Positions 1-64,000 of a stretch of 64,000 nt of DNA are shown one piece after another. Made by a program: the position numbers and the translations under genes. The number at the start of each line of letters is the position of its first letter. Within the stretch, counting starts at the first letter, position 1. The stretch spans positions 66,866-130,865 of the forward strand of contig CAZFRE010000001.1 of the NCBI GenBank assembly GCA_964521195.1. Direction: 5' to 3'. Source of the DNA: an uncultured Eubacteriales bacterium. Its GTDB lineage: Bacteria; Actinomycetota; Coriobacteriia; Anaerosomatales; JAAXUF01. Under the pieces are notes generated by a model. It saw only the letters and a list, made by a program, of their open reading frames with translations. It made no database searches and was not told the origin of the DNA.

Positions 1-13
1 GACCCAGCCGTCG

Positions 14-727
14 ATGAGCATCTATAGCGAGGCGCTCCGAGACGGATGGGCCCTGCTCGCGTCCGGCACGCTCGATGTGTGGACGATCATTCTCACGTCG
101 CTGCGCGTCTCCGGTACCGCGGTGACTATCGCTCTCGCCGTGGGGCTACCGTTCGGGATCCTCTTGGGCGCGAAGCGCTTCGTCGGGCGCACCGTCGCGC
201 TCGTGGTGTTCAACGCCGGGATGGGGCTGCCGCCGGTGTTCGTGGGTCTCGTCGTGGCCATGACGTTGTCTCGCCGAGGGCCGCTGGGAGACCTATCACT
301 GCTGTACTCGCAGACCGCGATGGTGATCGCGCAGGTCATCATCGCGGTACCGGTCATCGTCGCCGTCACCGCGGCGGCCGTATCGGCCGTGCCGCGGGAC
401 CTTCGCCTGCAGGCGCTGTCGCTGGGAGCCCCGCCGTGGCGTCTCGCCGCGCTCACACTCTCTGAGGCGCGGGTAGGCCTGATCGCCGCGGTTGCGGCGG
501 GCTTCGGCGCGATCATCTCGGAGGTGGGAGCCGTGCAGATGGTGGGCGGCAACCTCGCCGGTGACACGCGCGTGATGACGACCGCCATCGTCGAGTTCAC
601 CCGCAAGGGCCAGTACGGGCCCGCGCTTGCGCTTGCGCTCGTGCTGATGGCGATCGTGGTGTTCGTCAACGTGGTCCTCGCGACGATGCAGACCTCGGCC
701 GACCGCTACGAGGCAGGTGCCCGATGA
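14..727 (+). CDS. tupB: ABC transporter permease, tungstate/molybdate (TupB-like), copy 1
   Basis: Polytopic 237-aa ORF, paralogous to the ORF at 4184-4888. Its stop overlaps the downstream ATPase start (ATGA). It sits in a W/Mo cofactor context next to a TupA-like protein. Confidence 0.7.
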   Translation: MSIYSEALRDGWALLASGTLDVWTIILTSLRVSGTAVTIALAVGLPFGILLGAKRFVGRTVALVVFNAGMGLPPVFVGLVVAMTLSRRGPLGDLSLLYSQTAMVIAQVIIAVPVIVAVTAAAVSAVPRDLRLQALSLGAPPWRLAALTLSEARVGLIAAVAAGFGAIISEVGAVQMVGGNLAGDTRVMTTAIVEFTRKGQYGPALALALVLMAIVVFVNVVLATMQTSADRYEAGAR

Positions 728-1821
728 GCGAGGCCCTGACCCTGAGCGCCTCCGGCATCCGAAAGGCGTACAAGCGCAGCGACTTCACGCTCGAGGTGTC
801 GTCGCTCGAGGTGCCCGCCGGGTCGACGCTCGCGCTCCTCGGCCCGAGTGGCTCGGGGAAGACGACGTTGCTGCACGTCCTGGGGCTGCTCGAGAAGCCG
901 GACGCGGGGCAGGTCTTCCTCGGCGGGCGCGCGGTCGAAGTCGAGGACCGGCAGGCGCGCCTCTCGATGGCGGGCGTGTTCCAACGCCCCTACCTCTTCA
1001 AGGGCACGGTCGCGGGCAATGTCGCTTACGGGTTGGCCATGCGCGGCGTCCCACGCGCGGAGCGGCCCGCGATGGTCGCCGAGGCGCTCAGGCGGGTCGG
1101 GCTTGAGGGCTACGAATCGCGCGGCGCGCACCAGCTGTCGGGCGGTGAGGCGCAGCGCGTCTCGCTCGCCCGCGCGCTCGTGCTCGAACCGAAGGTGCTT
1201 CTGCTCGACGAGCCGCTCGCGTCCCTCGACGCGCTCCTCAAGCGGAAGCTCGCGCAGGAGTTCGCGCGCATCGTGCGAGACGCCGACTCGACGGTGGTCT
1301 GGGTGACCCACGACCAGGACGAAGCGCTCATGGTCGCCGATGAGGTCGCGATCGTGAACGAGGGCAGGCTCGTTGCGTCGGGCCACGCCGACACGATCAT
1401 GGGGCTGCCGTCGGACGAGTGGACCGCGGCGTTCCTGGGGGTTGGTGCGCCGCAGCACGGGGTGGTCCGAGGCGTCGAGGACGGCCTCGTCACGATTTCG
1501 GCGGGTGGAGTCAGCATCTATGCGACGGGGCAGGCGCCCGCTGGCGGGCGTGTCGTCTTCTCCGTACGGCCCGAAGACGTTCTCCTGTTCGAGCCCGACG
1601 TGGTGCTTCCGCCGACAACAGCTCGCAATCGGCTCGTGGCGACGGTGACAAGCTCTGTCTCGAGAGGCGCGACCCATCATGTGGTGCTTGACGTCCATGG
1701 TGTCGAGATCGTGTCCTCGGTATCCAGGGCCGCCTCTCGCGAGCTCGGGATCCGTCCGGGAGCCGAAGTGCTCGCCGTGTTCAAGGCGTCGGCAGTGAGG
1801 TTCCGGGGCGCCGGGGACTGA
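724..1821 (+). CDS. tupC: ABC transporter ATP-binding protein with C-terminal TOBE/Mop-like domain (TupC-like), copy 1
   Basis: Walker A GPSGSGKTT, ABC signature LSGGEAQRV, Walker B LLLDEP. The C-terminal ~120 aa resemble the TOBE domains of molybdate/tungstate importers. Confidence 0.75.
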   Translation: MSEALTLSASGIRKAYKRSDFTLEVSSLEVPAGSTLALLGPSGSGKTTLLHVLGLLEKPDAGQVFLGGRAVEVEDRQARLSMAGVFQRPYLFKGTVAGNVAYGLAMRGVPRAERPAMVAEALRRVGLEGYESRGAHQLSGGEAQRVSLARALVLEPKVLLLDEPLASLDALLKRKLAQEFARIVRDADSTVVWVTHDQDEALMVADEVAIVNEGRLVASGHADTIMGLPSDEWTAAFLGVGAPQHGVVRGVEDGLVTISAGGVSIYATGQAPAGGRVVFSVRPEDVLLFEPDVVLPPTTARNRLVATVTSSVSRGATHHVVLDVHGVEIVSSVSRAASRELGIRPGAEVLAVFKASAVRFRGAGD

Positions 1822-1904
1822 ACCACCGGCTTTGGCCGCAGCCATCGGCACTCGCTTGTCCACGCCTACTTCGAGGGTTATGCTCAGACGCGCCCCTTCC
1901 ACAG

Positions 1905-2019
1905 GGGAGAGCGACTCCGATTCCGGATCGGCCTAAAGCGGCTGGCGCCTGCCATGGTCACCGGGACAGCAGGGTATCGAGGGAAACCTCGATGCCTCCC
2001 GTGCTTGGAAAGGAGACCC
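1905..2019 (+). promoter_or_regulatory. Moco/Tuco riboswitch-like element, copy A (SD-embedding)
   Basis: Carries the conserved blocks CUCCGA, GCCUA, a GAAA-capped hairpin (1976-1993), GCCUCCC (1994-2000) and GGAAAGGAG (2007-2015). Their order matches what I recall of the E. coli moaA Moco RNA (GCCUCCCGUAUCUGGAAAGG). The GGAAAGGAG block doubles as the SD for the ATG at 2022. Confidence 0.7.
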
Positions 2020-2021
2020 AT

Positions 2022-2744
2022 ATGCGCCAGTATCGCCCGCTGCCCGGCAGCAGCCGGGCACGGCGGATCGCCGCGTTTGCCGTGTTGGTTGTTGTCGCAA
2101 TCTCGGTCAGTGCCTGCAAGGCCAAAGACCGTGCGATCACCGAAATCGCGAGCGAACCCGTTTCGACAGGCACCGTTCAAGCGCAGCTCCCGGTGGATCC
2201 GAATACCATCGCCATCCCGAACGTCGAGACGACATTCCCCGCATCTGTGACGCCGACGGCGACTGGCGTGGGCGCAGGGACGGACCCCACTGGGGTCACC
2301 GAGAGTTTCGCCGAGGCGATCGCTCCTGACCCGGCCAAGCCCGGGAGTTGGTGGCCCAAGCGCGTCGGCCGCTTCGCTGACAACTTCAAGCCGCCCACGT
2401 GGTATCCGCGATGGCTGCCGAAAGGCTACAAGTTCGAATCCCTTGACCTCGTGGAGTTCGACGCGGGCCAGAGTGGTCTGGCGTGCGACATCGTGTTCCT
2501 CAACGGCGACAAGGTCCTGCAGTTCACCCAGGGCAGTCCCAAGAACCGCGACTACGAGATCGTCTCGGTGAAGACCGTCAAGTGGGGCGATTCGACCGCG
2601 TACGTCATGCATCAGGACCCGGCTGATACCAGCACTCCGATCATGATCGTGATGAACCAGGACGGGAATCTGTGCGAGCTTCAAGGCGACGCCTCTCAAG
2701 CCGTGCTCGAGAAGGTTGCGGCGAGTATGGAGGTCATCGAGTAG
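2022..2744 (+). CDS. Putative lipoprotein of unknown function (DUF4367/LolA-like flavour)
   Basis: ATG at 2022 lies 6 nt after AGGAG. Signal peptide plus lipobox (VAISVSAC). The upstream part of track ORF 1992-2744 overlaps the riboswitch and was trimmed. Confidence 0.6.
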   Translation: MRQYRPLPGSSRARRIAAFAVLVVVAISVSACKAKDRAITEIASEPVSTGTVQAQLPVDPNTIAIPNVETTFPASVTPTATGVGAGTDPTGVTESFAEAIAPDPAKPGSWWPKRVGRFADNFKPPTWYPRWLPKGYKFESLDLVEFDAGQSGLACDIVFLNGDKVLQFTQGSPKNRDYEIVSVKTVKWGDSTAYVMHQDPADTSTPIMIVMNQDGNLCELQGDASQAVLEKVAASMEVIE

Positions 2745-2764
2745 TGGTTTACCGCCGCGCTGGC

Positions 2765-2876
2765 GGCGTTGGCTCCGACTCCGGAACGGCCTACTGCAGG
2801 TGGCGCCTGCCACGGTCGCCGGAGCGTCAGGGTCGGGCGGGAAACCGCACGGCCTCCCGTAGTGGAAAGGGGAAGG
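2765..2876 (+). promoter_or_regulatory. Moco/Tuco riboswitch-like element, copy B (SD-embedding)
   Basis: Same conserved blocks as copy A: CUCCGA, GCCUA, a GAAA hairpin (2837-2848), GCCUCCC and GGAAAGG (2864-2870). It lies directly before the SD and the ATG at 2879. Confidence 0.7.
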
Positions 2877-2878
2877 AT

Positions 2879-4102
2879 ATGCGCCACAGGAAGGGGCTGC
2901 CCGGCACCCGGCGGATCGCGCTGGCAGCGTTTGCGGTGACGATCGCATGCGCGCTCGTCGCGCCCGCTCTCGCGAGTGCCGCAACGGTCCGCTCGACGCT
3001 CGTGCTCGGCACGACGTATCAGCTCAAGGCTAAGGGCGTGGTCATCAGCGGCCGCATGCCCTCGCGGCTGAAGGGCAAGAAGATCGGCGTGGAGATTCGC
3101 AAGCCGGGCCGTACGCACTGGGACCAGGTCATCGTCAAGTACGTCCAGAAGGACGGCACGTGGCGCACGACCTACACGCCGAAGCTGGGCGGCAAGTTCT
3201 ACATCCGCGCCCGCTACCTCGCAGGTAACACGCTCTCGCGCACCGCAACGCTGACTGTGAAGAAGGGCCCGGGCGTCAAGACGCAGATTCTCCTCGCATC
3301 GACGACGTCGACGAAGGACTCAGGGCTGTTCGAGCGCATCGGGCCGGCATTCCTGGCCGCATGCCCCGAGTACACGCTCAAGGCGACGTTCGTCGGCTCA
3401 GGTGCTGCAATCGCGCTCGGCGGTTCGGGTGACGCGGATGCGCTCCTCACGCACAGCCCCGCTGCCGAGGTCAAGTTCATGAACGGCTACGTGGCCAGTG
3501 GTACCACGTGGACGCCTTCGCCCTACCGCGGGCTGCGTCGCTACAAGGTCATGTACAACGACTACATCCTTGTCGGCCCGACCGCCAACCCTGCCGGTGT
3601 TGTGAACAGCACCGCCTCCGGCAGCACCAATGCCGCGTTCCAGGCGATCGCCACCGCCGGTTCCACCTTCTGGTCACGCAACGATGGCAGCGGCACGAAC
3701 TCCAAGGAGAAGGCGATCTGGGCAGCCATCGGCAACCCGCAGACCGGTCAGCCGTGGTACAAGGCATCGGGGACCATGGGTATGGCCCAGGCGCTTGCCA
3801 CAGCAAATGACGCCGGTACTTCCGGCTACACGCTCGCCGATCGCGCGACGTGGCTCAACGCCAAGTCGCTCGGCATCGTCCCGAACCTCAAGATCGTCGA
3901 GGAGAAGGACTCGAGCGGAGTGCTGTTCAACCAGTACGCGGTCATCGAGGTCAAGGGTGCCCGCAACAAAGAGGGTGCGCAGGACTTCGCGAACTGGATC
4001 ACGTCTTCTGCCGAGGGGCAGAAGCTCATCGAGACCTACGGTGAGTACACCTATCCGGGCGAGGTCATGTTCGTTCCCAACGCAGGACCGTACCCCTGGT
4101 AG
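2879..4102 (+). CDS. tupA: Tungstate ABC substrate-binding protein (TupA-like) with ~130-aa N-terminal extra domain
   Basis: Signal peptide after the ATG at 2879. The C-terminal PBP domain carries the TupA-type anion motif (ASTTSTKDSGL). The track ORF start at 2672 was rejected because it covers the riboswitch. Confidence 0.7.
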   Translation: MRHRKGLPGTRRIALAAFAVTIACALVAPALASAATVRSTLVLGTTYQLKAKGVVISGRMPSRLKGKKIGVEIRKPGRTHWDQVIVKYVQKDGTWRTTYTPKLGGKFYIRARYLAGNTLSRTATLTVKKGPGVKTQILLASTTSTKDSGLFERIGPAFLAACPEYTLKATFVGSGAAIALGGSGDADALLTHSPAAEVKFMNGYVASGTTWTPSPYRGLRRYKVMYNDYILVGPTANPAGVVNSTASGSTNAAFQAIATAGSTFWSRNDGSGTNSKEKAIWAAIGNPQTGQPWYKASGTMGMAQALATANDAGTSGYTLADRATWLNAKSLGIVPNLKIVEEKDSSGVLFNQYAVIEVKGARNKEGAQDFANWITSSAEGQKLIETYGEYTYPGEVMFVPNAGPYPW

Positions 4103-4118
4103 TCTGACGCGCTAGTAT

Positions 4119-4154
4119 CGGCCCGGCGGTTCACCCCCGCGAACCGCCGGGCCG
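4119..4154 (+). terminator. GC-rich intergenic hairpin between tupA and tupB2 (attenuator/terminator candidate)
   Basis: Perfect 14-nt inverted repeat CGGCCCGGCGGTTC / GAACCGCCGGGCCG with an 8-nt loop. No U-tract follows. Confidence 0.35.
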
Positions 4155-4183
4155 GTCCGCGCTCGGAACAGGAGCAGGAGATC

Positions 4184-4888
4184 ATGCAGATCTACATCGA
4201 TGCGGCCGTCAATGCGTTTCAGCTGATGACGAGTGCCGATCCGACGGTGTGGGAAGTCATCATCCTGTCTTTGGTGGTCTCGGGTTCGGCGATCTGCATC
4301 GCCACGGCGATCGGTGTTCCTCTGGGATACCTGCTCGGCATGAGCCGGTTCGCCGGCCGTGGCGTCATCATCCTGCTCGTGAACACGGCAATGGGATTCC
4401 CGCCTGTGGTCATTGGGCTCTTCGTGTACATGGCGCTGTCACGCAGCGGACCGTTAGGCGGGCTCGAGTGGCTGTTCACGCCGCAGGGCATGATCCTCGC
4501 CCAGGTCATCCTGGCGTCGCCGCTCGTGGTCGGCGTCTCGGCGGCTGCGATATCGGCCGTGCCGCGAGATCTGCGACTGCAGTTGCGCGCGTTGGGGGCT
4601 TCGGGCCTTCAAGAGGGTCGCGAGGTGCTCAAGGAAGCCCGGGGCGGCGTGATCGTGTCGGTGATCGCGGGCTTCGGCGCGATCATCTCCGAGGTGGGGG
4701 CGGTGTCGATCGTCGGCGGCGGCATCGAGGGCTACACCGATGTCATGACCACTGCGATCATGGCGCACGTGCGCCGAGGAGAGCTCCCGGCGGCGATGTC
4801 GTGGGCGATGGTGCTCATGGGCATCGCGCTCATGGTCAACGTGGCGCTCACGACGATGCAGAGTACCGGTACCGCGTATGAGCGCTGA
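4184..4888 (+). CDS. tupB: ABC transporter permease, tungstate/molybdate (TupB-like), copy 2
   Basis: 234 aa, colinear paralog of the ORF at 14-727. Shared blocks include SAVPRDLRLQ and AGFGAIISEVGAV. Confidence 0.7.
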   Translation: MQIYIDAAVNAFQLMTSADPTVWEVIILSLVVSGSAICIATAIGVPLGYLLGMSRFAGRGVIILLVNTAMGFPPVVIGLFVYMALSRSGPLGGLEWLFTPQGMILAQVILASPLVVGVSAAAISAVPRDLRLQLRALGASGLQEGREVLKEARGGVIVSVIAGFGAIISEVGAVSIVGGGIEGYTDVMTTAIMAHVRRGELPAAMSWAMVLMGIALMVNVALTTMQSTGTAYER

Positions 4889-6029
4889 TCCGAAGGTGCA
4901 GGATACGCCCAGCCCATCGGGCGCCACGGTGCGCGCCGAGGCCGTCAAGGTCATCTACCGCAAGAAGACCGTTCTCGACGTCGGGTCCGTATCGCTCCGA
5001 ACCGGCGAGACATTCGTGCTGCTCGGAGCTTCAGGGGCCGGCAAGTCGACGCTCCTGCGAGTGCTCGGACTTCTCGAGAAGCCCTCGGAGGGACAGGTGT
5101 TCTTCGAGGGCCGTCCTGCGAACCGCAACAACCTCGCAATCCGCCGCCAGATCGCGGCGGTGTTCCAGAAGCCCTACCTGCTGCGCGGGACTGTCGGACA
5201 GAACGTCGACTACGGGTTGCGCCTGCGCCACATGGGTGCCCGCGAGCGAGTGACCGCCGTCGCCGATGCGCTCGATCGTGTCGGACTCGCGGGGTGGGAG
5301 GACCGGTCGGCGCTCACGCTCTCGGGAGGCGAGGCACAGCGGGTCGCACTCGCCCGCGCACTCGTCCTCAAGCCCCGGCTGCTCCTGCTCGACGAGCCGC
5401 TCTCATACCTCGATCCCATGCTCAAACGCCAACTCAGCCTGGAGTTCGCGCGGATCCTCGCAGACGAGGGCGTGACGGCGCTCTACGTCACGCACGATCA
5501 AGACGAGGCAGCCGTCGTCGCGGACCGGATCGGTGTCATGCGCGAGGGCCGGATCATTGCCGAGGGCGCGCCGGAAGCGGTGCTCACCTTGCCGCGCGAC
5601 CCGTGGGTCGCGGCGTTTCTCGGGACGGTCACGCCAATCGACGGGATTATCTCCTCAGCCGAGAACGGTGTCGCCCGTGTCGACTGCGCCGGCACGCCCG
5701 TCTTCGCCGCCACCGAGCTGCCGGTCGGCACACGCGTCTCGCTCGGGATTCGTCCCGAGGATGTGCTGCTGTTCGAGCCCGATGTTCCGCTCCCTGCGAC
5801 CTCGGCCCGGAATCGTATCGTCGCGACCGTGACAGACATCGTGCCGTCCGGAGTGACCGTGAAAGTGCTGCTTGCGATAGGCGAGGCCACCATCGCATCT
5901 TCGGTTTCGCGTTCGTCGGTCGAGACGCTGGGGCTTGCGCCTGGTGTGCAGGTGAGTGCCGTCTTCAAGGCCACCGCCGTACGGCTCTTGCCGGGTGCAA
6001 GCGCGACTGACTCGTCTGCTCTCATCTGA
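4878..6029 (+). CDS. tupC: ABC transporter ATP-binding protein with TOBE-like C-terminus (TupC-like), copy 2
   Basis: Walker A GASGAGKST, signature LSGGEAQRV, Walker B LLLDEP. Paralog of the ORF at 724-1821. Confidence 0.75.
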   Translation: MSADPKVQDTPSPSGATVRAEAVKVIYRKKTVLDVGSVSLRTGETFVLLGASGAGKSTLLRVLGLLEKPSEGQVFFEGRPANRNNLAIRRQIAAVFQKPYLLRGTVGQNVDYGLRLRHMGARERVTAVADALDRVGLAGWEDRSALTLSGGEAQRVALARALVLKPRLLLLDEPLSYLDPMLKRQLSLEFARILADEGVTALYVTHDQDEAAVVADRIGVMREGRIIAEGAPEAVLTLPRDPWVAAFLGTVTPIDGIISSAENGVARVDCAGTPVFAATELPVGTRVSLGIRPEDVLLFEPDVPLPATSARNRIVATVTDIVPSGVTVKVLLAIGEATIASSVSRSSVETLGLAPGVQVSAVFKATAVRLLPGASATDSSALI

Positions 6030-6092
6030 CCCGCGCGCCGGCCTTCCGGCGCCCGACGGGTACACTGGACCCGAGGGGCCTGGTCGGCTAGG

Positions 6093-7547
6093 TTGCCGAC
6101 GGACAGTCCACGGCCGAAGGACCATATCGTGACGACACCTCCCACATCGCGCCTCCCGATTACCGCCGCAGTCCTCGCGGGCGGGCGCTCCTTGCGCATG
6201 GGCGTCGACAAGACGCTGCTCGACGTCGAGGGCCAGCCGCTCGTGGTGCGCGTCGCCGAGGCGGTCGGCGCGGTCTGCGAGCACACGCTTGTCGTGACCA
6301 ACCGCCCCGAAGCGCTCGCCGTGGCGGGTCTCTCGGCGGACGTGCGCGTGTTGCAGGACGAGGTCGCGTACCAGGGGCCGCTCGGCGGGCTCGTCACCGC
6401 GCTGGCCGAGGCGCCCGACGAGTGGATGCTCGCCGTCGCTGCGGACATGCCGCACCTGACGCCCGCCGTCATCACCGCGCTGTGGGAGTTGCGCGACGAT
6501 GCCGACGCCGTGGTGCCCGTGACCGAGAAGGGGCTCGAGCCGCTGCTCGCGCTCTACCGCGTAGAGGCGTGTCTGCCGGCCGCGCGCGAGATCCTCGCGA
6601 CCGGACGCCGCCGGCCCGTCGCGGTTTTCGGCCGCGTGAAGACCGTGCAGGTCCCGGCCGAGGCGCTGCGCTCGGTCGACCCCAACCTGCGCTCGCTCAT
6701 CAACGTGAACACTCCGGCCGACCTGCTCGACGCGCGCGAGAGCGCCGGCGACGAGCCGCGCTACGTGCGTGGTGGCGTGAAGCTCGAGGTCATGGAGGTC
6801 TCCAGCCGCCGCTCCACCCGCTCGATGCCGAGCGAGACGCCGGTCACCATCCACCTCAACGACCGCGAGATCGCGACCACGCAGGCCACGCCGAGCGACC
6901 TCGAAGACCTGGCCGCGGGCTTCCTGCTCTCGGAGGGGCTCCTCACCGACCGCGACGCGCTCACCTCGATCGACGTCGATGTGAAGCGCGGCATGGTGTG
7001 GGTCACCTCGGCTGAGGACCTTGGGAGCGACATCGGCGAGCGGACGCGCTACCTCACGAGCGGCTGCGGCCGCGGCGTGACGTTCGCGAGCGTCGCCGAC
7101 GCCCGCGGGCTTTCCCCGATCGACTCGGCGATGCGCGTGAGCGCCGATGAGATCTACGACCTCGTCGGCGAGATGGCGCGGCGGGCGGCGATGTATCGCG
7201 ACAGCGGCGGCGTGCACGCGTGCGGGCTCGCGCGCGGAGGCACGCTCGAGATCGTGCGCGAAGACGTGGGCCGCCACAACGCGCTCGACAAGGTGCTCGG
7301 GCGCGCGTGGCTCGACCGCATTCCCACGAGCGAGGCGATCCTGCTCTCGACGGGACGGCTCTCCTACGAGATGACGGTCAAGGCCGCCAAGTCGCGCGTG
7401 CCGATCGCGGTCTCGCGCAGCGCCGTCACCGACCTGGCCGCCGACATCGCGAGCGAGCTCGGCATCACGCTCGTGGGCTACGCGCGCGGCGGCAAGCTCA
7501 CCGTCTACACCGGTTCTGAGCGCATCACAACCGCCGAGGAGGCGTGA
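6093..7547 (+). CDS. fdhD: Fusion protein: MobA-like molybdenum cofactor guanylyltransferase (N) + FdhD-like formate dehydrogenase sulfurtransferase (C)
   Basis: N-terminus has the MobA motif LAGGRSLRMGVDK. C-terminus has the FdhD-type blocks SGCGRG, GGVHACGL and VGRHNALDKVLG. The start may instead be the GTG at 6129, which has a better SD (GAAGGA). Confidence 0.7.
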   Translation: MPTDSPRPKDHIVTTPPTSRLPITAAVLAGGRSLRMGVDKTLLDVEGQPLVVRVAEAVGAVCEHTLVVTNRPEALAVAGLSADVRVLQDEVAYQGPLGGLVTALAEAPDEWMLAVAADMPHLTPAVITALWELRDDADAVVPVTEKGLEPLLALYRVEACLPAAREILATGRRRPVAVFGRVKTVQVPAEALRSVDPNLRSLINVNTPADLLDARESAGDEPRYVRGGVKLEVMEVSSRRSTRSMPSETPVTIHLNDREIATTQATPSDLEDLAAGFLLSEGLLTDRDALTSIDVDVKRGMVWVTSAEDLGSDIGERTRYLTSGCGRGVTFASVADARGLSPIDSAMRVSADEIYDLVGEMARRAAMYRDSGGVHACGLARGGTLEIVREDVGRHNALDKVLGRAWLDRIPTSEAILLSTGRLSYEMTVKAAKSRVPIAVSRSAVTDLAADIASELGITLVGYARGGKLTVYTGSERITTAEEA

Positions 7548-7551
7548 CGCA

Positions 7552-8811
7552 ATGCCAGAGACGATGACCGTCGAGCAGGCTCTCGGGCTCGTGCTCGGTT
7601 TCGTGAAGCCGATGCCGGTCGAGCGAGTTCCGCTGCTCGACGCGCTCGGCCGGGTGCTCGCCGAAGACGCCACGAGCGACATCGATGTGGCGCCCTTCGA
7701 CAACTCGGCGATGGACGGCTTCGCGGTGCGTGCCGCCGACCTTGCCGGCGCGAGCGACCTGACCCCGCGCGAACTCGACGTCATCGCACACATCGCGGCC
7801 GGTGACGACGTGGCCGGCATCGAGGTCGGCCCCGGTCAGGCCGCTCGCATCATGACCGGCGCGGCGGCGCCTGCCGGCGCGGACGCCGTCGTGATGGTGG
7901 AGCTCACGAGCGTGGTCGCCGGCGACGGCGGCACCGGCTCGCGCGTCGCGTTCGTGGTCGAGCCGCGCGACGGCGAGCACATCCGCCGTCGCGGCGAGGA
8001 GGTGCGGGCGGGCGACATCGTGATCTCGGCGGGCGAACTGCTCGGCCCGGCGGGTATCGGGCTGCTCGCGTCCACCGGGCACGACACCGTTCCGGTGTAT
8101 GTGCGCCCCCGTGTCGCCGTGCTCTCGACCGGAAGCGAGCTCGTCGAGGTCGCCGAGAAGCCCGGTCCGGGCAAGATCCGCAACTCCAACAGCTACTCGA
8201 TCGCCGCTCAGGTGCTCGCGGCCGGCGGCGTGCCGGTGCGCTACGGCATCGTGCCCGACGACATGGATGCGACGCACGCCGCGTTCGAGCTGGCCGCTGA
8301 CGAGTGCGACTTCATCCTCACGAGCGGTGGCGTCTCGGTAGGCGACTTCGACTTCGTCAAGCCGGTGCTCGAAGAGCTGGGGCAGCTGACCTTCTGCAAG
8401 GTGAAGATGCGTCCGGGCAACCCGCAGACGCTCGGCACCATCCAGGGCGTGCCGTTCTTCGGGCTGCCGGGGAATCCCACGAGCACGTACGTCGGGTTCG
8501 AGATATTCGTGCGGCCGGCGCTTAGGATGATGCAAGGTTTCTCGGAGCTGAAGCGGCCGGTCACGATGGCACGCCTCTCGCACGATGTGAAGAAGAAGCA
8601 AGATCGCAGGTACTACCTGCGTGGACGTTGTGAACGTGCAGCAGACGGTGCCGGGTTCGAGGCGTCCCTTTCCGGGAGCCAGTCATCGGCGCTCCTGACC
8701 GCTGCGCACCGTGGCAACTGTTTCGTGGTTCTACCCGAAGGTGATGGTCTGTTCGCCGCCGGCACGCTCGTAGAGTGCGTCCGGCTCGATATGGAGGAGG
8801 GCACGCCGTGA
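7552..8811 (+). CDS. moeA: Molybdopterin molybdenum/tungsten transferase MoeA
   Basis: 419 aa with typical MoeA blocks (PFDNSAMDGFAV, TGGVSVGDFD, GLPGNPTS). Confidence 0.85.
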   Translation: MPETMTVEQALGLVLGFVKPMPVERVPLLDALGRVLAEDATSDIDVAPFDNSAMDGFAVRAADLAGASDLTPRELDVIAHIAAGDDVAGIEVGPGQAARIMTGAAAPAGADAVVMVELTSVVAGDGGTGSRVAFVVEPRDGEHIRRRGEEVRAGDIVISAGELLGPAGIGLLASTGHDTVPVYVRPRVAVLSTGSELVEVAEKPGPGKIRNSNSYSIAAQVLAAGGVPVRYGIVPDDMDATHAAFELAADECDFILTSGGVSVGDFDFVKPVLEELGQLTFCKVKMRPGNPQTLGTIQGVPFFGLPGNPTSTYVGFEIFVRPALRMMQGFSELKRPVTMARLSHDVKKKQDRRYYLRGRCERAADGAGFEASLSGSQSSALLTAAHRGNCFVVLPEGDGLFAAGTLVECVRLDMEEGTP

Positions 8812-9026
8812 GCCGCAAGGATCCGAAGGACATCGACCCGCGCTGGGCCGAGCAGGTGACCGACGAGATGAAGGACGCGATCGCGGCCAAGGCGGTCGAC
8901 GGGCACGTCACCTGTCCGGTGTTGCGCAAGTACGCCGAGGACACCGGCGTGCCCTACAAGGTAGCCGGTGCGGCCGCCGACATGGCGGGCATCAAGGTCC
9001 ACAACTGCGACCTGGGCTGCTTCTAG
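8808..9026 (+). CDS. Small conserved-looking protein, unknown function, C-terminal HNCDLGCF
   Basis: GTG at 8808 overlaps the moeA stop (GTGA), suggesting translational coupling. 72 aa, lying between moeA and mobB. Confidence 0.45.
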   Translation: MSRKDPKDIDPRWAEQVTDEMKDAIAAKAVDGHVTCPVLRKYAEDTGVPYKVAGAAADMAGIKVHNCDLGCF

Positions 9027-9049
9027 CCAACGACGAATAGGGGTAAGAC

Positions 9050-9589
9050 ATGACGGCTGCGCCGAACACGGTGCCGATCGTCTCAGTGGTGGGGAAGGGC
9101 GACTCCGGCAAGACGACCTTCCTCGAGAAGCTGATTCGCGAACTGGCGGATCGCGGCGTTCGCGTTGCGACCGTGAAGCATCACATCCACGACTACGACA
9201 TCGACGTCCCCGGCAAGGACTCGTACCGCCACGCGCGTGCGGGCGCCTTCGCGACGATGGTCTCGTCTCCCGAGAAGTTCGCGCTCATCCACGACGTCGA
9301 AGAGGAGATGCCGCTCGACACGATCGCCGGCGTCGCCGCGGCCGCGGGTGCGGACCTGCTCATCACCGAGGGCTACAAGCGCGAGGGCCGCAACCGCATC
9401 GAGATCAACCGCAGCGCCCGCTCCGACACGCTCATCTGCGAACCCGGCGAGATGACCGCGCTCGTGACCGACAACGAGTCGCTCGCCGCCGAGATCGCCG
9501 CGGCCGGCGTCCCGGTCTTCGGCCTTGACGACGGCTTCGTCGGCGTCGCCGACCTCATCGCCGAAAAGTTCCTGCGAGACGACGCCTGA
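9050..9589 (+). CDS. mobB: Molybdopterin-guanine dinucleotide biosynthesis adaptor MobB
   Basis: P-loop VVGKGDSGKTT followed by VATVKHH, as is typical of MobB. Confidence 0.8.
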   Translation: MTAAPNTVPIVSVVGKGDSGKTTFLEKLIRELADRGVRVATVKHHIHDYDIDVPGKDSYRHARAGAFATMVSSPEKFALIHDVEEEMPLDTIAGVAAAAGADLLITEGYKREGRNRIEINRSARSDTLICEPGEMTALVTDNESLAAEIAAAGVPVFGLDDGFVGVADLIAEKFLRDDA

Positions 9590-10614
9590 TGGCCACCGAC
9601 GCGCACGGCAGGCGCATCGACTACCTCCGGATATCGCTCACCGACCGGTGCAACCTGCGCTGCGTCTACTGCATGCCCGAGTCCGGCGTCGCCTGGAAGG
9701 ATCCGTCCGAGATCCTGACCTACGACGAGATCCTCCGGTTCTCGCGCGTCGCGGTCGAGGAAGGCATCAGCAAGATCCGGCTTACCGGCGGCGAGCCGCT
9801 CGTGCGCCGCGGCGTACCGGACCTCGTCCGCGACCTGCGCGCGATCGCCGGCGTCGAGAGCCTCGCGCTCACCACGAACGCCACGCTGCTGCCGCGTTTC
9901 GCGGCCGAGCTGCGCGACGCCGGCCTCGAGCGCATCAACATCAGCCTCGACTCGCTCGACCCCGAGGCGTACGCCCGCATCACACGCGGCGGCAACCTTC
10001 AGGATGCGCTCGACGGCCTCGATGCCGCGTTCGAGACCGGCTTCTCGCCGGTCAAGCTCAACGTCGTCGTCGTGCGCTCGCTCGCCCAAGACCTGCTCGG
10101 CTTCGCGAAGATGTCGCTCGGGCGGCCGCTGCACGTGCGGTTCATCGAATACATGCCGGTCGGCGACGCCGAGGAGGGCTCGGGCTGCCACTCCGACGGC
10201 AGCGCCTCGTGGACCGCGGCCGACACGATGCCGAGCGAGGAGGTCGTCGACCGCATCTCCGCCGAAGGCGTAGCCGCGGGCCTCGGCGAGCTGCTCGAAG
10301 TCGAGCGCGACAAGGCGCCCGGCGGTTGGGGGCCGGCGCGGTACTACCGTTTCGCGGAGTCGCAGGGCACCGTCGGCGTCATCTCACCGCTCTCGCATCA
10401 CTTCTGCGCCGAGTGCAACCGCCTGCGGCTCACCGCCGACGGCCGCCTGCGCCCGTGCCTGTTCAGCGACAACGAACTCGACGTGCGCACCGTGCTTCGG
10501 GAAGGTACCGATGAGGACGTGCGTGCGATCGTCCGCGAGGCGTTGCGCATCAAGCCCGAGAACCACGCCGAGCGCATCGGCACCGAACGCCAGATGTCCC
10601 AGATCGGGGGCTAG
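9589..10614 (+). CDS. moaA: GTP 3',8-cyclase MoaA (radical SAM)
   Basis: Radical SAM motif CNLRCVYC near the N-terminus and a C-terminal cluster motif CAECNRLRLTADG. ATGA overlap with mobB. Confidence 0.9.
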   Translation: MATDAHGRRIDYLRISLTDRCNLRCVYCMPESGVAWKDPSEILTYDEILRFSRVAVEEGISKIRLTGGEPLVRRGVPDLVRDLRAIAGVESLALTTNATLLPRFAAELRDAGLERINISLDSLDPEAYARITRGGNLQDALDGLDAAFETGFSPVKLNVVVVRSLAQDLLGFAKMSLGRPLHVRFIEYMPVGDAEEGSGCHSDGSASWTAADTMPSEEVVDRISAEGVAAGLGELLEVERDKAPGGWGPARYYRFAESQGTVGVISPLSHHFCAECNRLRLTADGRLRPCLFSDNELDVRTVLREGTDEDVRAIVREALRIKPENHAERIGTERQMSQIGG

Positions 10615-10617
10615 CAG

Positions 10618-11115
10618 ATGTCGAACGAGCTCACCCATCTCGACGAGCACGGCAACGCGCATATGGTCGACGTCGCCGATAAGGCCGTCACGCACCGCCG
10701 GGCGGTCGCGGGCGGCTTCGTCGCGATGCTGCCGGAGACGCAGGCGCTCATCACCGGCGGCAGCGCGAAGAAGGGCGACGTGCTCGCCGCCGCCCGCATC
10801 GCCGGCATCATGGCCGCGAAGCGTACGAGCGACCTGATCCCGCTGTGCCACCCGATCTCGCTCACACGCGTGAGCGTGGAGCTCGCGGCAAGCGACGACA
10901 CCGCGCGGCCCGGCATCGCGATCACCGCGACCGCCGAGACCGACGGCAAGACCGGCGTCGAGATGGAGGCGCTCACGGCAGCCTCTGTCGCGGCGCTCAC
11001 TATCTACGACATGTGCAAGGCAGTCGACCGCGGCATGGTCATCTCGGATGTGCGCCTGCTCCACAAGGAAGGCGGCAAGTCGGGGACCTGGACGCGAGAG
11101 GAGCAGGGCGAATGA
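10618..11115 (+). CDS. moaC: Cyclic pyranopterin monophosphate synthase MoaC
   Basis: 165 aa with MoaC blocks (HMVDV, LIPLCHP, EMEALTA, IYDMCKA). Confidence 0.9.
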
Positions 11116-11669
11116 GTGAGGCAGCAGGCGCGAAAGGCCGCGTCGTCTCGGTGAACCTGTCTGAGAAGAAGACCGTGCGAAAGCAGCGCTTCGAGCGCGG
11201 CACGCTCGTGCTCGATCGCGGCTTCGAGGGCGACGCGCACGCCGGCGACTGGCACCGCCAGGTCTCGTTCCTCGCGCAGGAGTCGATCGACCTCATGCGC
11301 GAGAAGGGGCTCGACGTGGGCCCCGGTGACTTCGCCGAGAACATCACCACCGAGGGCGTCGACGTCATGACGCTGCCGGTCGGTTCGATCGTGCGCGTCG
11401 GCGACACGGTGCTCGAGATCAGCCAGGTGGGCAAGGTCTGCCACAACAAGTGCGCTATCTACTACCAGGCGGGCGACTGCGTCATGCCGCGCGAGGGCGT
11501 CTTCGCCGTCGTGCGCACCGCAGGAGAGATCTCTGTGGGTGACGAGGTCGAGATCGTGTCGCTTGGCGACGGCACCTGCGAGCGTTCGCCCGAGGACTCG
11601 CTCGCGGAGTCCGAGAGCGTGCGGGCGGCCAACGAGTGCCGCAAGCTCGAGAAGGAGGCGGCGCAGTAG
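11112..11669 (+). CDS. MOSC domain-containing protein
   Basis: ATG at 11112 overlaps the moaC stop (ATGA). MOSC-like beta-barrel sequence with a conserved Cys (GKVCHNKC). Confidence 0.6.
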
Positions 11670-12142
11670 TGGCGGACCTCAGCGTCGGCATAATCACCTG
11701 CTCGGACACGCGAGGCGAGGCCGAGGACACCGCCGGCCGGGCACTCTCGGAGCTCATCGCCGATCACGGCTGGACGCTCGCCGGCTATCAGGTCGTGCCC
11801 GACGAGCGGCTGCGCATCGAAGCGGCTATCGTCGAGATGGCCGACGGCGGTGCCGACGTCATCCTCACCTGCGGCGGCACTGGGCTCGGACCGCGCGACA
11901 TCACGCCCGAGGCGACGCTCGCGGTCTGCAACCGCCCGGTCCCCGGCATCGCCGAGCACATGCGCGCCGAGTCGCTGAAGGTCACCGGCCGCGCGATGCT
12001 CTCGCGAGCGACCGCCGCGGCGCGCGGCACCACGCTCGTGGTGAACCTCCCCGGTTCGGAAAAGGCCGCGCGCGAGTGCTTCGGCTTCGTCGCCGACCAG
12101 TTCGAGCACGCGGTGAAGATGATGCACGGCGGGGGCCACTGA
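11669..12142 (+). CDS. moaB: MoaB/MogA-family molybdenum cofactor biosynthesis protein
   Basis: GTG at 11669 lies 11 nt after GAAGGAGG. Blocks TCSDTRG, TCGGTGLGPRD and NLPGS are present. The track start at 11636 overlaps the MOSC gene. Confidence 0.8.
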   Translation: MADLSVGIITCSDTRGEAEDTAGRALSELIADHGWTLAGYQVVPDERLRIEAAIVEMADGGADVILTCGGTGLGPRDITPEATLAVCNRPVPGIAEHMRAESLKVTGRAMLSRATAAARGTTLVVNLPGSEKAARECFGFVADQFEHAVKMMHGGGH

Positions 12143-12146
12143 TCCG

Positions 12147-13349
12147 ATGGCGAATACTCGCGAGCACACCGCCCCGCGTCCTCGTACGGTCTACTTCGAC
12201 CACGCGGCGACGTCATGGCCCAAGCCACCCGAGGTCGTCTCGGCGGTTGAGCGGTCGCTGACCGAGCACGGGGGCAACCCGGGCCGTGGAGCGTACAGCA
12301 TGGCGGTCGACACCGCGCGGGCGATCCACGCCGCCCGCCGCGAGGTGGCGGCGCTGCTCGGCGTGGCAGACGCCAAGAACCTGCTGTTCCAGCCGGGCTG
12401 CACGCAGGCGATGAACCTCATGCTGTTCGGGCTGATCAAGCCGGGCGATCGCGTCGTCGCGTGTCCAACGGAGCACAACGCTGTCGCGAGGCCACTGAAC
12501 GTGCTCGCATCGCGAGGCGTCGAGGTCGTGCTCGCGGCCGCTGACGATGCTGGCTTCGTTGACGTGGACAGTGTCGAGGCGCTCGTCGCCGAGGCGCCTA
12601 CTCGCGCCGTGGTGTGCCAGCATGCCGGCAACGTCACCGGGACGATCCAGCCCGTCGCCGATCTCGCCGACATCGCGCACGAGCGTGGTGCGCTCATGCT
12701 GGTCGATGGGGCACAGGCCGGCGGCCACCTGCCCATCGACCTGTCGACCCTCGGTGCCGATGCGTGGGCCTGCTCGGGTCACAAGGGCCTGCTCGGCCCG
12801 CAGGGCATCGGCGTGTTGTATCTCGCGCCGGAGTGCGAGCCCGACGAGTTCGTGTTCGGCGGGAGCGGGCAGGGCGAGAGCGAGCATCCGATAGGCCCTC
12901 GATCGCGACCCGACCGCTACGAGGCCGGCACGCCCAACACGCCGGGTATCGTCGGGCTGGGAGCGGCGGCGCGGTGGCTCGCCGAGCACGGCGATGAACA
13001 GCGTGCACACGAGGCCGCGCTGACTCGGAGGCTCGTAGCCGGTGTGCGCGCACTGCCCGGCTACCGCGTGCTCGGCCCCGATCGCGACGAGCCGCGCGTA
13101 CCGGTCGTCTCGGTGGTGCACGAGCGCGCGCAAGCCGATCAGCTCGCGTTCACGCTGGACCGGAGATATGGAATTGCTGTGCGTTCCGGCCTGCACTGTG
13201 CGCCGTGGGCACATACTTCGCTCGGGACGATCGAGTCCGGAGCCTTGCGAATGAGCATCGGATTCGGGTTGAGTGAGGCCGACGTTGACCTCGCGATCGA
13301 GGCGCTCGGCGTTCTCGGCAAGGAGTACGGTGGCTCTGAGCAGGCGTGA
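12147..13349 (+). CDS. Class-V aminotransferase / cysteine desulfurase family protein
   Basis: PLP-lysine context CSGHKGL and a C-terminal active-site-like RSGLHCAP. Located at the end of the Moco biosynthesis gene string. Confidence 0.75.
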   Translation: MANTREHTAPRPRTVYFDHAATSWPKPPEVVSAVERSLTEHGGNPGRGAYSMAVDTARAIHAARREVAALLGVADAKNLLFQPGCTQAMNLMLFGLIKPGDRVVACPTEHNAVARPLNVLASRGVEVVLAAADDAGFVDVDSVEALVAEAPTRAVVCQHAGNVTGTIQPVADLADIAHERGALMLVDGAQAGGHLPIDLSTLGADAWACSGHKGLLGPQGIGVLYLAPECEPDEFVFGGSGQGESEHPIGPRSRPDRYEAGTPNTPGIVGLGAAARWLAEHGDEQRAHEAALTRRLVAGVRALPGYRVLGPDRDEPRVPVVSVVHERAQADQLAFTLDRRYGIAVRSGLHCAPWAHTSLGTIESGALRMSIGFGLSEADVDLAIEALGVLGKEYGGSEQA

Positions 13350-13373
13350 TGAGCCTGGGAACGCGGAGCCGTG

Positions 13374-13402
13374 TTTGACACAGTGTCCACTCGCCCGTAG
13401 AT
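13374..13402 (+). promoter_or_regulatory. Candidate sigma-70-type promoter for the TPR/NHL genes
   Basis: TTGACA (13374-13379), 17-nt spacer, TAGATT (13397-13402). It lies in the 126-nt gap upstream of the TTG start at 13476. Confidence 0.4.
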
Positions 13403-13475
13403 TCGTGCGGGCGTTCTGAGAGCGTCGACGAACGGCCCCGGCAGGCCACGGCGCTGAAGTAAGGGAGATCTCGCT

Positions 13476-14477
13476 TTGTTGAAGCGGGTAACGCTGCTCG
13501 ATGCAGCCATCGGAGTTGTGATCGTCGCTATCCTTCTCGTCGGTGGGTACTTCGCCTACTCGGTCTATGCGAACAACCAGGCGTTGCGCACCGGATCCCC
13601 GGCCAACCGCGAGATCGAGGCGCTCAAGCAGAAGCTCAAGCTCAAGCCCAACGACGTGGAGACCCGCATGCGCCTGGCGCAGGCGCTTTCCGTCGCCGGC
13701 CGTGGAGACGACGCGATCGAGCAGTACCAGCAGGTACTCAAGCTCAACGACGAGTGGGTGCCAGCGCTGTCGGGCGTCGGCTTCGAGCTGATGAAGCAGA
13801 AGGACTGGAAGGGCGGCGAGGAGTACTTCAAGCGAGTCATCAAGCTCACTGAAGGCAAGACGCCCGACATGGCCAGCGGCAGCTCCGCCGAGATCGCGAA
13901 CTACTATGTGGGTATCGCGAGGATGGAGCAGCGCGACTACTCGGGCGCGGCCGGCTACCTGAAGCAGGCTCTGCGCATGCGCCGCGATGCGTCGGACACC
14001 GCATACGCGCTCTCGGTCTGCTACGGCAAGCTCGACATCACCGACGGCCAGCGCGAGATGCTGGCGTACACACTCCAGTTCGATCCCAAGATGCCTGAGG
14101 CGAACTACGACTACGGCAAGATACTGCTGGCCTCCGGCGACGTCGCTGGCGCCGCCGAGCACTTCAGGACTTCGTCCACATCCGCACCGTATAAGCAGGA
14201 GCCCAAGGACGAGCTCGCGAAGCTCGGCTCGGCCACGGAGCGGTTCGCCGAGGCGAAGAAGCTCGCGTCGACCGATGCGAGCTCGGCACTCGTGGAGGCG
14301 AGAGTGGCCGCTGCGCTCGACCCCGAATCCGTGGAGTCGCTGCTACTCGTGGGCACACTCTACGAGAAGGTCAAGAAGAAGGACGACGCGAAGACCACGT
14401 ACGAGAAGGTATTGGTCATCGATCCCGGCAACGCCACCGCAACCGCCGGACTGAAACGGGTGAAGAATGGCTCCTGA
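13476..14477 (+). CDS. Membrane-anchored TPR repeat protein
   Basis: TTG start 9 nt after AAGGGAG. One N-terminal TM helix, then several TPR-like 34-aa repeats. Overlaps the downstream gene by 11 nt. Confidence 0.7.
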   Translation: MLKRVTLLDAAIGVVIVAILLVGGYFAYSVYANNQALRTGSPANREIEALKQKLKLKPNDVETRMRLAQALSVAGRGDDAIEQYQQVLKLNDEWVPALSGVGFELMKQKDWKGGEEYFKRVIKLTEGKTPDMASGSSAEIANYYVGIARMEQRDYSGAAGYLKQALRMRRDASDTAYALSVCYGKLDITDGQREMLAYTLQFDPKMPEANYDYGKILLASGDVAGAAEHFRTSSTSAPYKQEPKDELAKLGSATERFAEAKKLASTDASSALVEARVAAALDPESVESLLLVGTLYEKVKKKDDAKTTYEKVLVIDPGNATATAGLKRVKNGS

Positions 14478-16086
14478 CGAAAGCCCGGAGGTCACGGAAG
14501 TAGCGAGCGATGAGGACTCCGTCCTCCCGACGGAGTCGCTTGCGAACGCCATCGCCCGTGACGGGCTGCGCCCGGAGGACCCGCGGAAGCTGACGAGCCG
14601 CGAGCGCCGCCGCCGCCTCATCCTTCTGGCGATTCTGGCGCTGCTGCTCCTGCTGCTCAGCTACCTCGCCTACTACTACACGATGAACCGCAGAATGCCG
14701 AGCCTGGGGCTCGCGCCTGCGGGCAGCGACTACATCGAGCCCCCGCGCTACCTCTACTCGATCTCCGCTGACGGCGCCCAGTCCCTCGTCCGGCCGGTCG
14801 GTGTCGGCGTCGCCGATGACGGCCGGGTCTACGTCGTCGACTTCGGGCACCGGCGGGTGAGCGTCTTCAGCAATCCCGGCCGCTACCTGTTCTCCTTCGA
14901 TACGACCGCCGACGGCAAACTCGTCAATGCGGTGCACCTGGTCATCAACGATGGCGAGGTGTGGGTTTCCGAGCGCTCGAACCGCACGATCTACGTCTTC
15001 GATCTCGAGGGCAACTACCTGCGCAAGTTCGTCCCGAAGAACGAACCTGATCTGAAGTGGACCCCCCTCGCGTTCTCGTTCGACGCGAGCGGGGCACTGC
15101 GCGTCACCGACGTGGGGGACACGAACAACCACAGGCTGCACTACTTCTCCGTGGATGGGAGTCGGACTGCCACCATCGGGAAGACCGCGCAGGTCAACTC
15201 GCTGCAGGAGCAGCCGGGCACGTTCCTGTTCCCGAACGGCGTCGCGGTGGACGCCAAGGGCGAGGTCTACGTCTCCGACGGCGACAACCGACGCGTCCAG
15301 GTCTTCGATCCCAACGGGGCGTTCCTGCGCTTCATCGACACGAGCGGCGTGCCCCGGGGTATCGCCATCGATCAGAAGAGTCGACTCTATGTGGCCGATG
15401 CTCTCGCGCACACGGTCTCCGTGTTCGACCTGAAGGGCAAGATGCTCACCCAGTTCGGCGAGCGTGGGTTTGGCCCGGGCCAGTTCAACTACCCCAACGA
15501 CATCGCCATCGACAGGCGGGGTCGCATCTACATCACCGACCGCGAGAACGGCCAGGTACAGGTGTGGGGCTGGTCGGTCGCGCAGATTCCGCCGGTCCCG
15601 GTTCCGAAGACACCGTTGGCATGGCTTGCCGCCCTGGCGTGCTGCCTGCCGCTCATCCTGCTGCCGCTATTGCTCCTTGCCCGCCGCAAGGTCCGCGTCG
15701 TCGTGACGCCGGAGTTCATGGATGCCTTGGAACTGGTCGGCGAAATCCGGCCGACCGCCGAGAAGGCGCGCGTGCGGCTTATCGCACCGGAAGAGGATCT
15801 GGCGCACTACGAGGGCCGGGTCGTAGACTCCATCGTGCTGACCGACCTGCTCACGTTCGAGGAGTACTCGGAATCGGACGCGCGTGCGCTCATGGAGAAG
15901 TACAAGATCACGCAGCGTCCGGCGATGCTGCTTTCGATGGCATGGCGCGCTAAGGCACTGGCCACGGACGACAACGACCTGCGACTCCTGGCTCTGCTGG
16001 CGGAGATCAGAACGGTCGACGTCAAGGAGTTCCGTGAGATCTATCTCAAACGCGACGTTGTCGCTGAAGAGGTGGATGGAGAGTAG
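14467..16086 (+). CDS. Two-TM NHL-repeat beta-propeller protein with ~135-aa cytoplasmic C-terminal domain
   Basis: A TM helix at about residues 52-72, then NHL-type repeats (for example GVAVDAKGEVYVSDGDNRRVQVFD and DIAIDRRGRIYITDRENGQVQVW). A second TM follows (LAALACCLPLILLPLLLLA), then a charged C-terminal domain. Confidence 0.7.
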   Translation: MAPDESPEVTEVASDEDSVLPTESLANAIARDGLRPEDPRKLTSRERRRRLILLAILALLLLLLSYLAYYYTMNRRMPSLGLAPAGSDYIEPPRYLYSISADGAQSLVRPVGVGVADDGRVYVVDFGHRRVSVFSNPGRYLFSFDTTADGKLVNAVHLVINDGEVWVSERSNRTIYVFDLEGNYLRKFVPKNEPDLKWTPLAFSFDASGALRVTDVGDTNNHRLHYFSVDGSRTATIGKTAQVNSLQEQPGTFLFPNGVAVDAKGEVYVSDGDNRRVQVFDPNGAFLRFIDTSGVPRGIAIDQKSRLYVADALAHTVSVFDLKGKMLTQFGERGFGPGQFNYPNDIAIDRRGRIYITDRENGQVQVWGWSVAQIPPVPVPKTPLAWLAALACCLPLILLPLLLLARRKVRVVVTPEFMDALELVGEIRPTAEKARVRLIAPEEDLAHYEGRVVDSIVLTDLLTFEEYSESDARALMEKYKITQRPAMLLSMAWRAKALATDDNDLRLLALLAEIRTVDVKEFREIYLKRDVVAEEVDGE

Positions 16087-16115
16087 TTGACCCGGCCCTT
16101 TTAGGGGTCTATTGT
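16087..16115 (+). promoter_or_regulatory. Candidate sigma-70-type promoter for the formate dehydrogenase/cytochrome operon
   Basis: TTGACC (16087-16092), 17-nt spacer, TATTGT (16110-16115). It sits about 80 nt upstream of riboswitch copy C. Confidence 0.4.
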
Positions 16116-16197
16116 GGGGCTACGCGGAGTTTGTGACGATTGTTGCAAGCCAGCGAGCGGTCCGGCAGTCGCTTGCGAACCGCCTTGAAAGCGCGAC

Positions 16198-16306
16198 ACA
16201 GACGATCTCCGAGCCTTCCAGCCTAAGGCGTCCCCAAGACGCTATGGCTTCAAGGCCGATGGGTGCCAGTGGAAACGCTGACGCCTCCCGACTTGGAAAG
16301 GAGACC
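16198..16306 (+). promoter_or_regulatory. Moco/Tuco riboswitch-like element, copy C (terminator-coupled)
   Basis: Blocks CUCCGAGCC, GCCUA, a GAAA hairpin (16067+200: 16267-16280), GCCUCCC (16282-16288) and GGAAAGGAG (16295-16303). The GAAA-hairpin stem covaries among the three copies (ATCGAGG/CCTCGAT, GCGG/CCGC, CAGTG/CGCTG). Confidence 0.7.
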
Positions 16307-16394
16307 GCACACACCGGGAGGCCCCAGGATGGGGACCTCTTAGCTGTGCGGCGCTTTCCTCGGGGTAAGGAAGATCGGCATGAGTACGAAAACG

Positions 16395-16449
16395 AACCGG
16401 TATGCAGCGGGGCAGTCCCCCGACTTTGCGTACCGGTTTTTCGTTTTGT
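16395..16449 (+). terminator. Intrinsic terminator-like hairpin plus U-tract in the operon leader
   Basis: AACCGGTA ... TACCGGTT stem with an inner CGGGG/CCCCG stem, followed by TTTTCGTTTTGT. A T-run like this is rare in so GC-rich a sequence. Confidence 0.55.
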
Positions 16450-16543
16450 GTGCTCCCAATCGCCTCCCCGAACAGATGAGAGGAGGCGATCGCGCGGGAT
16501 AGGCAATCCTCACACAAGGTAGGGAGCTAGTTCTTATCCGTAC

Positions 16544-16570
16544 TACCTCCGAGAGAAAGGAATGGAGGTA
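16544..16570 (+). promoter_or_regulatory. SD/start-codon sequestering hairpin
   Basis: TACCTCC (16544-16550) is complementary to GGAGGTA (16564-16570). The latter holds the SD and the first base of the ATG at 16570. Confidence 0.4.
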
Positions 16571-19500
16571 TGGCTACTAAAGACACAGGGCAGTCGTTCG
16601 GCGGGATGACACGACGCGCGTTCGTCAAGACGGCCGCTGTCGCGAGTGCGGCAGCGAGCTGTGGACTCAACGTCGCGTTCAACGCCGAGAAGGCGCTCGC
16701 GTACGAGAACGACACCACGAATTACAAGGTCACGAACACCACCTGCCCGTACTGCTCGGCGAGTTGTGGCCAGCGCGTTGTTGTCGCCCTCACGGGAGCC
16801 AACACCGGCAAGGTCGTCGACGTCTATGGGGACTTCGAATCGCCGATGAACTCGGGCGGCCTGTGCTCGAAGGGCGCCGGCTCGCTTCAGTTGGTCAACA
16901 ACCCGCGGCGCATCGGCGCGTATCCTGGCGCTCACCCGGTCAACGATGTCTTCGCTGCCGACACGACGACGTACCCCGATGGCGTCGCGTATCGCCGCGA
17001 AGAAGGGGTCACGGCAGGATGGGTGCCGGTCACGCTGAACGCGGCGATGGCCGAGATCGCCTCGACGCTTGTCGCCAAGCGTAACCTCGATCCCGCGACC
17101 AACAACAGCAAGGATGTCGCGTTCTTCGGCTCCTCGCACATGAACAACGAGTCGAACTACATGTACCGCAAGATCATCGCGAACTTCGGTACCAGCAACG
17201 TCGAGCATCAGGCTCGTATATGACACTCGTCCACCGTGGCCGGTCTGGCCGCAGCATTCGGACGAGGCGCGATGACGAACCACTGGTCCGACATCGCCAA
17301 CTCCACGAACATCGTGGTGTGGGGTGCCAACCCCGTCGAGAACCACCCCGCTTGTGTGGCGCATATGAATCGCGCGCGCTTCCCCAAGCAGTTCTTCAAG
17401 TTCCTCGCTGACGGCGTCACGCCGGATCCGCGGGCGAACAAGACCCCTGCGAAGCTCATCGTCGTCGACCCGCGCAAGACGCGTACCGCGCTGCAGGTCG
17501 ATGAGTCGCGCGGCGACCGCTACATCCGGATTCGCCCCGGCACCGACATCGCGCTCGGCAACGGCCTCATGCGCTACATGATCAACAAGATCGAAGCGCT
17601 TCCGGGCACGGACCCGACGCGCGTTGCCTTCTTCGCGTACCTCAACCAGAGCGGCAACGGCTCGTTCTTCAACGACGGAGCTGCTTCCGGCACTGCAGTT
17701 CTTGACGAGTCGGTCGTGCTCACCGGGACGGCCGCGACCGCGCTCGCAAACGCGGGCATCTATACCACGCCCGCGATCGTGGTGACGAGCTCCGACGGAC
17801 TCACGACCTACGCCGCAACCGACTACACGCTGGATGCCGCCAACGGTACGCTCGCGCGCACCGCGACCTCGGCGATCCCCTCAGGCGCCACGGTCCTGGT
17901 CGACTACACGTACGGTGCGTGCGCGCTCATGACGAACGTCGCAGGCAGCTCCAAGTACACGGACGCCAGGTTCCTCCTGACCGCAGACGGTACGGACTAC
18001 GACCGCGAGACCAAGAACCCGGGCACGTCGCGCCAGATCACGGCCTTCCCGAAGAAGGCTGCATCCGTCACGGCCGACCCGAACACTGTGTACAACCGCT
18101 TCAAGAAGCACCTCGAGCCGTACACGCTCGCGGTCACAGCCGACATCTGCGGATGCACGACTGCCGACATCGAGTTCCTCGGCAACGCGTTCATCGCGAA
18201 CAGCCGCTGCGCCACGTCACCGGTGACGATCACCGATCGTTCCGTGACGATGACCGGTACCGTGGCACAGACGCTTGGCCACACCGGCCTCACCGGCGTG
18301 GTGGTCACCAGCTCCGACGGGCTCACCACCTACACGCTGACGACGGATTACACCATCGATGCCACCCAGGGCACGATCACTCGTGTCGCCACGGGCAGCA
18401 TCACCGCCGGTCAGACGGTACTCGTGGACTTCACGGGCACGCCGAGCGACCCGCGTGATCCCGCGTACCGCGCGACCACGATGCTGTATGCCATGGGCCT
18501 CACACAGCACACCTGCGGTGGTCAGAACGTCAAGACGTTCGCCGAGATCCAGACGCTCATGGGCAACATGGGTCGGGCCGGTGGCGGCATCAACGCCCTC
18601 CGCGGCATCCACAATGTCCAGGGTTCGACCGACATGGGCCTGCTGTACGGCAACATCCCGGCGTACTCAGGCAACCCAGGCACCCAGGTCAACGGTGGCC
18701 CGAACTGGAACACCACGCCTAGCTCGAACAACGCGTTCGGCATGTACATGGATGCTCTGTGGGGCACGCCGCTCTCGGGCACGGGCAACAAGCTCCAGAT
18801 GAACAACTCGTACGACGACGCGTACAACACGGCAGCGATGGGACTGCAGCAGCGCGGCTTCTACAACATGACGCTGAAGTGGTTCGGCGACTACACGACG
18901 ATCAACGGTATGGCGCTCGGAGCTGCGAAGCGTGCGGCCGTCGACGCGTGCTACTCGTTGTGGCCCAAGGGCAACGGCGACGACCACATCACGATGTTCC
19001 GCAAGATGGGAACGGGCGCCACGAAGGCCGCAGTCGTGTGGGGTCAGAACCCCGCCGTCACCGAGCCGAACCAGGGCGCGGTGCGTGCAGGACTGTACAA
19101 CCTCGACCTGCTTGTATGTGTCGACATGTTCGAGAACGAGACGGCAGCAGTTCCCCGCAAGAACGGCGGCGTCACGTTCCTGATCCCGACCGCCTCGCAT
19201 GTGGAGAAGGCCGGATCGGCGACGAACTCCGGCCGCACGCTTCAGTGGCGCTACAAGGCCGCTGAGCCTTCCGGCAACACCAAGGACGACAACGAGCTGC
19301 TGCTCCGGTTCGCCAGTGCGCTCGACACCGCTGGTGCGTTCTCGCACATCAAGTCCGTGTGGGACACGAACGGCATCACGTATGACACCTCGGTCTACAA
19401 GCAGCTGTACGGCAATCCGTACGGCGGCTACCTGCCGGGAACCAACACCTTCGCCGGTGTCTCCGGTGCTGCCGAGATGGTCACGCTGCGCAAGGTCATC

Positions 19501-20838
19501 AGCGACCCGCTGACGTACCAGGCGACCCCCGTGGTCGACGAGTCGATCACGCTCACCGGCACGACGGCGACCTCTCTCGCCCACGCGAACCTGATGGCGA
19601 CCGTGGTCGTGAAGAGCTCCGATGGCCTGACGACGTACACGCAGGGGACCCACTACACGGTGGACTACCCCGGCGGCAAGATCACCCGCACGTCGACATC
19701 CACGATTCCGAGCGGCGCATCGGTGCTCGTCACCTATGCGTACAACGGTACCGTCACCGGTTCCGAGTGGGTTGCCGAGGCGGTGTACCGCGAGATGTGT
19801 CTCCCGAGCGCCAATGGAGGCACCCTCTGGATCTACACCGGCGCGTACAACAACCTCTCGACGAGCCCGACGGACAACAAGGCCGCTTGGCAGCCGGCAT
19901 GGGTCTGCCTCAACCGCGCGAAGAACCGCGATCGCACGGACGACGGCAACACCCTCGCGTACCACGGCTGGGGCTACGCGTGGCTCGTCAACCGGCGCGT
20001 GCTCTACAACAACTCCGAAGTCGTTGGCGACGTCGCCGACTTCTTCATGGGCCCGGACTCGGCTTCGAGACTGTTCGTCTCCACGAGCACCGCGGTTCTC
20101 AACTACTCGCGCTGGTACCGCACGATCCACCGTCTCTCGGACCTGCCCAGCCCGGTTCTCGCAGGCGACACGACCAGCCCGCACTACGCTGGGACTGCGT
20201 ACTCGCTCGCGGGCCGCTTCTCGGCTCACACCGAGCCGTACGAGACGCCGCGGCAGAACCTGCTGGCAAAATGGGGCCGCAACACCCGGTACACCGCAAC
20301 GGCGCCTGCGTCGAACCTGCCGTGGAACCTGGTCAAGGACGACACCCGCGTTGCTGGCCGAGGCTACGTCAACGGCGTTGGCGGCAAGACCGTCACCGAC
20401 CCGTCGGCCGCAAGCTTCCCGCTGGTGCTGACCTCCATCCGGTGCGTCGAGCACTTCCAGGGTGGCCCGATCACCCGTAACAACTGGTGGAACGTCGAGC
20501 TCGAGCCCGAGCCGTGGATCGAGATCAACTCCTCCGACGCCGGCAAGTACGGCATCAAGGACGGCGACTACGTCAAGGTCATCACCGCCCGTATCGTCAA
20601 CGATGCAGGCGCAACGGTGATGCCCGCCAGCTATGGCTCAGGCTTCCGCGCCCGCGTGGGTACGGGCCTCACCTCGAGCCAGAAGGTGGCCCCGGGTGTG
20701 GTCGCGATCCCGTGGCACTGGGGTGACAAGGGTCTGTCGACCGGCTCGCGCGCGAACGACATCTGTATCGATGCGTTCGACTCGAACACGGCGATACCCG
20801 AGTACAAGGCCTGTCTCTGCAAGATCGAGAAGATGTAG
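16570..20838 (+). CDS. fdnG: Tat-exported selenocysteine-containing molybdo/tungstopterin formate dehydrogenase catalytic subunit (FdnG-like), enlarged by three repeat insertions
   Basis: Track ORFs 16570-17223 and 17236-20838 are in the same frame, separated only by the TGA at 17221. The junction reads EHQARI-U-HSSTVAGLAAAFGRGAMTNHW, compared with E. coli FdnG QARV-U-HGPTVASLAPTFGRGAMTNHW. Also present: Tat motif TRRAFVK, N-terminal CxxCxxxC...C FeS motif, and INALRGIHNVQGSTDMG. Confidence 0.85.
17221..17266 (+). promoter_or_regulatory. UGA selenocysteine codon plus SECIS-like hairpin
   Basis: CTCGTCC (17226-17232) pairs with GGACGAG (17260-17266). An inner GGCC/GGCC stem carries an apical GGUCU loop, as I recall for the E. 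coli fdhF SECIS (GGUC loop). Confidence 0.65.
17698..17916 (+). repeat. Intragenic ~72-aa repeat module 1 within the FdnG-like gene
   Basis: VLDESVVLTGTAATALANAG...VVTSSDGLTTYAATDYTLDAANGTLARTATSAIPSGATVLVDYTYG. Confidence 0.8.
18223..18438 (+). repeat. Intragenic ~72-aa repeat module 2 within the FdnG-like gene
   Basis: VTITDRSVTMTGTVAQTLGHTG...VVTSSDGLTTYTLTTDYTIDATQGTITRVATGSITAGQTVLVDFTG. Confidence 0.8.
19531..19749 (+). repeat. Intragenic ~72-aa repeat module 3 within the FdnG-like gene
   Basis: VVDESITLTGTTATSLAHAN...VVKSSDGLTTYTQGTHYTVDYPGGKITRTSTSTIPSGASVLVTYAYNG. Confidence 0.8.
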
Positions 20839-20851
20839 GGAGGTGTGAACA

Positions 20852-21790
20852 ATGACTGTTATGGCGATTCTCCAGGATGCCGACAAGTGCATGCGCTGCA
20901 ACGGGTGCGTTATTGCCTGCAAGCGCGAGTGGAACCTCGCTTCGCCGACTAGCATCTCAGACGTCATCCCGCAGAGGTCCATCGTGAACCCGCGCCAGCG
21001 GCTCGCGATCAAGAGCCTCAAGCGTGGCGACATGGGCCCGTTCGTCCGCTTCAGCTGCTGGCACTGCCCGGATCCCCCCTGCGCCTATGAGTGCCCGTAC
21101 GGGGCGATCAAGAAGGAGCCGACGGGTGCGATCAACGTCGATGCGTCGAAGTGCCAGCCCAACCTGTGCAACACCGGCCCGGGGCCCAAGCCCTGCGAGG
21201 TCGGCTGCCAGCGCGGTGGCTACCCGAAGGTAGGCCAGGTCTACGCTTCCGGTCCCTATGCCGGCGAGCAGAAGATGAACAAGTGCACGCTGTGCACGGG
21301 CCGTGCCGGCGCCGATGGCGTGGTCGATGCGAGCACCGCTCTTCCGACGCGCGCTCGCAAGAACTCGTCGGGCGACTTCGTCAGCGATCTGCCGCTTCCT
21401 AGCGGTGGAGTGCTCCCGAATCCGACGGTCCCCGAACTCGCACACGAGCCGGCATGCGTCTCTTCGTGCCCGGCCAAGGCGATGAAGTGGGACTCGAAGG
21501 CTAATATCCTCGCGTACTTGAACGATCCCGCGAACGGGTTCAAGCTCTCCAACGGTACGCAGAACTGGATCGGCAACGGCGCGATCTACTGGGCAAGCAA
21601 GAAGGTCTTGCTCACCCCGCCCAAGGCCGACCCGTTCATCGAGGATCATGTCGCACCGATGGCGAGCAGCATGCTCTCCTCGGGCCGCATGGTTGTTCCG
21701 ACGCTCGTGCTCGGCGGACTCGCCGCCCTCGGTGCCCGCAAGGCTCGGGTGGCTGCCGAAGAAGCCGACGCTGTGAAAGAGGAGGTGTAG
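20852..21790 (+). CDS. fdnH: Four-cluster 4Fe-4S electron-transfer subunit (FdnH/DmsB-like) with C-terminal TM anchor
   Basis: Cys motifs CMRCNGCVIAC, CWHCPDPPCAYEC, CQPNLC...CEVGC and CTLC...CVSSCP. A C-terminal hydrophobic helix (VVPTLVLGGLAALGA) is followed by charged residues. Confidence 0.8.
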   Translation: MTVMAILQDADKCMRCNGCVIACKREWNLASPTSISDVIPQRSIVNPRQRLAIKSLKRGDMGPFVRFSCWHCPDPPCAYECPYGAIKKEPTGAINVDASKCQPNLCNTGPGPKPCEVGCQRGGYPKVGQVYASGPYAGEQKMNKCTLCTGRAGADGVVDASTALPTRARKNSSGDFVSDLPLPSGGVLPNPTVPELAHEPACVSSCPAKAMKWDSKANILAYLNDPANGFKLSNGTQNWIGNGAIYWASKKVLLTPPKADPFIEDHVAPMASSMLSSGRMVVPTLVLGGLAALGARKARVAAEEADAVKEEV

Positions 21791-21793
21791 GAC

Positions 21794-23062
21794 ATGACGA
21801 CCAAGAGACTTGCACTCGCACTCGTCCTCGCCGCCGTGGTGTTGATGGTTCCGTCGGTCGCATTCGGCAACTTCGCGATTCACGGCAACTACGTGCAGGA
21901 CACTGACGCGTGCGCCGGTTGTCACCGTGCCCACACGTCGGTTTCCACGATCACCTGGACCGATTCGGCCGCAGGTGACCAGCACTCCGCTCTGCTCGTG
22001 ACGTCAGCCACTGAGATGTGGCAGTTCTGCTACGCGTGCCACGACGCCACGAACCAGGGCTCGGACACCAACGTCCAGCAGGGCATCTACACCGGTACGC
22101 TGTACGGCAGCACGGACGCCACGCTCAACGGTGGTGGCTTCGAAGAGGTCGACGGTGCACCGGTCACGTCCACCCACATGTACAAGGGCTCCAGCTGGGG
22201 CGCGTACGGCGGTGGCTACTTCGGTGACGGCAAGACCTTCGCCGCTGACTACAGCGACGCCGGTCAGGGCCCCGATGCATTCATGAACGGTACGGGCAAC
22301 GCCATCAAGATGGACTGCGCGACCTGCCATGACCCGCACGGTTCGCCCAACTACCGCATCCTGAAGACCGTCGTGAACGGCAACATCGTCGGCGAGTACA
22401 CGCCCACCGGCGACCCGACCGATCCCGACCCGAACGGCTTCGTGTCCTCCGTCGAGACCGGATGGCCGACCAACGGCTTCCGTCTGCACACCGCGTATCC
22501 GGGATACCAGCCGGACTACACGACGGCCCGTTACGCCAAGGGCTATGACATGCAGACCTCGGCGATCAACACCACCAAGGGCATGAGCGGTTGGTGCGCT
22601 GGCTGCCACAGCACGTACCTCGGCCCGGTCGAGACGTTCACCCGCACCAATGGTGTCGGCGTCGAGACCACCTATGCCAGCGTCGCGAGCACGTACAACG
22701 CCGGCGACGGCGGCGGCCTGGCCCTGCGTCACAAGCACCCGATCAACGTCGAGCTCGATACCTACAACGGTCCCGACAAGTCGTCGATGATCGTGACGGA
22801 CACGACGCTGCCGCTTGCGCATAACCTTGCTGAAGCGGGCTCGCACACCAACCAGTCTTCGGACTGGATCGAGTGCCTGACCTGCCACCGCGCCCACGGT
22901 ACCGCGGCTGACATGACCGGCTACGCGTCCAACGCTGGCGCAGCATCGGTCGTGGACACCGACGGTATCGCTCGCAACGAGTTCGTCGCGCAAAACCCGG
23001 TGCCCTCTGCACTCCTGCGCTACGACAATCGTGGCGTGTGCGAGAGGTGTCACAACAAGTAA
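21794..23062 (+). CDS. Hexaheme c-type cytochrome, OmcS-like
   Basis: Signal peptide/anchor, then six CxxCH motifs at 21911, 22028, 22316, 22595, 22874 and 23039. The motif contexts (CAGCHRAH, CATCHDPHG, MSGWCAGCH, CLTCHRAHG, C-terminal CERCHNK) and the size match my recollection of Geobacter OmcS (CEGCHTMH, CSSCHDPHG, MSEWCANCH, CLSCHRAHA, CNKCHAKD). Confidence 0.6.
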   Translation: MTTKRLALALVLAAVVLMVPSVAFGNFAIHGNYVQDTDACAGCHRAHTSVSTITWTDSAAGDQHSALLVTSATEMWQFCYACHDATNQGSDTNVQQGIYTGTLYGSTDATLNGGGFEEVDGAPVTSTHMYKGSSWGAYGGGYFGDGKTFAADYSDAGQGPDAFMNGTGNAIKMDCATCHDPHGSPNYRILKTVVNGNIVGEYTPTGDPTDPDPNGFVSSVETGWPTNGFRLHTAYPGYQPDYTTARYAKGYDMQTSAINTTKGMSGWCAGCHSTYLGPVETFTRTNGVGVETTYASVASTYNAGDGGGLALRHKHPINVELDTYNGPDKSSMIVTDTTLPLAHNLAEAGSHTNQSSDWIECLTCHRAHGTAADMTGYASNAGAASVVDTDGIARNEFVAQNPVPSALLRYDNRGVCERCHNK

Positions 23063-23101
23063 GGAGCTGAGCGTGCGTGCCGGCGCGCTTCTGCTACGGT
23101 G

Positions 23102-23131
23102 GAAGGGCCGGGGAGGAATCCCCGGCCCTTT
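23102..23131 (+). terminator. GC-rich hairpin after the cytochrome gene
   Basis: GAAGGGCCGGGG / CCCCGGCCCTTT stem with a 6-nt loop, 40 nt after the stop codon. No clear U-tract. Confidence 0.4.
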
Positions 23132-23140
23132 CCCTATCGA

Positions 23141-24616
23141 ATGAGCCCTCCCGAGGTCGGTTTGGAGCGCCCGTTGGCCGAGCGTCCACGAAAGGTGCTG
23201 CCCGCCGCACTCGCCGCCCTTGTCGGCGCGGCCGGCAGCTTCGTGCTGTCCACCATCGCGATGGACACGATGGCCGACACGGCTCTCGTCGGGCTATCCG
23301 CCTGCGTGGCGTTTCTGTTCGTGCTGGCGATCCAAGGTGCGTCCGGTCTCCGCGCCCTGCGTGCTGCCGAGAGGGGCTCCCTCGCGCTGGCGGCATCCGG
23401 TGGGGCGCTTGCCCTGTGGGCGGCGCCGTTGCTCACGCTCTCGCAGCGGGCATCTGACTCACCGTCCGGCGCCGACGTCCTGTTCATGACCACGTCGGCA
23501 TGGGGGCTCGCCGTCGTGGCTGCATCGTTCGGGGTTCGGAGCCAGCGGCCGCCGGTGACAGCACTCGCCGGGGCGGTGGCCTGCGTCGCGGGTGCCGCTG
23601 GCCTGCTCGTCAGCTGGGAGAGCCCAAGCTCCTTCGCGCCGTTCGCGAAGTTCCCGGTCCGCGAGGCGCTCATGCTTGCGGCGGGCGTGCTGTTCGCCGC
23701 AGGCGTGTTGGCGCTTGCGACCGCCGCGCGCAAGGCGGGAACCCGTGTGGCCGCGCTTGCAGGGCTTGGCTCGGCGGCCGCACTCGGGCTCGTCTCGGCG
23801 CTTCCCAGCCTCCCGGCTGCCGATGAGATCGGGCGGGGGGCGCTCTTCCCGTGCCTGTATCTGGGCGTCATGGGTACCATATTCGCCTTGGGATGGATCC
23901 ACGCCTCGAACGAGGTCGGCGTGTCGCGCGCATCGGTGCCGCTGTTCGGCGTACCGATCGCCGTGATGTCGCTGTCCGCACTCGAGCGGGTCACGACCGT
24001 CTATGGGCCCGACCCCGTCAACTGGCCCGCGGCTCTGTCGGGGGCCGCCGTGATCATCGCGGGATGTGCGGTGGTCTGGCTCGCTGTACCCGTTGAGCGA
24101 GCGGAGTCGACCCAAGGGCGCCGTCTCTCCCTTGCGTTGGGCATCGCCGTGGCAGGCTTCGCGGCCGCTGCAGCGTCACTGCTCACGCCGGCGCTTAGCG
24201 CCGTGTCTGAAGGTGGCACCGGAGTGCCGTTTCGGGCGGAATGGACGATGGTCGGAGCGGAATCGGCGTCCGGCTGGCTGGTCCTTGCTGCGGCTGGCCT
24301 GACGCTTGCATCTGTGTGGATGGCTCGGCGTGGCGGAACGCCGGTCACATGGGTCCCGGCCGCGGTCGCTGCGGTCGTGGCTTGCGTGGCGGTCATCCCG
24401 TTGCGTGACCTCACGTTGCACACGTGGAACCGGTGGGTCCCTGCCGACGTCCAACAGACGTACGGGACGGAGTACTCTCGTCTGGTGACAGGATTCGTAG
24501 TCGACCCGACTCGGCTGGTCGCAGTGGTGCTCTCGCTGGTCGCGCTCGTGCTAGTGGCGGCGACGGTACGCCGAGCAGGTTCGGCTGGACAGCTACTCGA
24601 GGAGGACGCGCGATGA
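23141..24616 (+). CDS. Polytopic membrane protein, unknown function (Ala/Leu-rich, at least 10 predicted TM segments)
   Basis: ATG at 23141 chosen because it lies downstream of the hairpin (track start 23099). Hydrophobic segments run throughout. No motif recognised. Confidence 0.5.
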   Translation: MSPPEVGLERPLAERPRKVLPAALAALVGAAGSFVLSTIAMDTMADTALVGLSACVAFLFVLAIQGASGLRALRAAERGSLALAASGGALALWAAPLLTLSQRASDSPSGADVLFMTTSAWGLAVVAASFGVRSQRPPVTALAGAVACVAGAAGLLVSWESPSSFAPFAKFPVREALMLAAGVLFAAGVLALATAARKAGTRVAALAGLGSAAALGLVSALPSLPAADEIGRGALFPCLYLGVMGTIFALGWIHASNEVGVSRASVPLFGVPIAVMSLSALERVTTVYGPDPVNWPAALSGAAVIIAGCAVVWLAVPVERAESTQGRRLSLALGIAVAGFAAAAASLLTPALSAVSEGGTGVPFRAEWTMVGAESASGWLVLAAAGLTLASVWMARRGGTPVTWVPAAVAAVVACVAVIPLRDLTLHTWNRWVPADVQQTYGTEYSRLVTGFVVDPTRLVAVVLSLVALVLVAATVRRAGSAGQLLEEDAR

Positions 24617-25461
24617 GGCGTCTTGTCAGGTTCGGACTGGCCGCCGCGATGGTAGTGGTGGTCGGGGCGGTGTCGGCGTGCCAGCGTACGGTCGAGGTCC
24701 AGACCGGGACGCGGATCGTGGACGCGCAGGGCCGCGTGATCTCCGAGGACATCCAGACACTGCGCGTGCCTCCGGAGAGCGCGAGTGCGTATCGGATCAA
24801 CACCATCACCCAGGAGTCGACCTCAAGCCCGCAGATAGCGGCGCTCTACGCCGACGCCCAGTCCGCGATCGCCGCGGGGGATCTCAAGACGGCCGGGCAG
24901 AAGCTCGCCGAGGTCATCGCTCTCGATGCGAGCTTCGGCAAGGCCAAGCAGCAAGCCGACGCGATCGCCAAGGGCGAGAAGGTCAAGCCGGACACGTCGA
25001 ACCCCACTTCGAACCCAAAGCCGTCGACTCCGTCGACCACCACCGGTACTCCCGGCGGCAAGCCCCCCGTGGAGAACGGCTCGGCGCTCACGCGATGGAC
25101 ACCGGACGTGCTCACCGGCTTCACGGCCGCGGTTGCCGCCGTCGACCCGCTGTCGGTCTCGCGGCAGTACACGCCCAACATGGGTAATCCGGCGAGCTCG
25201 CTCGTCATCGTCGCCGAGCAGTTCCGCAACTCGACGGCTGCCAAGCGCGCCCTGAAGTCGAACGTGAAGGACCGATACCCGGACAACTCCAGCTCATCCA
25301 CGGTCAACGGGCATACGGTCTACTTCGGTACCGATGGCAAGTTCGCCGTCGCGGGGTTCACCGACGGCGCGGTGATGGTCGCGCTCGAGGCATCGCCACG
25401 ATCCGGGTCGGCCTCGTCGATGAAGAGCGTGCTCTCGCAGGCGGTCGAGCAGCTGCCGTAG
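24613..25461 (+). CDS. Putative lipoprotein, unknown function
   Basis: ATG at 24613 overlaps the upstream stop (ATGA). Signal peptide plus lipobox (VGAVSAC). A Pro/Thr/Ser-rich linker is present. Confidence 0.55.
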   Translation: MRRLVRFGLAAAMVVVVGAVSACQRTVEVQTGTRIVDAQGRVISEDIQTLRVPPESASAYRINTITQESTSSPQIAALYADAQSAIAAGDLKTAGQKLAEVIALDASFGKAKQQADAIAKGEKVKPDTSNPTSNPKPSTPSTTTGTPGGKPPVENGSALTRWTPDVLTGFTAAVAAVDPLSVSRQYTPNMGNPASSLVIVAEQFRNSTAAKRALKSNVKDRYPDNSSSSTVNGHTVYFGTDGKFAVAGFTDGAVMVALEASPRSGSASSMKSVLSQAVEQLP

Positions 25462-25488
25462 TGGCCCGTACGCGGACTCCGCACGCGG

Positions 25489-26337
25489 CTACCGCCGCCG
25501 GCTCGCGCCTCCGCGGCCCCGCGCTCGCGGTCCGTGCTCGTTCTCGTCGGTGAGAAGGGGCACGTCGCCGGTTCTGATGCTCCCCGAGTAGAGGTCTTCA
25601 GCGAACCGCTCGAACGCGGGCACGGTCACGAGGCCGCCGACGCGCGAGGCGATCCTCTCGGCGAGTTCGTCGGGGGTGAGCTGTGCGTCGCTGGCGAGGA
25701 CGACGATGTTGCGCGAGTCGTCGACGGCGTTCTCCGCGATGCCGAGCGGGAAGACCCACACGTTGCGCCAGACGTTGGCGAGTGTGCGGTGCAAGCTGCG
25801 GAACATCCGCGAGTGCGGCCCGTAGACGGCGCCGAACACGTTCCACGCGATGACGCCGTCTCCAGACAGGCGGTCCTTGCACTCGCGCATGAACTCCTCG
25901 GTGAGCAGCGGGCGCGGGACGCGGTCGTCGTCGAAGGCGTCGACCACGATGATGTCGTAGGGCTCGGTGCGCCGCGAGAGGAACTCGCGGCCGTCGGCGA
26001 TGTGGACGTCGATGCGCTCGTCGTCCGGGAGTTCGAAGAGCGCGTAGGCTACCTCGACGACCTCGCCGTCGATCTCGGCGACATCGATGTGCATGGCAGG
26101 GTAGTCGCGCCACATGCGCTTCACGAGGGAGCCGCCGCCGAGGCCGATGACGAGCGTGCGCGTCGCATCGGGCTTCACTGCGAGCGTGATGTGCAGGTAG
26201 CCGACGTACTCGATGGTGGTCTCGAACGGGTCGTCGATGAGCATCGAGCTCTGCTGGTTGCGCTCGAACTTGAGCAGCCGCACACCCTCGTTGTCGGTGA
26301 CGGTGAGCCGGTGGTAAGGGGAGTCGAAGTCAGGCAT
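25489..26337 (-). CDS. Spermidine synthase-like (polyamine aminopropyltransferase family) protein
   Basis: Class I MTase-like fold motif VIGLGGGS and the DVAEIDGEVV block typical of the spermidine synthase family. Confidence 0.6.
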   Translation of the reverse strand: MPDFDSPYHRLTVTDNEGVRLLKFERNQQSSMLIDDPFETTIEYVGYLHITLAVKPDATRTLVIGLGGGSLVKRMWRDYPAMHIDVAEIDGEVVEVAYALFELPDDERIDVHIADGREFLSRRTEPYDIIVVDAFDDDRVPRPLLTEEFMRECKDRLSGDGVIAWNVFGAVYGPHSRMFRSLHRTLANVWRNVWVFPLGIAENAVDDSRNIVVLASDAQLTPDELAERIASRVGGLVTVPAFERFAEDLYSGSIRTGDVPLLTDENEHGPRARGRGGASRRR

Positions 26338-26882
26338 CAGTCGAGCCAGTGCACCTCGCCGCTCGCGAGCTGGTAGGCCGCGCCGACGACAACCGGGTGG
26401 TCCTCAGGGAAGCCTGCGAAGTCGAACCACTCGCGCATCTCGGCGACGGACTCGACGACGTGCTCGTCGACCGCCTCGGCGAGCGTGGCGGACTCGATGT
26501 GGATGTGGTCGGTGACCGGCGCGAGGTAGGCCGGCGCGTCGCCGCTCATCGCGGCGGTGACTGCCCCGCAGTCCTCGTGCCCGAGCACGACCACGAGCTG
26601 CGCGCCGAGTGCCTCAACGGCGTAGCGCACGCTTGCGTAGCCGGCCTCGGAGATGACGTGGCCGGCGGTACGCACGACGAAGAGCTCGCCCGGCCCTACG
26701 TCGAAGAGCGTCTCGACGGGTACGCGCGAGTCCGAGCAGCCCACGACAACGGCCCACGGCTGCTGCCCGTCGACGAACGCCTGGCGCTGGGCGGGCGTGA
26801 AGTGCGGCCTTTGCCGACCTTCCGCGAAGCGCTCGTTGCCCTCGCGCAGCATGTGGAGTGCGATGTCAGCGGGGTGGCTCAC
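26337..26882 (-). CDS. Beta-class carbonic anhydrase
   Basis: Zinc-site motifs CSDSRV and HEDCGAV at the spacing typical of beta-CA. Confidence 0.8.
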   Translation of the reverse strand: MSHPADIALHMLREGNERFAEGRQRPHFTPAQRQAFVDGQQPWAVVVGCSDSRVPVETLFDVGPGELFVVRTAGHVISEAGYASVRYAVEALGAQLVVVLGHEDCGAVTAAMSGDAPAYLAPVTDHIHIESATLAEAVDEHVVESVAEMREWFDFAGFPEDHPVVVGAAYQLASGEVHWLD

Positions 26883-27856
26883 GGGCGTTCCTCCTTTGAG
26901 AGCATCTGCTCGAGGTAGCTCGGAGCCTTCTGGCTCGAGTCAGGCGCGATGGCGACAGCAACCCCGCTCGCGCGGTTGTCTCGCAGCCACCGCAACGCGC
27001 CGGCGAGACACGCCGCCGCCGAGGAGCCCACGAGAAGCGACTCGTCACGGTGAAGTCGCCGTGCGGTGTCGAGCGCCGCCGGGTCGTCGACGTAGACGAT
27101 CTCGTCGATGACGTCGCGGTCGAGGATCTTGGGCACGGCAGTCTCCTCCATGTTCTTGAGACCGCTGATGTGGTGTCCCGTGACCGGCTCGGTCGCGATG
27201 ACACGGATGGAAGGGTCGCGCTCTTTGAGGTAGCGGCCTGCGCCGCTGACTGTGCCGCCGGTGCCGAGACCCGCGAAGAAGTAGCGGATCCGGCCTTCCG
27301 TCTGCGCCCAGATCTCGGGGCCGGTCGTCTCGTAGTGAGCGCGGGCGTTGTCGGGGTTGTCGTACTGGTTGGGCATCACGAATTCGTCGCTCGCCTCAAG
27401 CGTCTGCTCGGCCATGTCCATCGCGACGTCCATCGGGTGACGACCCTCGACGCCGACGAGTGGAGTGGGTACCACTTCGGCCCCGAACGCGCGCAGCAGC
27501 ACGGACTTCTCGGCGGGCATGGAGGCGGGGACGATGGCGCGCATCGGTCGGCCCTCGAGGGCACACAGCGCCGCGAGCGCGATGCCGGTGTTGCCACTGG
27601 TGGGCTCGAGCACGGTGCGGCCGGCGAGCTCGCCGCGCGCATCCATCGCAGAGAGCATCCACTTCGCCGCACGGTCCTTCACCGAGCCGAACGGGTTCAT
27701 CCACTCGAGCTTCACGAGCAGCTCGACACCTTCGGGGGCGAGCCGGGACAGCGCCACGATCGGCGTGGGGTTCTCGGCGTCGCCGATCATCTCGGCGAGC
27801 GACGCGTAGCGCTTCAGGCGAGAGTCCTTGCCGAGACGGTCCGGGGTGTCGCTCAT
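26879..27856 (-). CDS. PLP-dependent cysteine synthase family protein (CysK/CysM-like)
   Basis: ATG at 27856 (MSDTPDRL). PLP-lysine block NPFGSVKDR and the glycine loop GLGTGGTVSG. The track extension to 28048 was rejected as Arg-rich off-gene sequence. Confidence 0.75.
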   Translation of the reverse strand: MSDTPDRLGKDSRLKRYASLAEMIGDAENPTPIVALSRLAPEGVELLVKLEWMNPFGSVKDRAAKWMLSAMDARGELAGRTVLEPTSGNTGIALAALCALEGRPMRAIVPASMPAEKSVLLRAFGAEVVPTPLVGVEGRHPMDVAMDMAEQTLEASDEFVMPNQYDNPDNARAHYETTGPEIWAQTEGRIRYFFAGLGTGGTVSGAGRYLKERDPSIRVIATEPVTGHHISGLKNMEETAVPKILDRDVIDEIVYVDDPAALDTARRLHRDESLLVGSSAAACLAGALRWLRDNRASGVAVAIAPDSSQKAPSYLEQMLSKEERP

Positions 27857-28010
27857 CGCGTGGCTCCTGTGTGCGGGGGCGTACGCAAGAGGATAGCGCA
27901 GGTGGCCGCCTCGCCGCTGCCATGGCGTGGGCCGCGTCCGCACACTTGTGGTGTGACGCGCCGAGTTGCACCATGAGATCACGACGACCTGCCGGGAAGG
28001 CGGAGGCCGC

Positions 28011-28232
28011 ATGAAGCTCATCGCGACCCTGGGCGCGCTCGCGATCATCTACGCCGAGCTGTACGCGATCTGGGACATCCTCACGCGCCAGGGGGATCTG
28101 TCGTTCGGTTCGCGCGCTCTGTGGCTGCTCGGGATCTTCGTGCTGCCGGTCATCGGCACCATCTCGTACCTGCGCATGGGACCAGGCGCGGCACACTGGC
28201 CGCCCTGGGACCGCGACGACGACGCCGAGTAG
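28011..28232 (+). CDS. Small PLDc_N-like membrane protein
   Basis: Two TM helices with the IWDIL...LWLLGIFVLPVIG pattern seen in cardiolipin-synthase-N-like small proteins. Confidence 0.5.
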   Translation: MKLIATLGALAIIYAELYAIWDILTRQGDLSFGSRALWLLGIFVLPVIGTISYLRMGPGAAHWPPWDRDDDAE

Positions 28233-28274
28233 CCCGCGCGTGCTGCATGGATCACCCGCTGTCCGGCATCGACC

Positions 28275-30035
28275 CTAGCGCTTCGCCCCCGTCAGGCTGC
28301 CGAGGAGACCGCGGCTCACCGTGCGCCCGAGCTGGTATCCCACCGCGTGCGCCGCGCTCTTGCCGAGCGCGTTGAGCAGCCCGCCCGCCACCGTGCCGAT
28401 CGCTGCCGCAGCACCGGCCGCGGCTGCCGTGGCGCCGCCGGACGCGCCCGCCGGTGCCGCCGGTGCCGCTGCGGGCGCCGCCGCGGTGGGCGCTGCTGCG
28501 CCGGGCACGGGCACGCCCGCGGGATAGCCGCCGGCAGCAGGAGCAGTGGCGCCAGGCGCCGGGACGCCGGCCGGGTAGCCACCGGCAGCAGGCGCCGGAG
28601 CCGTCGGGTAGTTGCCGGGCGGGACGGGAGCGCCCACAGGCGCCTGTGCGGGCGCTGTCGGGTAGTTGCCGGGCGGTACTGGCGCCACGCCCGCTACGGC
28701 ACCGCCCGCGGCGGGTGCCGCCGCCGGCACCGGCGCGCCTGCGGCCATCGCGGCGGCCGCGACGCCGCGCAGCTTCTCGTACGCGCTCTCGCGATCGAGC
28801 ATCGTGTCGTACTTGGTGCCGACAGGCGAGGCGGCTCGCACCGCTGCGCGCGCGGCGTCGTCGATCGCGCCGATACGGCTGTGCGGCGGGATGATCCACA
28901 CGCGCTCGACGGGCGTGGGTGCGCCGGTGGCATCCAGCACGCTCACGAGCGCCTCGCCCACGCCGAGCTCGGTCACCGCTGTCGCGACGTCGACGGCCGG
29001 GTTGGGCCGGAACGTCTCGGCCATGGCGTTGACGGCCTTCTGGTCCCGTGGCGTGAAGGCGCGCAGCGCGTGCTGGACCTTGTTGCCCAGCTGGCCGAGC
29101 ACATCGTCAGGGATGTCGGTGGGGTTCTGCGTCACGAAGTAGACGCCCACGCCCTTGGAGCGGATGAGCCGCACGACCTGCTCGATCTTCTGGAGCAGCG
29201 CATCGGGGGCGTCGTCAAAGAGCAGGTGCGCCTCGTCGAAGAAGAACACGAGCTTCGGCCTGTCGAGATCGCCGACCTCGGGCATCTGCTCGAAGAGCTC
29301 GGAAAGCAGCCAGAGCAGGAACGTGGCATACAGGCGCGGGGACTGCATGAGCCGGTCCGAGGCGAGCAGGTTGATGTAGCCGCGGCTCGACAGGTCCGTG
29401 CGCATCAGGTCGGCGAGTTCTAGCGCCGGCTCACCGAAGAACCCCTCGGCACCCTGGGTCTCAAGCGTCAGGAGCTGGCGCTGGATAGCGCCCACGCTCG
29501 CCGCTGCGACGTTGCCGTATTCGCGCTGGAGCTCCTCGGCGTGTTCGCTCACGTACGAGAGGACCGCGCGCAGGTCCTTGAGGTCGAGCAGGAGCAGCCC
29601 CGCCTCGTCGGCGGCGCGAAAGGCGACGTTGAGCACGCCCTCCTGCACGTCGTTGAGCTCGAGCATGCGCGAGAGCAGCAGCGGGCCCATCTCGCTCACC
29701 GTCGCGCGGATGGGCTGGCCCTTCTCGCCGAACACGTCCCACAGCTGCACCGGGCACGGCGTCGTGTCCCAGCCCTCGGTCAGTCCCAACTCGGCGAGGC
29801 GCGCATCGACCTTCGGGTTGCCGCCGCCCGGCTGGCTCGCGCCGGCGAGGTCGCCCTTCACGTCCGCGGCGAAGACCGGCACGCCGGCGCGCGAGAAGTG
29901 CTCGGCGAGCGCCTGCAGCGTCACGGTCTTGCCGGTACCGGTGGCTCCGGCGACGAGTCCGTGCCGGTTCGCCATGTTGGGCAGGATCGCAACCTGCGTC
30001 GCGGCGTTCTTCGCGATGACGACGGGGTCGGCCAT
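28275..30035 (-). CDS. DUF853/YjgR-like (HerA-type) P-loop NTPase with low-complexity Pro/Ala/Gly/Tyr-rich C-terminal tail
   Basis: N-terminal [13 protein letters not shown]alker A and VFFFDEAH Walker B. The C-terminal ~160 aa are repetitive ([10 protein letters not shown] x2, [10 protein letters not shown] x2). Confidence 0.7.
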
Positions 30036-30177
30036 GAGGCGGCTCCTTCTCGGCGGTGGTGGCGAGCGCGGCCTGCGAAGCGGGCCGTGCCGGTCGTGCG
30101 CGGGGTTGCGGCGTGATAGCCCTCGGAAGGAAGATTACCCAGTCGCTAACAAGTGGCAACCAGCGGGAGGACCAGCG

Positions 30178-30675
30178 ATGACACGCGACGAACTGCTCGG
30201 CAAGTTGAGGACGGCAAGGGCGGAGCTCGACCGGCTCGTGGCGGCGATTCCCGCAGACAGGCTAGAGCGGCCCGCGCCGGGCACCACGCACTCGCCCAAG
30301 GACATCGTGTATCACGTCGCGGCCTACGACGACCTCATGGTGCGCCGTCTACGTTGCGCGCGCGACGGTGAGACGACCGCGTTCGACCGCGACCGCGACA
30401 GCTGGGAGGCGTTCAACGAGCGCATCTGGGCCGACGCCGCCGAAAAGGATGCGCCGGCCGTACTCGCCTGGGCGTCCAAGACATTCCTCGACCTGGTCGA
30501 GGAGGTCGGGCGGCTGGCCGAGGACGAGCTCAACGGCGACGCCGGGCTCGTGAAGCACATCGATCCGGGCTGGCTGCAGGGCCGGCCGCTCGCCGAGGTC
30601 ATCGGCGTGGACGGGTTCGACCACTATCCGATGCACTACGCGGTGCTGAAGGCCGCGGGAGAGGACGTGACGTGA
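30178..30675 (+). CDS. DinB/ClbS-like four-helix-bundle protein
   Basis: ATG at 30178 (MTRDELLGKL...). The helical pattern and size resemble the DinB superfamily. The track extension from 29398 is antisense to the DUF853 gene and was rejected. Confidence 0.45.
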   Translation: MTRDELLGKLRTARAELDRLVAAIPADRLERPAPGTTHSPKDIVYHVAAYDDLMVRRLRCARDGETTAFDRDRDSWEAFNERIWADAAEKDAPAVLAWASKTFLDLVEEVGRLAEDELNGDAGLVKHIDPGWLQGRPLAEVIGVDGFDHYPMHYAVLKAAGEDVT

Positions 30676-31499
30676 CGGATCACTCGCGAAGCATCGCGGC
30701 AAACAAGGAGCTCTGGAACGCCTGGGCCAAGATCCATGTCGAGTCGTCCTTCTACGACGTGGAGGGGTTCGCGGCCGACCCGGAGGCACACCCGCTCGAC
30801 CATGTCGTCCTCGAGACGGCGGGGGACGTCGCCGGCAAGCGACTGCTCCATCTGCAGTGCCACTTCGGCATGGACACGCTGCGCCTCGCGATGATGGGCG
30901 CGACGGTGACCGGTGTCGACTTCTCGCCGGTCGCCATCGAGAAGGCCCGCGCACTCTCCGAGCGGATCGGCGTGCCGGGGACGTTCGTCGAGAGCGACGT
31001 GCGCGCGCTGCCCGACGAGGTGCCGGTCGGCGCCTTCGACGTGGTGTTCACCAGCTACGGCGCGATCAATTGGCTGCCCGAACTCACCGCGTGGGCGCAG
31101 ACGATCGCCTCTCGGCTCGCTCCCGGCGGCGTCTTCTGCATCGCCGAGGGGCACCCGTTCCTCTGGGGGTTCGACGAGTCTCTGCCCGAGCCGCCGCTCA
31201 CGGTGCGCTACGACTACTTCGGCGACGGAAACCCGCTCGTCTTCGCCGAGAAGGGCAGCTACGCGGATCCGGACGCCGACTTCGAGGGCGAGTCGCATTC
31301 GTGGCAGCACACGTTCGCTCAGATCGTCGGTGCCTTGCTCGGCGCCGGTCTGCAGCTCGAATGGCTCGCCGAGTACCCCTGCATCTCGTGGCAGCAGTTC
31401 CCCTTCCTCGTGCAAGACGATGAGGGGATGTGGAGGCTGCCGGAAGGCATGCCGAGCCTACCGATGCTGTTCGCACTGCGCGCACGCAAGCCCGGTTAG
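30672..31499 (+). CDS. Class I SAM-dependent methyltransferase
   Basis: Motif I-like LLHLQCHFGMD and overall MTase-like layout. Start overlaps the upstream stop. Confidence 0.65.
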   Translation: MTDHSRSIAANKELWNAWAKIHVESSFYDVEGFAADPEAHPLDHVVLETAGDVAGKRLLHLQCHFGMDTLRLAMMGATVTGVDFSPVAIEKARALSERIGVPGTFVESDVRALPDEVPVGAFDVVFTSYGAINWLPELTAWAQTIASRLAPGGVFCIAEGHPFLWGFDESLPEPPLTVRYDYFGDGNPLVFAEKGSYADPDADFEGESHSWQHTFAQIVGALLGAGLQLEWLAEYPCISWQQFPFLVQDDEGMWRLPEGMPSLPMLFALRARKPG

Positions 31500-32056
31500 G
31501 CGTCGGTGCGCGCAGCCTCTTCTCGGCGGACGCGCTCGACGCGCGACATGAGCTGCGGGAACCGCGACCATACGGCTTCGACCACGCGCTCGGCCTCGGT
31601 CTCGTTCAGTCCCGTGCCGAAGCGGATCGTCTTGCCGTTGTGGTCGAACGAGACGAAGCTCTTCACGCCGTTCTCGTCGCCGGTCGGGCGCAGGTTCTTG
31701 GCCTCGGCCATCGGGTAGACCCAGTCGAAGCCGCGCCCGAACGCCTCGGCACGCCGACGGATCTCCGCCTCCGAGAACGTCACGACCTCCGCGCCATCGA
31801 GCATGAACACGAGGATGCTGGCCGCGACGAGCCCGCCCGCCGTCCAGCCGAGCAGCCAGACGACGAGGAACAGCGACGCGGGGTTGAGCAGCGAGCCCAT
31901 GCGGAACAGCGCCCCGAGCGCCGAGACCTCACCCACAAGCCAGCCCATCATCCACACCGAGAGGAACACGGCGACGCAGCCCACTCGCGGCGCCGGCATG
32001 ATGACGCGCAGCGCCTCGGGAGTCTCCTCGATGGTTGTCGCTCGCGCCGGGCTCAT
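31496..32056 (-). CDS. Hypothetical membrane protein
   Basis: ATG at 32056 (MSPARATT). Two or three TM helices followed by a soluble C-terminal part. The upstream track extension was rejected. Confidence 0.4.
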   Translation of the reverse strand: MSPARATTIEETPEALRVIMPAPRVGCVAVFLSVWMMGWLVGEVSALGALFRMGSLLNPASLFLVVWLLGWTAGGLVAASILVFMLDGAEVVTFSEAEIRRRAEAFGRGFDWVYPMAEAKNLRPTGDENGVKSFVSFDHNGKTIRFGTGLNETEAERVVEAVWSRFPQLMSRVERVRREEAARTDA

Positions 32057-32170
32057 GTGCAGAGTATCGGCGAGCGCGGGAGCTCCGTGAAGCCACCGAC
32101 CTTCACCCGCGTGCGTTACCCTGTTGCCTGACACGACGACCGCCAGCCGAACCGCCGAGGAGACCGCAAC

Positions 32171-32632
32171 GTGGGCGAGTGCTCGTACCACCCCGGAGTC
32201 GAGACGGAGATGCGCTGCGCCGAGTGCGAGCGCTACATCTGCCCCAAGGAGATGGTCGCCACGCCGGTCGGCTACAAGTGCCCCGACTGCGCTCGGCCCG
32301 CCCGGAGCCAGTATGTCCTCGTGAAGCCCAAGCAACTCGTGTACGCCGTGCTCGCTGCCGGCGCCGTGGGCATCGGCGGCGGACTGCTGCTCGCGATGTT
32401 CGGCGGCGGCTTCTTCGGCTTCATCCTCGGCTTCATCTGGGGCAGCGCGACCGCCGAGGCGGCCCGGCGTGCGTCGGGCGGGCACCGCGTGTGGACCATC
32501 GGCGCGATCGTGATCGCGGCGATCGGTCTGGGCGTCTTGCTGGGGTGGCTGCTGACCGGCCGGATCAACCTGATCGTCGGTGGCATCGCGGTCTTCGCGG
32601 CACTGTCCGACCTCGCACTGCTCGGCCGCTAG
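32171..32632 (+). CDS. B-box-type zinc-finger membrane protein
   Basis: N-terminal CxxH...CxxC...CxxC pattern (CSYHPG...CAECERYICP...CPDC), followed by three or four TM helices. Confidence 0.5.
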   Translation: MGECSYHPGVETEMRCAECERYICPKEMVATPVGYKCPDCARPARSQYVLVKPKQLVYAVLAAGAVGIGGGLLLAMFGGGFFGFILGFIWGSATAEAARRASGGHRVWTIGAIVIAAIGLGVLLGWLLTGRINLIVGGIAVFAALSDLALLGR

Positions 32633-32643
32633 GGGAGGCGCTC

Positions 32644-33105
32644 GTGCCCGACATCAGCATCGGCTACGTTCCGCAGCGCATGGCTATCGTGGCGTGGCGT
32701 ATGGCGACGCCGGAGACGCTCGGACGCGTGATCGACGAGGGTTTCTCGGAGGTGCTTGCGCACATCGCATCGGGCGGTGCGGTGGGCGAGGAGGAGCGGA
32801 TCGTCATGTATCCGAGCGACTGGGCGTGCGGTCCGGGCGAGCGCGAGATCGGCATCGCGGTGGTGATAGCCGACGGCGTTCCCGCCGCCACGCTGCGCAT
32901 GGAGGAGCTGCCCGGCTGCCAAGTGGTCAAGGCGTTGCATCGTGGCTCGTACGCCACGATTCGCGAGAGCTGGGCCGAGGTCGAGGAGTGGATGGACGAG
33001 CACGACCTCGAGCCCGCCGCCGGCTGCTGGGAGGTCTACCTCAACGACCCGACCCGGACCGCGGAGGAGGACCTCGCCACGGAGCTGCTCGTCCCTCTGC
33101 CGTGA
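32644..33105 (+). CDS. GyrI-like small-molecule-binding domain protein
   Basis: GTG at 32644. Length and blocks (ALHRGSY...W..V..W and EVYLNDP) are typical of the GyrI-like/AraC-effector-binding fold. Confidence 0.55.
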   Translation: MPDISIGYVPQRMAIVAWRMATPETLGRVIDEGFSEVLAHIASGGAVGEEERIVMYPSDWACGPGEREIGIAVVIADGVPAATLRMEELPGCQVVKALHRGSYATIRESWAEVEEWMDEHDLEPAAGCWEVYLNDPTRTAEEDLATELLVPLP

Positions 33106-33106
33106 G

Positions 33107-34283
33107 CTAGCCGAGTCTGAATCGCTGCGCTTCCAGCAGCTCGTCGATCGGGTAGAACGTGCCGCGCCAGATCACGCCGCCGCGCGCGTGCACCAGGTAG
33201 GCGCTGCGCAGGACGCCGGCGGCCATGAGCGCCCATCCCGCAGGCCAGAGCAGCGCGGGCCAGACGAGCCCGGCGTTGCGATGCCAGGCCGGCAACGGTC
33301 GCCGCGGTCGCGAGCAGGGTGGTCACGGCACCGAGCCCCGCGAGCCACCACGTACCCGTCGCGACGCCGGTGCCGATCGCCACGAGCGGCGAGTACTCGA
33401 CGCAGCCCGCCAGCACGAAGCCGACAGCCAGCAAGGCGAACGGCGTTCCCGCGAAGGTGCTGCCGTTCTTCTCGACGCCGCGGAAGAACGCGCCGAGGTC
33501 GTCGTAGATGCTCAGGCTCGCCGCGCCTCGGCCGTTCATGTACTCGCACCGCCCGCCCGCCTGCTTCACCATCGCGCCGAGCGCCATGTCGTCGCCGGTC
33601 TCGAGCCGGAGGTGTTCGAAGCCGGGAGTGCGGTCGAACACGCTACGCCGCACGAGCGTGAAGCCGCCGCTGCCGACCGCGACCTTCGAGCGGGGGTCGC
33701 GCACCGCCTTCGGGCTCGCCGCCATCGCCATGATCCGCATGAAGATCGCCCAGAGCACGTCGACGATCCGGCTGCGGCTCCGGAACTCGGGCACGAGTGC
33801 AAGCAGGTCGAACTCGCGCGCCTCGCAGTGCGCCACCGCCTTCGCGAGCATTCCCGGCGCCACCTCGATGTCCGCGTCCGAGAACAGCAGCCACTCGCCG
33901 GTCGCCCGACGTACCCCCACGTCGAGCGCGTGCACCTTGCCGAGCCAGCCCGCGGGCAACTCCTCGACCAGGACCGGTGTCACGCGCGGGTCACGCCCGG
34001 CGAACTGCGCGACGATGCGCGGCGTGTCGTCGTCCGAGCGGTCGTCGACTACGACGATCTCGAGGTCCGGGTAGCCGTCGGAGAGGCGCGAATCGAGCGA
34101 TCCCGCGATGTCGGTGGCTTCGTTCCGCGCGGGCATGATGACGCTCACTCGCGGCCAGGCAGCGGGCGCGGGCGCATCGGTGTTCGCGAGGTCCTCGATC
34201 TCGCCGAGGTTCTTGAACACAAGAGCGGCCTGGACGAACCACAGCGCGCAGAACCCGGCGATGATGATGGCGACGAGCGTCAT
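33107..34283 (-). CDS. Family-2 glycosyltransferase with C-terminal TM region; apparent frameshift near 33280-33300
   Basis: N-terminal TM plus GT2 core (VSVIMPARNE, VVVDDRSDD, FSDAD). The plausible C-terminus (…VIWRGTFYPIDELLEAQ) is read in another frame (track ORF 33107-33295). The 33036-34283 frame ends in Arg-rich nonsense. Confidence 0.6.
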
Positions 34284-34366
34284 AGCAAGCAGCCTCCCTC
34301 GCCGATTATCGACGAAAGAGGCTGCGAGGGTGACACCCCGCGCTCGCGGGCTGCCGGGCAGTCGCG

Positions 34367-34813
34367 CTACGCGGTGTAGACGCGCACGGTGTCCCCGTTG
34401 GCCGAGTCCACGTTGATCTCCATCTCGCGCAGGGCCGCGACGAGTTCGTCGATGTCCTCGGGCTTGAGGTTGGAGAAGTCGATCGACATGCCGTGCTCGG
34501 ACATGGAGTCATTGATCTGGTCCATCGCCTGCGGCGGGATCAGAGAGGTCAGCTTCAGCCCCGAGCGGACGAGGGCGACGGGGATCTTCACGTCCACGTT
34601 GTCCCCGTTCTCGGCGTTGACCTTCACGTACAGGTACTTGGGCAGCGCCTCGAGCAGCGGCGTGGCGTCCCCCTTGATCGCGGGCCCGGACGCTGCGGGC
34701 GCGGCACCCGCCGGCGCGCGGGAGTCGAGCGCGTCGAGCAACCGCTCGGCCTCCTCGGCGGTGATCTTGCCCTCGGCGAGCATGTTCAGGATTCTGCTGC
34801 GGTCTTCACTCAT
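34367..34813 (-). CDS. SHOCT-like domain protein (YvlB/LiaX N-terminal-like)
   Basis: ATG at 34813 has an AAGGGG SD. The N-terminal RILNMLAEGKITAEEAERLLDAL is a SHOCT-like helix pair. Confidence 0.5.
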   Translation of the reverse strand: MSEDRSRILNMLAEGKITAEEAERLLDALDSRAPAGAAPAASGPAIKGDATPLLEALPKYLYVKVNAENGDNVDVKIPVALVRSGLKLTSLIPPQAMDQINDSMSEHGMSIDFSNLKPEDIDELVAALREMEINVDSANGDTVRVYTA

Positions 34814-34828
34814 CGGTAGCACCCCTTC

Positions 34829-35113
34829 TCATTGGACCGTCACGTCGACGTCCGTCTTGCCGTCGTTGAATCGGATGACCATCCCGCGGGTCTCGCACAG
34901 CGCACCCACGCTGCGGAGCATCAGGATGGTGTAGTGGTGGTAGCGCTGGCCGACGAGGAGCAGCACCAGATCGGCGAGGATCGTGAACACGAGCGAGATC
35001 ACGACGAGCGCCAAGACGATCGGCCAGAGCAGGAAGAGCGGTAGCCACAGGTGCACCCGGCGCCCGTCTGCCGGGTTGACCTTGAGGTCGAGGATCGCCG
35101 GAGGAATGGTCAT
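34829..35113 (-). CDS. Small membrane protein, unknown function
   Basis: 94 aa with two TM helices. Start overlaps the upstream DUF2089 gene stop. Confidence 0.45.
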   Translation of the reverse strand: MTIPPAILDLKVNPADGRRVHLWLPLFLLWPIVLALVVISLVFTILADLVLLLVGQRYHHYTILMLRSVGALCETRGMVIRFNDGKTDVDVTVQ

Positions 35114-35472
35114 CGCGCCAGCCTCTCCGCCGCTTCCGCTGCCGTGATCTCACCGCGCTCGAGCAAGCCGAGGACGTCGTCACCGACCGGCGGCGTGGTG
35201 TCCACCTCGACAAGCTGCAGCTGGTTGATGATCCGGTTGAGGCGGCTCTTCACCGTGGGGTAGCTGATGCCGAACGCCTTCTCCATGTCCTTGAGCGACC
35301 CGTGGCTGCGCACGAACTCGCTCACGAAGACCTGATCCTCGTAGCGCAGCCGGGCGAGGGGAGGGAGTTCGAACTCCCCGTGGATGGAGATGCCGCTCTC
35401 GAGCCGCACCTCGGTCACGAGGAAGCGTCCCTCCCCGGTGAGGTCGGTCAACTCGTGCCAGTCGTTTGTCAT
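35110..35472 (-). CDS. DUF2089-like HTH protein
   Basis: ATG at 35472 preceded by GAGGAG. HTH-like block MEKAFGISYPTVKSRLNRI and a C-terminal SHOCT-like ERGEITAAEAAERL. Confidence 0.55.
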   Translation of the reverse strand: MTNDWHELTDLTGEGRFLVTEVRLESGISIHGEFELPPLARLRYEDQVFVSEFVRSHGSLKDMEKAFGISYPTVKSRLNRIINQLQLVEVDTTPPVGDDVLGLLERGEITAAEAAERLAR

Positions 35473-35505
35473 GAAGTCATCACTCCTCATTCAGAATACG
35501 AACAA

Positions 35506-35534
35506 GGTATACCCCATAACTTCAAGAAAATCAA
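35506..35534 (-). promoter_or_regulatory. Candidate promoter in an AT-rich gap for the DUF2089 operon
   Basis: On the minus strand: TTGATT, 17-nt spacer, TATACC. It lies in a locally AT-rich stretch carrying two AAAATCAA-containing direct repeats. Confidence 0.3.
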
Positions 35535-44579: not shown

Positions 44580-45068
44580 GTGGCACGTCGCAGCGCAACC
44601 AACGCGCGCTACCAGAAGTACACGGGCCCGGAGGGCAAGACCCGCAAGTCGGCCGCGGCGGCGAAGCCCAAGAAGGCCTCGAGCAGCAGCGCCAAACCCA
44701 GCGGCGGCAAGTCGTCCGGCGGCTCGAAGCCCAAGTCGACGTCAGCGATCGCCATGCGCAACCCCGACACGCCGGAGTTCCGGGCGTACCGCCGCCAGTG
44801 GTGGATCGCGCTCGTCGCGGGCCTGCTCCTCACCGGCGTGTCCTACGCGATCCAGCGGTTCGCGCCGCCCACCACGCTGGCGCGCTATGCGACGACCGGC
44901 ACGCTCGTGGCCGCGTACGCGGCGATCATCTACGCGTTCTTCGTCGACTGGACCAAGATGCGCCCGCTTCGCAAAGAAGCCTACGAGGCGGCCAAGAGCG
45001 GCAAGTCGCCCAAGCCCGCCGCCGAGAAGAAGCCCACCGAGGATACGTCTGACGGAAAGGACGCCTAG
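44580..45068 (+). CDS. Membrane protein with Lys/Ser-rich N-terminus, unknown function
   Basis: GTG immediately after the purC stop. Two TM helices flanked by basic low-complexity termini. Confidence 0.45.
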   Translation: MARRSATNARYQKYTGPEGKTRKSAAAAKPKKASSSSAKPSGGKSSGGSKPKSTSAIAMRNPDTPEFRAYRRQWWIALVAGLLLTGVSYAIQRFAPPTTLARYATTGTLVAAYAAIIYAFFVDWTKMRPLRKEAYEAAKSGKSPKPAAEKKPTEDTSDGKDA

Positions 45069-45070
45069 CT

Positions 45071-45304
45071 ATGGCTCGCTACGAGATCTACGTGACGTAC
45101 AAGAAGGGCATCTTCGACCCGCCCGGCGCCACGGCGGAGCGCGCGCTCGTCAACCTCGGCTATGAGGGCGTCCACGAGGTCAAGATAGGCAAGTACATCC
45201 GCATGGAGGCCGACGCGGATCTCGCGACCGTCTCCGAGATGTGCGAGAAGCTGCTCGCGAATCCGGTCATCGAGGACTACCGCATCGAGACGGTGGAGGA
45301 GTAA
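45071..45304 (+). CDS. purS: FGAM synthase subunit PurS
   Basis: 77 aa with the typical PurS sequence (ILDPQG-like GIFDPPG, NPVIEDY). Confidence 0.85.
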   Translation: MARYEIYVTYKKGIFDPPGATAERALVNLGYEGVHEVKIGKYIRMEADADLATVSEMCEKLLANPVIEDYRIETVEE

Positions 45305-45307
45305 CCC

Positions 45308-46006
45308 ATGCGCTTCGGCGTCGTCATCTTTCCGGGCTCCAACTGCGAGCAGGACGTCATCCGCGCCACGCAGTACCTCGGCTACGAGAGCGACTACATC
45401 TGGCACGGCGATACCGACATCTCCGGCTTCGACGCGATCGTGCTGCCGGGCGGCTTCTCCTACGGTGACTACATCCGCTGCGGAGCGGTGGCGCGCTTCA
45501 GTCCCGTCATGGCCGAGGTCGTGAAGTTCGCCGAGGCGGGCGGGCCGGTGCTCGGCATCTGTAACGGCTTCCAGATCCTCACCGAGGCGCACCTGCTGCC
45601 CGGCGCGCTCCTGCGCAACCGCGGCCTGAAGTTCATCTGCAAGCCGGTCACGATGCGGGTAGAGGACAGCGTCTGCCAGTGGCTCGATACGCCGCCGGGC
45701 TCGCTCGTCACGGTGCCGATCAACCACAACGAGGGCAACTTCACCTGCGACGCCGCGACGCTCGAGCGGCTGCGCGCGAACCGCCAGGTCGTGCTGCGCT
45801 ACGTCGAGCCGGACGGGTCCACCGCAGCGGGTGGCTCGGCACCCAACGGCGCGCTCGACGACATCGCCGGCATCTGCAACGAGCGCGGCAATGTCTTCGG
45901 CCTCATGCCGCATCCCGAGCGCGTCGTCGATCCCATCACCGGGGGTACCGACGGGCAGCCGTTCTTCACGACGATCGTGAAGCGTCTCGCCGAGGTCGCC
46001 GGCTAG
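45308..46006 (+). CDS. purQ: FGAM synthase glutaminase subunit PurQ
   Basis: Catalytic GICNGFQIL block and C-terminal MPHPER. Confidence 0.9.
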   Translation: MRFGVVIFPGSNCEQDVIRATQYLGYESDYIWHGDTDISGFDAIVLPGGFSYGDYIRCGAVARFSPVMAEVVKFAEAGGPVLGICNGFQILTEAHLLPGALLRNRGLKFICKPVTMRVEDSVCQWLDTPPGSLVTVPINHNEGNFTCDAATLERLRANRQVVLRYVEPDGSTAAGGSAPNGALDDIAGICNERGNVFGLMPHPERVVDPITGGTDGQPFFTTIVKRLAEVAG

Positions 46007-46377
46007 TGGCGGTCCCCGGCTCCGACTACATCCTTGGCGGGCCGCTGTTCTGGGTCCTCACCGTCACGCTGTTCGGCACCGCGATGCTCGCGGTGTTCGT
46101 GGTCATCGACTGCATTCGCCGCTCGTTCACGCGAGGCGATCGGCCGGCCGAGCAGGTCCGCTGGCACTACCTCGTGCCGCAGGCGGTCTACGTGTTCCTG
46201 CTCCTGGTCGGGCAGGTCGGTGCCATGCCGATGGCCGTGACCGCCGCCGTGGTGCTGGCGACGCCTGTCTTGCTGGCGCAGGGCATCACCTACCTGCTGC
46301 GAGTCGTGTTCCCGAAGCCGGTCGAGGAAGAGGCGCCCGTCTCCCTGGCCCCCGTTGAGCACGAGGACGCCGAGTAA
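46006..46377 (+). CDS. Membrane protein, unknown function
   Basis: GTG at 46006 overlaps the purQ stop. Three TM helices. Confidence 0.4.
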   Translation: MAVPGSDYILGGPLFWVLTVTLFGTAMLAVFVVIDCIRRSFTRGDRPAEQVRWHYLVPQAVYVFLLLVGQVGAMPMAVTAAVVLATPVLLAQGITYLLRVVFPKPVEEEAPVSLAPVEHEDAE

Positions 46378-46534
46378 CCTCAAGCGCCTCTTCGGGATTC
46401 ATCACGGCTTCTTCACACCCCCGGCTGCCGCCTTCACTCGACCCCAACACCCCGGGTCCTAGAGTCAGTGTGTCGCGCGTACCTGCGCGCGATGATGACG
46501 ACTGCCCGTGGTCGCGAAGGAAGGGGCGAGAGGC

Positions 46535-46639
46535 GTGGGACTCTTCGCAGACGTGCTTGCTCTGCTGGGCGTGTGCGGCGCGGTCGCCAGTGGTGTCGTC
46601 TACGCCTACCTCGCTGACAGGATGGTGTCTCGCAGATGA
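46535..46639 (+). CDS. Candidate 34-aa hydrophobic micro-protein upstream of kdpF
   Basis: GTG at 46535 follows GAAGGAAGGGG. It encodes VGLFADVLALLGVCGAVASGVVYAYLADRMVSRR, and its stop overlaps the kdpF ATG (ATGA). Confidence 0.3.
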   Translation: MGLFADVLALLGVCGAVASGVVYAYLADRMVSRR

Positions 46640-46725
46640 ATGCGCAGGAAGCTGTGGTCGGTGTTGTCGCTGTCGCGGTGCTGGCGTATCTGCTCTGGGC
46701 GCTCATCAACCCGGAACGGCTGTAG
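46636..46725 (+). CDS. kdpF: K+-transporting ATPase small subunit KdpF
   Basis: 29-aa single-TM peptide ending ...LAYLLWALINPERL, matching the KdpF pattern. It lies directly upstream of kdpA and is not in the ORF track. Confidence 0.65.
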   Translation: MNAQEAVVGVVAVAVLAYLLWALINPERL

Positions 46726-46734
46726 GTAATCCCG

Positions 46735-48462
46735 TTGAGCTTCACCGACTTCGTACAGCTCGCCGTGCTCGTGGGGGCGGTGGTGGCGCTCGCAAGACCG
46801 GTCGGTGCGTACCTGCACCGGGTGTTCTCGGGAGAGCGTACGTTCTTGCACCCCGTCGTGGCACCGGTTGAGCGCGGACTGTACCGCCTCACCGGCGTTG
46901 ATCCCGCGGGCGAGATGACGTGGGTCGCCTACACCGTGGCCGTGCTCGTCTTCTCGGGCGTGTGCATCGTCGTGCTGTATGGGGTACTGCGATTGCAGGG
47001 AGTGCTCCCGCTCAATCCCGCGCGTGTGCCGAGCATGCCGGCGCTGTTGGCGATGAATACCGCGATCTCCTTCGTCACCAACACCAACTGGCAGGCGTAT
47101 GCCGGCGAGAGCGGGGTCAGCTACCTCGCGCAGATGGTCGGCCTCGCCTGGCAGAACTTCGTGTCAGCAGCTGTCGGGATCGCGGTGGCGGTCGCCTTCG
47201 TTCGCGGACTCACGAGGACCGGGCACAAGCGGATCGGCAACTTCTGGGTCGACCTCACGCGCGCCCTGCTCTACGTGCTACTCCCGCTCTCGCTGGTCCT
47301 GAGCCTGGTGCTCGTCTCGCAGGGCGTCATCGACAACTTCGCCTCTCCGGTCACGGTGCGGACCCTTGAGGGCGGCGAGCAGGTGATCGCACAGGGCCCC
47401 GTAGCTTCGCAGGAGGCGATCAAGGAGATCGGGACCAACGGCGGCGGCTTCTTCAACGCCAACTCGGCTCATCCCTATGAGAACCCGACGCCGCTGTCGA
47501 GCTTCCTCCAGGTGCTCTCGATCCTCCTGTTGCCGGCCGGGCTCGCGTACATGGTCGGGCGCTTCGCGGGTGATACACGCCAGGGATGGGCGCTGCTTGC
47601 GGCCATGACCGTCCTGTTCGTCGCGGGTCTGGCCGTCGTGTACGGATTCGAGCGCTCGGGCAACCCGGTCCTTGCCGGCGTCGGCGCGAGCCAGGTGGCG
47701 AGCGAGGGCAGCGCGGGCGGCAACATGGAGGGCAAGGAGGTGCGCTTCGGTATCGCGCAAAGCGCGCTGTACGTGAACACGACGACCGCGGCCTCGTGCG
47801 GTGCGGTCAACTCGTCGCACGACAGTCTCACCCCGCTCGCGGGCGGCATGGCGCTCCTCAATATCGCTCTGGGCGAGATCGTCTTCGGTGGCGTGGGCTC
47901 GGGACTGTACGGCATGTTGCTATTCGCGATCCTCGCGGTGTTCATCGCAGGGCTCATGGTGGGCCGCACGCCCGAGTACCTGGGCAAGAAGATCGGACCC
48001 ACCGAGATGAAGCTGGCCATGCTGGCCGTGCTGGCTCTCGAGGCGGGGATCCTGGTCATCGCGAGTCTCGCGACGGTGATTCCCGCGGCGTCCGAGGCGG
48101 TGCTCAACCAGGGGCCGCACGCTCTGTCGGAGATCCTGTACGCGGCGACGTCGGCTGTGGGCAACAACGGCTCGGCCTTCGCCGGGCTCACGGCCAACGG
48201 TGCCTACTACACGCTCGCGTTGTCTGTCGGGATGTTCGTCGGCGCCTTCTTCTTCATCGTGCCGGTCCTGGGCATCGCGGGCTCGATGGCTCAGAAGCGT
48301 GTCGCGCCGCCGTCGCCCGGGACGTTCCCGACCAACGGGGCGCTGTTCGTCGGCTTGCTCGTGGGCGTGATCCTGATCGTGGGTGCGCTCACGTTCTTCC
48401 CGGTCTATGCCCTCGGGCCGATTCTCGAGCATCTCATCATGTCCGCCGGCGGGGTCTTCTAG
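46735..48462 (+). CDS. kdpA: K+-transporting ATPase subunit KdpA
   Basis: 575 aa, polytopic, with KdpA blocks (NTNWQAYAGE, GTNGGGFF, GNNGSAF). Confidence 0.9.
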   Translation: MSFTDFVQLAVLVGAVVALARPVGAYLHRVFSGERTFLHPVVAPVERGLYRLTGVDPAGEMTWVAYTVAVLVFSGVCIVVLYGVLRLQGVLPLNPARVPSMPALLAMNTAISFVTNTNWQAYAGESGVSYLAQMVGLAWQNFVSAAVGIAVAVAFVRGLTRTGHKRIGNFWVDLTRALLYVLLPLSLVLSLVLVSQGVIDNFASPVTVRTLEGGEQVIAQGPVASQEAIKEIGTNGGGFFNANSAHPYENPTPLSSFLQVLSILLLPAGLAYMVGRFAGDTRQGWALLAAMTVLFVAGLAVVYGFERSGNPVLAGVGASQVASEGSAGGNMEGKEVRFGIAQSALYVNTTTAASCGAVNSSHDSLTPLAGGMALLNIALGEIVFGGVGSGLYGMLLFAILAVFIAGLMVGRTPEYLGKKIGPTEMKLAMLAVLALEAGILVIASLATVIPAASEAVLNQGPHALSEILYAATSAVGNNGSAFAGLTANGAYYTLALSVGMFVGAFFFIVPVLGIAGSMAQKRVAPPSPGTFPTNGALFVGLLVGVILIVGALTFFPVYALGPILEHLIMSAGGVF

Positions 48463-48471
48463 GAGCCGAGA

Positions 48472-50547
48472 ATGACCGAAGCGAACGTCACGAGTGATTC
48501 GGCGCCTGGCGCGCGAAAGGGCCGCGAACGGGCGACGTTCGACGCCCACCTTGTCGCACGCGCGGCGTTGGATGCCCTCGCCAAGCTCGACCCCCGCACG
48601 CTGTATCGCAACCCGGTCATGCTCGTCGTCGAGATCGGGAGCGTCATCACCTCCGTCTACGCGCTCGCCGCCCTCTTCGACCGCAGCCCTCAGCTCGGGT
48701 TCTTCACGTCGCTGGCGCTGTGGCTCTGGTTCACGGTGCTGTTCGCGAACTTCGCCGAGGCGATGGCCGAGGGGCGCGGCAAGGCGCAGGCGGATGCCCT
48801 GCGCAGTATGAAGACCGACACGGTCGCGTGCCGTGTCGCTGCCGATGGAAGCTGCGAGGAGGTCCTCGCGTCCGAACTACGTCGCGGCGACACGGTCGTC
48901 GTGGTGGCCGGCGAGACGATTCCGGGTGATGGCGATGTGATCGAGGGCATCGCGTCGATCGATGAGTCGGCGATCACCGGCGAGTCGGCACCGGTGATCC
49001 GCGAGAGCGGCGGCGACCGCAGTGCGGTGACCGGTGGCACCCGGGTCCTCTCGGACCGCATCGTCATCCGGATCACGTCCGACCCCGGCGGCACGTTCCT
49101 CGACCGGATGATCGGACTCGTCGAGGGCGCGAGCCGGCAGAAGACGCCCAACGAGGTCGCTCTCGACATCCTGCTGATAGTGCTGACCATCATCTTCGTG
49201 CTCGTCTGCCTCTCGCTGAAGGCGTTCGCCGTGTTCTCGGGTGGAGATGTCTCGGTGAGCGTGCTCATCGCGCTGCTCGTGTGCCTGATTCCCACGACCA
49301 TCGGCGGGCTTCTGTCGGCGATCGGCATCGCGGGCATGGACCGGCTCATCCAGCGCAACGTCCTGGCGATGTCGGGGCGGGCCGTGGAAGCCGCAGGTGA
49401 TGTCGACACGCTACTGCTCGACAAGACGGGGACCATCACGTTCGGCAACCGGCAGGCAGCCGAGTTCCTCCCCGCGCCCGGGTACTCCGAGGCCGACGTC
49501 GCGGACGCGGCTCAGTTGGCGTCGCTGTCCGACGAGACGCCCGAGGGCCGGTCGATCGTGGTGCTCGCCAAGGAGTATGGGATTCGCGCGCGTCACCTCG
49601 ACGAGGCAACCACCGAGTTCATCCCGTTCACCGCGCAGACGCGGATGAGCGGAGTCGACGTGGGGGCCGAGCGGGTGCGCAAGGGCGCCGCCGACGCGGT
49701 CGTGACGTGGGTGGAGTCGCTTGGCGGCACCGTGCCGCCGGAGCTCGACCGGCTGGTGCGTGGGGTGTCCGAGGCGGGCGGCACGCCGCTTGTGGTCGCA
49801 CGGGAGCACTACGTCGTGGGGGTGATCCACCTCAAGGACATCGTGAAGGGTGGCATCGGGGAGCGGTTCGACCAGCTGCGGGCGATGGGCATCCGCACAG
49901 TGATGATCACCGGTGACAACCCGGTGACCGCCGCGGTCATCGCGAACGAGGCCGGAGTCGATGACTTCCTCGCCCAGGCGACTCCCGAGGCGAAGATGGA
50001 GCTCATCCGCAAGGAGCAGGCGAACGGCAAGCTCGTCGCGATGACGGGTGACGGCACCAACGACGCGCCGGCGCTCGCTCAGGCCGACGTGGGTGTCGCC
50101 ATGAACACGGGAACGAGCGCAGCCAAAGAGGCGGGCAACATGGTCGACCTCGACAGCGACCCCACGAAGCTCATCGAGATCGTCGCCATCGGCAAGCAGC
50201 TGCTCATGACCCGGGGGTCGCTCACCACCTTCTCGATCGCCAACGATGTCGCGAAGTACTTCGCGATCATCCCCGCCATGTTCATGGTCACCCACCCTGA
50301 GCTGGAACAGCTCAACGTGATGGGCCTGCACTCGCCGGAGAGCGCGATCATGAGCGCGGTCATCTTCAACGCGCTCATCATCGTGGCGCTCATCCCGCTC
50401 GCGCTGCGGGGAGTCGCGTACCGGCCCGTCGGGTCCGGAGCGCTGCTCCGACGCAACCTGCTCATCTACGGCCTCGGCGGCGTGATCCTGCCGTTCGTGG
50501 GCATCAAGCTCATCGATGCGCTCCTCGTGGCGCTCAATCTCGGGTAG
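48472..50547 (+). CDS. kdpB: K+-transporting P-type ATPase subunit KdpB
   Basis: DKTGTIT phosphorylation motif, [13 protein letters not shown] hinge, and typical KdpB N-terminus. Confidence 0.9.
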
Positions 50548-50554
50548 GTGACTC

Positions 50555-51136
50555 GTGCGACGCTCGTTGCTCATATCCGCACGGATGGTCCTCGTGACGA
50601 TCGTCCTGACCGGCATCGTGTACCCGCTCGCGGTCTGGGCCCTGGCGCGTCTCGCCTTCCCCGAGCAGGCCTCGGGCAGTCTGATGCGCGATCCGTCGGG
50701 GACCGTCATCGGCTCGCGGCTGATCGGGCAGCAGTTCACCGGGGAGCGATACTTCCATCCGCGCCCTTCGGCGGCCGGCGCGCAGGGGTACGACGCGATG
50801 GCGTCAGGCGCGAGCAACCTCGGGCCGACGAGCGCCACGTTGCGCTCGCTCGTGGCGTCGCGGGTTGCCGCCGCCGTGCGCTCCGAAGGCGCGACCGCCG
50901 GCTCGGTCCCCGTGGACATGGTGACCGCCTCGGGCAGCGGGCTCGACCCCCATATCTCGCCCGACAACGCGCGGCTTCAGGTCAAGCGCGTCGCCGGGGC
51001 GCGAGGCCTGGCGGAGGATGCCGTTCTCGGCCTCGTGCGAGAGCACACGAGCGGGCGTGACCTCGGGTTTCTCGGCGAGCCGAGGGTGAACGTGCTCGAA
51101 CTCAATCTCGCGCTCGACCAGCTATCCTTGCAGTAG
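50555..51136 (+). CDS. kdpC: K+-transporting ATPase subunit KdpC
   Basis: N-terminal TM, then the KdpC blocks GSRLIGQQF, SGASNLGP and SGSGLDPHISP. Confidence 0.9.
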   Translation: MRRSLLISARMVLVTIVLTGIVYPLAVWALARLAFPEQASGSLMRDPSGTVIGSRLIGQQFTGERYFHPRPSAAGAQGYDAMASGASNLGPTSATLRSLVASRVAAAVRSEGATAGSVPVDMVTASGSGLDPHISPDNARLQVKRVAGARGLAEDAVLGLVREHTSGRDLGFLGEPRVNVLELNLALDQLSLQ

Positions 51137-51152
51137 ACGGGCGGAGGGCGTC

Positions 51153-52262
51153 GTGGGAGTCGACGGCGACATGAACGTGCGGCGGGGGTGCCACAAGGTG
51201 TTCCTCGGCTACGCTGCGGGCGTCGGTAAGACGTACACGATGCTCGCGGAAGCACGGCGCCGCAAGTCGCGGGGTGAGGACATCGTCGTCGGGTACGTGG
51301 AGCCGCACCTGCGGCCGGATACCCAGGCGATGATGGAGGGTCTCGAGATCGTCGAGCCCGAGCGCATCGAATACCACGGCGCAACGTTCACCGAGCTCGC
51401 CACCGACGCCGTCATCGCGCGCCGTCCGGCCACAGTGCTCGTCGACGAACTCGCGCACACGAACATACCCGGCACACACCACGAGAAGCGCTGGCAGTCG
51501 GTCGAGGAGCTGCTCGACGCCGGCATCAACGTGCTCTCGACCGTCAACGTGCAGCACTTCGAGAGCCTCAACGACACGATCTGCCAGATCACGGGCGTGT
51601 GCGTACGAGAGACGCTGCCCGACCGTGTCCTCGACGAGGCCGATGAGGTCGAGCTTGTCGACCTGCCCCCGGACGCCCTGCTCAACCGGCTCAAGCGTGG
51701 CGCCATCTACGCCCCTGAGAAGATCGATCAGGCGCTCAGCAACTTCTTCCGGCGCGGCAACCTCGTCGCCCTGCGCGAACTCGCCCTGCGCAAGACCGCC
51801 GAGGAGGTCGACGACGACCTTGCGGCATTCATCTCCGCCCACGACGTCGATAAGACGTGGGGTGCGGCGGAGCGCGTGCTCGTCGCGGTTACGCCGAGGC
51901 CGCAGAGCGCGAAGCTGGTGCGGCGTGGCTACCAGCTCGCCCGCCGGCTCGGCGCCGACCTGTGGGTGGTGCACGTGAAGCCGCCTGCCGTGCTGCTCGG
52001 TGGGGCGGAGCAGACCGCGGTCGACATGCTCCGCTCGCTCGCCGAGGAACTCGAGGGCAGCTTCATCGAGCTCAGCGATGACGACGTGGCGAGCGGCATC
52101 ATCGAGTTCGCGAAGGGACACCAGGTGACGTTCATCGTCATGGGTCAGTCCGTTCGCAGCCGTGTCGACGAGATCCTGCACGGTTCGATCGTCGGCCGCA
52201 TCATGCGCGAGACGCGCAACATCGACGTCGTGATCGTTGCCGAGAGCCGGGAGACGGGGTAG
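51153..52262 (+). CDS. KdpD N-terminal sensor domain + Usp domain protein lacking TM and histidine-kinase modules
   Basis: Blocks GYAAGVGKTY and DELAHTN (KdpD N-domain), then a Usp-like C-terminus. The ORF ends at 369 aa with no H-box. Confidence 0.75.
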   Translation: MGVDGDMNVRRGCHKVFLGYAAGVGKTYTMLAEARRRKSRGEDIVVGYVEPHLRPDTQAMMEGLEIVEPERIEYHGATFTELATDAVIARRPATVLVDELAHTNIPGTHHEKRWQSVEELLDAGINVLSTVNVQHFESLNDTICQITGVCVRETLPDRVLDEADEVELVDLPPDALLNRLKRGAIYAPEKIDQALSNFFRRGNLVALRELALRKTAEEVDDDLAAFISAHDVDKTWGAAERVLVAVTPRPQSAKLVRRGYQLARRLGADLWVVHVKPPAVLLGGAEQTAVDMLRSLAEELEGSFIELSDDDVASGIIEFAKGHQVTFIVMGQSVRSRVDEILHGSIVGRIMRETRNIDVVIVAESRETG

Positions 52263-52290
52263 GGCGGGGCCATCGGCGGGGTTCGCGTGC

Positions 52291-52320
52291 GCCCATGCGC
52301 ACCAAACTGCGCGCATGGGC
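52291..52320 (+). terminator. Hairpin after the kdp cluster
   Basis: GCCCATGCGC / GCGCATGGGC 10-bp inverted repeat with a 10-nt loop, about 30 nt after the stop. Confidence 0.3.
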
Positions 52321-52410
52321 GTGAAGGAGTGCGCGGCACGGTGGGGAATCTAGGAAGGTCGGGCATCGCCCGGCAACCCGGGAATCCCAAACGACCGGAG
52401 CGCGACTCAC

Positions 52411-55284
52411 ATGGGCGAGACCAGGCCGCTGTGCGGTGGTACCGAGTGCTCAATCCAGACTCGCGAGCAGGTTCTCGCCTCGCTCAAGACGGCGGAGGAG
52501 GGACTCACCTCCGAGGAAGCGGCCAGACGGCTCGCTGAGTACGGCCCGAACGAGATCCGCGAGATCAAGGGCCGCTCGCTCATCCTGAAGTTCCTCGAGA
52601 ACTTCTACCACCTTTTCGCGATCATGTTGTGGGTCGGTGGCGCCTTGGCCTTCGTCGCCGAGATGCCGCAGCTGGGCTGGGCCATCTTCGCCGTCATCTT
52701 CATCAACGCCATCTTCTCGTTCTGGCAGGAGTTCCGCGCCGAGAAGGCGACGGAAGCGCTCAAGAAGATGATCCCTCGCAACGCCAAGGTCATCCGAGAC
52801 GGCAAGACCGTTCAGATCCCGGCGTCGGAGTTGGTGCCGGGCGACCTGATGGTCCTCGAAGAAGGCGATGCCATCTCGGCCGATGCGCGGCTGATCGAGG
52901 AGTTCGAGCTCCGAACGAACAACGCGACGCTCACGGGCGAGTCCGAGCCGGTTCGCAAGACCGCCTCTCCCCACACAGACGCAAACCTCACGCCCATCGA
53001 GATGCCGAACCTCGTGTTCGCAGGCACCTCGGTGGCGTACGGCGGTGGCAAGGCGGTCGTCTACGCGACCGCGATGGATACCCAGTTCGGCAAGATCGCC
53101 GAGCTAACTCAGAGCGTGGAGTCGGAGTTGAGCCCGCTCCAGAAGGAGATGGGCAAGGTCACGCAGCTCGTAGCGGTGATCGCGACGACCGTCGGCGTCA
53201 TCTTCTTCTTCCTCGGTTACTTCTTCGGCGGTCTCGAGCTCATCGAGGGCTTCGTGTTCTCGGTGGGCATCATCGTCGCGCTGGTGCCCGAAGGGCTGCT
53301 GCCCACGGTCACGTTGTCGCTGGCTATGGGCGTCCAACGGATGGCCGAGAGGCACGCGCTCATCAAGAAGCTCTCCTCGGTAGAGACGCTCGGATGCACG
53401 ACGGTCATCTGCACCGACAAGACCGGTACGCTCACCAAGAACGAGATGACCGTCCGCGACATATGGGTGGCGGGCCAACACCTCGAGGTCTCGGGAGGCG
53501 GGTACGCACCGAACGGGGAGGTCCACCGAGATGGTACGCCGCTGAGCGAGGCCCAGCGTACGGCGCTCGGTATCCTCGTGAAGGCGGCAGCGCTGTGCAA
53601 CAACGCTCGGCTCATCGAGCCGGGCGGGCCGGATGACCCGTGGACGATACTCGGCGACCCGACCGAGGCGGCCCTGCTCGTCGCGGCCAAGAAGGCCGGC
53701 TTCGACTACGAGGCGGAGCTCGACAAGATGCGGCGTGTCTTCGAGCTGCCGTTCGATTCGGTGCGCAAGCGCATGACCACGATCCACATGGACCATAGGT
53801 TCGGGCGGATCGGCTACGTGAAAGGCGCACCCAAGGAAGTCCTCGAGCTGTGCACGCGCGTCGAGACCCTGGAGGGTGTGACAGAACTCGGTGCCGAGAT
53901 GCGAGCGCAGATCGTCGCGCAAAACGACGAGTTCGCGCGCAACGGCCTGCGCGTGCTTGCCATGGCGTATCGGCAGATCGAGAAGCACGAAGTGGACTTC
54001 ACGCCGGCCGAGACCGAGCGCGACCTCGTGTTCGTCGGTCTCATGGCCATGATGGACCCGCCGCGCGACGAGGTGGCCATCGCGGTCCAGGAGTGCGCCA
54101 CCGCCGGCATCGACGTCATCATGATCACCGGAGACTACGGCTTGACGGCCGAGTCGATCGCGCGCCGCATCGGCATCATCCGGGGTGACAACGCGCACAT
54201 CATCACCGGCAACGACCTTAACGAGATGTCCGATGAGGAGCTCGCTTCGGCGCTCGAGGCGAAGAACGTGCTGTTCGCGCGTGTCTCTCCCGAGCACAAG
54301 ATGCGCATCGCGGTCGTGCTCAAGAGCATGGGCCACATCGTTGCGATGACCGGCGACGGCGTGAACGATGCACCGGCGCTCAAGGTGGCCGACATCGGCG
54401 TCGCGATGGGCATCGCCGGCACCGACGTGGCCAAGGAGGCCGCCGACATGATCCTGACCGATGACAACTTCGCAAGCATCGTGAACGCGATCGAAGAGGG
54501 CCGGGCGGTCTACGACAACATCCGCCGGTTCGTGGCCTACATCTTCACGAGCAACATGCCCGAGCTCGTACCGTTCATCCTGTTCGTGCTGTTCAAGATC
54601 CCGCTCGCACTCACCGTCATGCAGATCCTCGCCATCGACCTCGGGACGGACATGATCCCGGCGCTCGCGCTTGGTACCGAGGCTCCCGAGCCGGGTATCA
54701 TGGAGCGCCCGCCCCGCTCGCAGAAGGAGCGGCTCGTCACGAAGAACCTGCTGATCAGGTCGCAGCTGTTCCTCGGCATGATCCAGTCGGTCGCGTGCAT
54801 GTCCGCCTTCTACTTCCTGTACTGGAGTCTCGGCTGGCGTCCCGGCATGGACATGAACGCGATGGGGGCGACCGCTGTCGGCGGGACCACGGTCTACATC
54901 CTCGCGACGACCATGACGCACGGTGCCGTCATGACCACCCAGATCGGCAACGGGTTCGCCCAGCGGACCAACGTGCAGTCGATCTTCAAGGTCGGTCTGA
55001 CGTCCAACCGGTTCATGCTCTGGGGCATTCTCGCTGAGATCGGCATCTTCGCGGCGCTCGTCTACATCCCCGGCCTGGCGCAGGTCTTCCACCATGGCCC
55101 GCTGCGCCTGTGGCCCGACTGGGCCTTCCTGTTCGCGCTCGCCCCCACGCTCCTCATCGCCGACGAGATCCGCAAGTACTTCGTCCGGCGACGCATGGCC
55201 AACGACGAGGCGTCGGGGAACGATAAGACTACGGACATGCCGTCGCGCCTGTCCCACACGGCACCGGAGGGGGAGTCAGCGTGA
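52411..55284 (+). CDS. Cation-translocating P-type ATPase (type II, Ca2+/Na+/K+-like)
   Basis: TGES, PEGL in TM4, DKTGTLT, TGDGVNDAPAL. 957 aa with ten TM-like segments. Confidence 0.85.
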   Translation: MGETRPLCGGTECSIQTREQVLASLKTAEEGLTSEEAARRLAEYGPNEIREIKGRSLILKFLENFYHLFAIMLWVGGALAFVAEMPQLGWAIFAVIFINAIFSFWQEFRAEKATEALKKMIPRNAKVIRDGKTVQIPASELVPGDLMVLEEGDAISADARLIEEFELRTNNATLTGESEPVRKTASPHTDANLTPIEMPNLVFAGTSVAYGGGKAVVYATAMDTQFGKIAELTQSVESELSPLQKEMGKVTQLVAVIATTVGVIFFFLGYFFGGLELIEGFVFSVGIIVALVPEGLLPTVTLSLAMGVQRMAERHALIKKLSSVETLGCTTVICTDKTGTLTKNEMTVRDIWVAGQHLEVSGGGYAPNGEVHRDGTPLSEAQRTALGILVKAAALCNNARLIEPGGPDDPWTILGDPTEAALLVAAKKAGFDYEAELDKMRRVFELPFDSVRKRMTTIHMDHRFGRIGYVKGAPKEVLELCTRVETLEGVTELGAEMRAQIVAQNDEFARNGLRVLAMAYRQIEKHEVDFTPAETERDLVFVGLMAMMDPPRDEVAIAVQECATAGIDVIMITGDYGLTAESIARRIGIIRGDNAHIITGNDLNEMSDEELASALEAKNVLFARVSPEHKMRIAVVLKSMGHIVAMTGDGVNDAPALKVADIGVAMGIAGTDVAKEAADMILTDDNFASIVNAIEEGRAVYDNIRRFVAYIFTSNMPELVPFILFVLFKIPLALTVMQILAIDLGTDMIPALALGTEAPEPGIMERPPRSQKERLVTKNLLIRSQLFLGMIQSVACMSAFYFLYWSLGWRPGMDMNAMGATAVGGTTVYILATTMTHGAVMTTQIGNGFAQRTNVQSIFKVGLTSNRFMLWGILAEIGIFAALVYIPGLAQVFHHGPLRLWPDWAFLFALAPTLLIADEIRKYFVRRRMANDEASGNDKTTDMPSRLSHTAPEGESA

Positions 55285-55928
55285 AGGTCATCATCGGAGG
55301 CTGCGGGCGGGTAGGGGCGCAGTTGGCGACGAAGATGTCGTTCGAGCGGCACGAGGTGGTCGTCATCGACAAGGATCCGCTCTCGTTCCGGCGGCTCGGC
55401 AAGTCGTTTTCCGGCGACACGATCCGAGGCATGGTGTTCGACCGGGACGTGCTGGAGCGCGCGGGGATGAACCGCGCGGACGCCTACGTCGCGGTCACGA
55501 GCGGCGACAACTCCAACGTCGTCTCGGCGACGATCGCCCGCGAGATCTACCGCATCCCCAAGGTGGTCGCGCGCATCTTCGACCCACGCCGAGCCGAGAT
55601 CTACCGGCGCCTCGGCATCCAGACCGTGTCGTCGGTGACATGGGCGGCCAACGAGATCTCAAGCCTGGTGCTCTTCCCGCACCTCGTGCGCGATCTCGCG
55701 CTCGGTGACGGTGAGGTGCAGCTCGTGAAGATCTCGATTCCGCCCAGGATCGTCGGGCGCACCATCGCCGACATCACCATGACCGGTGAGGCGATGCCGT
55801 TCGCGATCGTGCGGGCAGGGCGCTCCTTCATTCCGTCGTCGCACGAGCAGCTCCATGACGGGGACATCATCGAGGTCGCCGTGCTGACCTCGGCGATGGA
55901 CAAGTTCCAGCAGATGACCACACCGTAG
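55281..55928 (+). CDS. trkA: TrkA-family K+ uptake regulatory protein (RCK: TrkA-N + TrkA-C), copy 1
   Basis: GTG start overlapping the upstream stop. Rossmann motif IIGGCGRVG. Confidence 0.8.
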   Translation: MKVIIGGCGRVGAQLATKMSFERHEVVVIDKDPLSFRRLGKSFSGDTIRGMVFDRDVLERAGMNRADAYVAVTSGDNSNVVSATIAREIYRIPKVVARIFDPRRAEIYRRLGIQTVSSVTWAANEISSLVLFPHLVRDLALGDGEVQLVKISIPPRIVGRTIADITMTGEAMPFAIVRAGRSFIPSSHEQLHDGDIIEVAVLTSAMDKFQQMTTP

Positions 55929-55937
55929 GAGGCCGAC

Positions 55938-56612
55938 ATGTTCGTACTTATCGTCGGAGGCGGCAAGGTCGGCTCCCACCTCGCGAAGACACTGGCCGGC
56001 GAGGGCCATCAGGTCACGATCGTCGAGGTCGACTCGGACCGGTGTGCGCTGCTCGAAGAGCTGATGGAGGGTGTGCGCGTCATCTGCGGGGACGGCGACG
56101 AGCCGTACGTCCTCGACGAGGCCGACGCGCGCAACGCCGACGCTCTGGTGGCCGCGACGGGACACGACGAAGACAACCTCGTGGTGTCGCTGCTCGGCAA
56201 GATGGAGTACGACTCGGCGCTCACCGTCGCGCGTATCAACAACCCGTCGAACGCGTGGCTGTTCACCGAGCGGTTCGGCGTCGACGTGCCGGTGAGCAAC
56301 ACCGCGATCATGGCCGACGTGCTCAAGAGCGTGAGCCTCGGCGACATCGTCACCATGCTTCGCCTCAAGGCCGAGAACATGGTCATCGACGAGATCGTGC
56401 TGCCCGCGGCCGCGAGTGCGGTGGGCAAACGGCTCGCGGAGCTTTCGCTGCCCGAAGGGTGCCAGGTGATGGCGATCGTCTCGGCGGGGAGTGTCGTGGT
56501 GCCGAGGGGTGACACGGAACTGTCGGCGGGGGACGAACTGCTCATACTGACCAAGGCAGAGCACGAGGCGGAGTTGCGCGCTGTGTTCGGCGCCAACGGC
56601 GGCCCTCGGTAG
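55938..56612 (+). CDS. trkA: TrkA-family K+ uptake regulatory protein (RCK), copy 2
   Basis: Rossmann motif IVGGGKVG. The tandem arrangement resembles the actinobacterial ceoB/ceoC pair. Confidence 0.8.
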   Translation: MFVLIVGGGKVGSHLAKTLAGEGHQVTIVEVDSDRCALLEELMEGVRVICGDGDEPYVLDEADARNADALVAATGHDEDNLVVSLLGKMEYDSALTVARINNPSNAWLFTERFGVDVPVSNTAIMADVLKSVSLGDIVTMLRLKAENMVIDEIVLPAAASAVGKRLAELSLPEGCQVMAIVSAGSVVVPRGDTELSAGDELLILTKAEHEAELRAVFGANGGPR

Positions 56613-56622
56613 CGGAACGCGA

Positions 56623-58332
56623 GTGAAGGCGGAGGTGGGCGCGGTGAGCGAGCGCTGTGTGGTGCGGACGCGACGGCACTCGGTGGTGCGGTTGGGACTG
56701 ATCACCGTGTTCGCGATGATGGCAGCTCTCGCGCCGGGTGTGGCGGGCGCGCTGCCGACGCCGTTCACGGAGCGTGTGAACCTCGCGTTCGACGGGTCCG
56801 AGGTACCGGGGGACGCGACCTTTCCGGCCATCAGCGGTGACGGCTCGTGTGTGGCGTTCTCGGCGAGCACGCCGATGCTGGCGGCACCCTACGACCTCTC
56901 GACAGAGCAGGTCTACCTGCGCGATCTCACGGACGGCACGCTCGAGCTCGTCAGCCGGACCGCAGCCGGCGAGGCGTCCAACGGCAACATGGCCCGCGAG
57001 GCCGCGATGAGCGTCGACGGCCGGTACGTGGCGTTCAGCGGCTCCGCGAGCAACCTTGTGCCGGGCGTGACGAGCACGCGCGACGAGGTGTTCGTCAAGG
57101 ACCGCGTCTCTGGCGAGATGACGTGCGCGAGCGTGACGACCGAGGGCGTGACGTCCGACGCGTACCACGCGAGCCAGCGGCCATCAGTCAGCGCAAACGG
57201 CCGCTTCGTCGCCTTCGAGTCCGATGCGACCTCGCTGACCGCCGACGGCGTTGGTGGGTCGGCTCAGAACCACATCTACGTTCGCGACATGGTCACGAGC
57301 ACGACGGTGCTCGCCGACAAGAGCACCGAGGGCACCGTCGCAACGTACAGCTGGCTGGCGTCGATCGACGCGAGCGGCGATCACGTCGCGTTCATCACGT
57401 CGCAGCAGCTCGCAAACGGTGACACAGACACGGCTCCGGACGTCTACGTGCGGCATCTCCACGACGGGACCACCGAGCGCGTCAGCGTGTCGAGCTCGGG
57501 CAAGTCGGGCACGGGTGGCCACAGCTCCAGCGCTCCGCGCATCAGTGCGAACGGCCGCTACGTGGTGTTCCAGTCGGATCGTGCCGGCCTCGTGTCCGGC
57601 GACACGAACGGCACGCGCGACGTCTTCGTACGCGACCTGAAGCTGCACACCACCAAGCGTGTGAGCGTGACTGCCAGCGGCAAGCAGCTGGCGAAGGGTG
57701 GCGGCGAGCGCTGCGACATCAGCGGCACCGGCCGCTACGTGGTCTTCAACACGAAGGCGACCGAGCTGTTCAGCATCCCCGAGACCGACACCGAGCAGGT
57801 CGTCATCAAGGACACGGTGACCGGTGCGGTGAAGCTCGTGAGCAAGACGCGTGCGGGCGGTTGGGCCGAGGACTGGTCCGGCGGTGCCACGCTGTGCGAC
57901 GACGGTAGCAGGGTGGCCTTCGAATCAGCGGCGTCGTCACTGGTGGCGAGCGACACCAACGGCGTCGGGGATGTGTTCGTGCGGCGCGATGTCACTCCGC
58001 TCGTCAAGACCAAACCGGTCATCACGCGTACGCCGACCGGCTCGTGGAGGACGTACAGGCGCAGCCACGGCGTCGCGAAGTTCTCGATGTCGCTGAAGCT
58101 CAAGGACATCGGCGGCGACCCGATCGCTGGTGCGACAGTTAAGCTGCAGCGCTTCTCCACCAGCTCCTACAGCTGGAAGACGTACGCGACACTGACGACC
58201 GGCTCGACCGGCGTCGCGCGCAAGTACTTCGAGGCGAAGAAGCGGGGGACGAAGTACTACCGCTGGTACGTGCCGGCCACAGGCACGCACTACTCGCTGA
58301 CGACGCGTGAGCAGCGCATCACCATCAAGTAG
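56623..58332 (+). CDS. Secreted TolB/PD40-like beta-propeller repeat protein
   Basis: Signal peptide, then a recurring (S/I)(V/S)(S/D)(A/G)NGR(F/Y)V(A/V)F.S motif typical of PD40/WD40-like blades. Confidence 0.6.
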   Translation: MKAEVGAVSERCVVRTRRHSVVRLGLITVFAMMAALAPGVAGALPTPFTERVNLAFDGSEVPGDATFPAISGDGSCVAFSASTPMLAAPYDLSTEQVYLRDLTDGTLELVSRTAAGEASNGNMAREAAMSVDGRYVAFSGSASNLVPGVTSTRDEVFVKDRVSGEMTCASVTTEGVTSDAYHASQRPSVSANGRFVAFESDATSLTADGVGGSAQNHIYVRDMVTSTTVLADKSTEGTVATYSWLASIDASGDHVAFITSQQLANGDTDTAPDVYVRHLHDGTTERVSVSSSGKSGTGGHSSSAPRISANGRYVVFQSDRAGLVSGDTNGTRDVFVRDLKLHTTKRVSVTASGKQLAKGGGERCDISGTGRYVVFNTKATELFSIPETDTEQVVIKDTVTGAVKLVSKTRAGGWAEDWSGGATLCDDGSRVAFESAASSLVASDTNGVGDVFVRRDVTPLVKTKPVITRTPTGSWRTYRRSHGVAKFSMSLKLKDIGGDPIAGATVKLQRFSTSSYSWKTYATLTTGSTGVARKYFEAKKRGTKYYRWYVPATGTHYSLTTREQRITIK

Positions 58333-58463
58333 TGCCGCCCGGGCACGACGCATGCGAGCGGCGCTCGCGAGATGGGGCGACTGAAGGCGAAGACCCAGCC
58401 GTCCGCCGCCGGACGTTGCGGTACCATGTGCCTGTCCGCCGAGACCCGCGCCAAGGAGCCTTC

Positions 58464-60731
58464 GTGATCACCATCGAGCCGCTTACCGACGACCTCGCCC
58501 CCAAACTCGCCGAGGAGCTCGGGCTCAAGCTCGATGAGTACGACAAGATCGTCGAGATCCTCGGGCGGCACGCCACGGTGACCGAGCTCTACATGTACTC
58601 GCTCATGTGGAGCGAGCACTGCAGCTACAAGCACTCGCGTAAAGCGCTGCGCATGTTCCCGAACGACGGCCCGCACGTCATGCAGGGCCCCGGCGAGAAC
58701 GCGGGCGTCATCGGCGTCGGTGACGGCTGGGCGGTCGCCTTCAAGATGGAGTCGCACAACCACCCGAGCGCCATCGAGCCCTACCAGGGCGCGGCGACCG
58801 GTGTCGGTGGCATCATCCGCGACATCTTCACGATGGGCGCCCGCCCCATCGCCTCGCTCAACTCGCTGCGCTTCGGGACCCTCGACAAGCCGCGCCAGCG
58901 CTACCTCTTCGAGGGCTCGGTCGCCGGTATCGGCGGCTACGGCAACTGCCTCGGCGTGCCCACGGTCGGCGGCGAGGTCTACTTCGAGGAGGCCTACGAG
59001 GGCAACTGCCTCATCAACGCGTTCTCGCTCGGCCTCATGCGCGAGGAGAACCTCACCCGCGCGGTCGGCTCCGGCCCTGGCAACCTCGTCGTGCTCATCG
59101 GCTCGACGACCGGCCGCGACGGCATCGGGGGCGCATCGGTGCTCGCCAGCCAGGAGTTCGACGAGCGCGCCGAGGACAAGCGCCCGGCGGTGCAGGTCGG
59201 CGACCCGTTCGAGGAGAAGCTGCTCATCGAGTGCTGCCTCGAGCTGCTCGACAACAAGCTGCTCGTCGCCCTTGGCGACTGCGGCGCGGCCGGCCTGACG
59301 AGCTCCATCAGCGAGATGGCGAGCCGCGGTGGCGTGGGTATGGACATCGACGCAGCCGCGGTGCCGCAGCGCGAGACTGAGATGCAGGCGTTCGAGATCA
59401 TGGTCTCGGAATCGCAGGAGCGCATGGTCGCCGTCGTCACCCCCGAGCAGTTCGACGCCGCGAAGGCGGTCTGCGACAAGTGGGGCCTGCGCTCGACCGT
59501 CATCGGACAGATCACCGACACCGGCCGCTTCGTGGTGCGGATGGGCGACGAGGTCGTCGCCGATATGCCCGCGGCCACCCTCGCCGACGACGCCCCCATC
59601 TACGATCCCGAGAAGACCCGCCCGGCCTATCTCGACGAGGTGCAGGCGTTCGATCCGCTCACGCTGGCGCTGCCCGCCGAGCCAGCCGACCTGGGCGCGA
59701 CGCTGCTCAGGCTGCTCGCGAGCCCCAACATCTGCTCGCGCCGCTGGATCTGGGAGCAGTACGACCACCAGGTCATCCTCAACACCGTGGTACTCCCGGG
59801 CAGCGACGCGGCGGTGCTGCGCATCGGAGACGAGGGTCGCGGCATCGCGATGAGCTCGGACTGCAACGGGCGCTACTGCTACCTCGATCCCTACGTCGGT
59901 GCGCAGATCGCACTGGCCGAGGCTGCTCGAAACGTCGCGTGCTCCGGTGGCGAGCCTGCCGCCATCACCGACTGCCTCAACTTCGGCAATCCCGAGAAGC
60001 CTGAGGTGTTCTGGACCTTCTACGAAGCCATCCGTGGCCTGGCGGACGCGTGCAAGGCGTTCAACATCCCGGTCATCAGCGGCAACGTGAGCTTCTACAA
60101 CGAGAGCTTCGGCTCGCCCATCTACCCGACGCCGACAGTGGGGCTCGTTGGAATCCTCGACGACGTCACCAAGCACGCCACCGCGAGCTTCAAGGACGCG
60201 GGCGATGTAGTGTTCCTCCTCGGCGAGTCGCTCGAGGAGCTTGGCGGTAGCGAGTACCTCAAGGTCGCGCACGGCATGGTCGCCGGCCAGCCGCCCGCGC
60301 TCGACCTCGAACTCGAGCGCGACGTGCAGGAGGCGATTCGCGAGGCGATCGGTGCCGGCATCGTGAAGAGCGCGCACGACTGCTCCGAAGGCGGCATCGC
60401 CGTCGCGCTCGCCGAGAGCTGCATCGCCGGCGGCATCGGCGCCGACATCCACCTGCACGACGGGCTGCACCCCACCGCCTCGCTGTTCGGTGAGACGCAG
60501 TCGCGCATCGTCGCGACGGTGGCCGACACAGACGCCGAGCAGCTCGTCACCATCCTGCTGCACCACGAGGTGCCCTACAGCGTGATCGGTACCGTGGGCG
60601 GCGAGCGCCTGAGCATCTGCGAGCGGCTCGACGTGCCGGTCGCGGAACTCGCGGCAGCGTTCGAGCCGACGCTCGAGCGGCTGGTGCACGGACTGCCCAC
60701 GGTGCTCTCCGAGGAACTCGGCGAAGGCTAG
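58464..60731 (+). CDS. purL: FGAM synthase large subunit PurL
   Basis: GTG at 58464. Blocks WSEHCSYKHS, ESHNHPSAIEPYQGAATGVGG and SGNVSFYN. The upstream track extension was rejected. Confidence 0.9.
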   Translation: MITIEPLTDDLAPKLAEELGLKLDEYDKIVEILGRHATVTELYMYSLMWSEHCSYKHSRKALRMFPNDGPHVMQGPGENAGVIGVGDGWAVAFKMESHNHPSAIEPYQGAATGVGGIIRDIFTMGARPIASLNSLRFGTLDKPRQRYLFEGSVAGIGGYGNCLGVPTVGGEVYFEEAYEGNCLINAFSLGLMREENLTRAVGSGPGNLVVLIGSTTGRDGIGGASVLASQEFDERAEDKRPAVQVGDPFEEKLLIECCLELLDNKLLVALGDCGAAGLTSSISEMASRGGVGMDIDAAAVPQRETEMQAFEIMVSESQERMVAVVTPEQFDAAKAVCDKWGLRSTVIGQITDTGRFVVRMGDEVVADMPAATLADDAPIYDPEKTRPAYLDEVQAFDPLTLALPAEPADLGATLLRLLASPNICSRRWIWEQYDHQVILNTVVLPGSDAAVLRIGDEGRGIAMSSDCNGRYCYLDPYVGAQIALAEAARNVACSGGEPAAITDCLNFGNPEKPEVFWTFYEAIRGLADACKAFNIPVISGNVSFYNESFGSPIYPTPTVGLVGILDDVTKHATASFKDAGDVVFLLGESLEELGGSEYLKVAHGMVAGQPPALDLELERDVQEAIREAIGAGIVKSAHDCSEGGIAVALAESCIAGGIGADIHLHDGLHPTASLFGETQSRIVATVADTDAEQLVTILLHHEVPYSVIGTVGGERLSICERLDVPVAELAAAFEPTLERLVHGLPTVLSEELGEG

Positions 60732-60736
60732 GCACC

Positions 60737-62674
60737 ATGCTCCCAGGCGGCCGCTCGAGGCGGTTCGGCGCGCGGCTGCTCGAAGGCGGCGTGATCGCCG
60801 GCGCGCTTCTGGTACCCGCGGTGATGCTTCCGAGCCTGCGAAGCCCCTTCGGCCCTCCCAAGCTGGCGATGCTCGCCCTGGCCGCGGCGATGGTGCTGCT
60901 GGGACTGGCGCTCGACCACACGGCGTATCGCGCGCTGGCGACGGTGGTGAAGAGCTCGCGGATCGCGTGGGCGGTGGGCGCGCTGCTTGCGCTCTCGGTG
61001 CTTGCGACCGCGACCGCCATCGACGCTCGTCAGGCGCTCTTCGGCAGCTATGCGGACTACCGCGGCCTTGCAACCATCCTGGCCTGCGCGACCGTCGGCG
61101 CCGGCGGCGTCGTGATCGCCGGGCGTGACGCCGCGCTGCTCCGCTTCTGGCGCATGCTCACGATCGTGGCCGCGGGGATCATGGGCATCGGAATCCTGCA
61201 GCGACTGGCGGTGCTCCCGGTGGCCTCGCGCGGACTCGCCGAGCAGAGCGCGCGTGTCTCCGCCACCCTCGGCAACTCGTCGAACTTCGGCGTGCTCCTC
61301 GTGCTCGTCGTCCCGCTTCTCATCCATCGCGCGGTCGCCGAGCGGGACCGGGTGTGGCGTCTGCTCGCCATGGCCTGCGCCGCGCTCGGTGTTGTCGAAC
61401 TGCTGTGGACGCTGTCGCGCGGCGCGTGGCTCGGCATGCTCGCGATGGTGGTGGCGTGGACGGCGACGATCGTCTGGGCGGGGGGCACGGGGGCCGCGCG
61501 ACGCCGGCTGCTGGCGGGACTCGCCACGGTGGCCGCGCTCGTGGTTCTCGGCGCTGCGATGACGCCAGGGGCTATGAGCCGCGTGGCGCGGATCGTCGAC
61601 ATCCAGTCCCGCACCGCGCAGTGGCGCGTCTCGGTGTGGAAGTCGGCGTGGAGCATGACGCTCGACCGGCCGCTCACCGGCTTCGGCCCGAACACGTTTC
61701 GCTACGCCTATCCGGGCTATCAGGAGGCCGGGCAGGTCGGCGGCGCGACGGGATACCGGCTCGTCGAGTCCGCGCACAACCTCTTCCTCGATGCGTCGAC
61801 GTCGCTCGGCGTGCCCGGGCTTGTGGGGGTGTGCGTACTGCTCGCCCTCGTCGCGGTGGCCTGCGTGCGCACGCTCGCCGAGGAGCGCGACCCGTTCGGC
61901 TTGGTGCCGACGTCGGGCATCGCGCTGATCGGCGCGCTCGTCGCCCAGCAGTTCCACTACGTGACGATGGACACCGGGCCGCTGATCGCCGTGCTGATCG
62001 CCTTCGTCGCGGCATCTGAGGCCGCGCGCCGGCCGTCCCCCGAGGTTGCCGCCTCGCGATTCGCGCGCGCTCTGCTGGTCGTCGGCGCGTGCGTGTTCGC
62101 GGTCGCGTCAGTCGCGGGCTTCGGGCTGGTCGCTGCGGACGATGCGGCGAGCCGGGGGGCAGCGGCGGCCGGAGCGGGAGCACCGTGGGCAGTGGCCCAT
62201 GCCGAGCTGCGCCGCGCCGCGGCGCTCGCGCCCTGGGAGCCGGCTATGCGCTCGGCCGAGGGCGCTGCGGCCACGATCCGGCTGCTGCAAGAGCCCGATC
62301 CCGCGGCGCTGACCGATGGCGTCGCGGCCTTCGACGAGGCGCTCGCGGTCACGCCGCTCGACACGGCGCTCGCCGCCGAGCGCGCCAACCTGCTGCTGGT
62401 GGCTGGCGTCGGCGCGAGCGACCCCGAGTTGCTGCAGCGGGCTGCAGACGCGTTCGGCGAGGTCATCGAAGACGACCCCAACACCGGCATCCCGCGCGCG
62501 GGACGAGCCACGGCACTGCTCGCGCTCGGCCGTCCCGCCGAGGCGATCGCTGACTACGAAGCGGCGCTCGAGCGATCCCCGAGGGACCGGACGGCGTGGC
62601 GCAACCTCGCGGCGGCGTATCGGCAGGTCGGTCGCGTCAAGGACGCGGACGCGGCGCTGGAGCGCGCGGAGTAG
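60737..62674 (+). CDS. O-antigen ligase-like (Wzy_C) polytopic membrane protein with C-terminal TPR repeats
   Basis: About ten TM segments, a loop with SRGAWLG and ESAHNLFLD (O-antigen ligase-like), and a C-terminal TPR-like region. Confidence 0.6.
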   Translation: MLPGGRSRRFGARLLEGGVIAGALLVPAVMLPSLRSPFGPPKLAMLALAAAMVLLGLALDHTAYRALATVVKSSRIAWAVGALLALSVLATATAIDARQALFGSYADYRGLATILACATVGAGGVVIAGRDAALLRFWRMLTIVAAGIMGIGILQRLAVLPVASRGLAEQSARVSATLGNSSNFGVLLVLVVPLLIHRAVAERDRVWRLLAMACAALGVVELLWTLSRGAWLGMLAMVVAWTATIVWAGGTGAARRRLLAGLATVAALVVLGAAMTPGAMSRVARIVDIQSRTAQWRVSVWKSAWSMTLDRPLTGFGPNTFRYAYPGYQEAGQVGGATGYRLVESAHNLFLDASTSLGVPGLVGVCVLLALVAVACVRTLAEERDPFGLVPTSGIALIGALVAQQFHYVTMDTGPLIAVLIAFVAASEAARRPSPEVAASRFARALLVVGACVFAVASVAGFGLVAADDAASRGAAAAGAGAPWAVAHAELRRAAALAPWEPAMRSAEGAAATIRLLQEPDPAALTDGVAAFDEALAVTPLDTALAAERANLLLVAGVGASDPELLQRAADAFGEVIEDDPNTGIPRAGRATALLALGRPAEAIADYEAALERSPRDRTAWRNLAAAYRQVGRVKDADAALERAE

Positions 62675-62872
62675 TAGCGCCGGTCGTCGGCTCCCGTGGG
62701 CCGGGTCATCGCTGTGTGCACCGCACTTGCGGCATGGCGGGTGCGGGTCGCGCGGGCGCTCGCAGCACCCGCATCCGACGGCGACGCACCGTCCGCGCCC
62801 ACTCCCGACCCGAATCCGTGCTAGACTACCCGCGTTCCCACCCGTTCCGTGCGACGTGAGGCCCTATCTCGC

Positions 62873-64000
62873 ATGATGCGTGACTGCGCCGAGGACCAGC
62901 TCCTCGAAGACCGCCCCGACCGGCCGGAAGAAGCCTGCGGGGTCTTCGCGGTATACGCTCCGGGGGAAGACGTCGCCCGCCTCACGTACTTCGGTCTCCA
63001 CGCGTTGCAGCACCGCGGCCAGGAGTCGGCGGGTATCGCGGTGGGCGACAACGAGACCGTCACCGTCACCAAGAACCTCGGCCTCGTCTCGAAGGTCTTC
63101 AAGGAAAGCGACCTCGACTCGCTTCCGGGCGATGTCGCCATCGGCCACACCCGCTACTCGACCACCGGCTCGTCCACGAGCTGGGAGAACGCGCAGCCGC
63201 ACCTCTCGGCGATCGGGCACCAGGTCATCGCGCTCGCGCACAACGGCAACCTCGTGAACACGAGCGAGCTGCGCGACGCGCTCAAGGTGCAGGGCATCCG
63301 CTTCCGCTCGACCACCGACTCCGAGGTCATGACCACGCTCGTGGGCTACTTCACGCAGAAGTCGAACCACATCCGCGAAGGCATCCGCGAGACGATGAGG
63401 CTCATCAACGGCGCCTTCGCCGTGGTCCTCACCACCGAGAATGCCGTGTACGCCTTCCGCGACCCGCACGGCGTGCGCCCGCTCGTCCTCGGCAAGCTCG
63501 ACAGCCGCGGCTGGGTCGTCGCATCCGAGACGTGCGCGCTCGACATCGTGGGCGCCGAGTTCGTCCGCGAGGTCGGCCCCGGTGAGATGCTCAAGATCAG
63601 CGCCGACGGCGTCGAGGCCGAGCAGGCCGTCCCCGCCGAGAAGCCCTCGCTGTGCATGTTCGAGTACGTCTACTTCGCCCGGCCCGACTCCGAGATGGGC
63701 GATTGCTCGCTCTACGAGGCGCGTCGCAACATGGGCGCGGCGCTCGCGCTCGAGGCGCCCGTCGACGCCGACATGGTCATGGGCGTCCCTGACTCCGGCG
63801 TGCCGGCGGCCGTCGGCTACGCAGCTTCGAGCGGCATCCCGTTCGGCGAGGGGCTCGCGAAGAACCGCTACGTGGGCCGCACCTTCATCTCGCCGAGCCA
63901 GACGATCCGCCAGCAGGGCATCAAGCTCAAGCTCAACCCGCTCAAGCACGCGATCCGCGGCAAGCGGCTCATCGTCGTCGACGACTCGATCGTGCGCGGC
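62873..64000 (+). CDS. purF: Amidophosphoribosyltransferase PurF (3' end beyond window)
   Basis: ATG at 62873. After a propeptide-like leader, the N-terminal nucleophile context is EEACGVFAV, followed by HRGQESAGIA and RYVGRTFI. The frame stays open to the window edge. Confidence 0.85.
   Translation, partial: MMRDCAEDQLLEDRPDRPEEACGVFAVYAPGEDVARLTYFGLHALQHRGQESAGIAVGDNETVTVTKNLGLVSKVFKESDLDSLPGDVAIGHTRYSTTGSSTSWENAQPHLSAIGHQVIALAHNGNLVNTSELRDALKVQGIRFRSTTDSEVMTTLVGYFTQKSNHIREGIRETMRLINGAFAVVLTTENAVYAFRDPHGVRPLVLGKLDSRGWVVASETCALDIVGAEFVREVGPGEMLKISADGVEAEQAVPAEKPSLCMFEYVYFARPDSEMGDCSLYEARRNMGAALALEAPVDADMVMGVPDSGVPAAVGYAASSGIPFGEGLAKNRYVGRTFISPSQTIRQQGIKLKLNPLKHAIRGKRLIVVDDSIVRG

Follow-up and report, generated by a model that had tools for sequence, protein, structure and literature searches.

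Organization of the locus

Three riboswitch copies, A, B and C, are placed among genes for two Tup-like ABC transporters, for cofactor biosynthesis and for a selenocysteine-containing formate dehydrogenase (FDH) in the stretch of DNA analysed here (the window, 64 kb), which belongs to an uncultivated Coriobacteriia genome (Table 1). The binding protein of the upstream transporter (14..1821) lies beyond the window start, and in relatives this transporter carries an RF01055 copy of its own (at 6665 in L001, 14127 in L002 and 14131 in L005). A preliminary description of the sequence had placed the riboswitches in a Tup rather than a Mod context. This agrees with the transporter binding protein, a PBP_like_2 member in Pfam, and with its best solved relatives, 5my5 (TupA of D. 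alaskensis; E 6e-38) and 3lr1, which binds tungstate (E 2e-26). The best NCBIfam matches are likewise TupA and TupB, yet under the equivalog cut-offs. Pfam, NCBIfam and structure matches revealed no ModA in the 64-kb window.

The gene downstream of copy A is rare: 5.8 billion proteins include only 13 homologues. Its predicted product has a signal peptide and the lipobox VSAC; a disordered Pro/Thr linker leads to a C-terminal domain of ~130 aa. It has no Pfam or NCBIfam match at default thresholds; weak DUF4367 matches were found for 10 of the 13 family members, and the C-terminal domain (AlphaFold pLDDT 72-94) has its best PDB matches in RseB/MucB, with E about 1e-3. The target of copy A may be described as a DUF4367-like lipoprotein. 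In the FDH alpha gene, 255 nt downstream of copy C, an in-frame TGA occupies 17221-17223 and a SECIS_3 match extends over 17218-17276, which at 39.3 bits falls short of the gathering score, 63.

Table 1. Genes and RNA elements of the locus, in order along the window
Feature	Position	Strand	Evidence or remark
Tup-like ABC permease	14-727	+	Pfam/NCBIfam
ABC ATPase with TOBE domain, upstream transporter	724-1821	+	Pfam/NCBIfam
Riboswitch copy A, P3-less RF01055 aptamer	1903..2031	+	63.6 bits, E 5.7e-13 (cmscan); covariation
P2 apical loop of copy A, CTGGCGC	1942..1948	+	complementary to 2024-2030
Predicted 240-aa lipoprotein	2022..2744	+	
Riboswitch copy B, P3-less RF01055 aptamer	2761..2888	+	51.3 bits, E 2.3e-09 (cmscan)
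TupA-like binding protein, ~100-aa N-terminal extension	2879-4102	+	Pfam, NCBIfam, structure matches
Tup-like permease	4184-4888	+	Pfam/NCBIfam
ABC ATPase with TOBE domain, tupABC of copy B	4878-6029	+	
Cofactor biosynthesis: MobA-FdhD fusion, MoeA, MobB, MoaA, MoaC, MOSC-domain protein	6093..11669	+	
Promoter-like site TTGACC-17-TATTGT, 5' of copy C	16087..16115	+	1 found vs 0.0 expected in shuffles; consensus match only
Riboswitch copy C, P3-less RF01055 aptamer	16196..16314	+	68 bits, E 2.9e-14 (cmscan)
Strand a (5' flank and P1 5' strand), copy C	16199-16210	+	
Strand b (P1 3' strand GGAAAGGAGA), copy C	16295-16304	+	
Hairpin 1, copy C leader	16305-16351	+	
Pyrimidine tract c, CTTTCC	16354-16359	+	complementary to strand b
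Strand d, GGGGTAAGG motif and spacer	16362..16378	+	SD-like, complementary to strand a
Predicted leader ORF, 40 codons	16380..16502	+	ATG 6 nt past SD-like motif; reads through terminator
Intrinsic terminator, 17-bp stem (16396-16437) then TTTTTCGTTTTG	16396..16448	+	
Post-terminator element GCTCCC	16452-16457	+	conserved
Post-terminator element GAGAGGAGG	16478-16486	+	conserved
Post-terminator element GGGAGC	16522-16527	+	conserved
Tat-signal selenocysteine FdnG-like formate dehydrogenase alpha subunit, 1,422 aa	16570..20838	+	
FDH 4Fe-4S subunit	20852-21790	+	
FDH multihaem cytochrome c	21794-23062	+	

Three copies of the RF01055 aptamer

At the gathering threshold (36 bits), cmscan finds exactly three RF01055 matches in the window, all on the + strand and all scoring well over that threshold. 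They coincide within a few bases with the regions picked out in the preliminary description. Every copy contains, in this order, CUCCGA, CCUA, the GAAA-capped hairpin, GCCUCCC and GGAAAGG, and the three tetraloop stems of that description all pair as quoted. Copy C also has the canonical CCUAAG...UAUGG receptor for its GAAA tetraloop. The covariation, at first noticed by eye, holds statistically. In 16 copies 89.8% of cells are paired against 72.4% in column shuffles, with both-side changes in 25 of 35 pairs; in 33 copies (those of the window together with copies from related Coriobacteriia assemblies) the figure is 90.1%, where column shuffles give 75.1% and slid registers no more than 46%; compensatory changes on both sides occur in 26 of the 35 pairs. 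It is therefore practically certain that A, B and C truly belong to the Moco/Tuco riboswitch family. The probability that they are fortuitous resemblances or degenerate, non-functional remnants is negligible, since E-values run from 2e-9 to 3e-14 and copies with compensatory changes sit at orthologous sites in as many as 20 genomes; conservation and covariation together rule such an origin out.

Predicted translational control by copies A and B

In both A and B a Shine-Dalgarno sequence (SD) is found inside P1, as had been proposed from the sequence. In copy A the P1 5' strand (1913-1918) faces GGAGAC at 2012-2017, which doubles as the SD, and the start codon at 2022 follows 6 nt past GGAG. 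Copy B has GGGGAA at 2869-2874 in the same role, and its start codon at 2879 again lies 6 nt past GGGG. Ligand binding to either copy would close P1 and so hide the SD, as in a textbook OFF switch. The P2 apical loop probably provides a second lock by pairing with the start region: the loop of copy A is complementary to GCGCCAG, that is the G of the start codon and codons 2-3, and the loop of copy B, GTGGCGC at 2800-2806, to GCGCCAC at 2881-2887. The 5-bp core of this pairing is kept in 16/16 A/B-type copies, where two independent double changes, each a singleton, are compensatory; GGCGCC is palindromic, and the 5' flank competes as a partner.

The pair A+B is found again in 8 of 9 related contigs. 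We consider it highly probable that A and B are translational OFF switches, one per cistron, copy B gating the long TupA that heads tupABC and the row of cofactor biosynthesis genes.

Absence of P3 and the candidate ligand

In all three copies model positions 66-80 are deleted in the cmscan alignment, which means that P3 is absent, and a P3-less model is matched end to end by 33/33 related copies. The preliminary description was right to invoke P3-based Moco and Tuco subclasses: Regulski et al. 2008 reported 58 of 176 representatives without P3 and a correlation with Tuco metabolism, a correlation that has exceptions (PMC2408646). It had also suggested that the copies could be informative for this distinction. 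They do supply further examples in line with the published correlation, but cannot test ligand identity.

We lean slightly towards Tuco rather than Moco as the ligand of these RNAs. Besides the lineage-wide lack of P3, both transporters of the locus are Tup-like, ModA was not found in the window, and the best solved relatives of the FDH, 1h0h and 6sdv, are W enzymes (PMC13397495). These points weigh against an appreciable possibility, namely that the copies sense Moco or both metal forms and that loss of P3 is a lineage trait, not a specificity determinant. Such a reading draws on the correlative nature of the link between P3 and Tuco (PMC2408646) and on a Nitratidesulfovibrio FDH with a cytochrome c subunit that is of the Mo-dependent type (PMC13397495). 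It also accords with the local biosynthesis genes, which serve both metals, and with the FDH itself, nearly as similar to the Mo enzyme FdnG as to W enzymes (195 versus 221 bits). We know of no P3-less RNA for which direct Tuco binding has been shown.

Leader of the formate dehydrogenase gene

In 19/19 FDH orthologues RF01055 lies upstream at the same distance as copy C, and 20 such leaders could be compared. The GGGGTAAGG motif is unchanged in all of them, and an ATG or GTG follows it by 1-17 nt in 19/20, L014 being the sole leader with neither. The start codon persists, with ATG-to-GTG exchanges, while its flanks diverge, and in 19/19 leaders having one the ORF spans at least the 5' terminator strand. 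The leader peptide is not conserved in sequence and shows no visible codon bias. By manual count the ORF's own frame is open across the terminator in 18/19 leaders, versus 11/19 and 15/19 for the shifted frames; at 67% G+C this openness is not informative.

The terminator begins 80 nt past the aptamer and ends 120 nt short of the FDH start codon. A simple terminator scan missed it because of its long loop. Its dG is -27 kcal/mol in the window (RNAfold) and -18 to -31 kcal/mol across 20/20 leaders, each with a U-rich tail, and the base of the stem covaries in the 20-leader alignment. The U-tract terminator that the preliminary description placed after copy C is thus present; its link to the aptamer does not appear in RNA-only folding, where enforcing P1 changes the pair probability of the stem only from 0.95 (unconstrained) to 0.93 and where the stem is part of the minimum-energy fold for either truncated state. 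This insensitivity speaks against a classical terminator/antiterminator switch working by RNA pairing alone, with the SD-like motif and the ATG incidental, as do the 80-nt separation and the lack of any conserved strand overlapping both aptamer and terminator. By alignment inspection, moreover, a candidate pairing between d and the terminator's 3' arm in the window copy fails to covary in CCAG/CTGG variants. We regard such a switch as improbable, although a strong terminator is conserved 3' of the aptamer in 20/20 leaders and terminator platforms have been described for other RF01055 members (PMC2408646, PMC11725836).

What does change between states is the pairing of the strands around P1. 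In unconstrained ensembles P1 is absent from 20/20 leaders; in its place a:d forms with 5.8 pairs on average and b:c with 4.7 (at least 4 in 14/20 leaders). In a duplex test, each strand was paired with its own leader's partner (cognate) and with those of the other 19 leaders. Cognate complementarity was seen for a:d, a:b and b:c and was not seen for c:d among the 20 leaders; for a:d the cognate duplex averages -11.1 versus -8.9 kcal/mol for non-cognate ones (mean rank 6.3 of 20). Opening the start site of the leader ORF costs 5.6 kcal/mol with P1 enforced versus 12.3 kcal/mol with P1 disallowed, in the same direction in 20/20 leaders (Wilcoxon p 2e-6). The folding suggests that ligand would free an invariant second SD, predicting an ON switch for copy C. 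The direction is model-dependent: truncated folds without strand a read opposite.

In the mechanism that we propose, strand a would pair in the absence of ligand with the SD-like d, and b with tract c, so that the leader ORF start is blocked; the strong terminator within the unstarted ORF would then fold and transcription would end before the FDH gene. With ligand bound, P1 (a:b) would hold and d would be freed; a ribosome could start the leader ORF and, reading across the 5' arm of the terminator, let RNA polymerase proceed into FDH. Since the ribosome must load and move within ~60 nt of transcription, pausing or tight coupling would be needed. We infer translation of the leader ORF, a link between the ribosome and the terminator and hence the ON direction, and put the chance that copy C works through this ORF at a little short of even.

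A rather unlikely alternative accepts the a:d and b:c fold and leaves the ORF untranslated, with d acting solely as an anti-aptamer decoy. The terminator would then attenuate constitutively, or regulation would take another route, for example RNA stability, Rho or the FDH's own start site, and the sign of regulation would be open, possibly OFF as in A and B. The paired state is indeed the thermodynamic ground state in 20/20 leaders, and pairing with invariant strands of the aptamer can by itself explain why GGGGTAAGG does not vary (CCUCCC:GGGG in about 7/20 leaders, plus UCUCC:GGAG); the unconserved peptide and the failure of ORF openness to separate frames fit as well. Such a decoy does not account for start codons kept at SD-appropriate spacing amid diverging flanks, each opening an ORF that spans the terminator 5' arm, and it leaves an aptamer which, without a ribosome, has no visible output in RNA-only folding.

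Comparison with known systems

The E. coli moaA Moco riboswitch shares with all copies here the P1-P2-P4-P5 core, the GAAA tetraloop with its receptor and the conserved CUCCGA / CCUCCC / GGAAAGG strands, and with A and B an SD inside P1 and OFF regulation (PMC2408646). It differs in having P3, in being reportedly unresponsive to tungstate (PMC2408646) and in copy number, one versus at least three at this locus. Closer parallels are the P3-less 'Tuco' switches of Eubacterium limosum (PMC11725836) and the triple arrangement of Syntrophomonas wolfei (PMC2408646), which also occur in several copies per genome, precede tupABC and tungstoenzyme genes, and combine translational and terminator-type platforms within one organism. 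Our locus differs in its host, from another phylum, in having one aptamer per cistron on two consecutive genes, in a DUF4367-like lipoprotein among the regulated genes, and in the leader ORF between aptamer and terminator of the FDH copy, for which we found no description in those two systems (PMC11725836, PMC2408646).

In trp-type leader-peptide attenuation the formation of an intrinsic terminator hairpin depends on a ribosome that translates a short leader ORF. The model for copy C likewise lets a leader-ORF ribosome set the fate of the terminator; its input, however, would be aptamer-set access to the start site, not ribosome stalling at particular codons. Aptamer control over initiation of a short upstream ORF has a precedent in the B12 riboswitch of M. 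tuberculosis ppe2, also an actinobacterial case, in which the uORF is required for downstream expression (PMC11260477). That aptamer is of another class and ligand-OFF, acting by termination-reinitiation coupling (PMC11260477), whereas copy C is predicted to be ligand-ON with an ORF that overlaps an intrinsic terminator.

On the whole, the likely best explanation of the locus is three functional P3-less RF01055 switches, A and B acting as translational OFF switches and C as an ON switch through its leader ORF. As members of a known family, copies A-C are mostly ordinary, and P3-less riboswitches in several copies with mixed platforms have been published before; the unusual part is copy C, which appears to act via a short leader reading frame spanning a transcription terminator.

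Three P3-less aptamers in the window

A scan of the whole 64-kb window against Rfam at the gathering threshold gives exactly three RF01055 (Moco/Tuco riboswitch) matches, all on the plus strand and full-length over the model. Their scores of 51.3–68 bits, against a curated gathering score of 36 bits, agree with the three Moco/Tuco-type copies claimed in the preliminary description, and the ordered sequence blocks and tetraloop stems of the copies (A, B and C) are as it described them. The copies sit in the leaders of a Tup-like transporter, a MobA-FdhD/MoeA/MobB/MoaA/MoaC row and a formate dehydrogenase (FDH). By sequence, all three carry the GAAA tetraloop on P4 and a putative receptor for it in the P2 bulge, with the canonical CCUAAG...UAUGG in copy C and variants in A and B (CCUAA/CCUAC...AUGG/ACGG, scored as sequence presence only). 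Alignment to the model settles the state of P3, the hairpin whose absence was proposed to mark the Tuco-sensing subclass: model positions 66–80 are deleted in all three copies, with 0–2 nt in their place.

All copies were aligned with R1, our own P3-less covariance model seeded with eight A/B copies. Every lineage copy (33/33) fits it end to end over 110–124 nt, with 2–5 nt at the P3 junction. The covariation earlier noticed by eye is borne out: 90.1% of cells are paired in the 33-copy set versus 75.1% in column shuffles and at most 46% in slid registers, and 26 of 35 pairs changed on both sides. Values for a 16-copy set are similar (89.8% versus 72.4% and at most 48%; 25 of 35 pairs), and none of 500 shuffles matched any observed pairing measure. 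These statistics are favoured by the structure-fitted alignment, though they remain far above the slid controls. The P1, P2, P4 and P5 helices are kept by compensatory changes. The 33-copy alignment (A7) also shows two aptamer sequence types, one of A and B (CTCCGAT/C, an AA bulge and a GGCGCC loop) and one of C and the second transporter (TCTCCGAGCC...GGCCG). The copy before the lipoprotein gene in contig L005 is of the second type, so aptamer types have been exchanged between positions. A partial R1 match at 23103–23140 (15.5 bits, E 0.037) comprises P4–P5 only and was treated as chance.

Features of the window and of related contigs
Feature	Sequence	Position	Strand	Remark
Tup-like ABC permease	window	14-727		window begins inside
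ATPase with TOBE domain	window	724-1821		
Possible copy A promoter	window	1856-1884		TTGTCC-17-TATGCT
Copy A	window	1903-2031	+	RF01055 63.6 bits, E 5.7e-13
Predicted lipoprotein	window	2022-2744		240 aa, preceded by copy A
Copy B	window	2761-2888	+	RF01055 51.3 bits, E 2.3e-09
N-terminal extension of TupA-like protein	window	2879-3283		
MobA-FdhD fusion	window	6093-7547		484 aa
Copy C	window	16196-16314	+	RF01055 68 bits, E 2.9e-14
Long-range helix of copy C leader	window	16452-16527		GCTCCC with GGGAGC
FDH alpha subunit	window	16570-20838		
SECIS_3 match	window	17218-17276		39.3 bits
In-frame TGA	window	17221-17223		
FDH inserted repeat	window	17713-17913		
FDH inserted repeat	window	18244-18438		
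FDH inserted repeat	window	19546-19743		
68-aa single-TOBE gene	L001	9531-9737	-	
68-aa single-TOBE gene	L002	9497-9703	-	
68-aa single-TOBE gene	L003	9383-9589	-	
RF01055 copy before 493/494-aa protein	L002	7662-7781	-	72.9 bits
RF01055 copy before 493/494-aa protein	L003	8696-8819	-	74.4 bits

Tup-like transporter genes and their relatives

The lipoprotein behind copy A has no Pfam or NCBIfam match. Its family comprises 13 proteins among 5.8 billion, all in Coriobacteriia-type assemblies, and in every contig fetched its gene lies directly 5' of a long (390–424 aa) TupA-like gene. The public gene call (P0001, 250 aa; 1992–2024 region) begins at an ATG within the aptamer (ATGCCTCCCGT...). Homologues and the position of the Shine-Dalgarno sequence (SD) place the real start at 2022, so the annotated start of P0001 is an artefact to which the riboswitch gave rise. 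Being a rare family beside tupA with its own riboswitch, the lipoprotein is a candidate accessory of tungstate uptake.

Copy B precedes a TupA-like binding protein of 407 aa, followed by a TupB-like permease and an ATPase and then by a row of genes for a MobA-FdhD fusion, MoeA, MobB, MoaA, MoaC, a MOSC protein and a NifS-like desulfurase. The fusion joins a MobA-like NTP transferase domain and FdhD in a single protein; in L001 the MobA/FdhD genes are in fragments, the probable cause being frameshift or assembly errors. The NCBIfam matches to TupA (127 bits, cut-off 400) and TupB (151 bits, cut-off 320) are top-ranked and under the equivalog cut-offs, which is family-level similarity and makes 'Tup-like' the defensible wording. 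The best solved relatives of the TupA-like protein are 5my5 (E 6e-38), which we take to be D. alaskensis TupA, and 3lr1, deposited in the PDB as a tungstate-binding protein; the TTTST block of 5my5 aligns to STTST in the window protein. Past its signal peptide this protein has an N-terminal extension of ∼100 aa with a weak Filamin/Ig-like match (E 0.04), which is kept in the TupA-like proteins of relatives (390–424 aa) and absent from the short Tup-like protein (295–300 aa) of the same genomes.

Both A and B were detected with RF01055 or R1 in 8 of 9 distinct related contigs; in L003, the most divergent of them, B alone is present. Further RF01055 copies in the relatives precede the short second Tup-like binding protein and, at a distance of ∼160 nt in L002 and L003, a 493/494-aa protein. 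The latter has no Pfam domain and is another regulon member; the C-type leader design is absent ahead of its gene. The relatives also have a divergent single-TOBE (Mop/molbindin-like) gene just 5' of copy A, whose position is occupied in the window by the second transporter, and a NifQ-like gene is also present in L003 and L004.

Predicted gating of start sites by copies A and B

In copies A and B the 3' strand of P1 (GGAGAC at 2012–2017 and GGGGAA at 2869–2874) contains the GGAG/GGGG core of the SD, as the preliminary description had proposed in placing the SD inside a conserved aptamer strand. Start codons follow 4 nt past this strand and 6 nt past the core. The same SD-in-P1 arrangement was shown to repress E. 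coli moaA, whose control by the cofactor was assayed with reporters in mutants of cofactor biosynthesis (PMC2408646). Copy B begins 17 nt past the lipoprotein stop codon, and no terminator or promoter-like site was found between the lipoprotein gene and copy B, so that B probably lies within the transcript and each cistron has its own gate. A possible promoter of copy A (8/12 matches, below the scan threshold) ends 19 nt 5' of the aptamer, and no comparable promoter-like site was found before copy B.

A second contact may reach the same start sites. In the 16 A/B-type copies, the 7-nt loop at the tip of P2 complements codons 2–3 together with the G of the start codon (CTGGCGC/GCGCCAG in A, GTGGCGC/GCGCCAC in B). 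Its core of 5 bp is kept in 16/16, including two independent compensatory double changes: GGUGC:GCACC in L003, where codon 2 turns from Arg to His, and GGCUC:GAGCC in contig L147, where Arg gives way to Ser at this codon. At the outermost position, C:G alternates with G:C. The start-codon tail has a rival partner in the 5' flank, with which it forms the outer P1 of the Rfam model; this pairing holds in 81%, with a single compensatory change, and four A-type copies lack it. The loop-to-start pairing, of which we found no description for the RF01055 family in the literature, is offered as a candidate second lock on the initiation site, for which evidence is thin; GGCGCC is also a palindrome.

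The formate dehydrogenase behind copy C

Copy C lies 255 nt 5' of the gene for a Tat-signal FdnG-like FDH alpha subunit, followed by genes for an Fe-S subunit and a multihaem cytochrome c. An in-frame TGA inside the canonical HQARI-U-HS motif (here HQARI-U-HSSTVAG), together with a SECIS_3 match below the gathering score of 63, marks the alpha subunit as a selenoprotein; the ORF listing breaks its gene into 16570–17223 and 17236–20838. Among solved FDHs, the W/Sec enzymes 1h0h and 6sdv match the alpha subunit best (221 and 219 bits), and E. coli FdnG comes close behind at 195 bits. The protein has 1,422 aa versus ∼1,000 for solved FDHs owing to three inserted repeats of ∼66 aa (VxLTGT...SSDGLTTY...VLV), which match NCBIfam NF052337 'phage tail tube protein' (E 2.6e-28, three stretches). 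With the FDH N-terminus as query, a scan of the species genomes of GTDB retrieved 19 orthologous loci, each in Coriobacteriia or in a mislabelled MAG. An RF01055 match (51–72 bits) precedes the FDH start in 19/19, and these 19 leaders align with that of the window over their whole length.

Aptamer state and the leader of copy C

The resulting 20 leaders keep one layout: a variable hairpin, a pyrimidine tract, the SD-like motif GGGGTAAGG, an ATG/GTG, a terminator, a set of motifs and the SD of FDH. GGGGTAAGG is invariant in 20/20, and an ATG/GTG stands 1–17 nt past it in 19/20. The putative leader ORF read from the sequence (16380–16502 in the window) has 10–72 codons and an unconserved peptide, always covers at least the 5' terminator arm, and overlaps the FDH start in six leaders. 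Openness of the reading frame was set aside as evidence for it, since it is non-discriminating at this G+C content. Between the terminator and the SD of FDH lie GCTCCC, GARAGGAGG and GGGAGC; the first and last form a covarying long-range helix around GARAGGAGG (for example, GCTTCC:GGAAGC in L010 and L023). These post-terminator elements fall outside the account of the leader-ORF model given below. The leader has no match in Rfam. From the MAFFT alignment, RNAalifold retrieved the terminator base alone; for the variable helices each sequence had to be folded by itself. When metagenomes were scanned with TGGAAAGGAGN{50,80}GGGTAAGG, the matches were chance ones, with an aptamer at 0/80 among the loci listed.

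For copy C the preliminary description had proposed a U-tract terminator as the expression platform. The terminator itself stands: in the window (16396–16448) it is a 17-bp stem of -27 kcal/mol followed by TTTTTCGTTTTG, and a strong hairpin (-18 to -31 kcal/mol) with a U tract is present in 20/20 leaders. An aptamer-dependent RNA switch is not supported. In RNA-only folding the mean pair probability of the stem is 0.93 with P1 enforced versus 0.95 unconstrained, and the minimum-energy folds of both truncated states include the terminator. An RNA-only antiterminator was rejected, aptamer state having no effect on the terminator in these folds. A pseudoknot of GGGGTAAGG with the P2 loop in C-type aptamers was rejected too, the loops being unconserved.

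What does respond in silico is the leader-ORF start. P1 is absent from the unconstrained full-length ensembles of 20/20 leaders; instead, its 5' strand with flank (a, 16199–16210) pairs with GGGGTAAGG and the spacer (d, 16362–16378; mean 5.8 pairs), and its 3' strand (b) with the pyrimidine tract (c; mean 4.7 pairs). Each strand was paired with the partner from its own leader (cognate) and with those from the 19 others, for a null mean rank of 10.5. Complementarity is species-specific for a:d (cognate mean rank 6.3; -11.1 versus -8.9 kcal/mol non-cognate), a:b (7.5) and b:c (7.7) but not for c:d (11.0). The invariance of GGGGTAAGG can be explained by its halves facing invariant aptamer strands (UCUCC; CCUCCC in some leaders) in addition to its role as SD. 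Opening of the leader-ORF initiation region is computed to cost 5.6 kcal/mol with P1 enforced versus 12.3 with P1 disallowed (a soft penalty on P1 pairing), in the same direction in 20/20 leaders (p 2e-6), so in these models access to the start site depends on aptamer state.

The opposite sign had been suggested by folds truncated at the 3' strand of P1 and lacking the 5' strand, in which c masks the SD with ligand bound and copy C would be an OFF switch. These folds agree in only 18/20 leaders with a modest effect, c:d has no cognate preference, and the full-length ensembles are opposite in 20/20; we consider this reading contradicted. Under the ON reading, ligand would hold P1 of copy C and so free the leader SD, a ribosome on the leader ORF would read into the terminator arm, and transcription would then continue into FDH; all steps past the accessible SD are our inference. 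An ON sign makes sense for a cofactor-dependent enzyme. A documented parallel is the B12 riboswitch of M. tuberculosis ppe2, in which a riboswitch-controlled leader ORF is needed for downstream expression (PMC11260477). Copy C has a conserved SD and start codon 3' of the aptamer.

Significance

With respect to RF01055 our finding is a confirmation, since the family, its P3-less variant, multi-copy genomes and mixed platforms were published in 2008 and 2024. Regulski et al. (2008) assigned 58 of 176 representatives to the P3-less group, in near-perfect correlation with Tuco metabolism, and reported up to 15 copies per genome, tandem and triple arrangements and both platform types in one organism (PMC2408646). 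Five P3-less copies in E. limosum act through terminators or by sequestering the SD, and the genes under their control include tupABC and that of a tungstoenzyme, among others (PMC11725836). The earlier observation is confirmed and its interpretation supported, with copy C corrected. It is possible, and we suggest it tentatively, that one aptamer class has opposite outputs here: OFF at copies A and B for tungstate uptake and cofactor synthesis, and ON at copy C via a leader ORF overriding a terminator. We found no description in the literature of a leader-ORF platform with predicted ON sign for the Moco/Tuco family, nor of a DUF4367-like lipoprotein as its regulated gene. If the opposite-output reading is true, copy C would, to our knowledge, be the first Moco/Tuco riboswitch that ligand turns ON and the first in its class to act through a leader ORF, and the P2 loop-to-start pairing and a DUF4367-like lipoprotein in a tungsten regulon would be new to the family as well. 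The leader-ORF ON platform, the loop-to-start pairing and the regulation of the lipoprotein are all predictions from computation.

The loci also carry a warning for annotation, as gene callers put the start of the lipoprotein within the aptamer, and the selenoprotein FDH, if called from ORFs, would be cut in two at its TGA. Our data extend the P3-less type to uncultivated Coriobacteriia, and ∼50 new sequences fit the correlation between P3 and Tuco. The same aptamer before uptake and synthesis genes (predicted OFF) and before a cofactor-using enzyme (predicted ON) makes a natural test pair.

Follow-up and report, generated by a model that had tools for sequence, protein, structure and literature searches.

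The 64,000-nucleotide stretch of DNA analysed here (the window) encodes a formate dehydrogenase (FDH) alpha subunit with three phage-type decoration domains inserted into its loops. By analogy with phage tails, the likeliest role of these domains, to which we give about an even chance, is that of weak, multivalent tethers to the cell envelope. The domain is already known from phages, and its architecture within a known enzyme is real and new.

Identity of the enzyme

The alpha subunit and the parts of it discussed below are as follows.

16570..20838, + strand: formate dehydrogenase alpha subunit (Mo/W-bisPGD, FdnG/FdhA type), 1422 aa when read through the selenocysteine (Sec) codon
16570..16689, + strand: N-terminal Tat signal region (MTRRAFVKTAAVASAAAS...), end coordinate approximate
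17221..17223, + strand: in-frame TGA, read as selenocysteine U218 and followed by His219, in the context HQARI-U-HSSTV
17698..17916, + strand: module 1 at site A, aa 377-449 (HMM/alignment; NF052337, E 5.5e-9)
18223..18438, + strand: module 2 at site B, aa 552-623 (HMM/alignment; PHROG 807, E 1e-7)
19531..19749, + strand: module 3 at site C, aa 988-1060 (HMM/alignment; PHROG match)

Judged from its sequence, the gene product is a Tat-exported, Sec-containing alpha subunit of the FdnG/FdhA type in which the Sec-His-Arg residues and the Fe4S4 cysteines are intact. The two open reading frames that make up the gene, 16570..17223 and 17236..20838, share one frame with the TGA between them. U218-H219 aligns with U192-H193 of Desulfovibrio vulgaris FdhA ('HQARICHSPTV' in the U192C chain, with 'X' in the others), the Arg of 'GGGINALRG' is kept and aligns with R441 of D. 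vulgaris (DvH) FdhA, and CPYCSASCG...LCSKG aligns with the cluster cysteines of that enzyme (PF04879, E 3.9e-14). Pfam matches comprise Molybdop_Fe4S4, Molybdopterin (PF00384) and Molydop_binding (PF01568), and phmmer retrieved D. vulgaris FdhA (E 1e-88) and Escherichia coli FdnG (E 2e-71). In Foldseek, the AF2 model matched the FDH structures 9QM1, 6SDR, 1H0H and 1KQF with E-values of 1e-32 to 1e-36. The top-scoring NCBIfam family is TIGR01553 (formate-DH-alpha); the scores of 313.6 and 83.6 bits, obtained from two pieces scanned around the Sec codon, lie far under the equivalog cut-off of 814, a shortfall due to the inserts and to the splitting of the query. Residues 14-33 match TIGR01409 (TAT_signal_seq, 19.4 bits against a cut-off of 16.7), and the Pfam TAT_signal match is weak. 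A hairpin right after the Sec codon folds no better than shuffled sequence (z = 0.14), which leaves a SECIS call unsupported. The Anaerosomatales paper (PMC9686372) treats the substrate of related clade enzymes as uncertain.

The periplasmic Sec-containing FDHs of known structure (D. vulgaris FdhAB, 6SDR; D. gigas, 1H0H; E. coli FdnGHI, 1KQF) share with this enzyme the Tat signal, the Fe4S4 domain, the Sec-His pair, the 'NALRG' Arg, the molybdopterin and dinucleotide-binding domains and a beta partner with four clusters. In contrast, the alpha subunit described here is about 400 residues longer, and no solved FDH sequence contains its three phage-type modules. The length given in the first-pass annotation, 1422 residues against roughly 1015, agrees with the 1013-1015 residues of the solved FdhA/FdnG chains. 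The accompanying statement that the modules make up much of the excess holds with a qualification: of the ~407 aa by which the protein exceeds FdnG, the modules supply 218 (~54%), and the enzyme's clade as a whole already exceeds FdnG by ~180 aa. Relative to the closest relative, P0003, the modules represent nearly all of the 226-aa excess.

Three related modules in a colinear FDH

Three in-frame, mutually similar modules of ~72 aa are found exactly where they had first been placed, and the consensus then derived for them is essentially right. In pairwise BLASTP, modules 1 and 2 are 50% identical (E 7e-15) and modules 2 and 3 are 52% identical (E 2e-19), and in a MAFFT alignment modules 2 and 3 are 53-57% identical to module 1 at the protein level; self-BLASTP of the whole alpha protein returned the self-match alone. 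Among 24 FDH-borne module copies, the Arg of 'G-x-I-x-R' is invariant, and G, I and V are almost so. An 11-aa block, VVVTSSDGLTTY minus its first residue, is identical across all three modules of this protein despite synonymous differences, and varies in the orthologous copies of other homologues.

As had been proposed, the modules interrupt otherwise colinear FDH sequence: solved FDH sequences align on either side of each of them. Module 3 forms a clean 73-aa indel relative to P0003, between '...TYQATP' and 'TVTGSEWVAE', and likewise relative to P0002, P0005, P0007 and P0020. In the full-length model, the pLDDT of module 1 is 74-93, and that of modules 2 and 3 is only moderate (~55-70). In the module tree, module 3 clusters with the site-A modules, and the nearest non-FDH relative of module 2 is a phage tail protein, P0125 (56% identity).

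An assembly or annotation artefact, in which collapsed or duplicated reads would have generated false repeats, was also considered. Nothing was found in its favour; the exact module 3 site is seen in this sequence only. The probability of such an artefact is negligible, because the copies are 50-57% identical in protein yet only 55-65% identical in DNA. All copies are in frame, 22-26 codons differ synonymously in each module pair, a compositional break is absent, and other homologues, taken from JGI, NCBI, ENA and Logan records, carry orthologous modules, ten of them at site A. A search for traces of mobile DNA at the modules found neither flanking direct or inverted repeats beyond module-internal similarity nor a GC shift.

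The module as a phage decoration domain

The module family is a promiscuous 'decoration' beta-sandwich of phage tail-tube, tail-sheath, baseplate and fibre proteins. NF052337 (NCBIfam tail_tube_6XGR) matches the alpha subunit in three stretches with 99.1 bits against a cut-off of 60, and all of these stretches are confined to an inner portion (~69-169) of the 245-position profile. The modules also match PHROG 807 ('major tail protein with Ig-like domain'), 20240 and 18315, with E-values of 1e-7 to 7e-9 for single modules, and Pfam PF27730 ('UCP028589') is a precomputed annotation on P0001. In an exhaustive profile search with the module, 1072 cluster representatives were recovered, the best 150 of which fall into ~50 unrelated carrier groups after masking of the module. 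Among the matches listed, tail sheath carriers are represented by 21 PHROG 23 and 16 Phage_sheath_1 matches, full-length tail tube by 11 (E<=1e-25), and Baseplate_J is a further named carrier; 255 of the 297 module copies listed are internal to their carrier.

The local Pfam copy yielded no true match for the three modules (SWM_repeat at 17.5 bits, below the cut-off of 27, plus noise), a PDB-sequence profile search with the three modules gave a lectin repeat (E 0.002) and a wedge protein (E 1.6), neither convincing, and the module profile found no match among solved formate dehydrogenase sequences. A word-index homologue search with the 24-module alignment, using an index that is insensitive to a domain this short, returned one 88-aa match. 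The classical Ig-like and FN3 families (Big_1, Big_2, fn3) were set aside as candidates, as none gave a Pfam match at or near the gathering threshold.

The first-pass question of whether the modules form Ig-like or beta-sandwich domains is answered, at the level of prediction, in favour of small, independently folding Ig-like beta-sandwiches, as the predicted fold of the single-module model (pLDDT 95.3) matches solved decoration domains. The best Foldseek match in the PDB is 8rk3_f, a 252-residue chain in the baseplate/tail map of phage JBD30 (TMq 0.74, rmsd 2.6); the TMq values against 8RK3, 6XGR and 8VHX are 0.74, 0.63 and 0.63, respectively, with 0.63 for the YSD1 tail tube. The E-values of these PDB matches are weak (at least 0.019) because the domain is small. 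In BFVD, the best match reaches a TMq of 0.86 (36% identity, E 4e-5), and predicted phage virion proteins are among the matches of the model.

Published work on phage tails describes Ig-like decoration domains that sit within the beta-sandwich of the tube (PMC11445458; PMC7385642). The modules share sequence profile, predicted fold and in-loop position with the siphophage tail-tube decoration domain (JBD30 gp44 residues 88-175; YSD1_22/phage Chi domain 2), whereas their carrier is a cellular redox enzyme that lacks the tail-tube beta-sandwich and bears three copies per chain. A reading of the alpha subunit itself as a phage tail tube protein was rejected: the tail-tube profile is matched in its inner portion only, and the module flanks are colinear FDH. 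The claim that such inserts are not a feature of characterised enzymes stands insofar as no solved FDH contains them, but the module is no novelty in itself, being a catalogued phage virion domain (NF052337, PHROG 807, PF27730).

Spread and insertion sites among FDH relatives

Orthologous copies of the site-A module are present in ten homologues (P0002, P0004, P0005, P0006, P0009, P0010, P0011, P0025, P0027 and P0042). Site B is also occupied in P0040, P0053 and P0055, and site C is occupied by the module in this protein only, among the proteins examined; the triple-module state is found in this enzyme alone within the clade. Insertion sites of the module map to core columns 121, 227-229, 235, 323, 388, 418-420 and 586, with a further site in P0173/P0181. 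None of the three modules is present in P0003, the closest relative, which is 79% identical over an alignment of 963 residues and shows clean indels in their place. In P0002, the closest module-bearing homologue, the modules are 65% and the core 75% identical to those described here, so the modules diverge faster, yet are retained.

The survey of homologues does not show the module to be a routine domain of the FdnG family, an alternative that the first-pass annotation had raised; it is annotated but sporadic, occurring in 7 of the 72 species-level loci of the clade. On the sequences compared, it is an evolutionary add-on that sits patchily at eight or more loops in one Coriobacteriia-like clade. 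Because it behaves as an add-on in this clade, at many loops, patchily, and is absent from the closest relative, the module is, on the same comparison, not needed for catalysis.

The same distribution is consistent with neutral passengers, that is, insertion-tolerant domains gained by illegitimate recombination or intragenic duplication that are harmless and have no specific function. The eight or more insertion sites are used inconsistently over the clade, the nearest relative lacks all three copies, module evolution is faster than that of the core, the same loops take unrelated inserts in other homologues, and most clade members do without modules, which neutrality would explain as well as tethering does. 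However, the site-A copies are intact, in frame and keep the fold-defining residues in homologues down to 63-75% core identity, the shared 11-aa block is constant among the three copies here and variable in orthologous ones, and three copies in one protein would be hard to obtain by drift alone. A purely neutral origin is given a likelihood well short of even.

Gene neighbourhood

The alpha gene lies within a conserved set of neighbours.

13476-14477, + strand: TPR protein, upstream (Pfam TPR)
14467-16086, + strand: NHL-repeat beta-propeller protein, upstream (Pfam NHL)
20852..21790, + strand: iron-sulfur beta subunit (Pfam Fer4_11, Fer4_7; NCBIfam HybA, HmcB, DmsB, FDH-beta-like)
21794..23062, + strand: hexahaem c-type cytochrome with six CxxCH motifs (Paired_CXXCH_1, Cytochrome_C7 and MtrC/MtrF matches)

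By eye, the beta subunit ends in a hydrophobic C-terminal stretch (VVPTLVLGGLAALG), the cytochrome begins with an N-terminal signal or anchor, and hydrophobic stretches occur in the NHL protein around residues ~50-70 and ~385-405. The order TPR-NHL-alpha-beta-cytochrome also occurs in L001/L002 and represents a conserved context. In contrast to FdnGHI, in which the partner is the b-type FdnI subunit, the partner here is a hexahaem c-type cytochrome, which is encoded downstream in 67 of the 71 related loci. A cluster of the same kind, with a molybdopterin oxidoreductase and a multihaem cytochrome, is found in the same broad lineage in Parvivirga hydrogeniphila (MCL4079376-90) of the Anaerosomatales (OPB41). 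The paper on this group (PMC9686372) proposes that the cluster underlies Fe(III) reduction, and a term search of it found no mention of inserted modules.

The position of the cytochrome directly downstream of alpha and beta could suggest that the modules form a surface on which this hexahaem, OmcS-like neighbour docks for electron transfer, one of the roles considered in the first-pass annotation. This suggestion has not fared well. The cytochrome is encoded downstream in 10 of 10 module-bearing loci but also in 57 of 61 module-less ones, and electrons in FdnGHI and FdhAB leave alpha through an FeS cluster to beta rather than through surface loops. Cytochrome docking is thus considered very improbable.

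A lateral lock between proteins would be a further use of the modules, by which they could hold together oligomers or arrays of FDH, or else dock the enzyme to the co-encoded NHL propeller or TPR protein or to a 505-aa membrane protein. The inserted domain of the YSD1 tail tube wraps neighbouring subunits, and the TPR-NHL-alpha-beta-cytochrome synteny is conserved. However, this synteny is alike with or without modules, which implies no co-varying partner, and the variable insertion sites speak against a single fixed interface. Such a lock is rated as unlikely, although less so than cytochrome docking.

Proposed role of the modules

A possible mechanism for the favoured tethering role can be outlined. 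As most copies of the domain lie inside their carriers, its ends are probably close together, and the module could thus plug into a loop and project from the surface while leaving the host fold undisturbed. From the indel hot-spots we infer that the modules are surface-exposed, and their location with respect to the beta interface and substrate funnel is deduced in the same way. The Tat signal, the hydrophobic C-terminal stretch of beta and the N-terminal signal of the cytochrome point to an extracytoplasmic alpha subunit. Coriobacteriia are presumed to be monoderm, and the enzyme would therefore act in the cell-wall zone outside the membrane, beside the apparently membrane-anchored beta subunit and the hexahaem cytochrome. 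There, the three modules may tether the enzyme to envelope polymers or adjacent surface proteins, which would keep the exported catalytic subunit in place within the envelope, with three copies affording more avidity.

The function of phage decoration domains themselves is only partly established. The C-terminal domain of lambda gpV, T5 pb6 and additions of the Big_2/FN3 type are small, exposed beta-sandwiches thought to provide weak adhesion to cell-surface polymers. The Ig-like virion domains of lambda and T5 are cited in PMC11445458. The modules differ from these general phage Ig-like domains in forming a distinct sequence family and in being internal rather than terminal. The docking or cell-wall interaction first suggested for the modules is plausible.

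More tentatively, and with distinctly less confidence than the tethering role itself, it may be proposed that subsurface Coriobacteriia-like Actinomycetota have domesticated a phage decoration domain as a reusable plug-in tether. On this view the domain was inserted many times, at eight or more loops and up to three times per chain, on the exposed face of an extracytoplasmic FDH wired to multihaem cytochromes, and would anchor this FDH within the cell wall or a surface array, the whole forming part of a conduit for extracellular electron transfer in Gram-positive bacteria. The recurrence of the domain would then reflect selection or active domain shuffling between prophage tails and envelope enzymes.

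Mo/W formate dehydrogenases are much studied as CO2-reduction catalysts, and the catalytic subunit is seen as a compact and conserved protein of four domains. The present case indicates that the FDH fold accepts whole added domains at many loops, with a phage-derived module used repeatedly, and offers protein engineering a natural guide to the loops that permit insertion, together with a ready plug-in scaffold. It is also a clear case of a virion surface domain entering cellular metabolism and a pointer to how monoderm, cytochrome-rich subsurface bacteria arrange the respiratory enzymes that they export to the envelope. Should the modules prove adhesive, they would constitute a new type of enzyme-retention device.

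A Pfam scan of the other large inserts in related enzymes found nothing. These inserts, which are unrelated to the module and count as circumstantial support for the tethering role, occupy the same hot-spot loops in other members of the clade, and some of them carry Asp-box-like motifs.

Domain architecture of the alpha subunit

On sequence evidence, the alpha subunit (16570-20838, forward strand) was shown to be an intact exported selenocysteine formate dehydrogenase (FDH) interrupted by three dispensable phage-type beta-sandwich inserts, here called modules. Two open reading frames (16570..17223 and 17236..20838) share one frame and are separated solely by the TGA at 17221-17223; this in-frame selenocysteine codon splits the gene, and automatic gene calling therefore yields two ORFs. 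Reading through the TGA gives 1422 residues, compared with 977-1015 in solved relatives. In the alignment with Desulfovibrio vulgaris FdhA, the HQARI-U-HSSTV segment at the TGA falls on the selenocysteine-histidine pair, and the arginine of GGGINALRG falls on catalytic R441. The Tat signal scores above the TIGR01409 cut-off, and the Fe4S4, Molybdopterin, and Molydop_binding domains were found. Every testable FdnG/FdhA feature is present except for a sufficient curated full-length score, a value lowered both by the inserts and by the splitting of the query. A hairpin with the stem CUCGUCC/GGACGAG lies 3 nt past the TGA (17221-17290); its folding is no more favourable than that of shuffled sequence (z = 0.14), and a SECIS element is therefore not assertable from folding alone.

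Modules of the alpha subunit
17698-17916, forward strand: module 1 (site A), amino acids 377-449, in frame
18223-18438, forward strand: module 2 (site B), amino acids 552-623, in frame
19531-19749, forward strand: module 3 (site C), amino acids 988-1060, in frame

The first-pass annotation had placed the modules at exactly these positions, and the mutual similarity it described proved to be clear homology by BLASTP (modules 1 and 2 match at E 7e-15, modules 2 and 3 at E 2e-19; 50-52% identity) and MAFFT (53-57% identity to module 1). Its statement that they make up much of the excess over FdnG also holds, at 218 of ~407 residues, and nearly all of the 226-residue excess over the nearest homologue, P0003, consists of modules. 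Assembly duplication was excluded because the copies are only 55-65% identical in DNA, with 22-26 synonymous-different codons per pair, and neither a GC anomaly nor flanking repeats were found at the modules.

The three modules share one 11-residue block, VVTSSDGLTTY, without any change (17779-17811, 18301-18333, and 19606-19638); orthologous site-A modules of other homologues differ there. Its 33-nt coding repeat is 82-88% identical among copies, and copies 1 and 2 differ by synonymous changes only. The identity could reflect a constraint common to the three copies or gene conversion within the gene long ago; retention of the block in every copy, with synonymous differences in its coding sequence, is a hint of the former.

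Relationship to phage decoration domains

By sequence and fold, the module belongs to the phage decoration domains, which are Ig-like domains inserted in tail proteins. NCBIfam NF052337 (tail_tube_6XGR) matches the alpha subunit at 99 bits (cut-off 60) in three stretches; each is confined to the inner part of the profile, and identification of the alpha subunit as a tail-tube protein was rejected. The modules are also recognised by PHROGs 807 ("major tail protein with Ig-like domain"), 20240, and 18315, with per-module E values of 1e-7 to 7e-9, and PF27730 (UCP028589) is among the precomputed Pfam annotations of P0001, a database protein identical to the alpha subunit.

When 1.84 billion cluster representatives were searched exhaustively with HMMER and a three-module profile, 1072 proteins were retrieved at E<=1e-3, the best 150 of which were used for carrier analysis. 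After module masking, these 150 fall into ~50 unrelated groups; the biggest has 37 members of ~270 aa, followed by tail-sheath proteins with 21. By family scan, the 150 include tail sheath (PHROG 23 in 21 proteins, Phage_sheath_1 in 16) and 11 full-length tail-tube proteins (E<=1e-25) as well as proteins of the baseplate wedge, tail fibre, and Baseplate_J types, and only five are FDHs. The nearest non-FDH copies, in phage tail protein P0125 and tail sheath P0126, are 51-56% identical to the window modules. Among other profile matches, P0121 (1275 aa) contains ~8-9 diverged copies and has no Pfam hit, and P0122 (1313 aa) contains 17 exact 75-aa tandem repeats also matching CBM_X2, a carbohydrate-binding Ig-like domain. 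The latter match possibly links the module family to glycan-binding repeats.

The Foldseek comparison of one module, as proposed in the first-pass annotation, likewise led to phage tail Ig-like domains. Module 1 was modelled on the basis of 24 FDH-borne copies (pLDDT 95.3, five strands); the closest PDB match to the model was a chain of 252 residues in the baseplate/tail map of phage JBD30, at TMq 0.74 and rmsd 2.6, followed by the YSD1 and Chi tail-tube proteins (TMq 0.63). The top match in a viral predicted-structure library reached TMq 0.86 at 36% identity, with baseplate, major-tail, and fibre proteins ranking next. In JBD30 gp44, the "decoration domain (residues 88-175)" has an immunoglobulin-like fold and interrupts the beta-sandwich of the tube (PMC11445458), and "domain 2" of YSD1_22 is a DE-variant Ig-like sandwich between two strands that locks adjacent subunits (PMC7385642). 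These domains are the same element as the FDH module. A specific protein-protein lock is considered improbable for the FDH modules.

In line with the remark in the first-pass annotation that such repeated inserts are not familiar from characterised enzymes, the module matched none of the solved FDH sequences. A full-text literature search found no paper combining molybdopterin oxidoreductase, formate dehydrogenase, and an Ig-like insertion, and a term search of a paper on related Anaerosomatales clusters (PMC9686372) returned no mention of inserts. The domain architecture is therefore new, although both enzyme and domain are known. It would surprise a molybdoenzyme specialist, and the role of the modules is proposed by analogy.

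Distribution and divergence of the modules

The best 120 homologues and 72 species-level genome loci all come from Coriobacteriia-like or Actinomycetota metagenome-assembled genomes. The survey that had been suggested found modules in 7 of the 72 loci, one or two in each, and none in most. Core-alignment mapping placed insertions in at least eight different loops (core columns 121, 227-229, 235, 323, 388, 418-420, and 586, and another site in P0173/P0181). Site A is common to ten close homologues and site B to P0040, P0053, and P0055; among the proteins examined, the exact site of module 3 and the presence of three copies are peculiar to the window protein. P0003, its sister in the core tree with 79% identity over 963 residues, has none of the three modules, the indels being clean, and offers a natural "deletion control" for experiments.

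In the weakly resolved module tree, module 3 falls within the site-A modules, a position suggestive of copying within the gene, and module 2 groups with P0119 and phage copies; all trees are neighbour-joining trees from short or diverged alignments. The modules diverge faster than the core (65% versus 75% identity to P0002, the closest module-bearing homologue; 39% versus 67% to a distant homologue) and remain intact despite this. That they are neutral passengers is possible but doubtful.

Proposed role of the modules

Because the module is internal to its carrier in 255 of 297 copies (86%; best 150 of 1072 proteins), its two ends are probably adjacent, and it could then slot into a loop and project outwards. 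The sites of insertion coincide with indel hot-spots that also take unrelated inserts in other clade members, as is typical of exposed loops. If these Coriobacteriia are monoderm, as assumed here, the enzyme would work in the wall zone outside the membrane. There, the modules may act as weak multivalent tethers to envelope polymers or adjoining surface proteins, a role favoured, at about even probability, from the parallel with phage-tail decoration domains.

The unrelated inserts in the same loops are far larger (up to ~330 aa) and gave no Pfam matches.

FDHs of the clade with larger inserts
L017:5989-10116
L050:5989-9780
L030:5989-9813
L046:5989-9321
Protein P0110

In the inserts of L017 and L050, the presence of 2-3 Asp-box-like S-x-D-G-x-T-W motifs suggests a BNR-type propeller. 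It seems that the alpha subunit of this clade generally accepts additional surface domains.

Gene neighbourhood

The window encodes, in order, a TPR protein, an NHL-repeat propeller, the FDH alpha subunit, the FeS beta subunit, a hexahaem cytochrome, and a 505-aa polytopic protein without a Pfam match (13476-24616). The order from TPR protein to cytochrome recurs in two related loci (L001/L002), which have additional multihaem cytochromes and a Ni_hydr_CYTB-type cytochrome b in the vicinity. In 67 of 71 related loci, the hexahaem cytochrome lies just downstream of alpha. The arrangement has the look of a unit for exporting electrons from formate to cytochromes. The suggested check for a correlation of inserts with cytochromes found none: the cytochrome accompanies all 10 module-bearing loci but also 57 of the 61 module-less ones, and the modules therefore do not track it. 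Cytochrome docking by the modules is accordingly very unlikely. Just upstream of the cluster, a class-V aminotransferase gene (12147-13349; Aminotran_5, E 5e-87) encodes a cysteine desulfurase/selenocysteine lyase-like product, which might, speculatively, be tied to selenocysteine or FeS supply.

Follow-up and report, generated by a model that had tools for sequence, protein, structure and literature searches.

An OmcS-like hexaheme cytochrome in a formate dehydrogenase operon of monoderm Actinomycetota, a candidate extracytoplasmic electron conduit

Introduction

Cytochrome nanowires are structurally established in diderm Desulfuromonadia and Myxococcota and in archaea. Electron transfer across the thick Gram-positive wall has so far been poorly understood and is a gap in the field. 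In Desulfovibrio, FdhABC3 and the periplasmic [NiFe]-hydrogenase pass electrons to the tetraheme cytochrome c3, which is sometimes encoded in the same operon. Formate dehydrogenases (FDHs) of the FDH-N type normally reduce quinone; in the Escherichia coli enzyme FdnGHI, menaquinone is reduced by the third subunit, FdnI, a di-heme cytochrome b of the membrane. Both FDHs and [NiFe]-hydrogenases can work in either direction. For OmcS of Geobacter sulfurreducens (GSU2504; 6EF8/6NEF) we take His16 to be the inter-subunit heme ligand, as Wang et al. 2019 reportedly describe. Twelve His residues are axial ligands in OmcS, of which the subunit itself supplies 11 and a neighbor 1, on heme 5; the heme order equals the motif order, and of the ligand on heme 5 it is said only that it comes from the neighboring molecule (PMC6584659). 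The paralogues OmcT (GSU2503) and OscC (GSU2501) are without known wire formation (PMC12977616).

Several reports bear on Actinomycetota. A genome designated S27 BJP Coriobacteriales encodes an OmcS homologue, a hexaheme protein with 28% identity and all six motifs, and was the fourth most abundant genome in an anode biofilm (Arbour et al. 2020, PMC7399161). The FDH cluster of Coriobacteriaceae sp. EMTCatB1 comprises 1c0408/1c0407 and the multiheme cytochrome 1c0406, all in the top 10% of transcripts of a working, methane-producing biocathode for which the authors proposed direct electron uptake; the cytochrome was not recognized as OmcS-like, and the name OmcS does not occur in the paper (Kobayashi et al. 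2021, PMC7943316). Anaerosomatales in culture use Fe(III) or sulfur compounds to oxidize formate and H2. One of them, Parvivirga hydrogeniphila, depends for growth on formate or H2 together with Fe(III); quinones could not be detected in it, it forms pili-like appendages only with ferrihydrite, and its FDH genes are part of a multiheme cluster (PMC9686372). The subject is thus known in part, through the Coriobacteriales OmcS homologue of 2020 and the FDH-multiheme clusters of 2021-22. Our literature search for a link of OmcS to Coriobacteriia, OPB41 or Anaerosomatales, or to an FDH operon, returned none.

Results

The cytochrome gene was analyzed within a 64-kb stretch of DNA, referred to here as the window. 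Its open reading frame (21794..23062, + strand) runs from an ATG start to a TAA stop and encodes a 422-aa precursor of an OmcS-like hexaheme c-type cytochrome. Translation returned the six CxxCH motifs of the preliminary description at exactly the nucleotide positions listed there (21911, 22028, 22316, 22595, 22874, and 23039), beginning at C40, C79, C175, C268, C361, and C416. All 12 Cys residues of the protein sit inside these motifs, and the chance expectation for CxxCH is ~0.01 at ~3% Cys and ~4% His. When all six frames of the window were searched, this was the sole open reading frame with ≥2 CxxCH. Its GC3 is 0.84, and a Shine-Dalgarno sequence, AGAGGAGG, lies 6-7 nt 5' of the ATG. The gene is real, and its heme motifs are not a product of chance. 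The N-terminal signal claimed for the precursor proved to be a Sec signal peptide (~residues 1-25) with a conserved cleavage site, A-x-A before the cut and NFAIHG after it; P20, A23, and N26 are invariant in the family alignment. The protein has no anchor of its own. More than 1100 homologues were found by sequence search. The family comprises 675 representative clusters at 50% identity and is spread over hundreds of Coriobacteriia and Thermoleophilia genomes.

The similarity to OmcS had been proposed from motif contexts. The OmcS strings cited there, CSSCHDPHG, GMSEWCANCH, LRHP, and CLSCHRAHA, are all present in OmcS, which also contains CEGCHTMH and a C-terminal CNKCHAKD, and in both proteins 2-3 residues separate the last heme motif from the C terminus. 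BLASTP against mature OmcS (the sequence used is 100% identical to PDB 6ef8_A) gave an E value of 4e-10 across hemes 3-6; with the full precursor it was 1.5e-10, and query residues 5-422 aligned with OmcS 6-433. A 52-sequence family profile searched against the PDB had OmcS as its sole significant match (E 1.5e-10), and hhalign of the cytochrome family against the OmcS family yielded 99.7% probability and E 1.4e-25. Identity to OmcS is 23-30%. The six CxxCH are collinear with those of OmcS, and the 12 Cys and 6 proximal His residues share columns in three independent alignments. A single-sequence phmmer search of the PDB found nothing, and OmcS was detected by BLASTP and profiles alone. Because pairwise E values are ~1e-10 and this phmmer search was blank, OmcS surveys with a BLAST threshold likely miss the clade.

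Other cytochrome families were compared as well. In Pfam, Cytochrome_C7 scored above its cut-off, but over residues 30-90 only, whereas Cytochrom_c3_2, Cytochrom_NNT, and MtrC-MtrF_II-IV all stayed under theirs; in NCBIfam, the NrfH and DmsE-type decaheme models scored far under their cut-offs. The paired-CXXCH domain (PF09699/TIGR01905) was matched above the curated cut-offs of 20.6 and 25.2 bits, with scores of 55.2 and 51.6 bits, respectively, but this is a generic multiheme module and uninformative on function. BLASTP, family profile, and hhalign, taken with these weak family matches, indicate that the motif contexts are homologous to OmcS and not to the NrfB/c3/c7 families. Judged by sequence, the relationship is remote but clear.

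The first motif reads CAGCHRAH, as described before, and its second His is His47 (codon 21932..21934, + strand). HMMER, MAFFT, and hhalign all assign His47 as the positional equivalent of OmcS His16, so that a His at the inter-subunit position is conserved, as had been supposed. It is invariant in 97 sequences and 96-100% conserved in a 329-sequence alignment. Conservation was scored separately for close relatives, 50%-identity representatives, and the OmcS family. Across the 329 sequences exactly 12 query His residues are conserved at ≥93%, namely H30, H44, H47, H83, H128, H179, H182, H272, H315, H365, H368, and H420, and they map one-to-one on OmcS H2, 13, 16, 51, 110, 144, 147, 243, 257, 332, 335, and 404. 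The six that lie outside the motifs (H30, H47, H128, H182, H315, and H368, corresponding to OmcS H2, H16, H110, H147, H257, and H335) are 95-100% conserved in the cytochrome's own family and 97-100% in the OmcS family. From this 12-for-12 match we infer that the aligned residues are the actual axial ligands of OmcS. The OmcS reading thus survived checks of both motif homology and the ligand His, the two points on which it had been held open to refutation.

The spacing of His47 had further been taken as what polymerization would need. It is necessary for an OmcS-type polymer, but it is not diagnostic of one, because OmcT and OscC retain the His16 equivalent and because CxxCHxxH occurs three times in the present protein, at hemes 1, 3, and 5. 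Given the two paralogues, CxxCHxxH alone is therefore no proof of polymerization; it is a generic feature of the paired-CXXCH domain that permits polymerization and does not predict it. The cytochrome could accordingly be read as a non-polymerizing redox subunit or soluble partner in the manner of cytochrome c3, either monomeric or a closed dimer, which is held by FdhAB or the TPR/NHL proteins described below and feeds other multihemes, with His47 ligating a heme within its own chain or within the closed dimer. OmcS paralogues with the same His and no known wires speak for such a protein, which we nevertheless regard as rather unlikely: there are 12 conserved His residues for 12 ligand positions, one-to-one with OmcS, and in OmcS the heme order is linear and the heme 5 ligand intermolecular (PMC6584659). 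An unanchored secreted monomer would also be lost from a monoderm cell unless it were tightly bound. A Rosetta-stone search found no tandem fusions of two OmcS-like units, and relatives of greater length proved to be hexahemes carrying insertions, or proteins with 10-11 hemes. AF2 apo models of the protein were of low confidence (pLDDT 54 and 62), and Foldseek with these low-confidence models gave no matches.

Immediately upstream lie the genes of an FDH. fdhA (16570..20838, +) encodes the catalytic subunit (TIGR01553, E 1e-91; Pfam Molybdopterin and Molydop_binding); the TIGR01553 match is under the equivalog cut-off because it is split at the selenocysteine codon and by insertions. FdhA begins with a Tat signal, MTRRAFVKT, and carries three inserted Ig-like repeats. 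Its selenocysteine codon, TGA at 17221-17223, lies within EHQARI-U-HSSTV, and all 54 loci checked have TGA as the in-frame stop. In a SECIS-like search, the hairpin after this codon folded no better than shuffled sequence (z = 0.16). fdhB (20852..21790, +) encodes a four-cluster [4Fe-4S] electron-transfer subunit (Fer4_11 and Fer4_7; HybA, FDH-beta, and DmsB-type matches). It ends in a short hydrophobic stretch followed by RKAR; since the stretch is under the hydropathy threshold, a C-terminal membrane anchor is assigned only tentatively. The neighbors have the traits of the FDH-N type, i.e. Tat signal, Sec motif, MGD domains, and a four-cluster beta subunit.

A Moco/Tuco riboswitch at 16196..16314 (+; Rfam RF01055, 68 bits against a gathering threshold of 36, E 2.9e-14) precedes fdhA, as it does in seven of seven other loci tested, and ahead of it lies a weak promoter-like site (16087..16115, +; TTGACC-17-TATTGT, 9/12 matches). 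The intergenic gap is 13 nt between fdhA and fdhB, and the cytochrome ATG begins 3 nt past the fdhB stop, a gap of 3 nt. The cytochrome gene is the third of a predicted transcription unit with fdhA and fdhB, under the control of the Moco riboswitch. An FdnI-type cytochrome b third subunit was not found in the FDH operon, and the hexaheme cytochrome c stands there instead. Such a subunit-like place under a shared riboswitch would also fit the non-polymerizing protein considered above, and the operon position suggests a 1:1 enzyme subunit over a bulk polymer. Of all that is known about the cytochrome, this context is the most informative fact; the preliminary description had merely hinted at FDH neighbors.

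Two further genes complete the cluster. An orphan polytopic membrane protein of 491 aa with ~14 TM helices (23141..24616, +) follows the cytochrome in FDH-type clusters only, and behind it a conserved 282-aa lipoprotein with the lipobox ...SAC (24613..25461, +) is the last cluster gene. The lipoprotein has no family matches in Pfam. No relative of the 14-TM protein was found in Pfam, NCBIfam, the PDB profile search, or a scan of 20 orthologues, and neither His nor Cys is conserved at any position of the orthologue alignment. Of 77 Actinomycetota loci, 56 share the order FdhB-cytochrome-membrane protein, with the 14-TM protein downstream of the cytochrome. In two loci (L053 and L056) the 14-TM protein and the lipoprotein stay with FdhAB though the cytochrome lies upstream.

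These genes bear on the possibility that the cytochrome replaces FdnI and passes FDH electrons inward, via the 14-TM protein, to quinone or another membrane acceptor, conserving energy. On this view the cluster would encode an ordinary respiratory FDH whose membrane module is unusual, rather than a conduit to the outside, as the quinone-reducing habit of FDH-N-type enzymes, the specific tie of both genes to FDH-type clusters in 56 loci, and their staying with FdhAB in L053 and L056 would suggest. However, the 14-TM protein lacks conserved His or Cys residues that could bind heme b or Fe-S clusters and is unlike NrfD/PsrC, FdnI, or any Pfam or PDB family. Moreover, a relative that grows on formate and Fe(III) has no detectable quinones (PMC9686372), and the hydrogenase-type clusters described next keep the cytochrome without the 14-TM protein. 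We consider an FdnI replacement improbable; the 14-TM protein might instead link the system to the membrane.

In the paralogous cluster a [NiFe]-hydrogenase takes the place of the FDH. HydL is encoded ahead of the cytochrome in at least 13 loci, and the 14-TM protein is absent from these hydrogenase-type clusters. In Thermoleophilia the cytochrome gene directly follows the TPR-NHL pair. The FDH cluster of EMTCatB1 (L042) is orthologous, in the order TPR-NHL-FdhA-FdhB-cytochrome-membrane protein-lipoprotein, and its cytochrome is 42% identical. Most related loci also encode a ~20-heme cytochrome just 5' of the TPR gene, and it could be this larger protein that truly bridges the wall if the hexaheme protein does not polymerize. 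Against this, the gene for a large multiheme protein is absent from the 64-kb window, where the OmcS-like protein is the sole multiheme open reading frame.

At the 5' end of the cluster, a promoter-like site (13375..13403, +; TTGACA-17-TAGATT, 10/12 matches) precedes a gene pair. Promoter-like sites in the region are not above the chance number, so that only the position is suggestive. The first gene (13458..14477, +; open frame coordinates) encodes a TPR protein (Pfam TPR families) with a TM helix at residues 11-29, and most of the 77 loci, enzyme-less ones included, have a TPR gene ahead of the cytochrome. The second (14464..16086, +) encodes an NHL-repeat beta-propeller protein (Pfam NHL, E 1e-29) with TM helices at residues 52-70 and 388-406. 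Its predicted layout is a TM helix, an extracytoplasmic propeller, a second TM helix, and a cytoplasmic tail of ~130 aa. The NHL gene is always paired with the TPR gene in the loci compared.

The NHL protein matched the Geobacter NHL protein beside omcS with E 8.5e-13 and OscD with E 2e-3, at the repeat level only. An assembly machine shared with the Geobacter Osc proteins was considered and rejected, the resemblance being generic NHL and TPR repeat similarity only. Compared with the Geobacter locus (L079), the cluster has no equivalents of OscB, OscE, or OscF, and neither the 14-TM protein nor the lipoprotein has a counterpart in L079. A monoderm is not expected to possess the outer-membrane parts of Osc; the absence of Osc machinery from the cluster is also in line with a protein that does not polymerize. 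A spermidine-synthase-like gene at 25489-26403 (-) was rejected as an OscB analogue; the domain similarity (E 9e-8) was judged coincidental because the adjacency is found in the closest relatives only.

Discussion

The OmcS-like cytochrome probably serves as the FDH's electrical outlet to the cell exterior, as its sequence and operon place suggest. A dedicated extracytoplasmic electron conduit for the FDH, possibly a polymer, is the reading that we think reasonably probable. In this monoderm bacterium of the Coriobacteriia, FdhA would oxidize formate at the outer surface of the cytoplasmic membrane, and electrons would run through the iron-sulfur chain of FdhB into the heme chain of the cytochrome and from there through the wall to Fe(III) minerals, humics, electrodes, or partner cells. 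In the paralogous cluster the cytochrome would serve a Tat-exported [NiFe]-hydrogenase in the same way. Tethering or assembly of the cytochrome would most likely fall to the membrane-anchored TPR and NHL-propeller proteins. Energy conservation with both half-reactions outside the cell is a difficulty that we count against the conduit.

If the OmcS arrangement holds, subunits would join head to tail through His47 on heme 5 of the next subunit. That such an association produces an oligomer or filament rooted at the enzyme is a serious possibility, though one we would place somewhat short of an even chance. The full picture of an "enzyme on a wire", in which a His47-heme 5 filament is rooted on a membrane-tethered FDH or [NiFe]-hydrogenase, is assembled or anchored by the TPR/NHL proteins, and forms a quinone-independent circuit across the wall, asks for more and seems on the whole unlikely.

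The flow could also be reversed, formate being made from a cathode or mineral. Mainly reverse wiring, in which electrons from cathodes, Fe(0), reduced minerals, or a partner cell yield formate or H2 for syntrophs, appears doubtful to us. The reversibility of FDHs and [NiFe]-hydrogenases would allow it, and the orthologous EMTCatB1 cluster is highly expressed on a methane-producing biocathode (PMC7943316). On the other hand, cultured Anaerosomatales work in the oxidative direction, with formate and H2 as donors and Fe(III) or sulfur compounds as acceptors (PMC9686372), and an anode biofilm contained a related Coriobacteriales genome in abundance (PMC7399161). The sequence itself does not encode the direction, and reverse wiring is a variant of the conduit model rather than an exclusive rival.

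Relatives of OmcS are here built into the operons of two classic low-potential electron-input enzymes, FDH and hydrogenase. The resulting hypothesis is concrete, as it names the protein that would take the enzyme's electrons and the residue that would mediate polymerization. If the enzyme-on-a-wire picture is true, the filament would be the first Gram-positive cytochrome nanowire and the first hard-wired to an electron-donating enzyme, in a quinone-independent circuit linking formate or H2 with minerals, electrodes, or partner cells. The family is relevant to subsurface iron cycling, electromethanogenesis, and microbially influenced corrosion. P. hydrogeniphila and Anaerosoma tenue are in culture, and EMTCatB1 comes from a biocathode enrichment.

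Compared with known systems, the protein resembles OmcS most. OmcS is likewise a hexaheme of ~420 aa with the same motif order, and it also has a Sec signal with a conserved His right after the cleavage site. The pairs H47-H16, H365-H332, and LRHxH315P-LRH257P correspond, and omcS is likewise adjoined by an NHL-repeat gene. OmcT and OscC are hexahemes with the same motif order and a conserved His16 equivalent. In contrast to OmcS, an established filament subunit, the present protein is a candidate one. It has a variable insertion between heme motif 4 and the LRHxHP segment, its family and OmcS form separate clades in the tree, no OscB-F homologues lie near its gene, and its host is a monoderm member of the Actinomycetota in which it belongs to an FDH or hydrogenase operon, here behind a Moco riboswitch. 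The S27 BJP Coriobacteriales homologue almost certainly belongs to the same family; its report is one sentence, without FDH or hydrogenase linkage, His ligand set, or accessory genes (PMC7399161).

The enzyme side has its own counterparts. With Desulfovibrio FdhABC3 the locus shares the logic of a Tat-exported FDH or hydrogenase feeding a multiheme c-type cytochrome; cytochrome c3, however, is a small tetraheme protein of unrelated fold in a diderm periplasm, whereas here an OmcS-family hexaheme lies outside a monoderm membrane. E. coli FDH-N is alike in its alpha subunit with Tat signal and selenocysteine, its four-cluster beta subunit, and the order alpha-beta-third subunit. The third place of the operon is taken by FdnI in E. 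coli and by a secreted hexaheme cytochrome c here.

Relationship of the cytochrome to OmcS

The third gene of a tight operon (21794-23062, + strand) encodes a 422-aa cytochrome with six CxxCH motifs, which start at C40, C79, C175, C268, C361, and C416, in agreement with the six nucleotide positions listed in the preliminary description, and contain all 12 of its cysteines. The N terminus is a classical Sec signal, and the cleavage region (consensus A-x-A↓NFAIHG) is kept family-wide. The ATG lies 3 nt past the stop of the preceding gene, with the ribosome-binding site AGAGGAGG immediately 5' of it, and the frame has a GC3 of 0.84 (window GC, 67.5%). Across all six reading frames of the 64-kb window, no second ORF contains as many as two CxxCH motifs. 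Between the cytochrome stop and the start of the next gene lies a GC-rich hairpin (23116-23142, gggccgggg…ccccggccc) followed by TTT. It was not called by the terminator scan and may attenuate downstream expression.

Kinship with OmcS, the nanowire subunit of Geobacter sulfurreducens, had been proposed from shared sequence strings, and every OmcS string cited for it was present in mature OmcS (100% identical to PDB chain 6ef8_A in the sequence used). BLASTP aligned the query over its full length with the OmcS precursor (residues 5-422 versus 6-433, E 1.5e-10); mature OmcS was matched across hemes 3-6 with 28% identity (E 4e-10), OmcT with E 1.8e-8, and OscC with E 8e-6. A single-sequence phmmer search of the PDB gave no matches. 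With a 52-member family profile, OmcS was the sole significant PDB entry (E 1.5e-10), and the first heme motifs were paired (aCaGChrah versus ECEGCHTMH). Profile-profile comparison with 45 OmcS-family sequences yielded 99.7% probability and an E value of 1.4e-25. In Pfam and NCBIfam, only a generic paired-CXXCH domain and a local c7 match exceeded the threshold; NapC/NirT, c3, MtrC, NrfH, and decaheme families all stayed under their cut-offs. A better match to NrfB, c3, or c7, named in the preliminary description as grounds for refutation, was thus not seen with BLASTP, profiles, or Pfam/NCBIfam. In a neighbor-joining tree, the OmcS family, the formate dehydrogenase (FDH)-type, and the hydrogenase-type proteins formed three clean clades; the FDH-type members share 23% identity with the OmcS family. 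The family comprises 675 representative clusters at E ≤ 1e-3.

Conserved histidines

An alignment of 329 sequences included three groups, namely close relatives (113), representatives at 50% identity (95), and proteins of the OmcS family (120). Exactly 12 query histidines reached 93-100% conservation in each group: H30, 44, 47, 83, 128, 179, 182, 272, 315, 365, 368, and 420. Their OmcS partners are, in order, H2, 13, 16, 51, 110, 144, 147, 243, 257, 332, 335, and 404; the remaining five query histidines were not conserved. OmcS has twelve axial His ligands, of which eleven are intramolecular and one reaches heme 5 from the neighboring subunit, and its motif order is the heme order along the fiber (Filman et al., PMC6584659). 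The data show a secreted hexaheme protein of the OmcS family that has the full ligand set.

The intermolecular ligand of OmcS is reportedly His16, an assignment ascribed to Wang et al. 2019. The position is occupied by His47 (codon 21932-21934, as originally placed), which is invariant; the second refuting condition set beforehand, lack of a conserved His at this site, was therefore not borne out either. The CxxCHxxH motif occurs three times in the cytochrome, at hemes 1, 3, and 5, and is a general trait of paired-CXXCH modules. OmcT and OscC, which are not known to form filaments (PMC12977616), keep the His16 equivalent just as strictly. OmcS-type polymerization requires this feature but is not demonstrated by it.

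Genomic context and cofactor control

A comparative scan with one genome per species yielded 77 loci, nearly all from MAGs and all from Coriobacteriia, other Actinomycetota, or Thermoleophilia. FdhB upstream and a 14-TM protein downstream flank the cytochrome at 56 of these loci. TPR and NHL genes accompany it in most loci, and in some Thermoleophilia the cytochrome follows TPR-NHL directly. In the window, genes for a TPR protein with a TM anchor (13458-14477, +) and for an NHL beta-propeller protein that has two TM helices (14464-16086, +) precede fdhA (16570-20838, +) and fdhB, a four-cluster ferredoxin (20852-21790, +). Most FDH-type and hydrogenase-type loci have a cytochrome of ~20 CxxCH upstream of TPR (e.g. 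~550 aa, L075 1609-3276). It is absent from the window, where a class-V aminotransferase (12123-13349) takes its place ahead of the TPR gene.

FdhA has a twin-arginine signal, and a TGA interrupts its frame within EHQARI-U-HSSTV; the in-frame stop was TGA in 54/54 cases checked. A SECIS-like fold did not stand out from shuffled sequence. Three inserts of a ~70-aa repeat (17707-17922, 18235-18438, and 19534-19752; …LTGT.A..L…VVV.SSDGLTTY…Y.D…G.I.R…G..VLV.Y) matched NCBIfam NF052337 "phage tail tube protein" (E 2.6e-28) and hence look like Ig-like surface domains. They are lineage-specific, because fdhA length varies from ~2.8 to 4.1 kb across related loci, and might serve this extracytoplasmic enzyme for adhesion or as a scaffold.

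A Moco/Tuco riboswitch (RF01055, 68 bits; 16196-16314, +) directly precedes fdhA. It was found ahead of fdhA in 7/7 related loci tested, which places the OmcS-like cytochrome under molybdenum/tungsten-cofactor control. The cytochrome is co-regulated and co-ordered with the exported FDH. Two further RF01055 riboswitches (1903-2031 and 2761-2888), making three in the window, are situated in the ABC-transporter region. At positions 1-11115 are genes for Mod-type ABC transport, a MobA-FdhD fusion, MoeA, MobB, MoaA, and MoaC; the fusion joins a MobA-like NTP transferase and FdhD (FDH sulfurtransferase) in one ORF (6030-7547) and belongs to a Mo/W-cofactor supercluster that precedes the FDH operon.

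Downstream of the cytochrome lies an orphan membrane protein of 491 aa with ~14 TM helices (23141-24616, +). It had no relatives in Pfam, NCBIfam, or PDB; a W-E-x-P-S-S motif is invariant, and R, D, P, G, and E residues are conserved, whereas His and Cys are not. Its gene comes after that of the cytochrome in 56 loci of the FDH type but in none of the hydrogenase type. A 282-aa lipoprotein (24613-25461, +) closes the cluster; ~91% of its orthologues have an N-terminal Cys pair plus His (…VCTxGE…TCDxH…), which both the window and L010, its closest relative, have lost.

A Tat-exported [NiFe]-hydrogenase takes the place of FDH in at least 13 further cases, where its small and large subunits are followed by a paralogous cytochrome (~44% identical). 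In locus L075 (6522-9977), the order is TPR, NHL, hydrogenase small and large subunits, OmcS-like cytochrome, and a cytoplasmic 450-aa protein; the small subunit has a Tat signal and lacks a C-terminal anchor. Such clusters also occur in L062, L069, L072, L073, L077, L078, and others. In L053 and L056, FDH follows the cytochrome, and a single cytochrome may thus serve FDH and hydrogenase alike. L074 (5788-8802) encodes a 1005-aa protein with an OmcS-like N-terminal part (hemes 1-4 only) fused to ~620 aa of unrelated sequence. No evidence for tandem fusion of OmcS-like units was found.

Proposed electron transfer and polymerization

FdhB would pass electrons to the cytochrome, which would carry them outward or, in reverse, inward to the enzyme; in E. 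coli FDH-N, this role belongs to the cytochrome b FdnI. Three observations support such a role. The orthologous cluster of EMTCatB1 (L042) was highly expressed on a biocathode (PMC7943316). Parvivirga hydrogeniphila, with its FDH inside a multiheme cluster, lives solely by coupling formate or H2 to Fe(III), has no detectable quinones, and forms appendages only with ferrihydrite (PMC9686372). An anode biofilm contained, at high abundance, a Coriobacteriales genome that encodes an OmcS homologue (PMC7399161).

The cytochrome may, speculatively, also polymerize head to tail. In favor of this, it lacks an anchor although the cell is monoderm, its conserved His number exactly twelve, and the heme order in OmcS is linear. 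Against it, the operon position is subunit-like, Osc machinery is absent, non-wire paralogues have the same His, and the AF2 models were poor, with no matches from Foldseek. We consider an enzyme-rooted Gram-positive nanowire less likely than not.

Comparison with known systems

The OmcS homologue in a Coriobacteriales genome received a one-sentence mention in 2020, without context (PMC7399161); FDH-multiheme clusters were mentioned in 2021 (PMC7943316) and 2022 (PMC9686372), with OmcS not recognized. Our literature search found no paper joining the two. Five points are new: that an OmcS-type clade is systematically linked to exported FDH and hydrogenase, that it has a TPR/NHL core module, that a riboswitch controls it, the predicted 12-for-12 ligand mapping between this family and OmcS, and the family's size.

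The Geobacter OmcS locus has the order NHL protein, omcS, omcT, OscB (a spermine-synthase-like membrane protein), OscC, OscD (a propeller), OscE, and OscF. It has no counterparts of the 14-TM protein and lipoprotein. A spermidine-synthase-like gene in the window (25489-26403, −) matched OscB at the domain level (E 9e-8); it is adjacent in the closest relatives only, and the resemblance is probably coincidental. Similarity between the two loci is confined to the repeat level of NHL and TPR; a propeller gene adjoining an OmcS-type gene is a theme common to both, with no claim of orthology.
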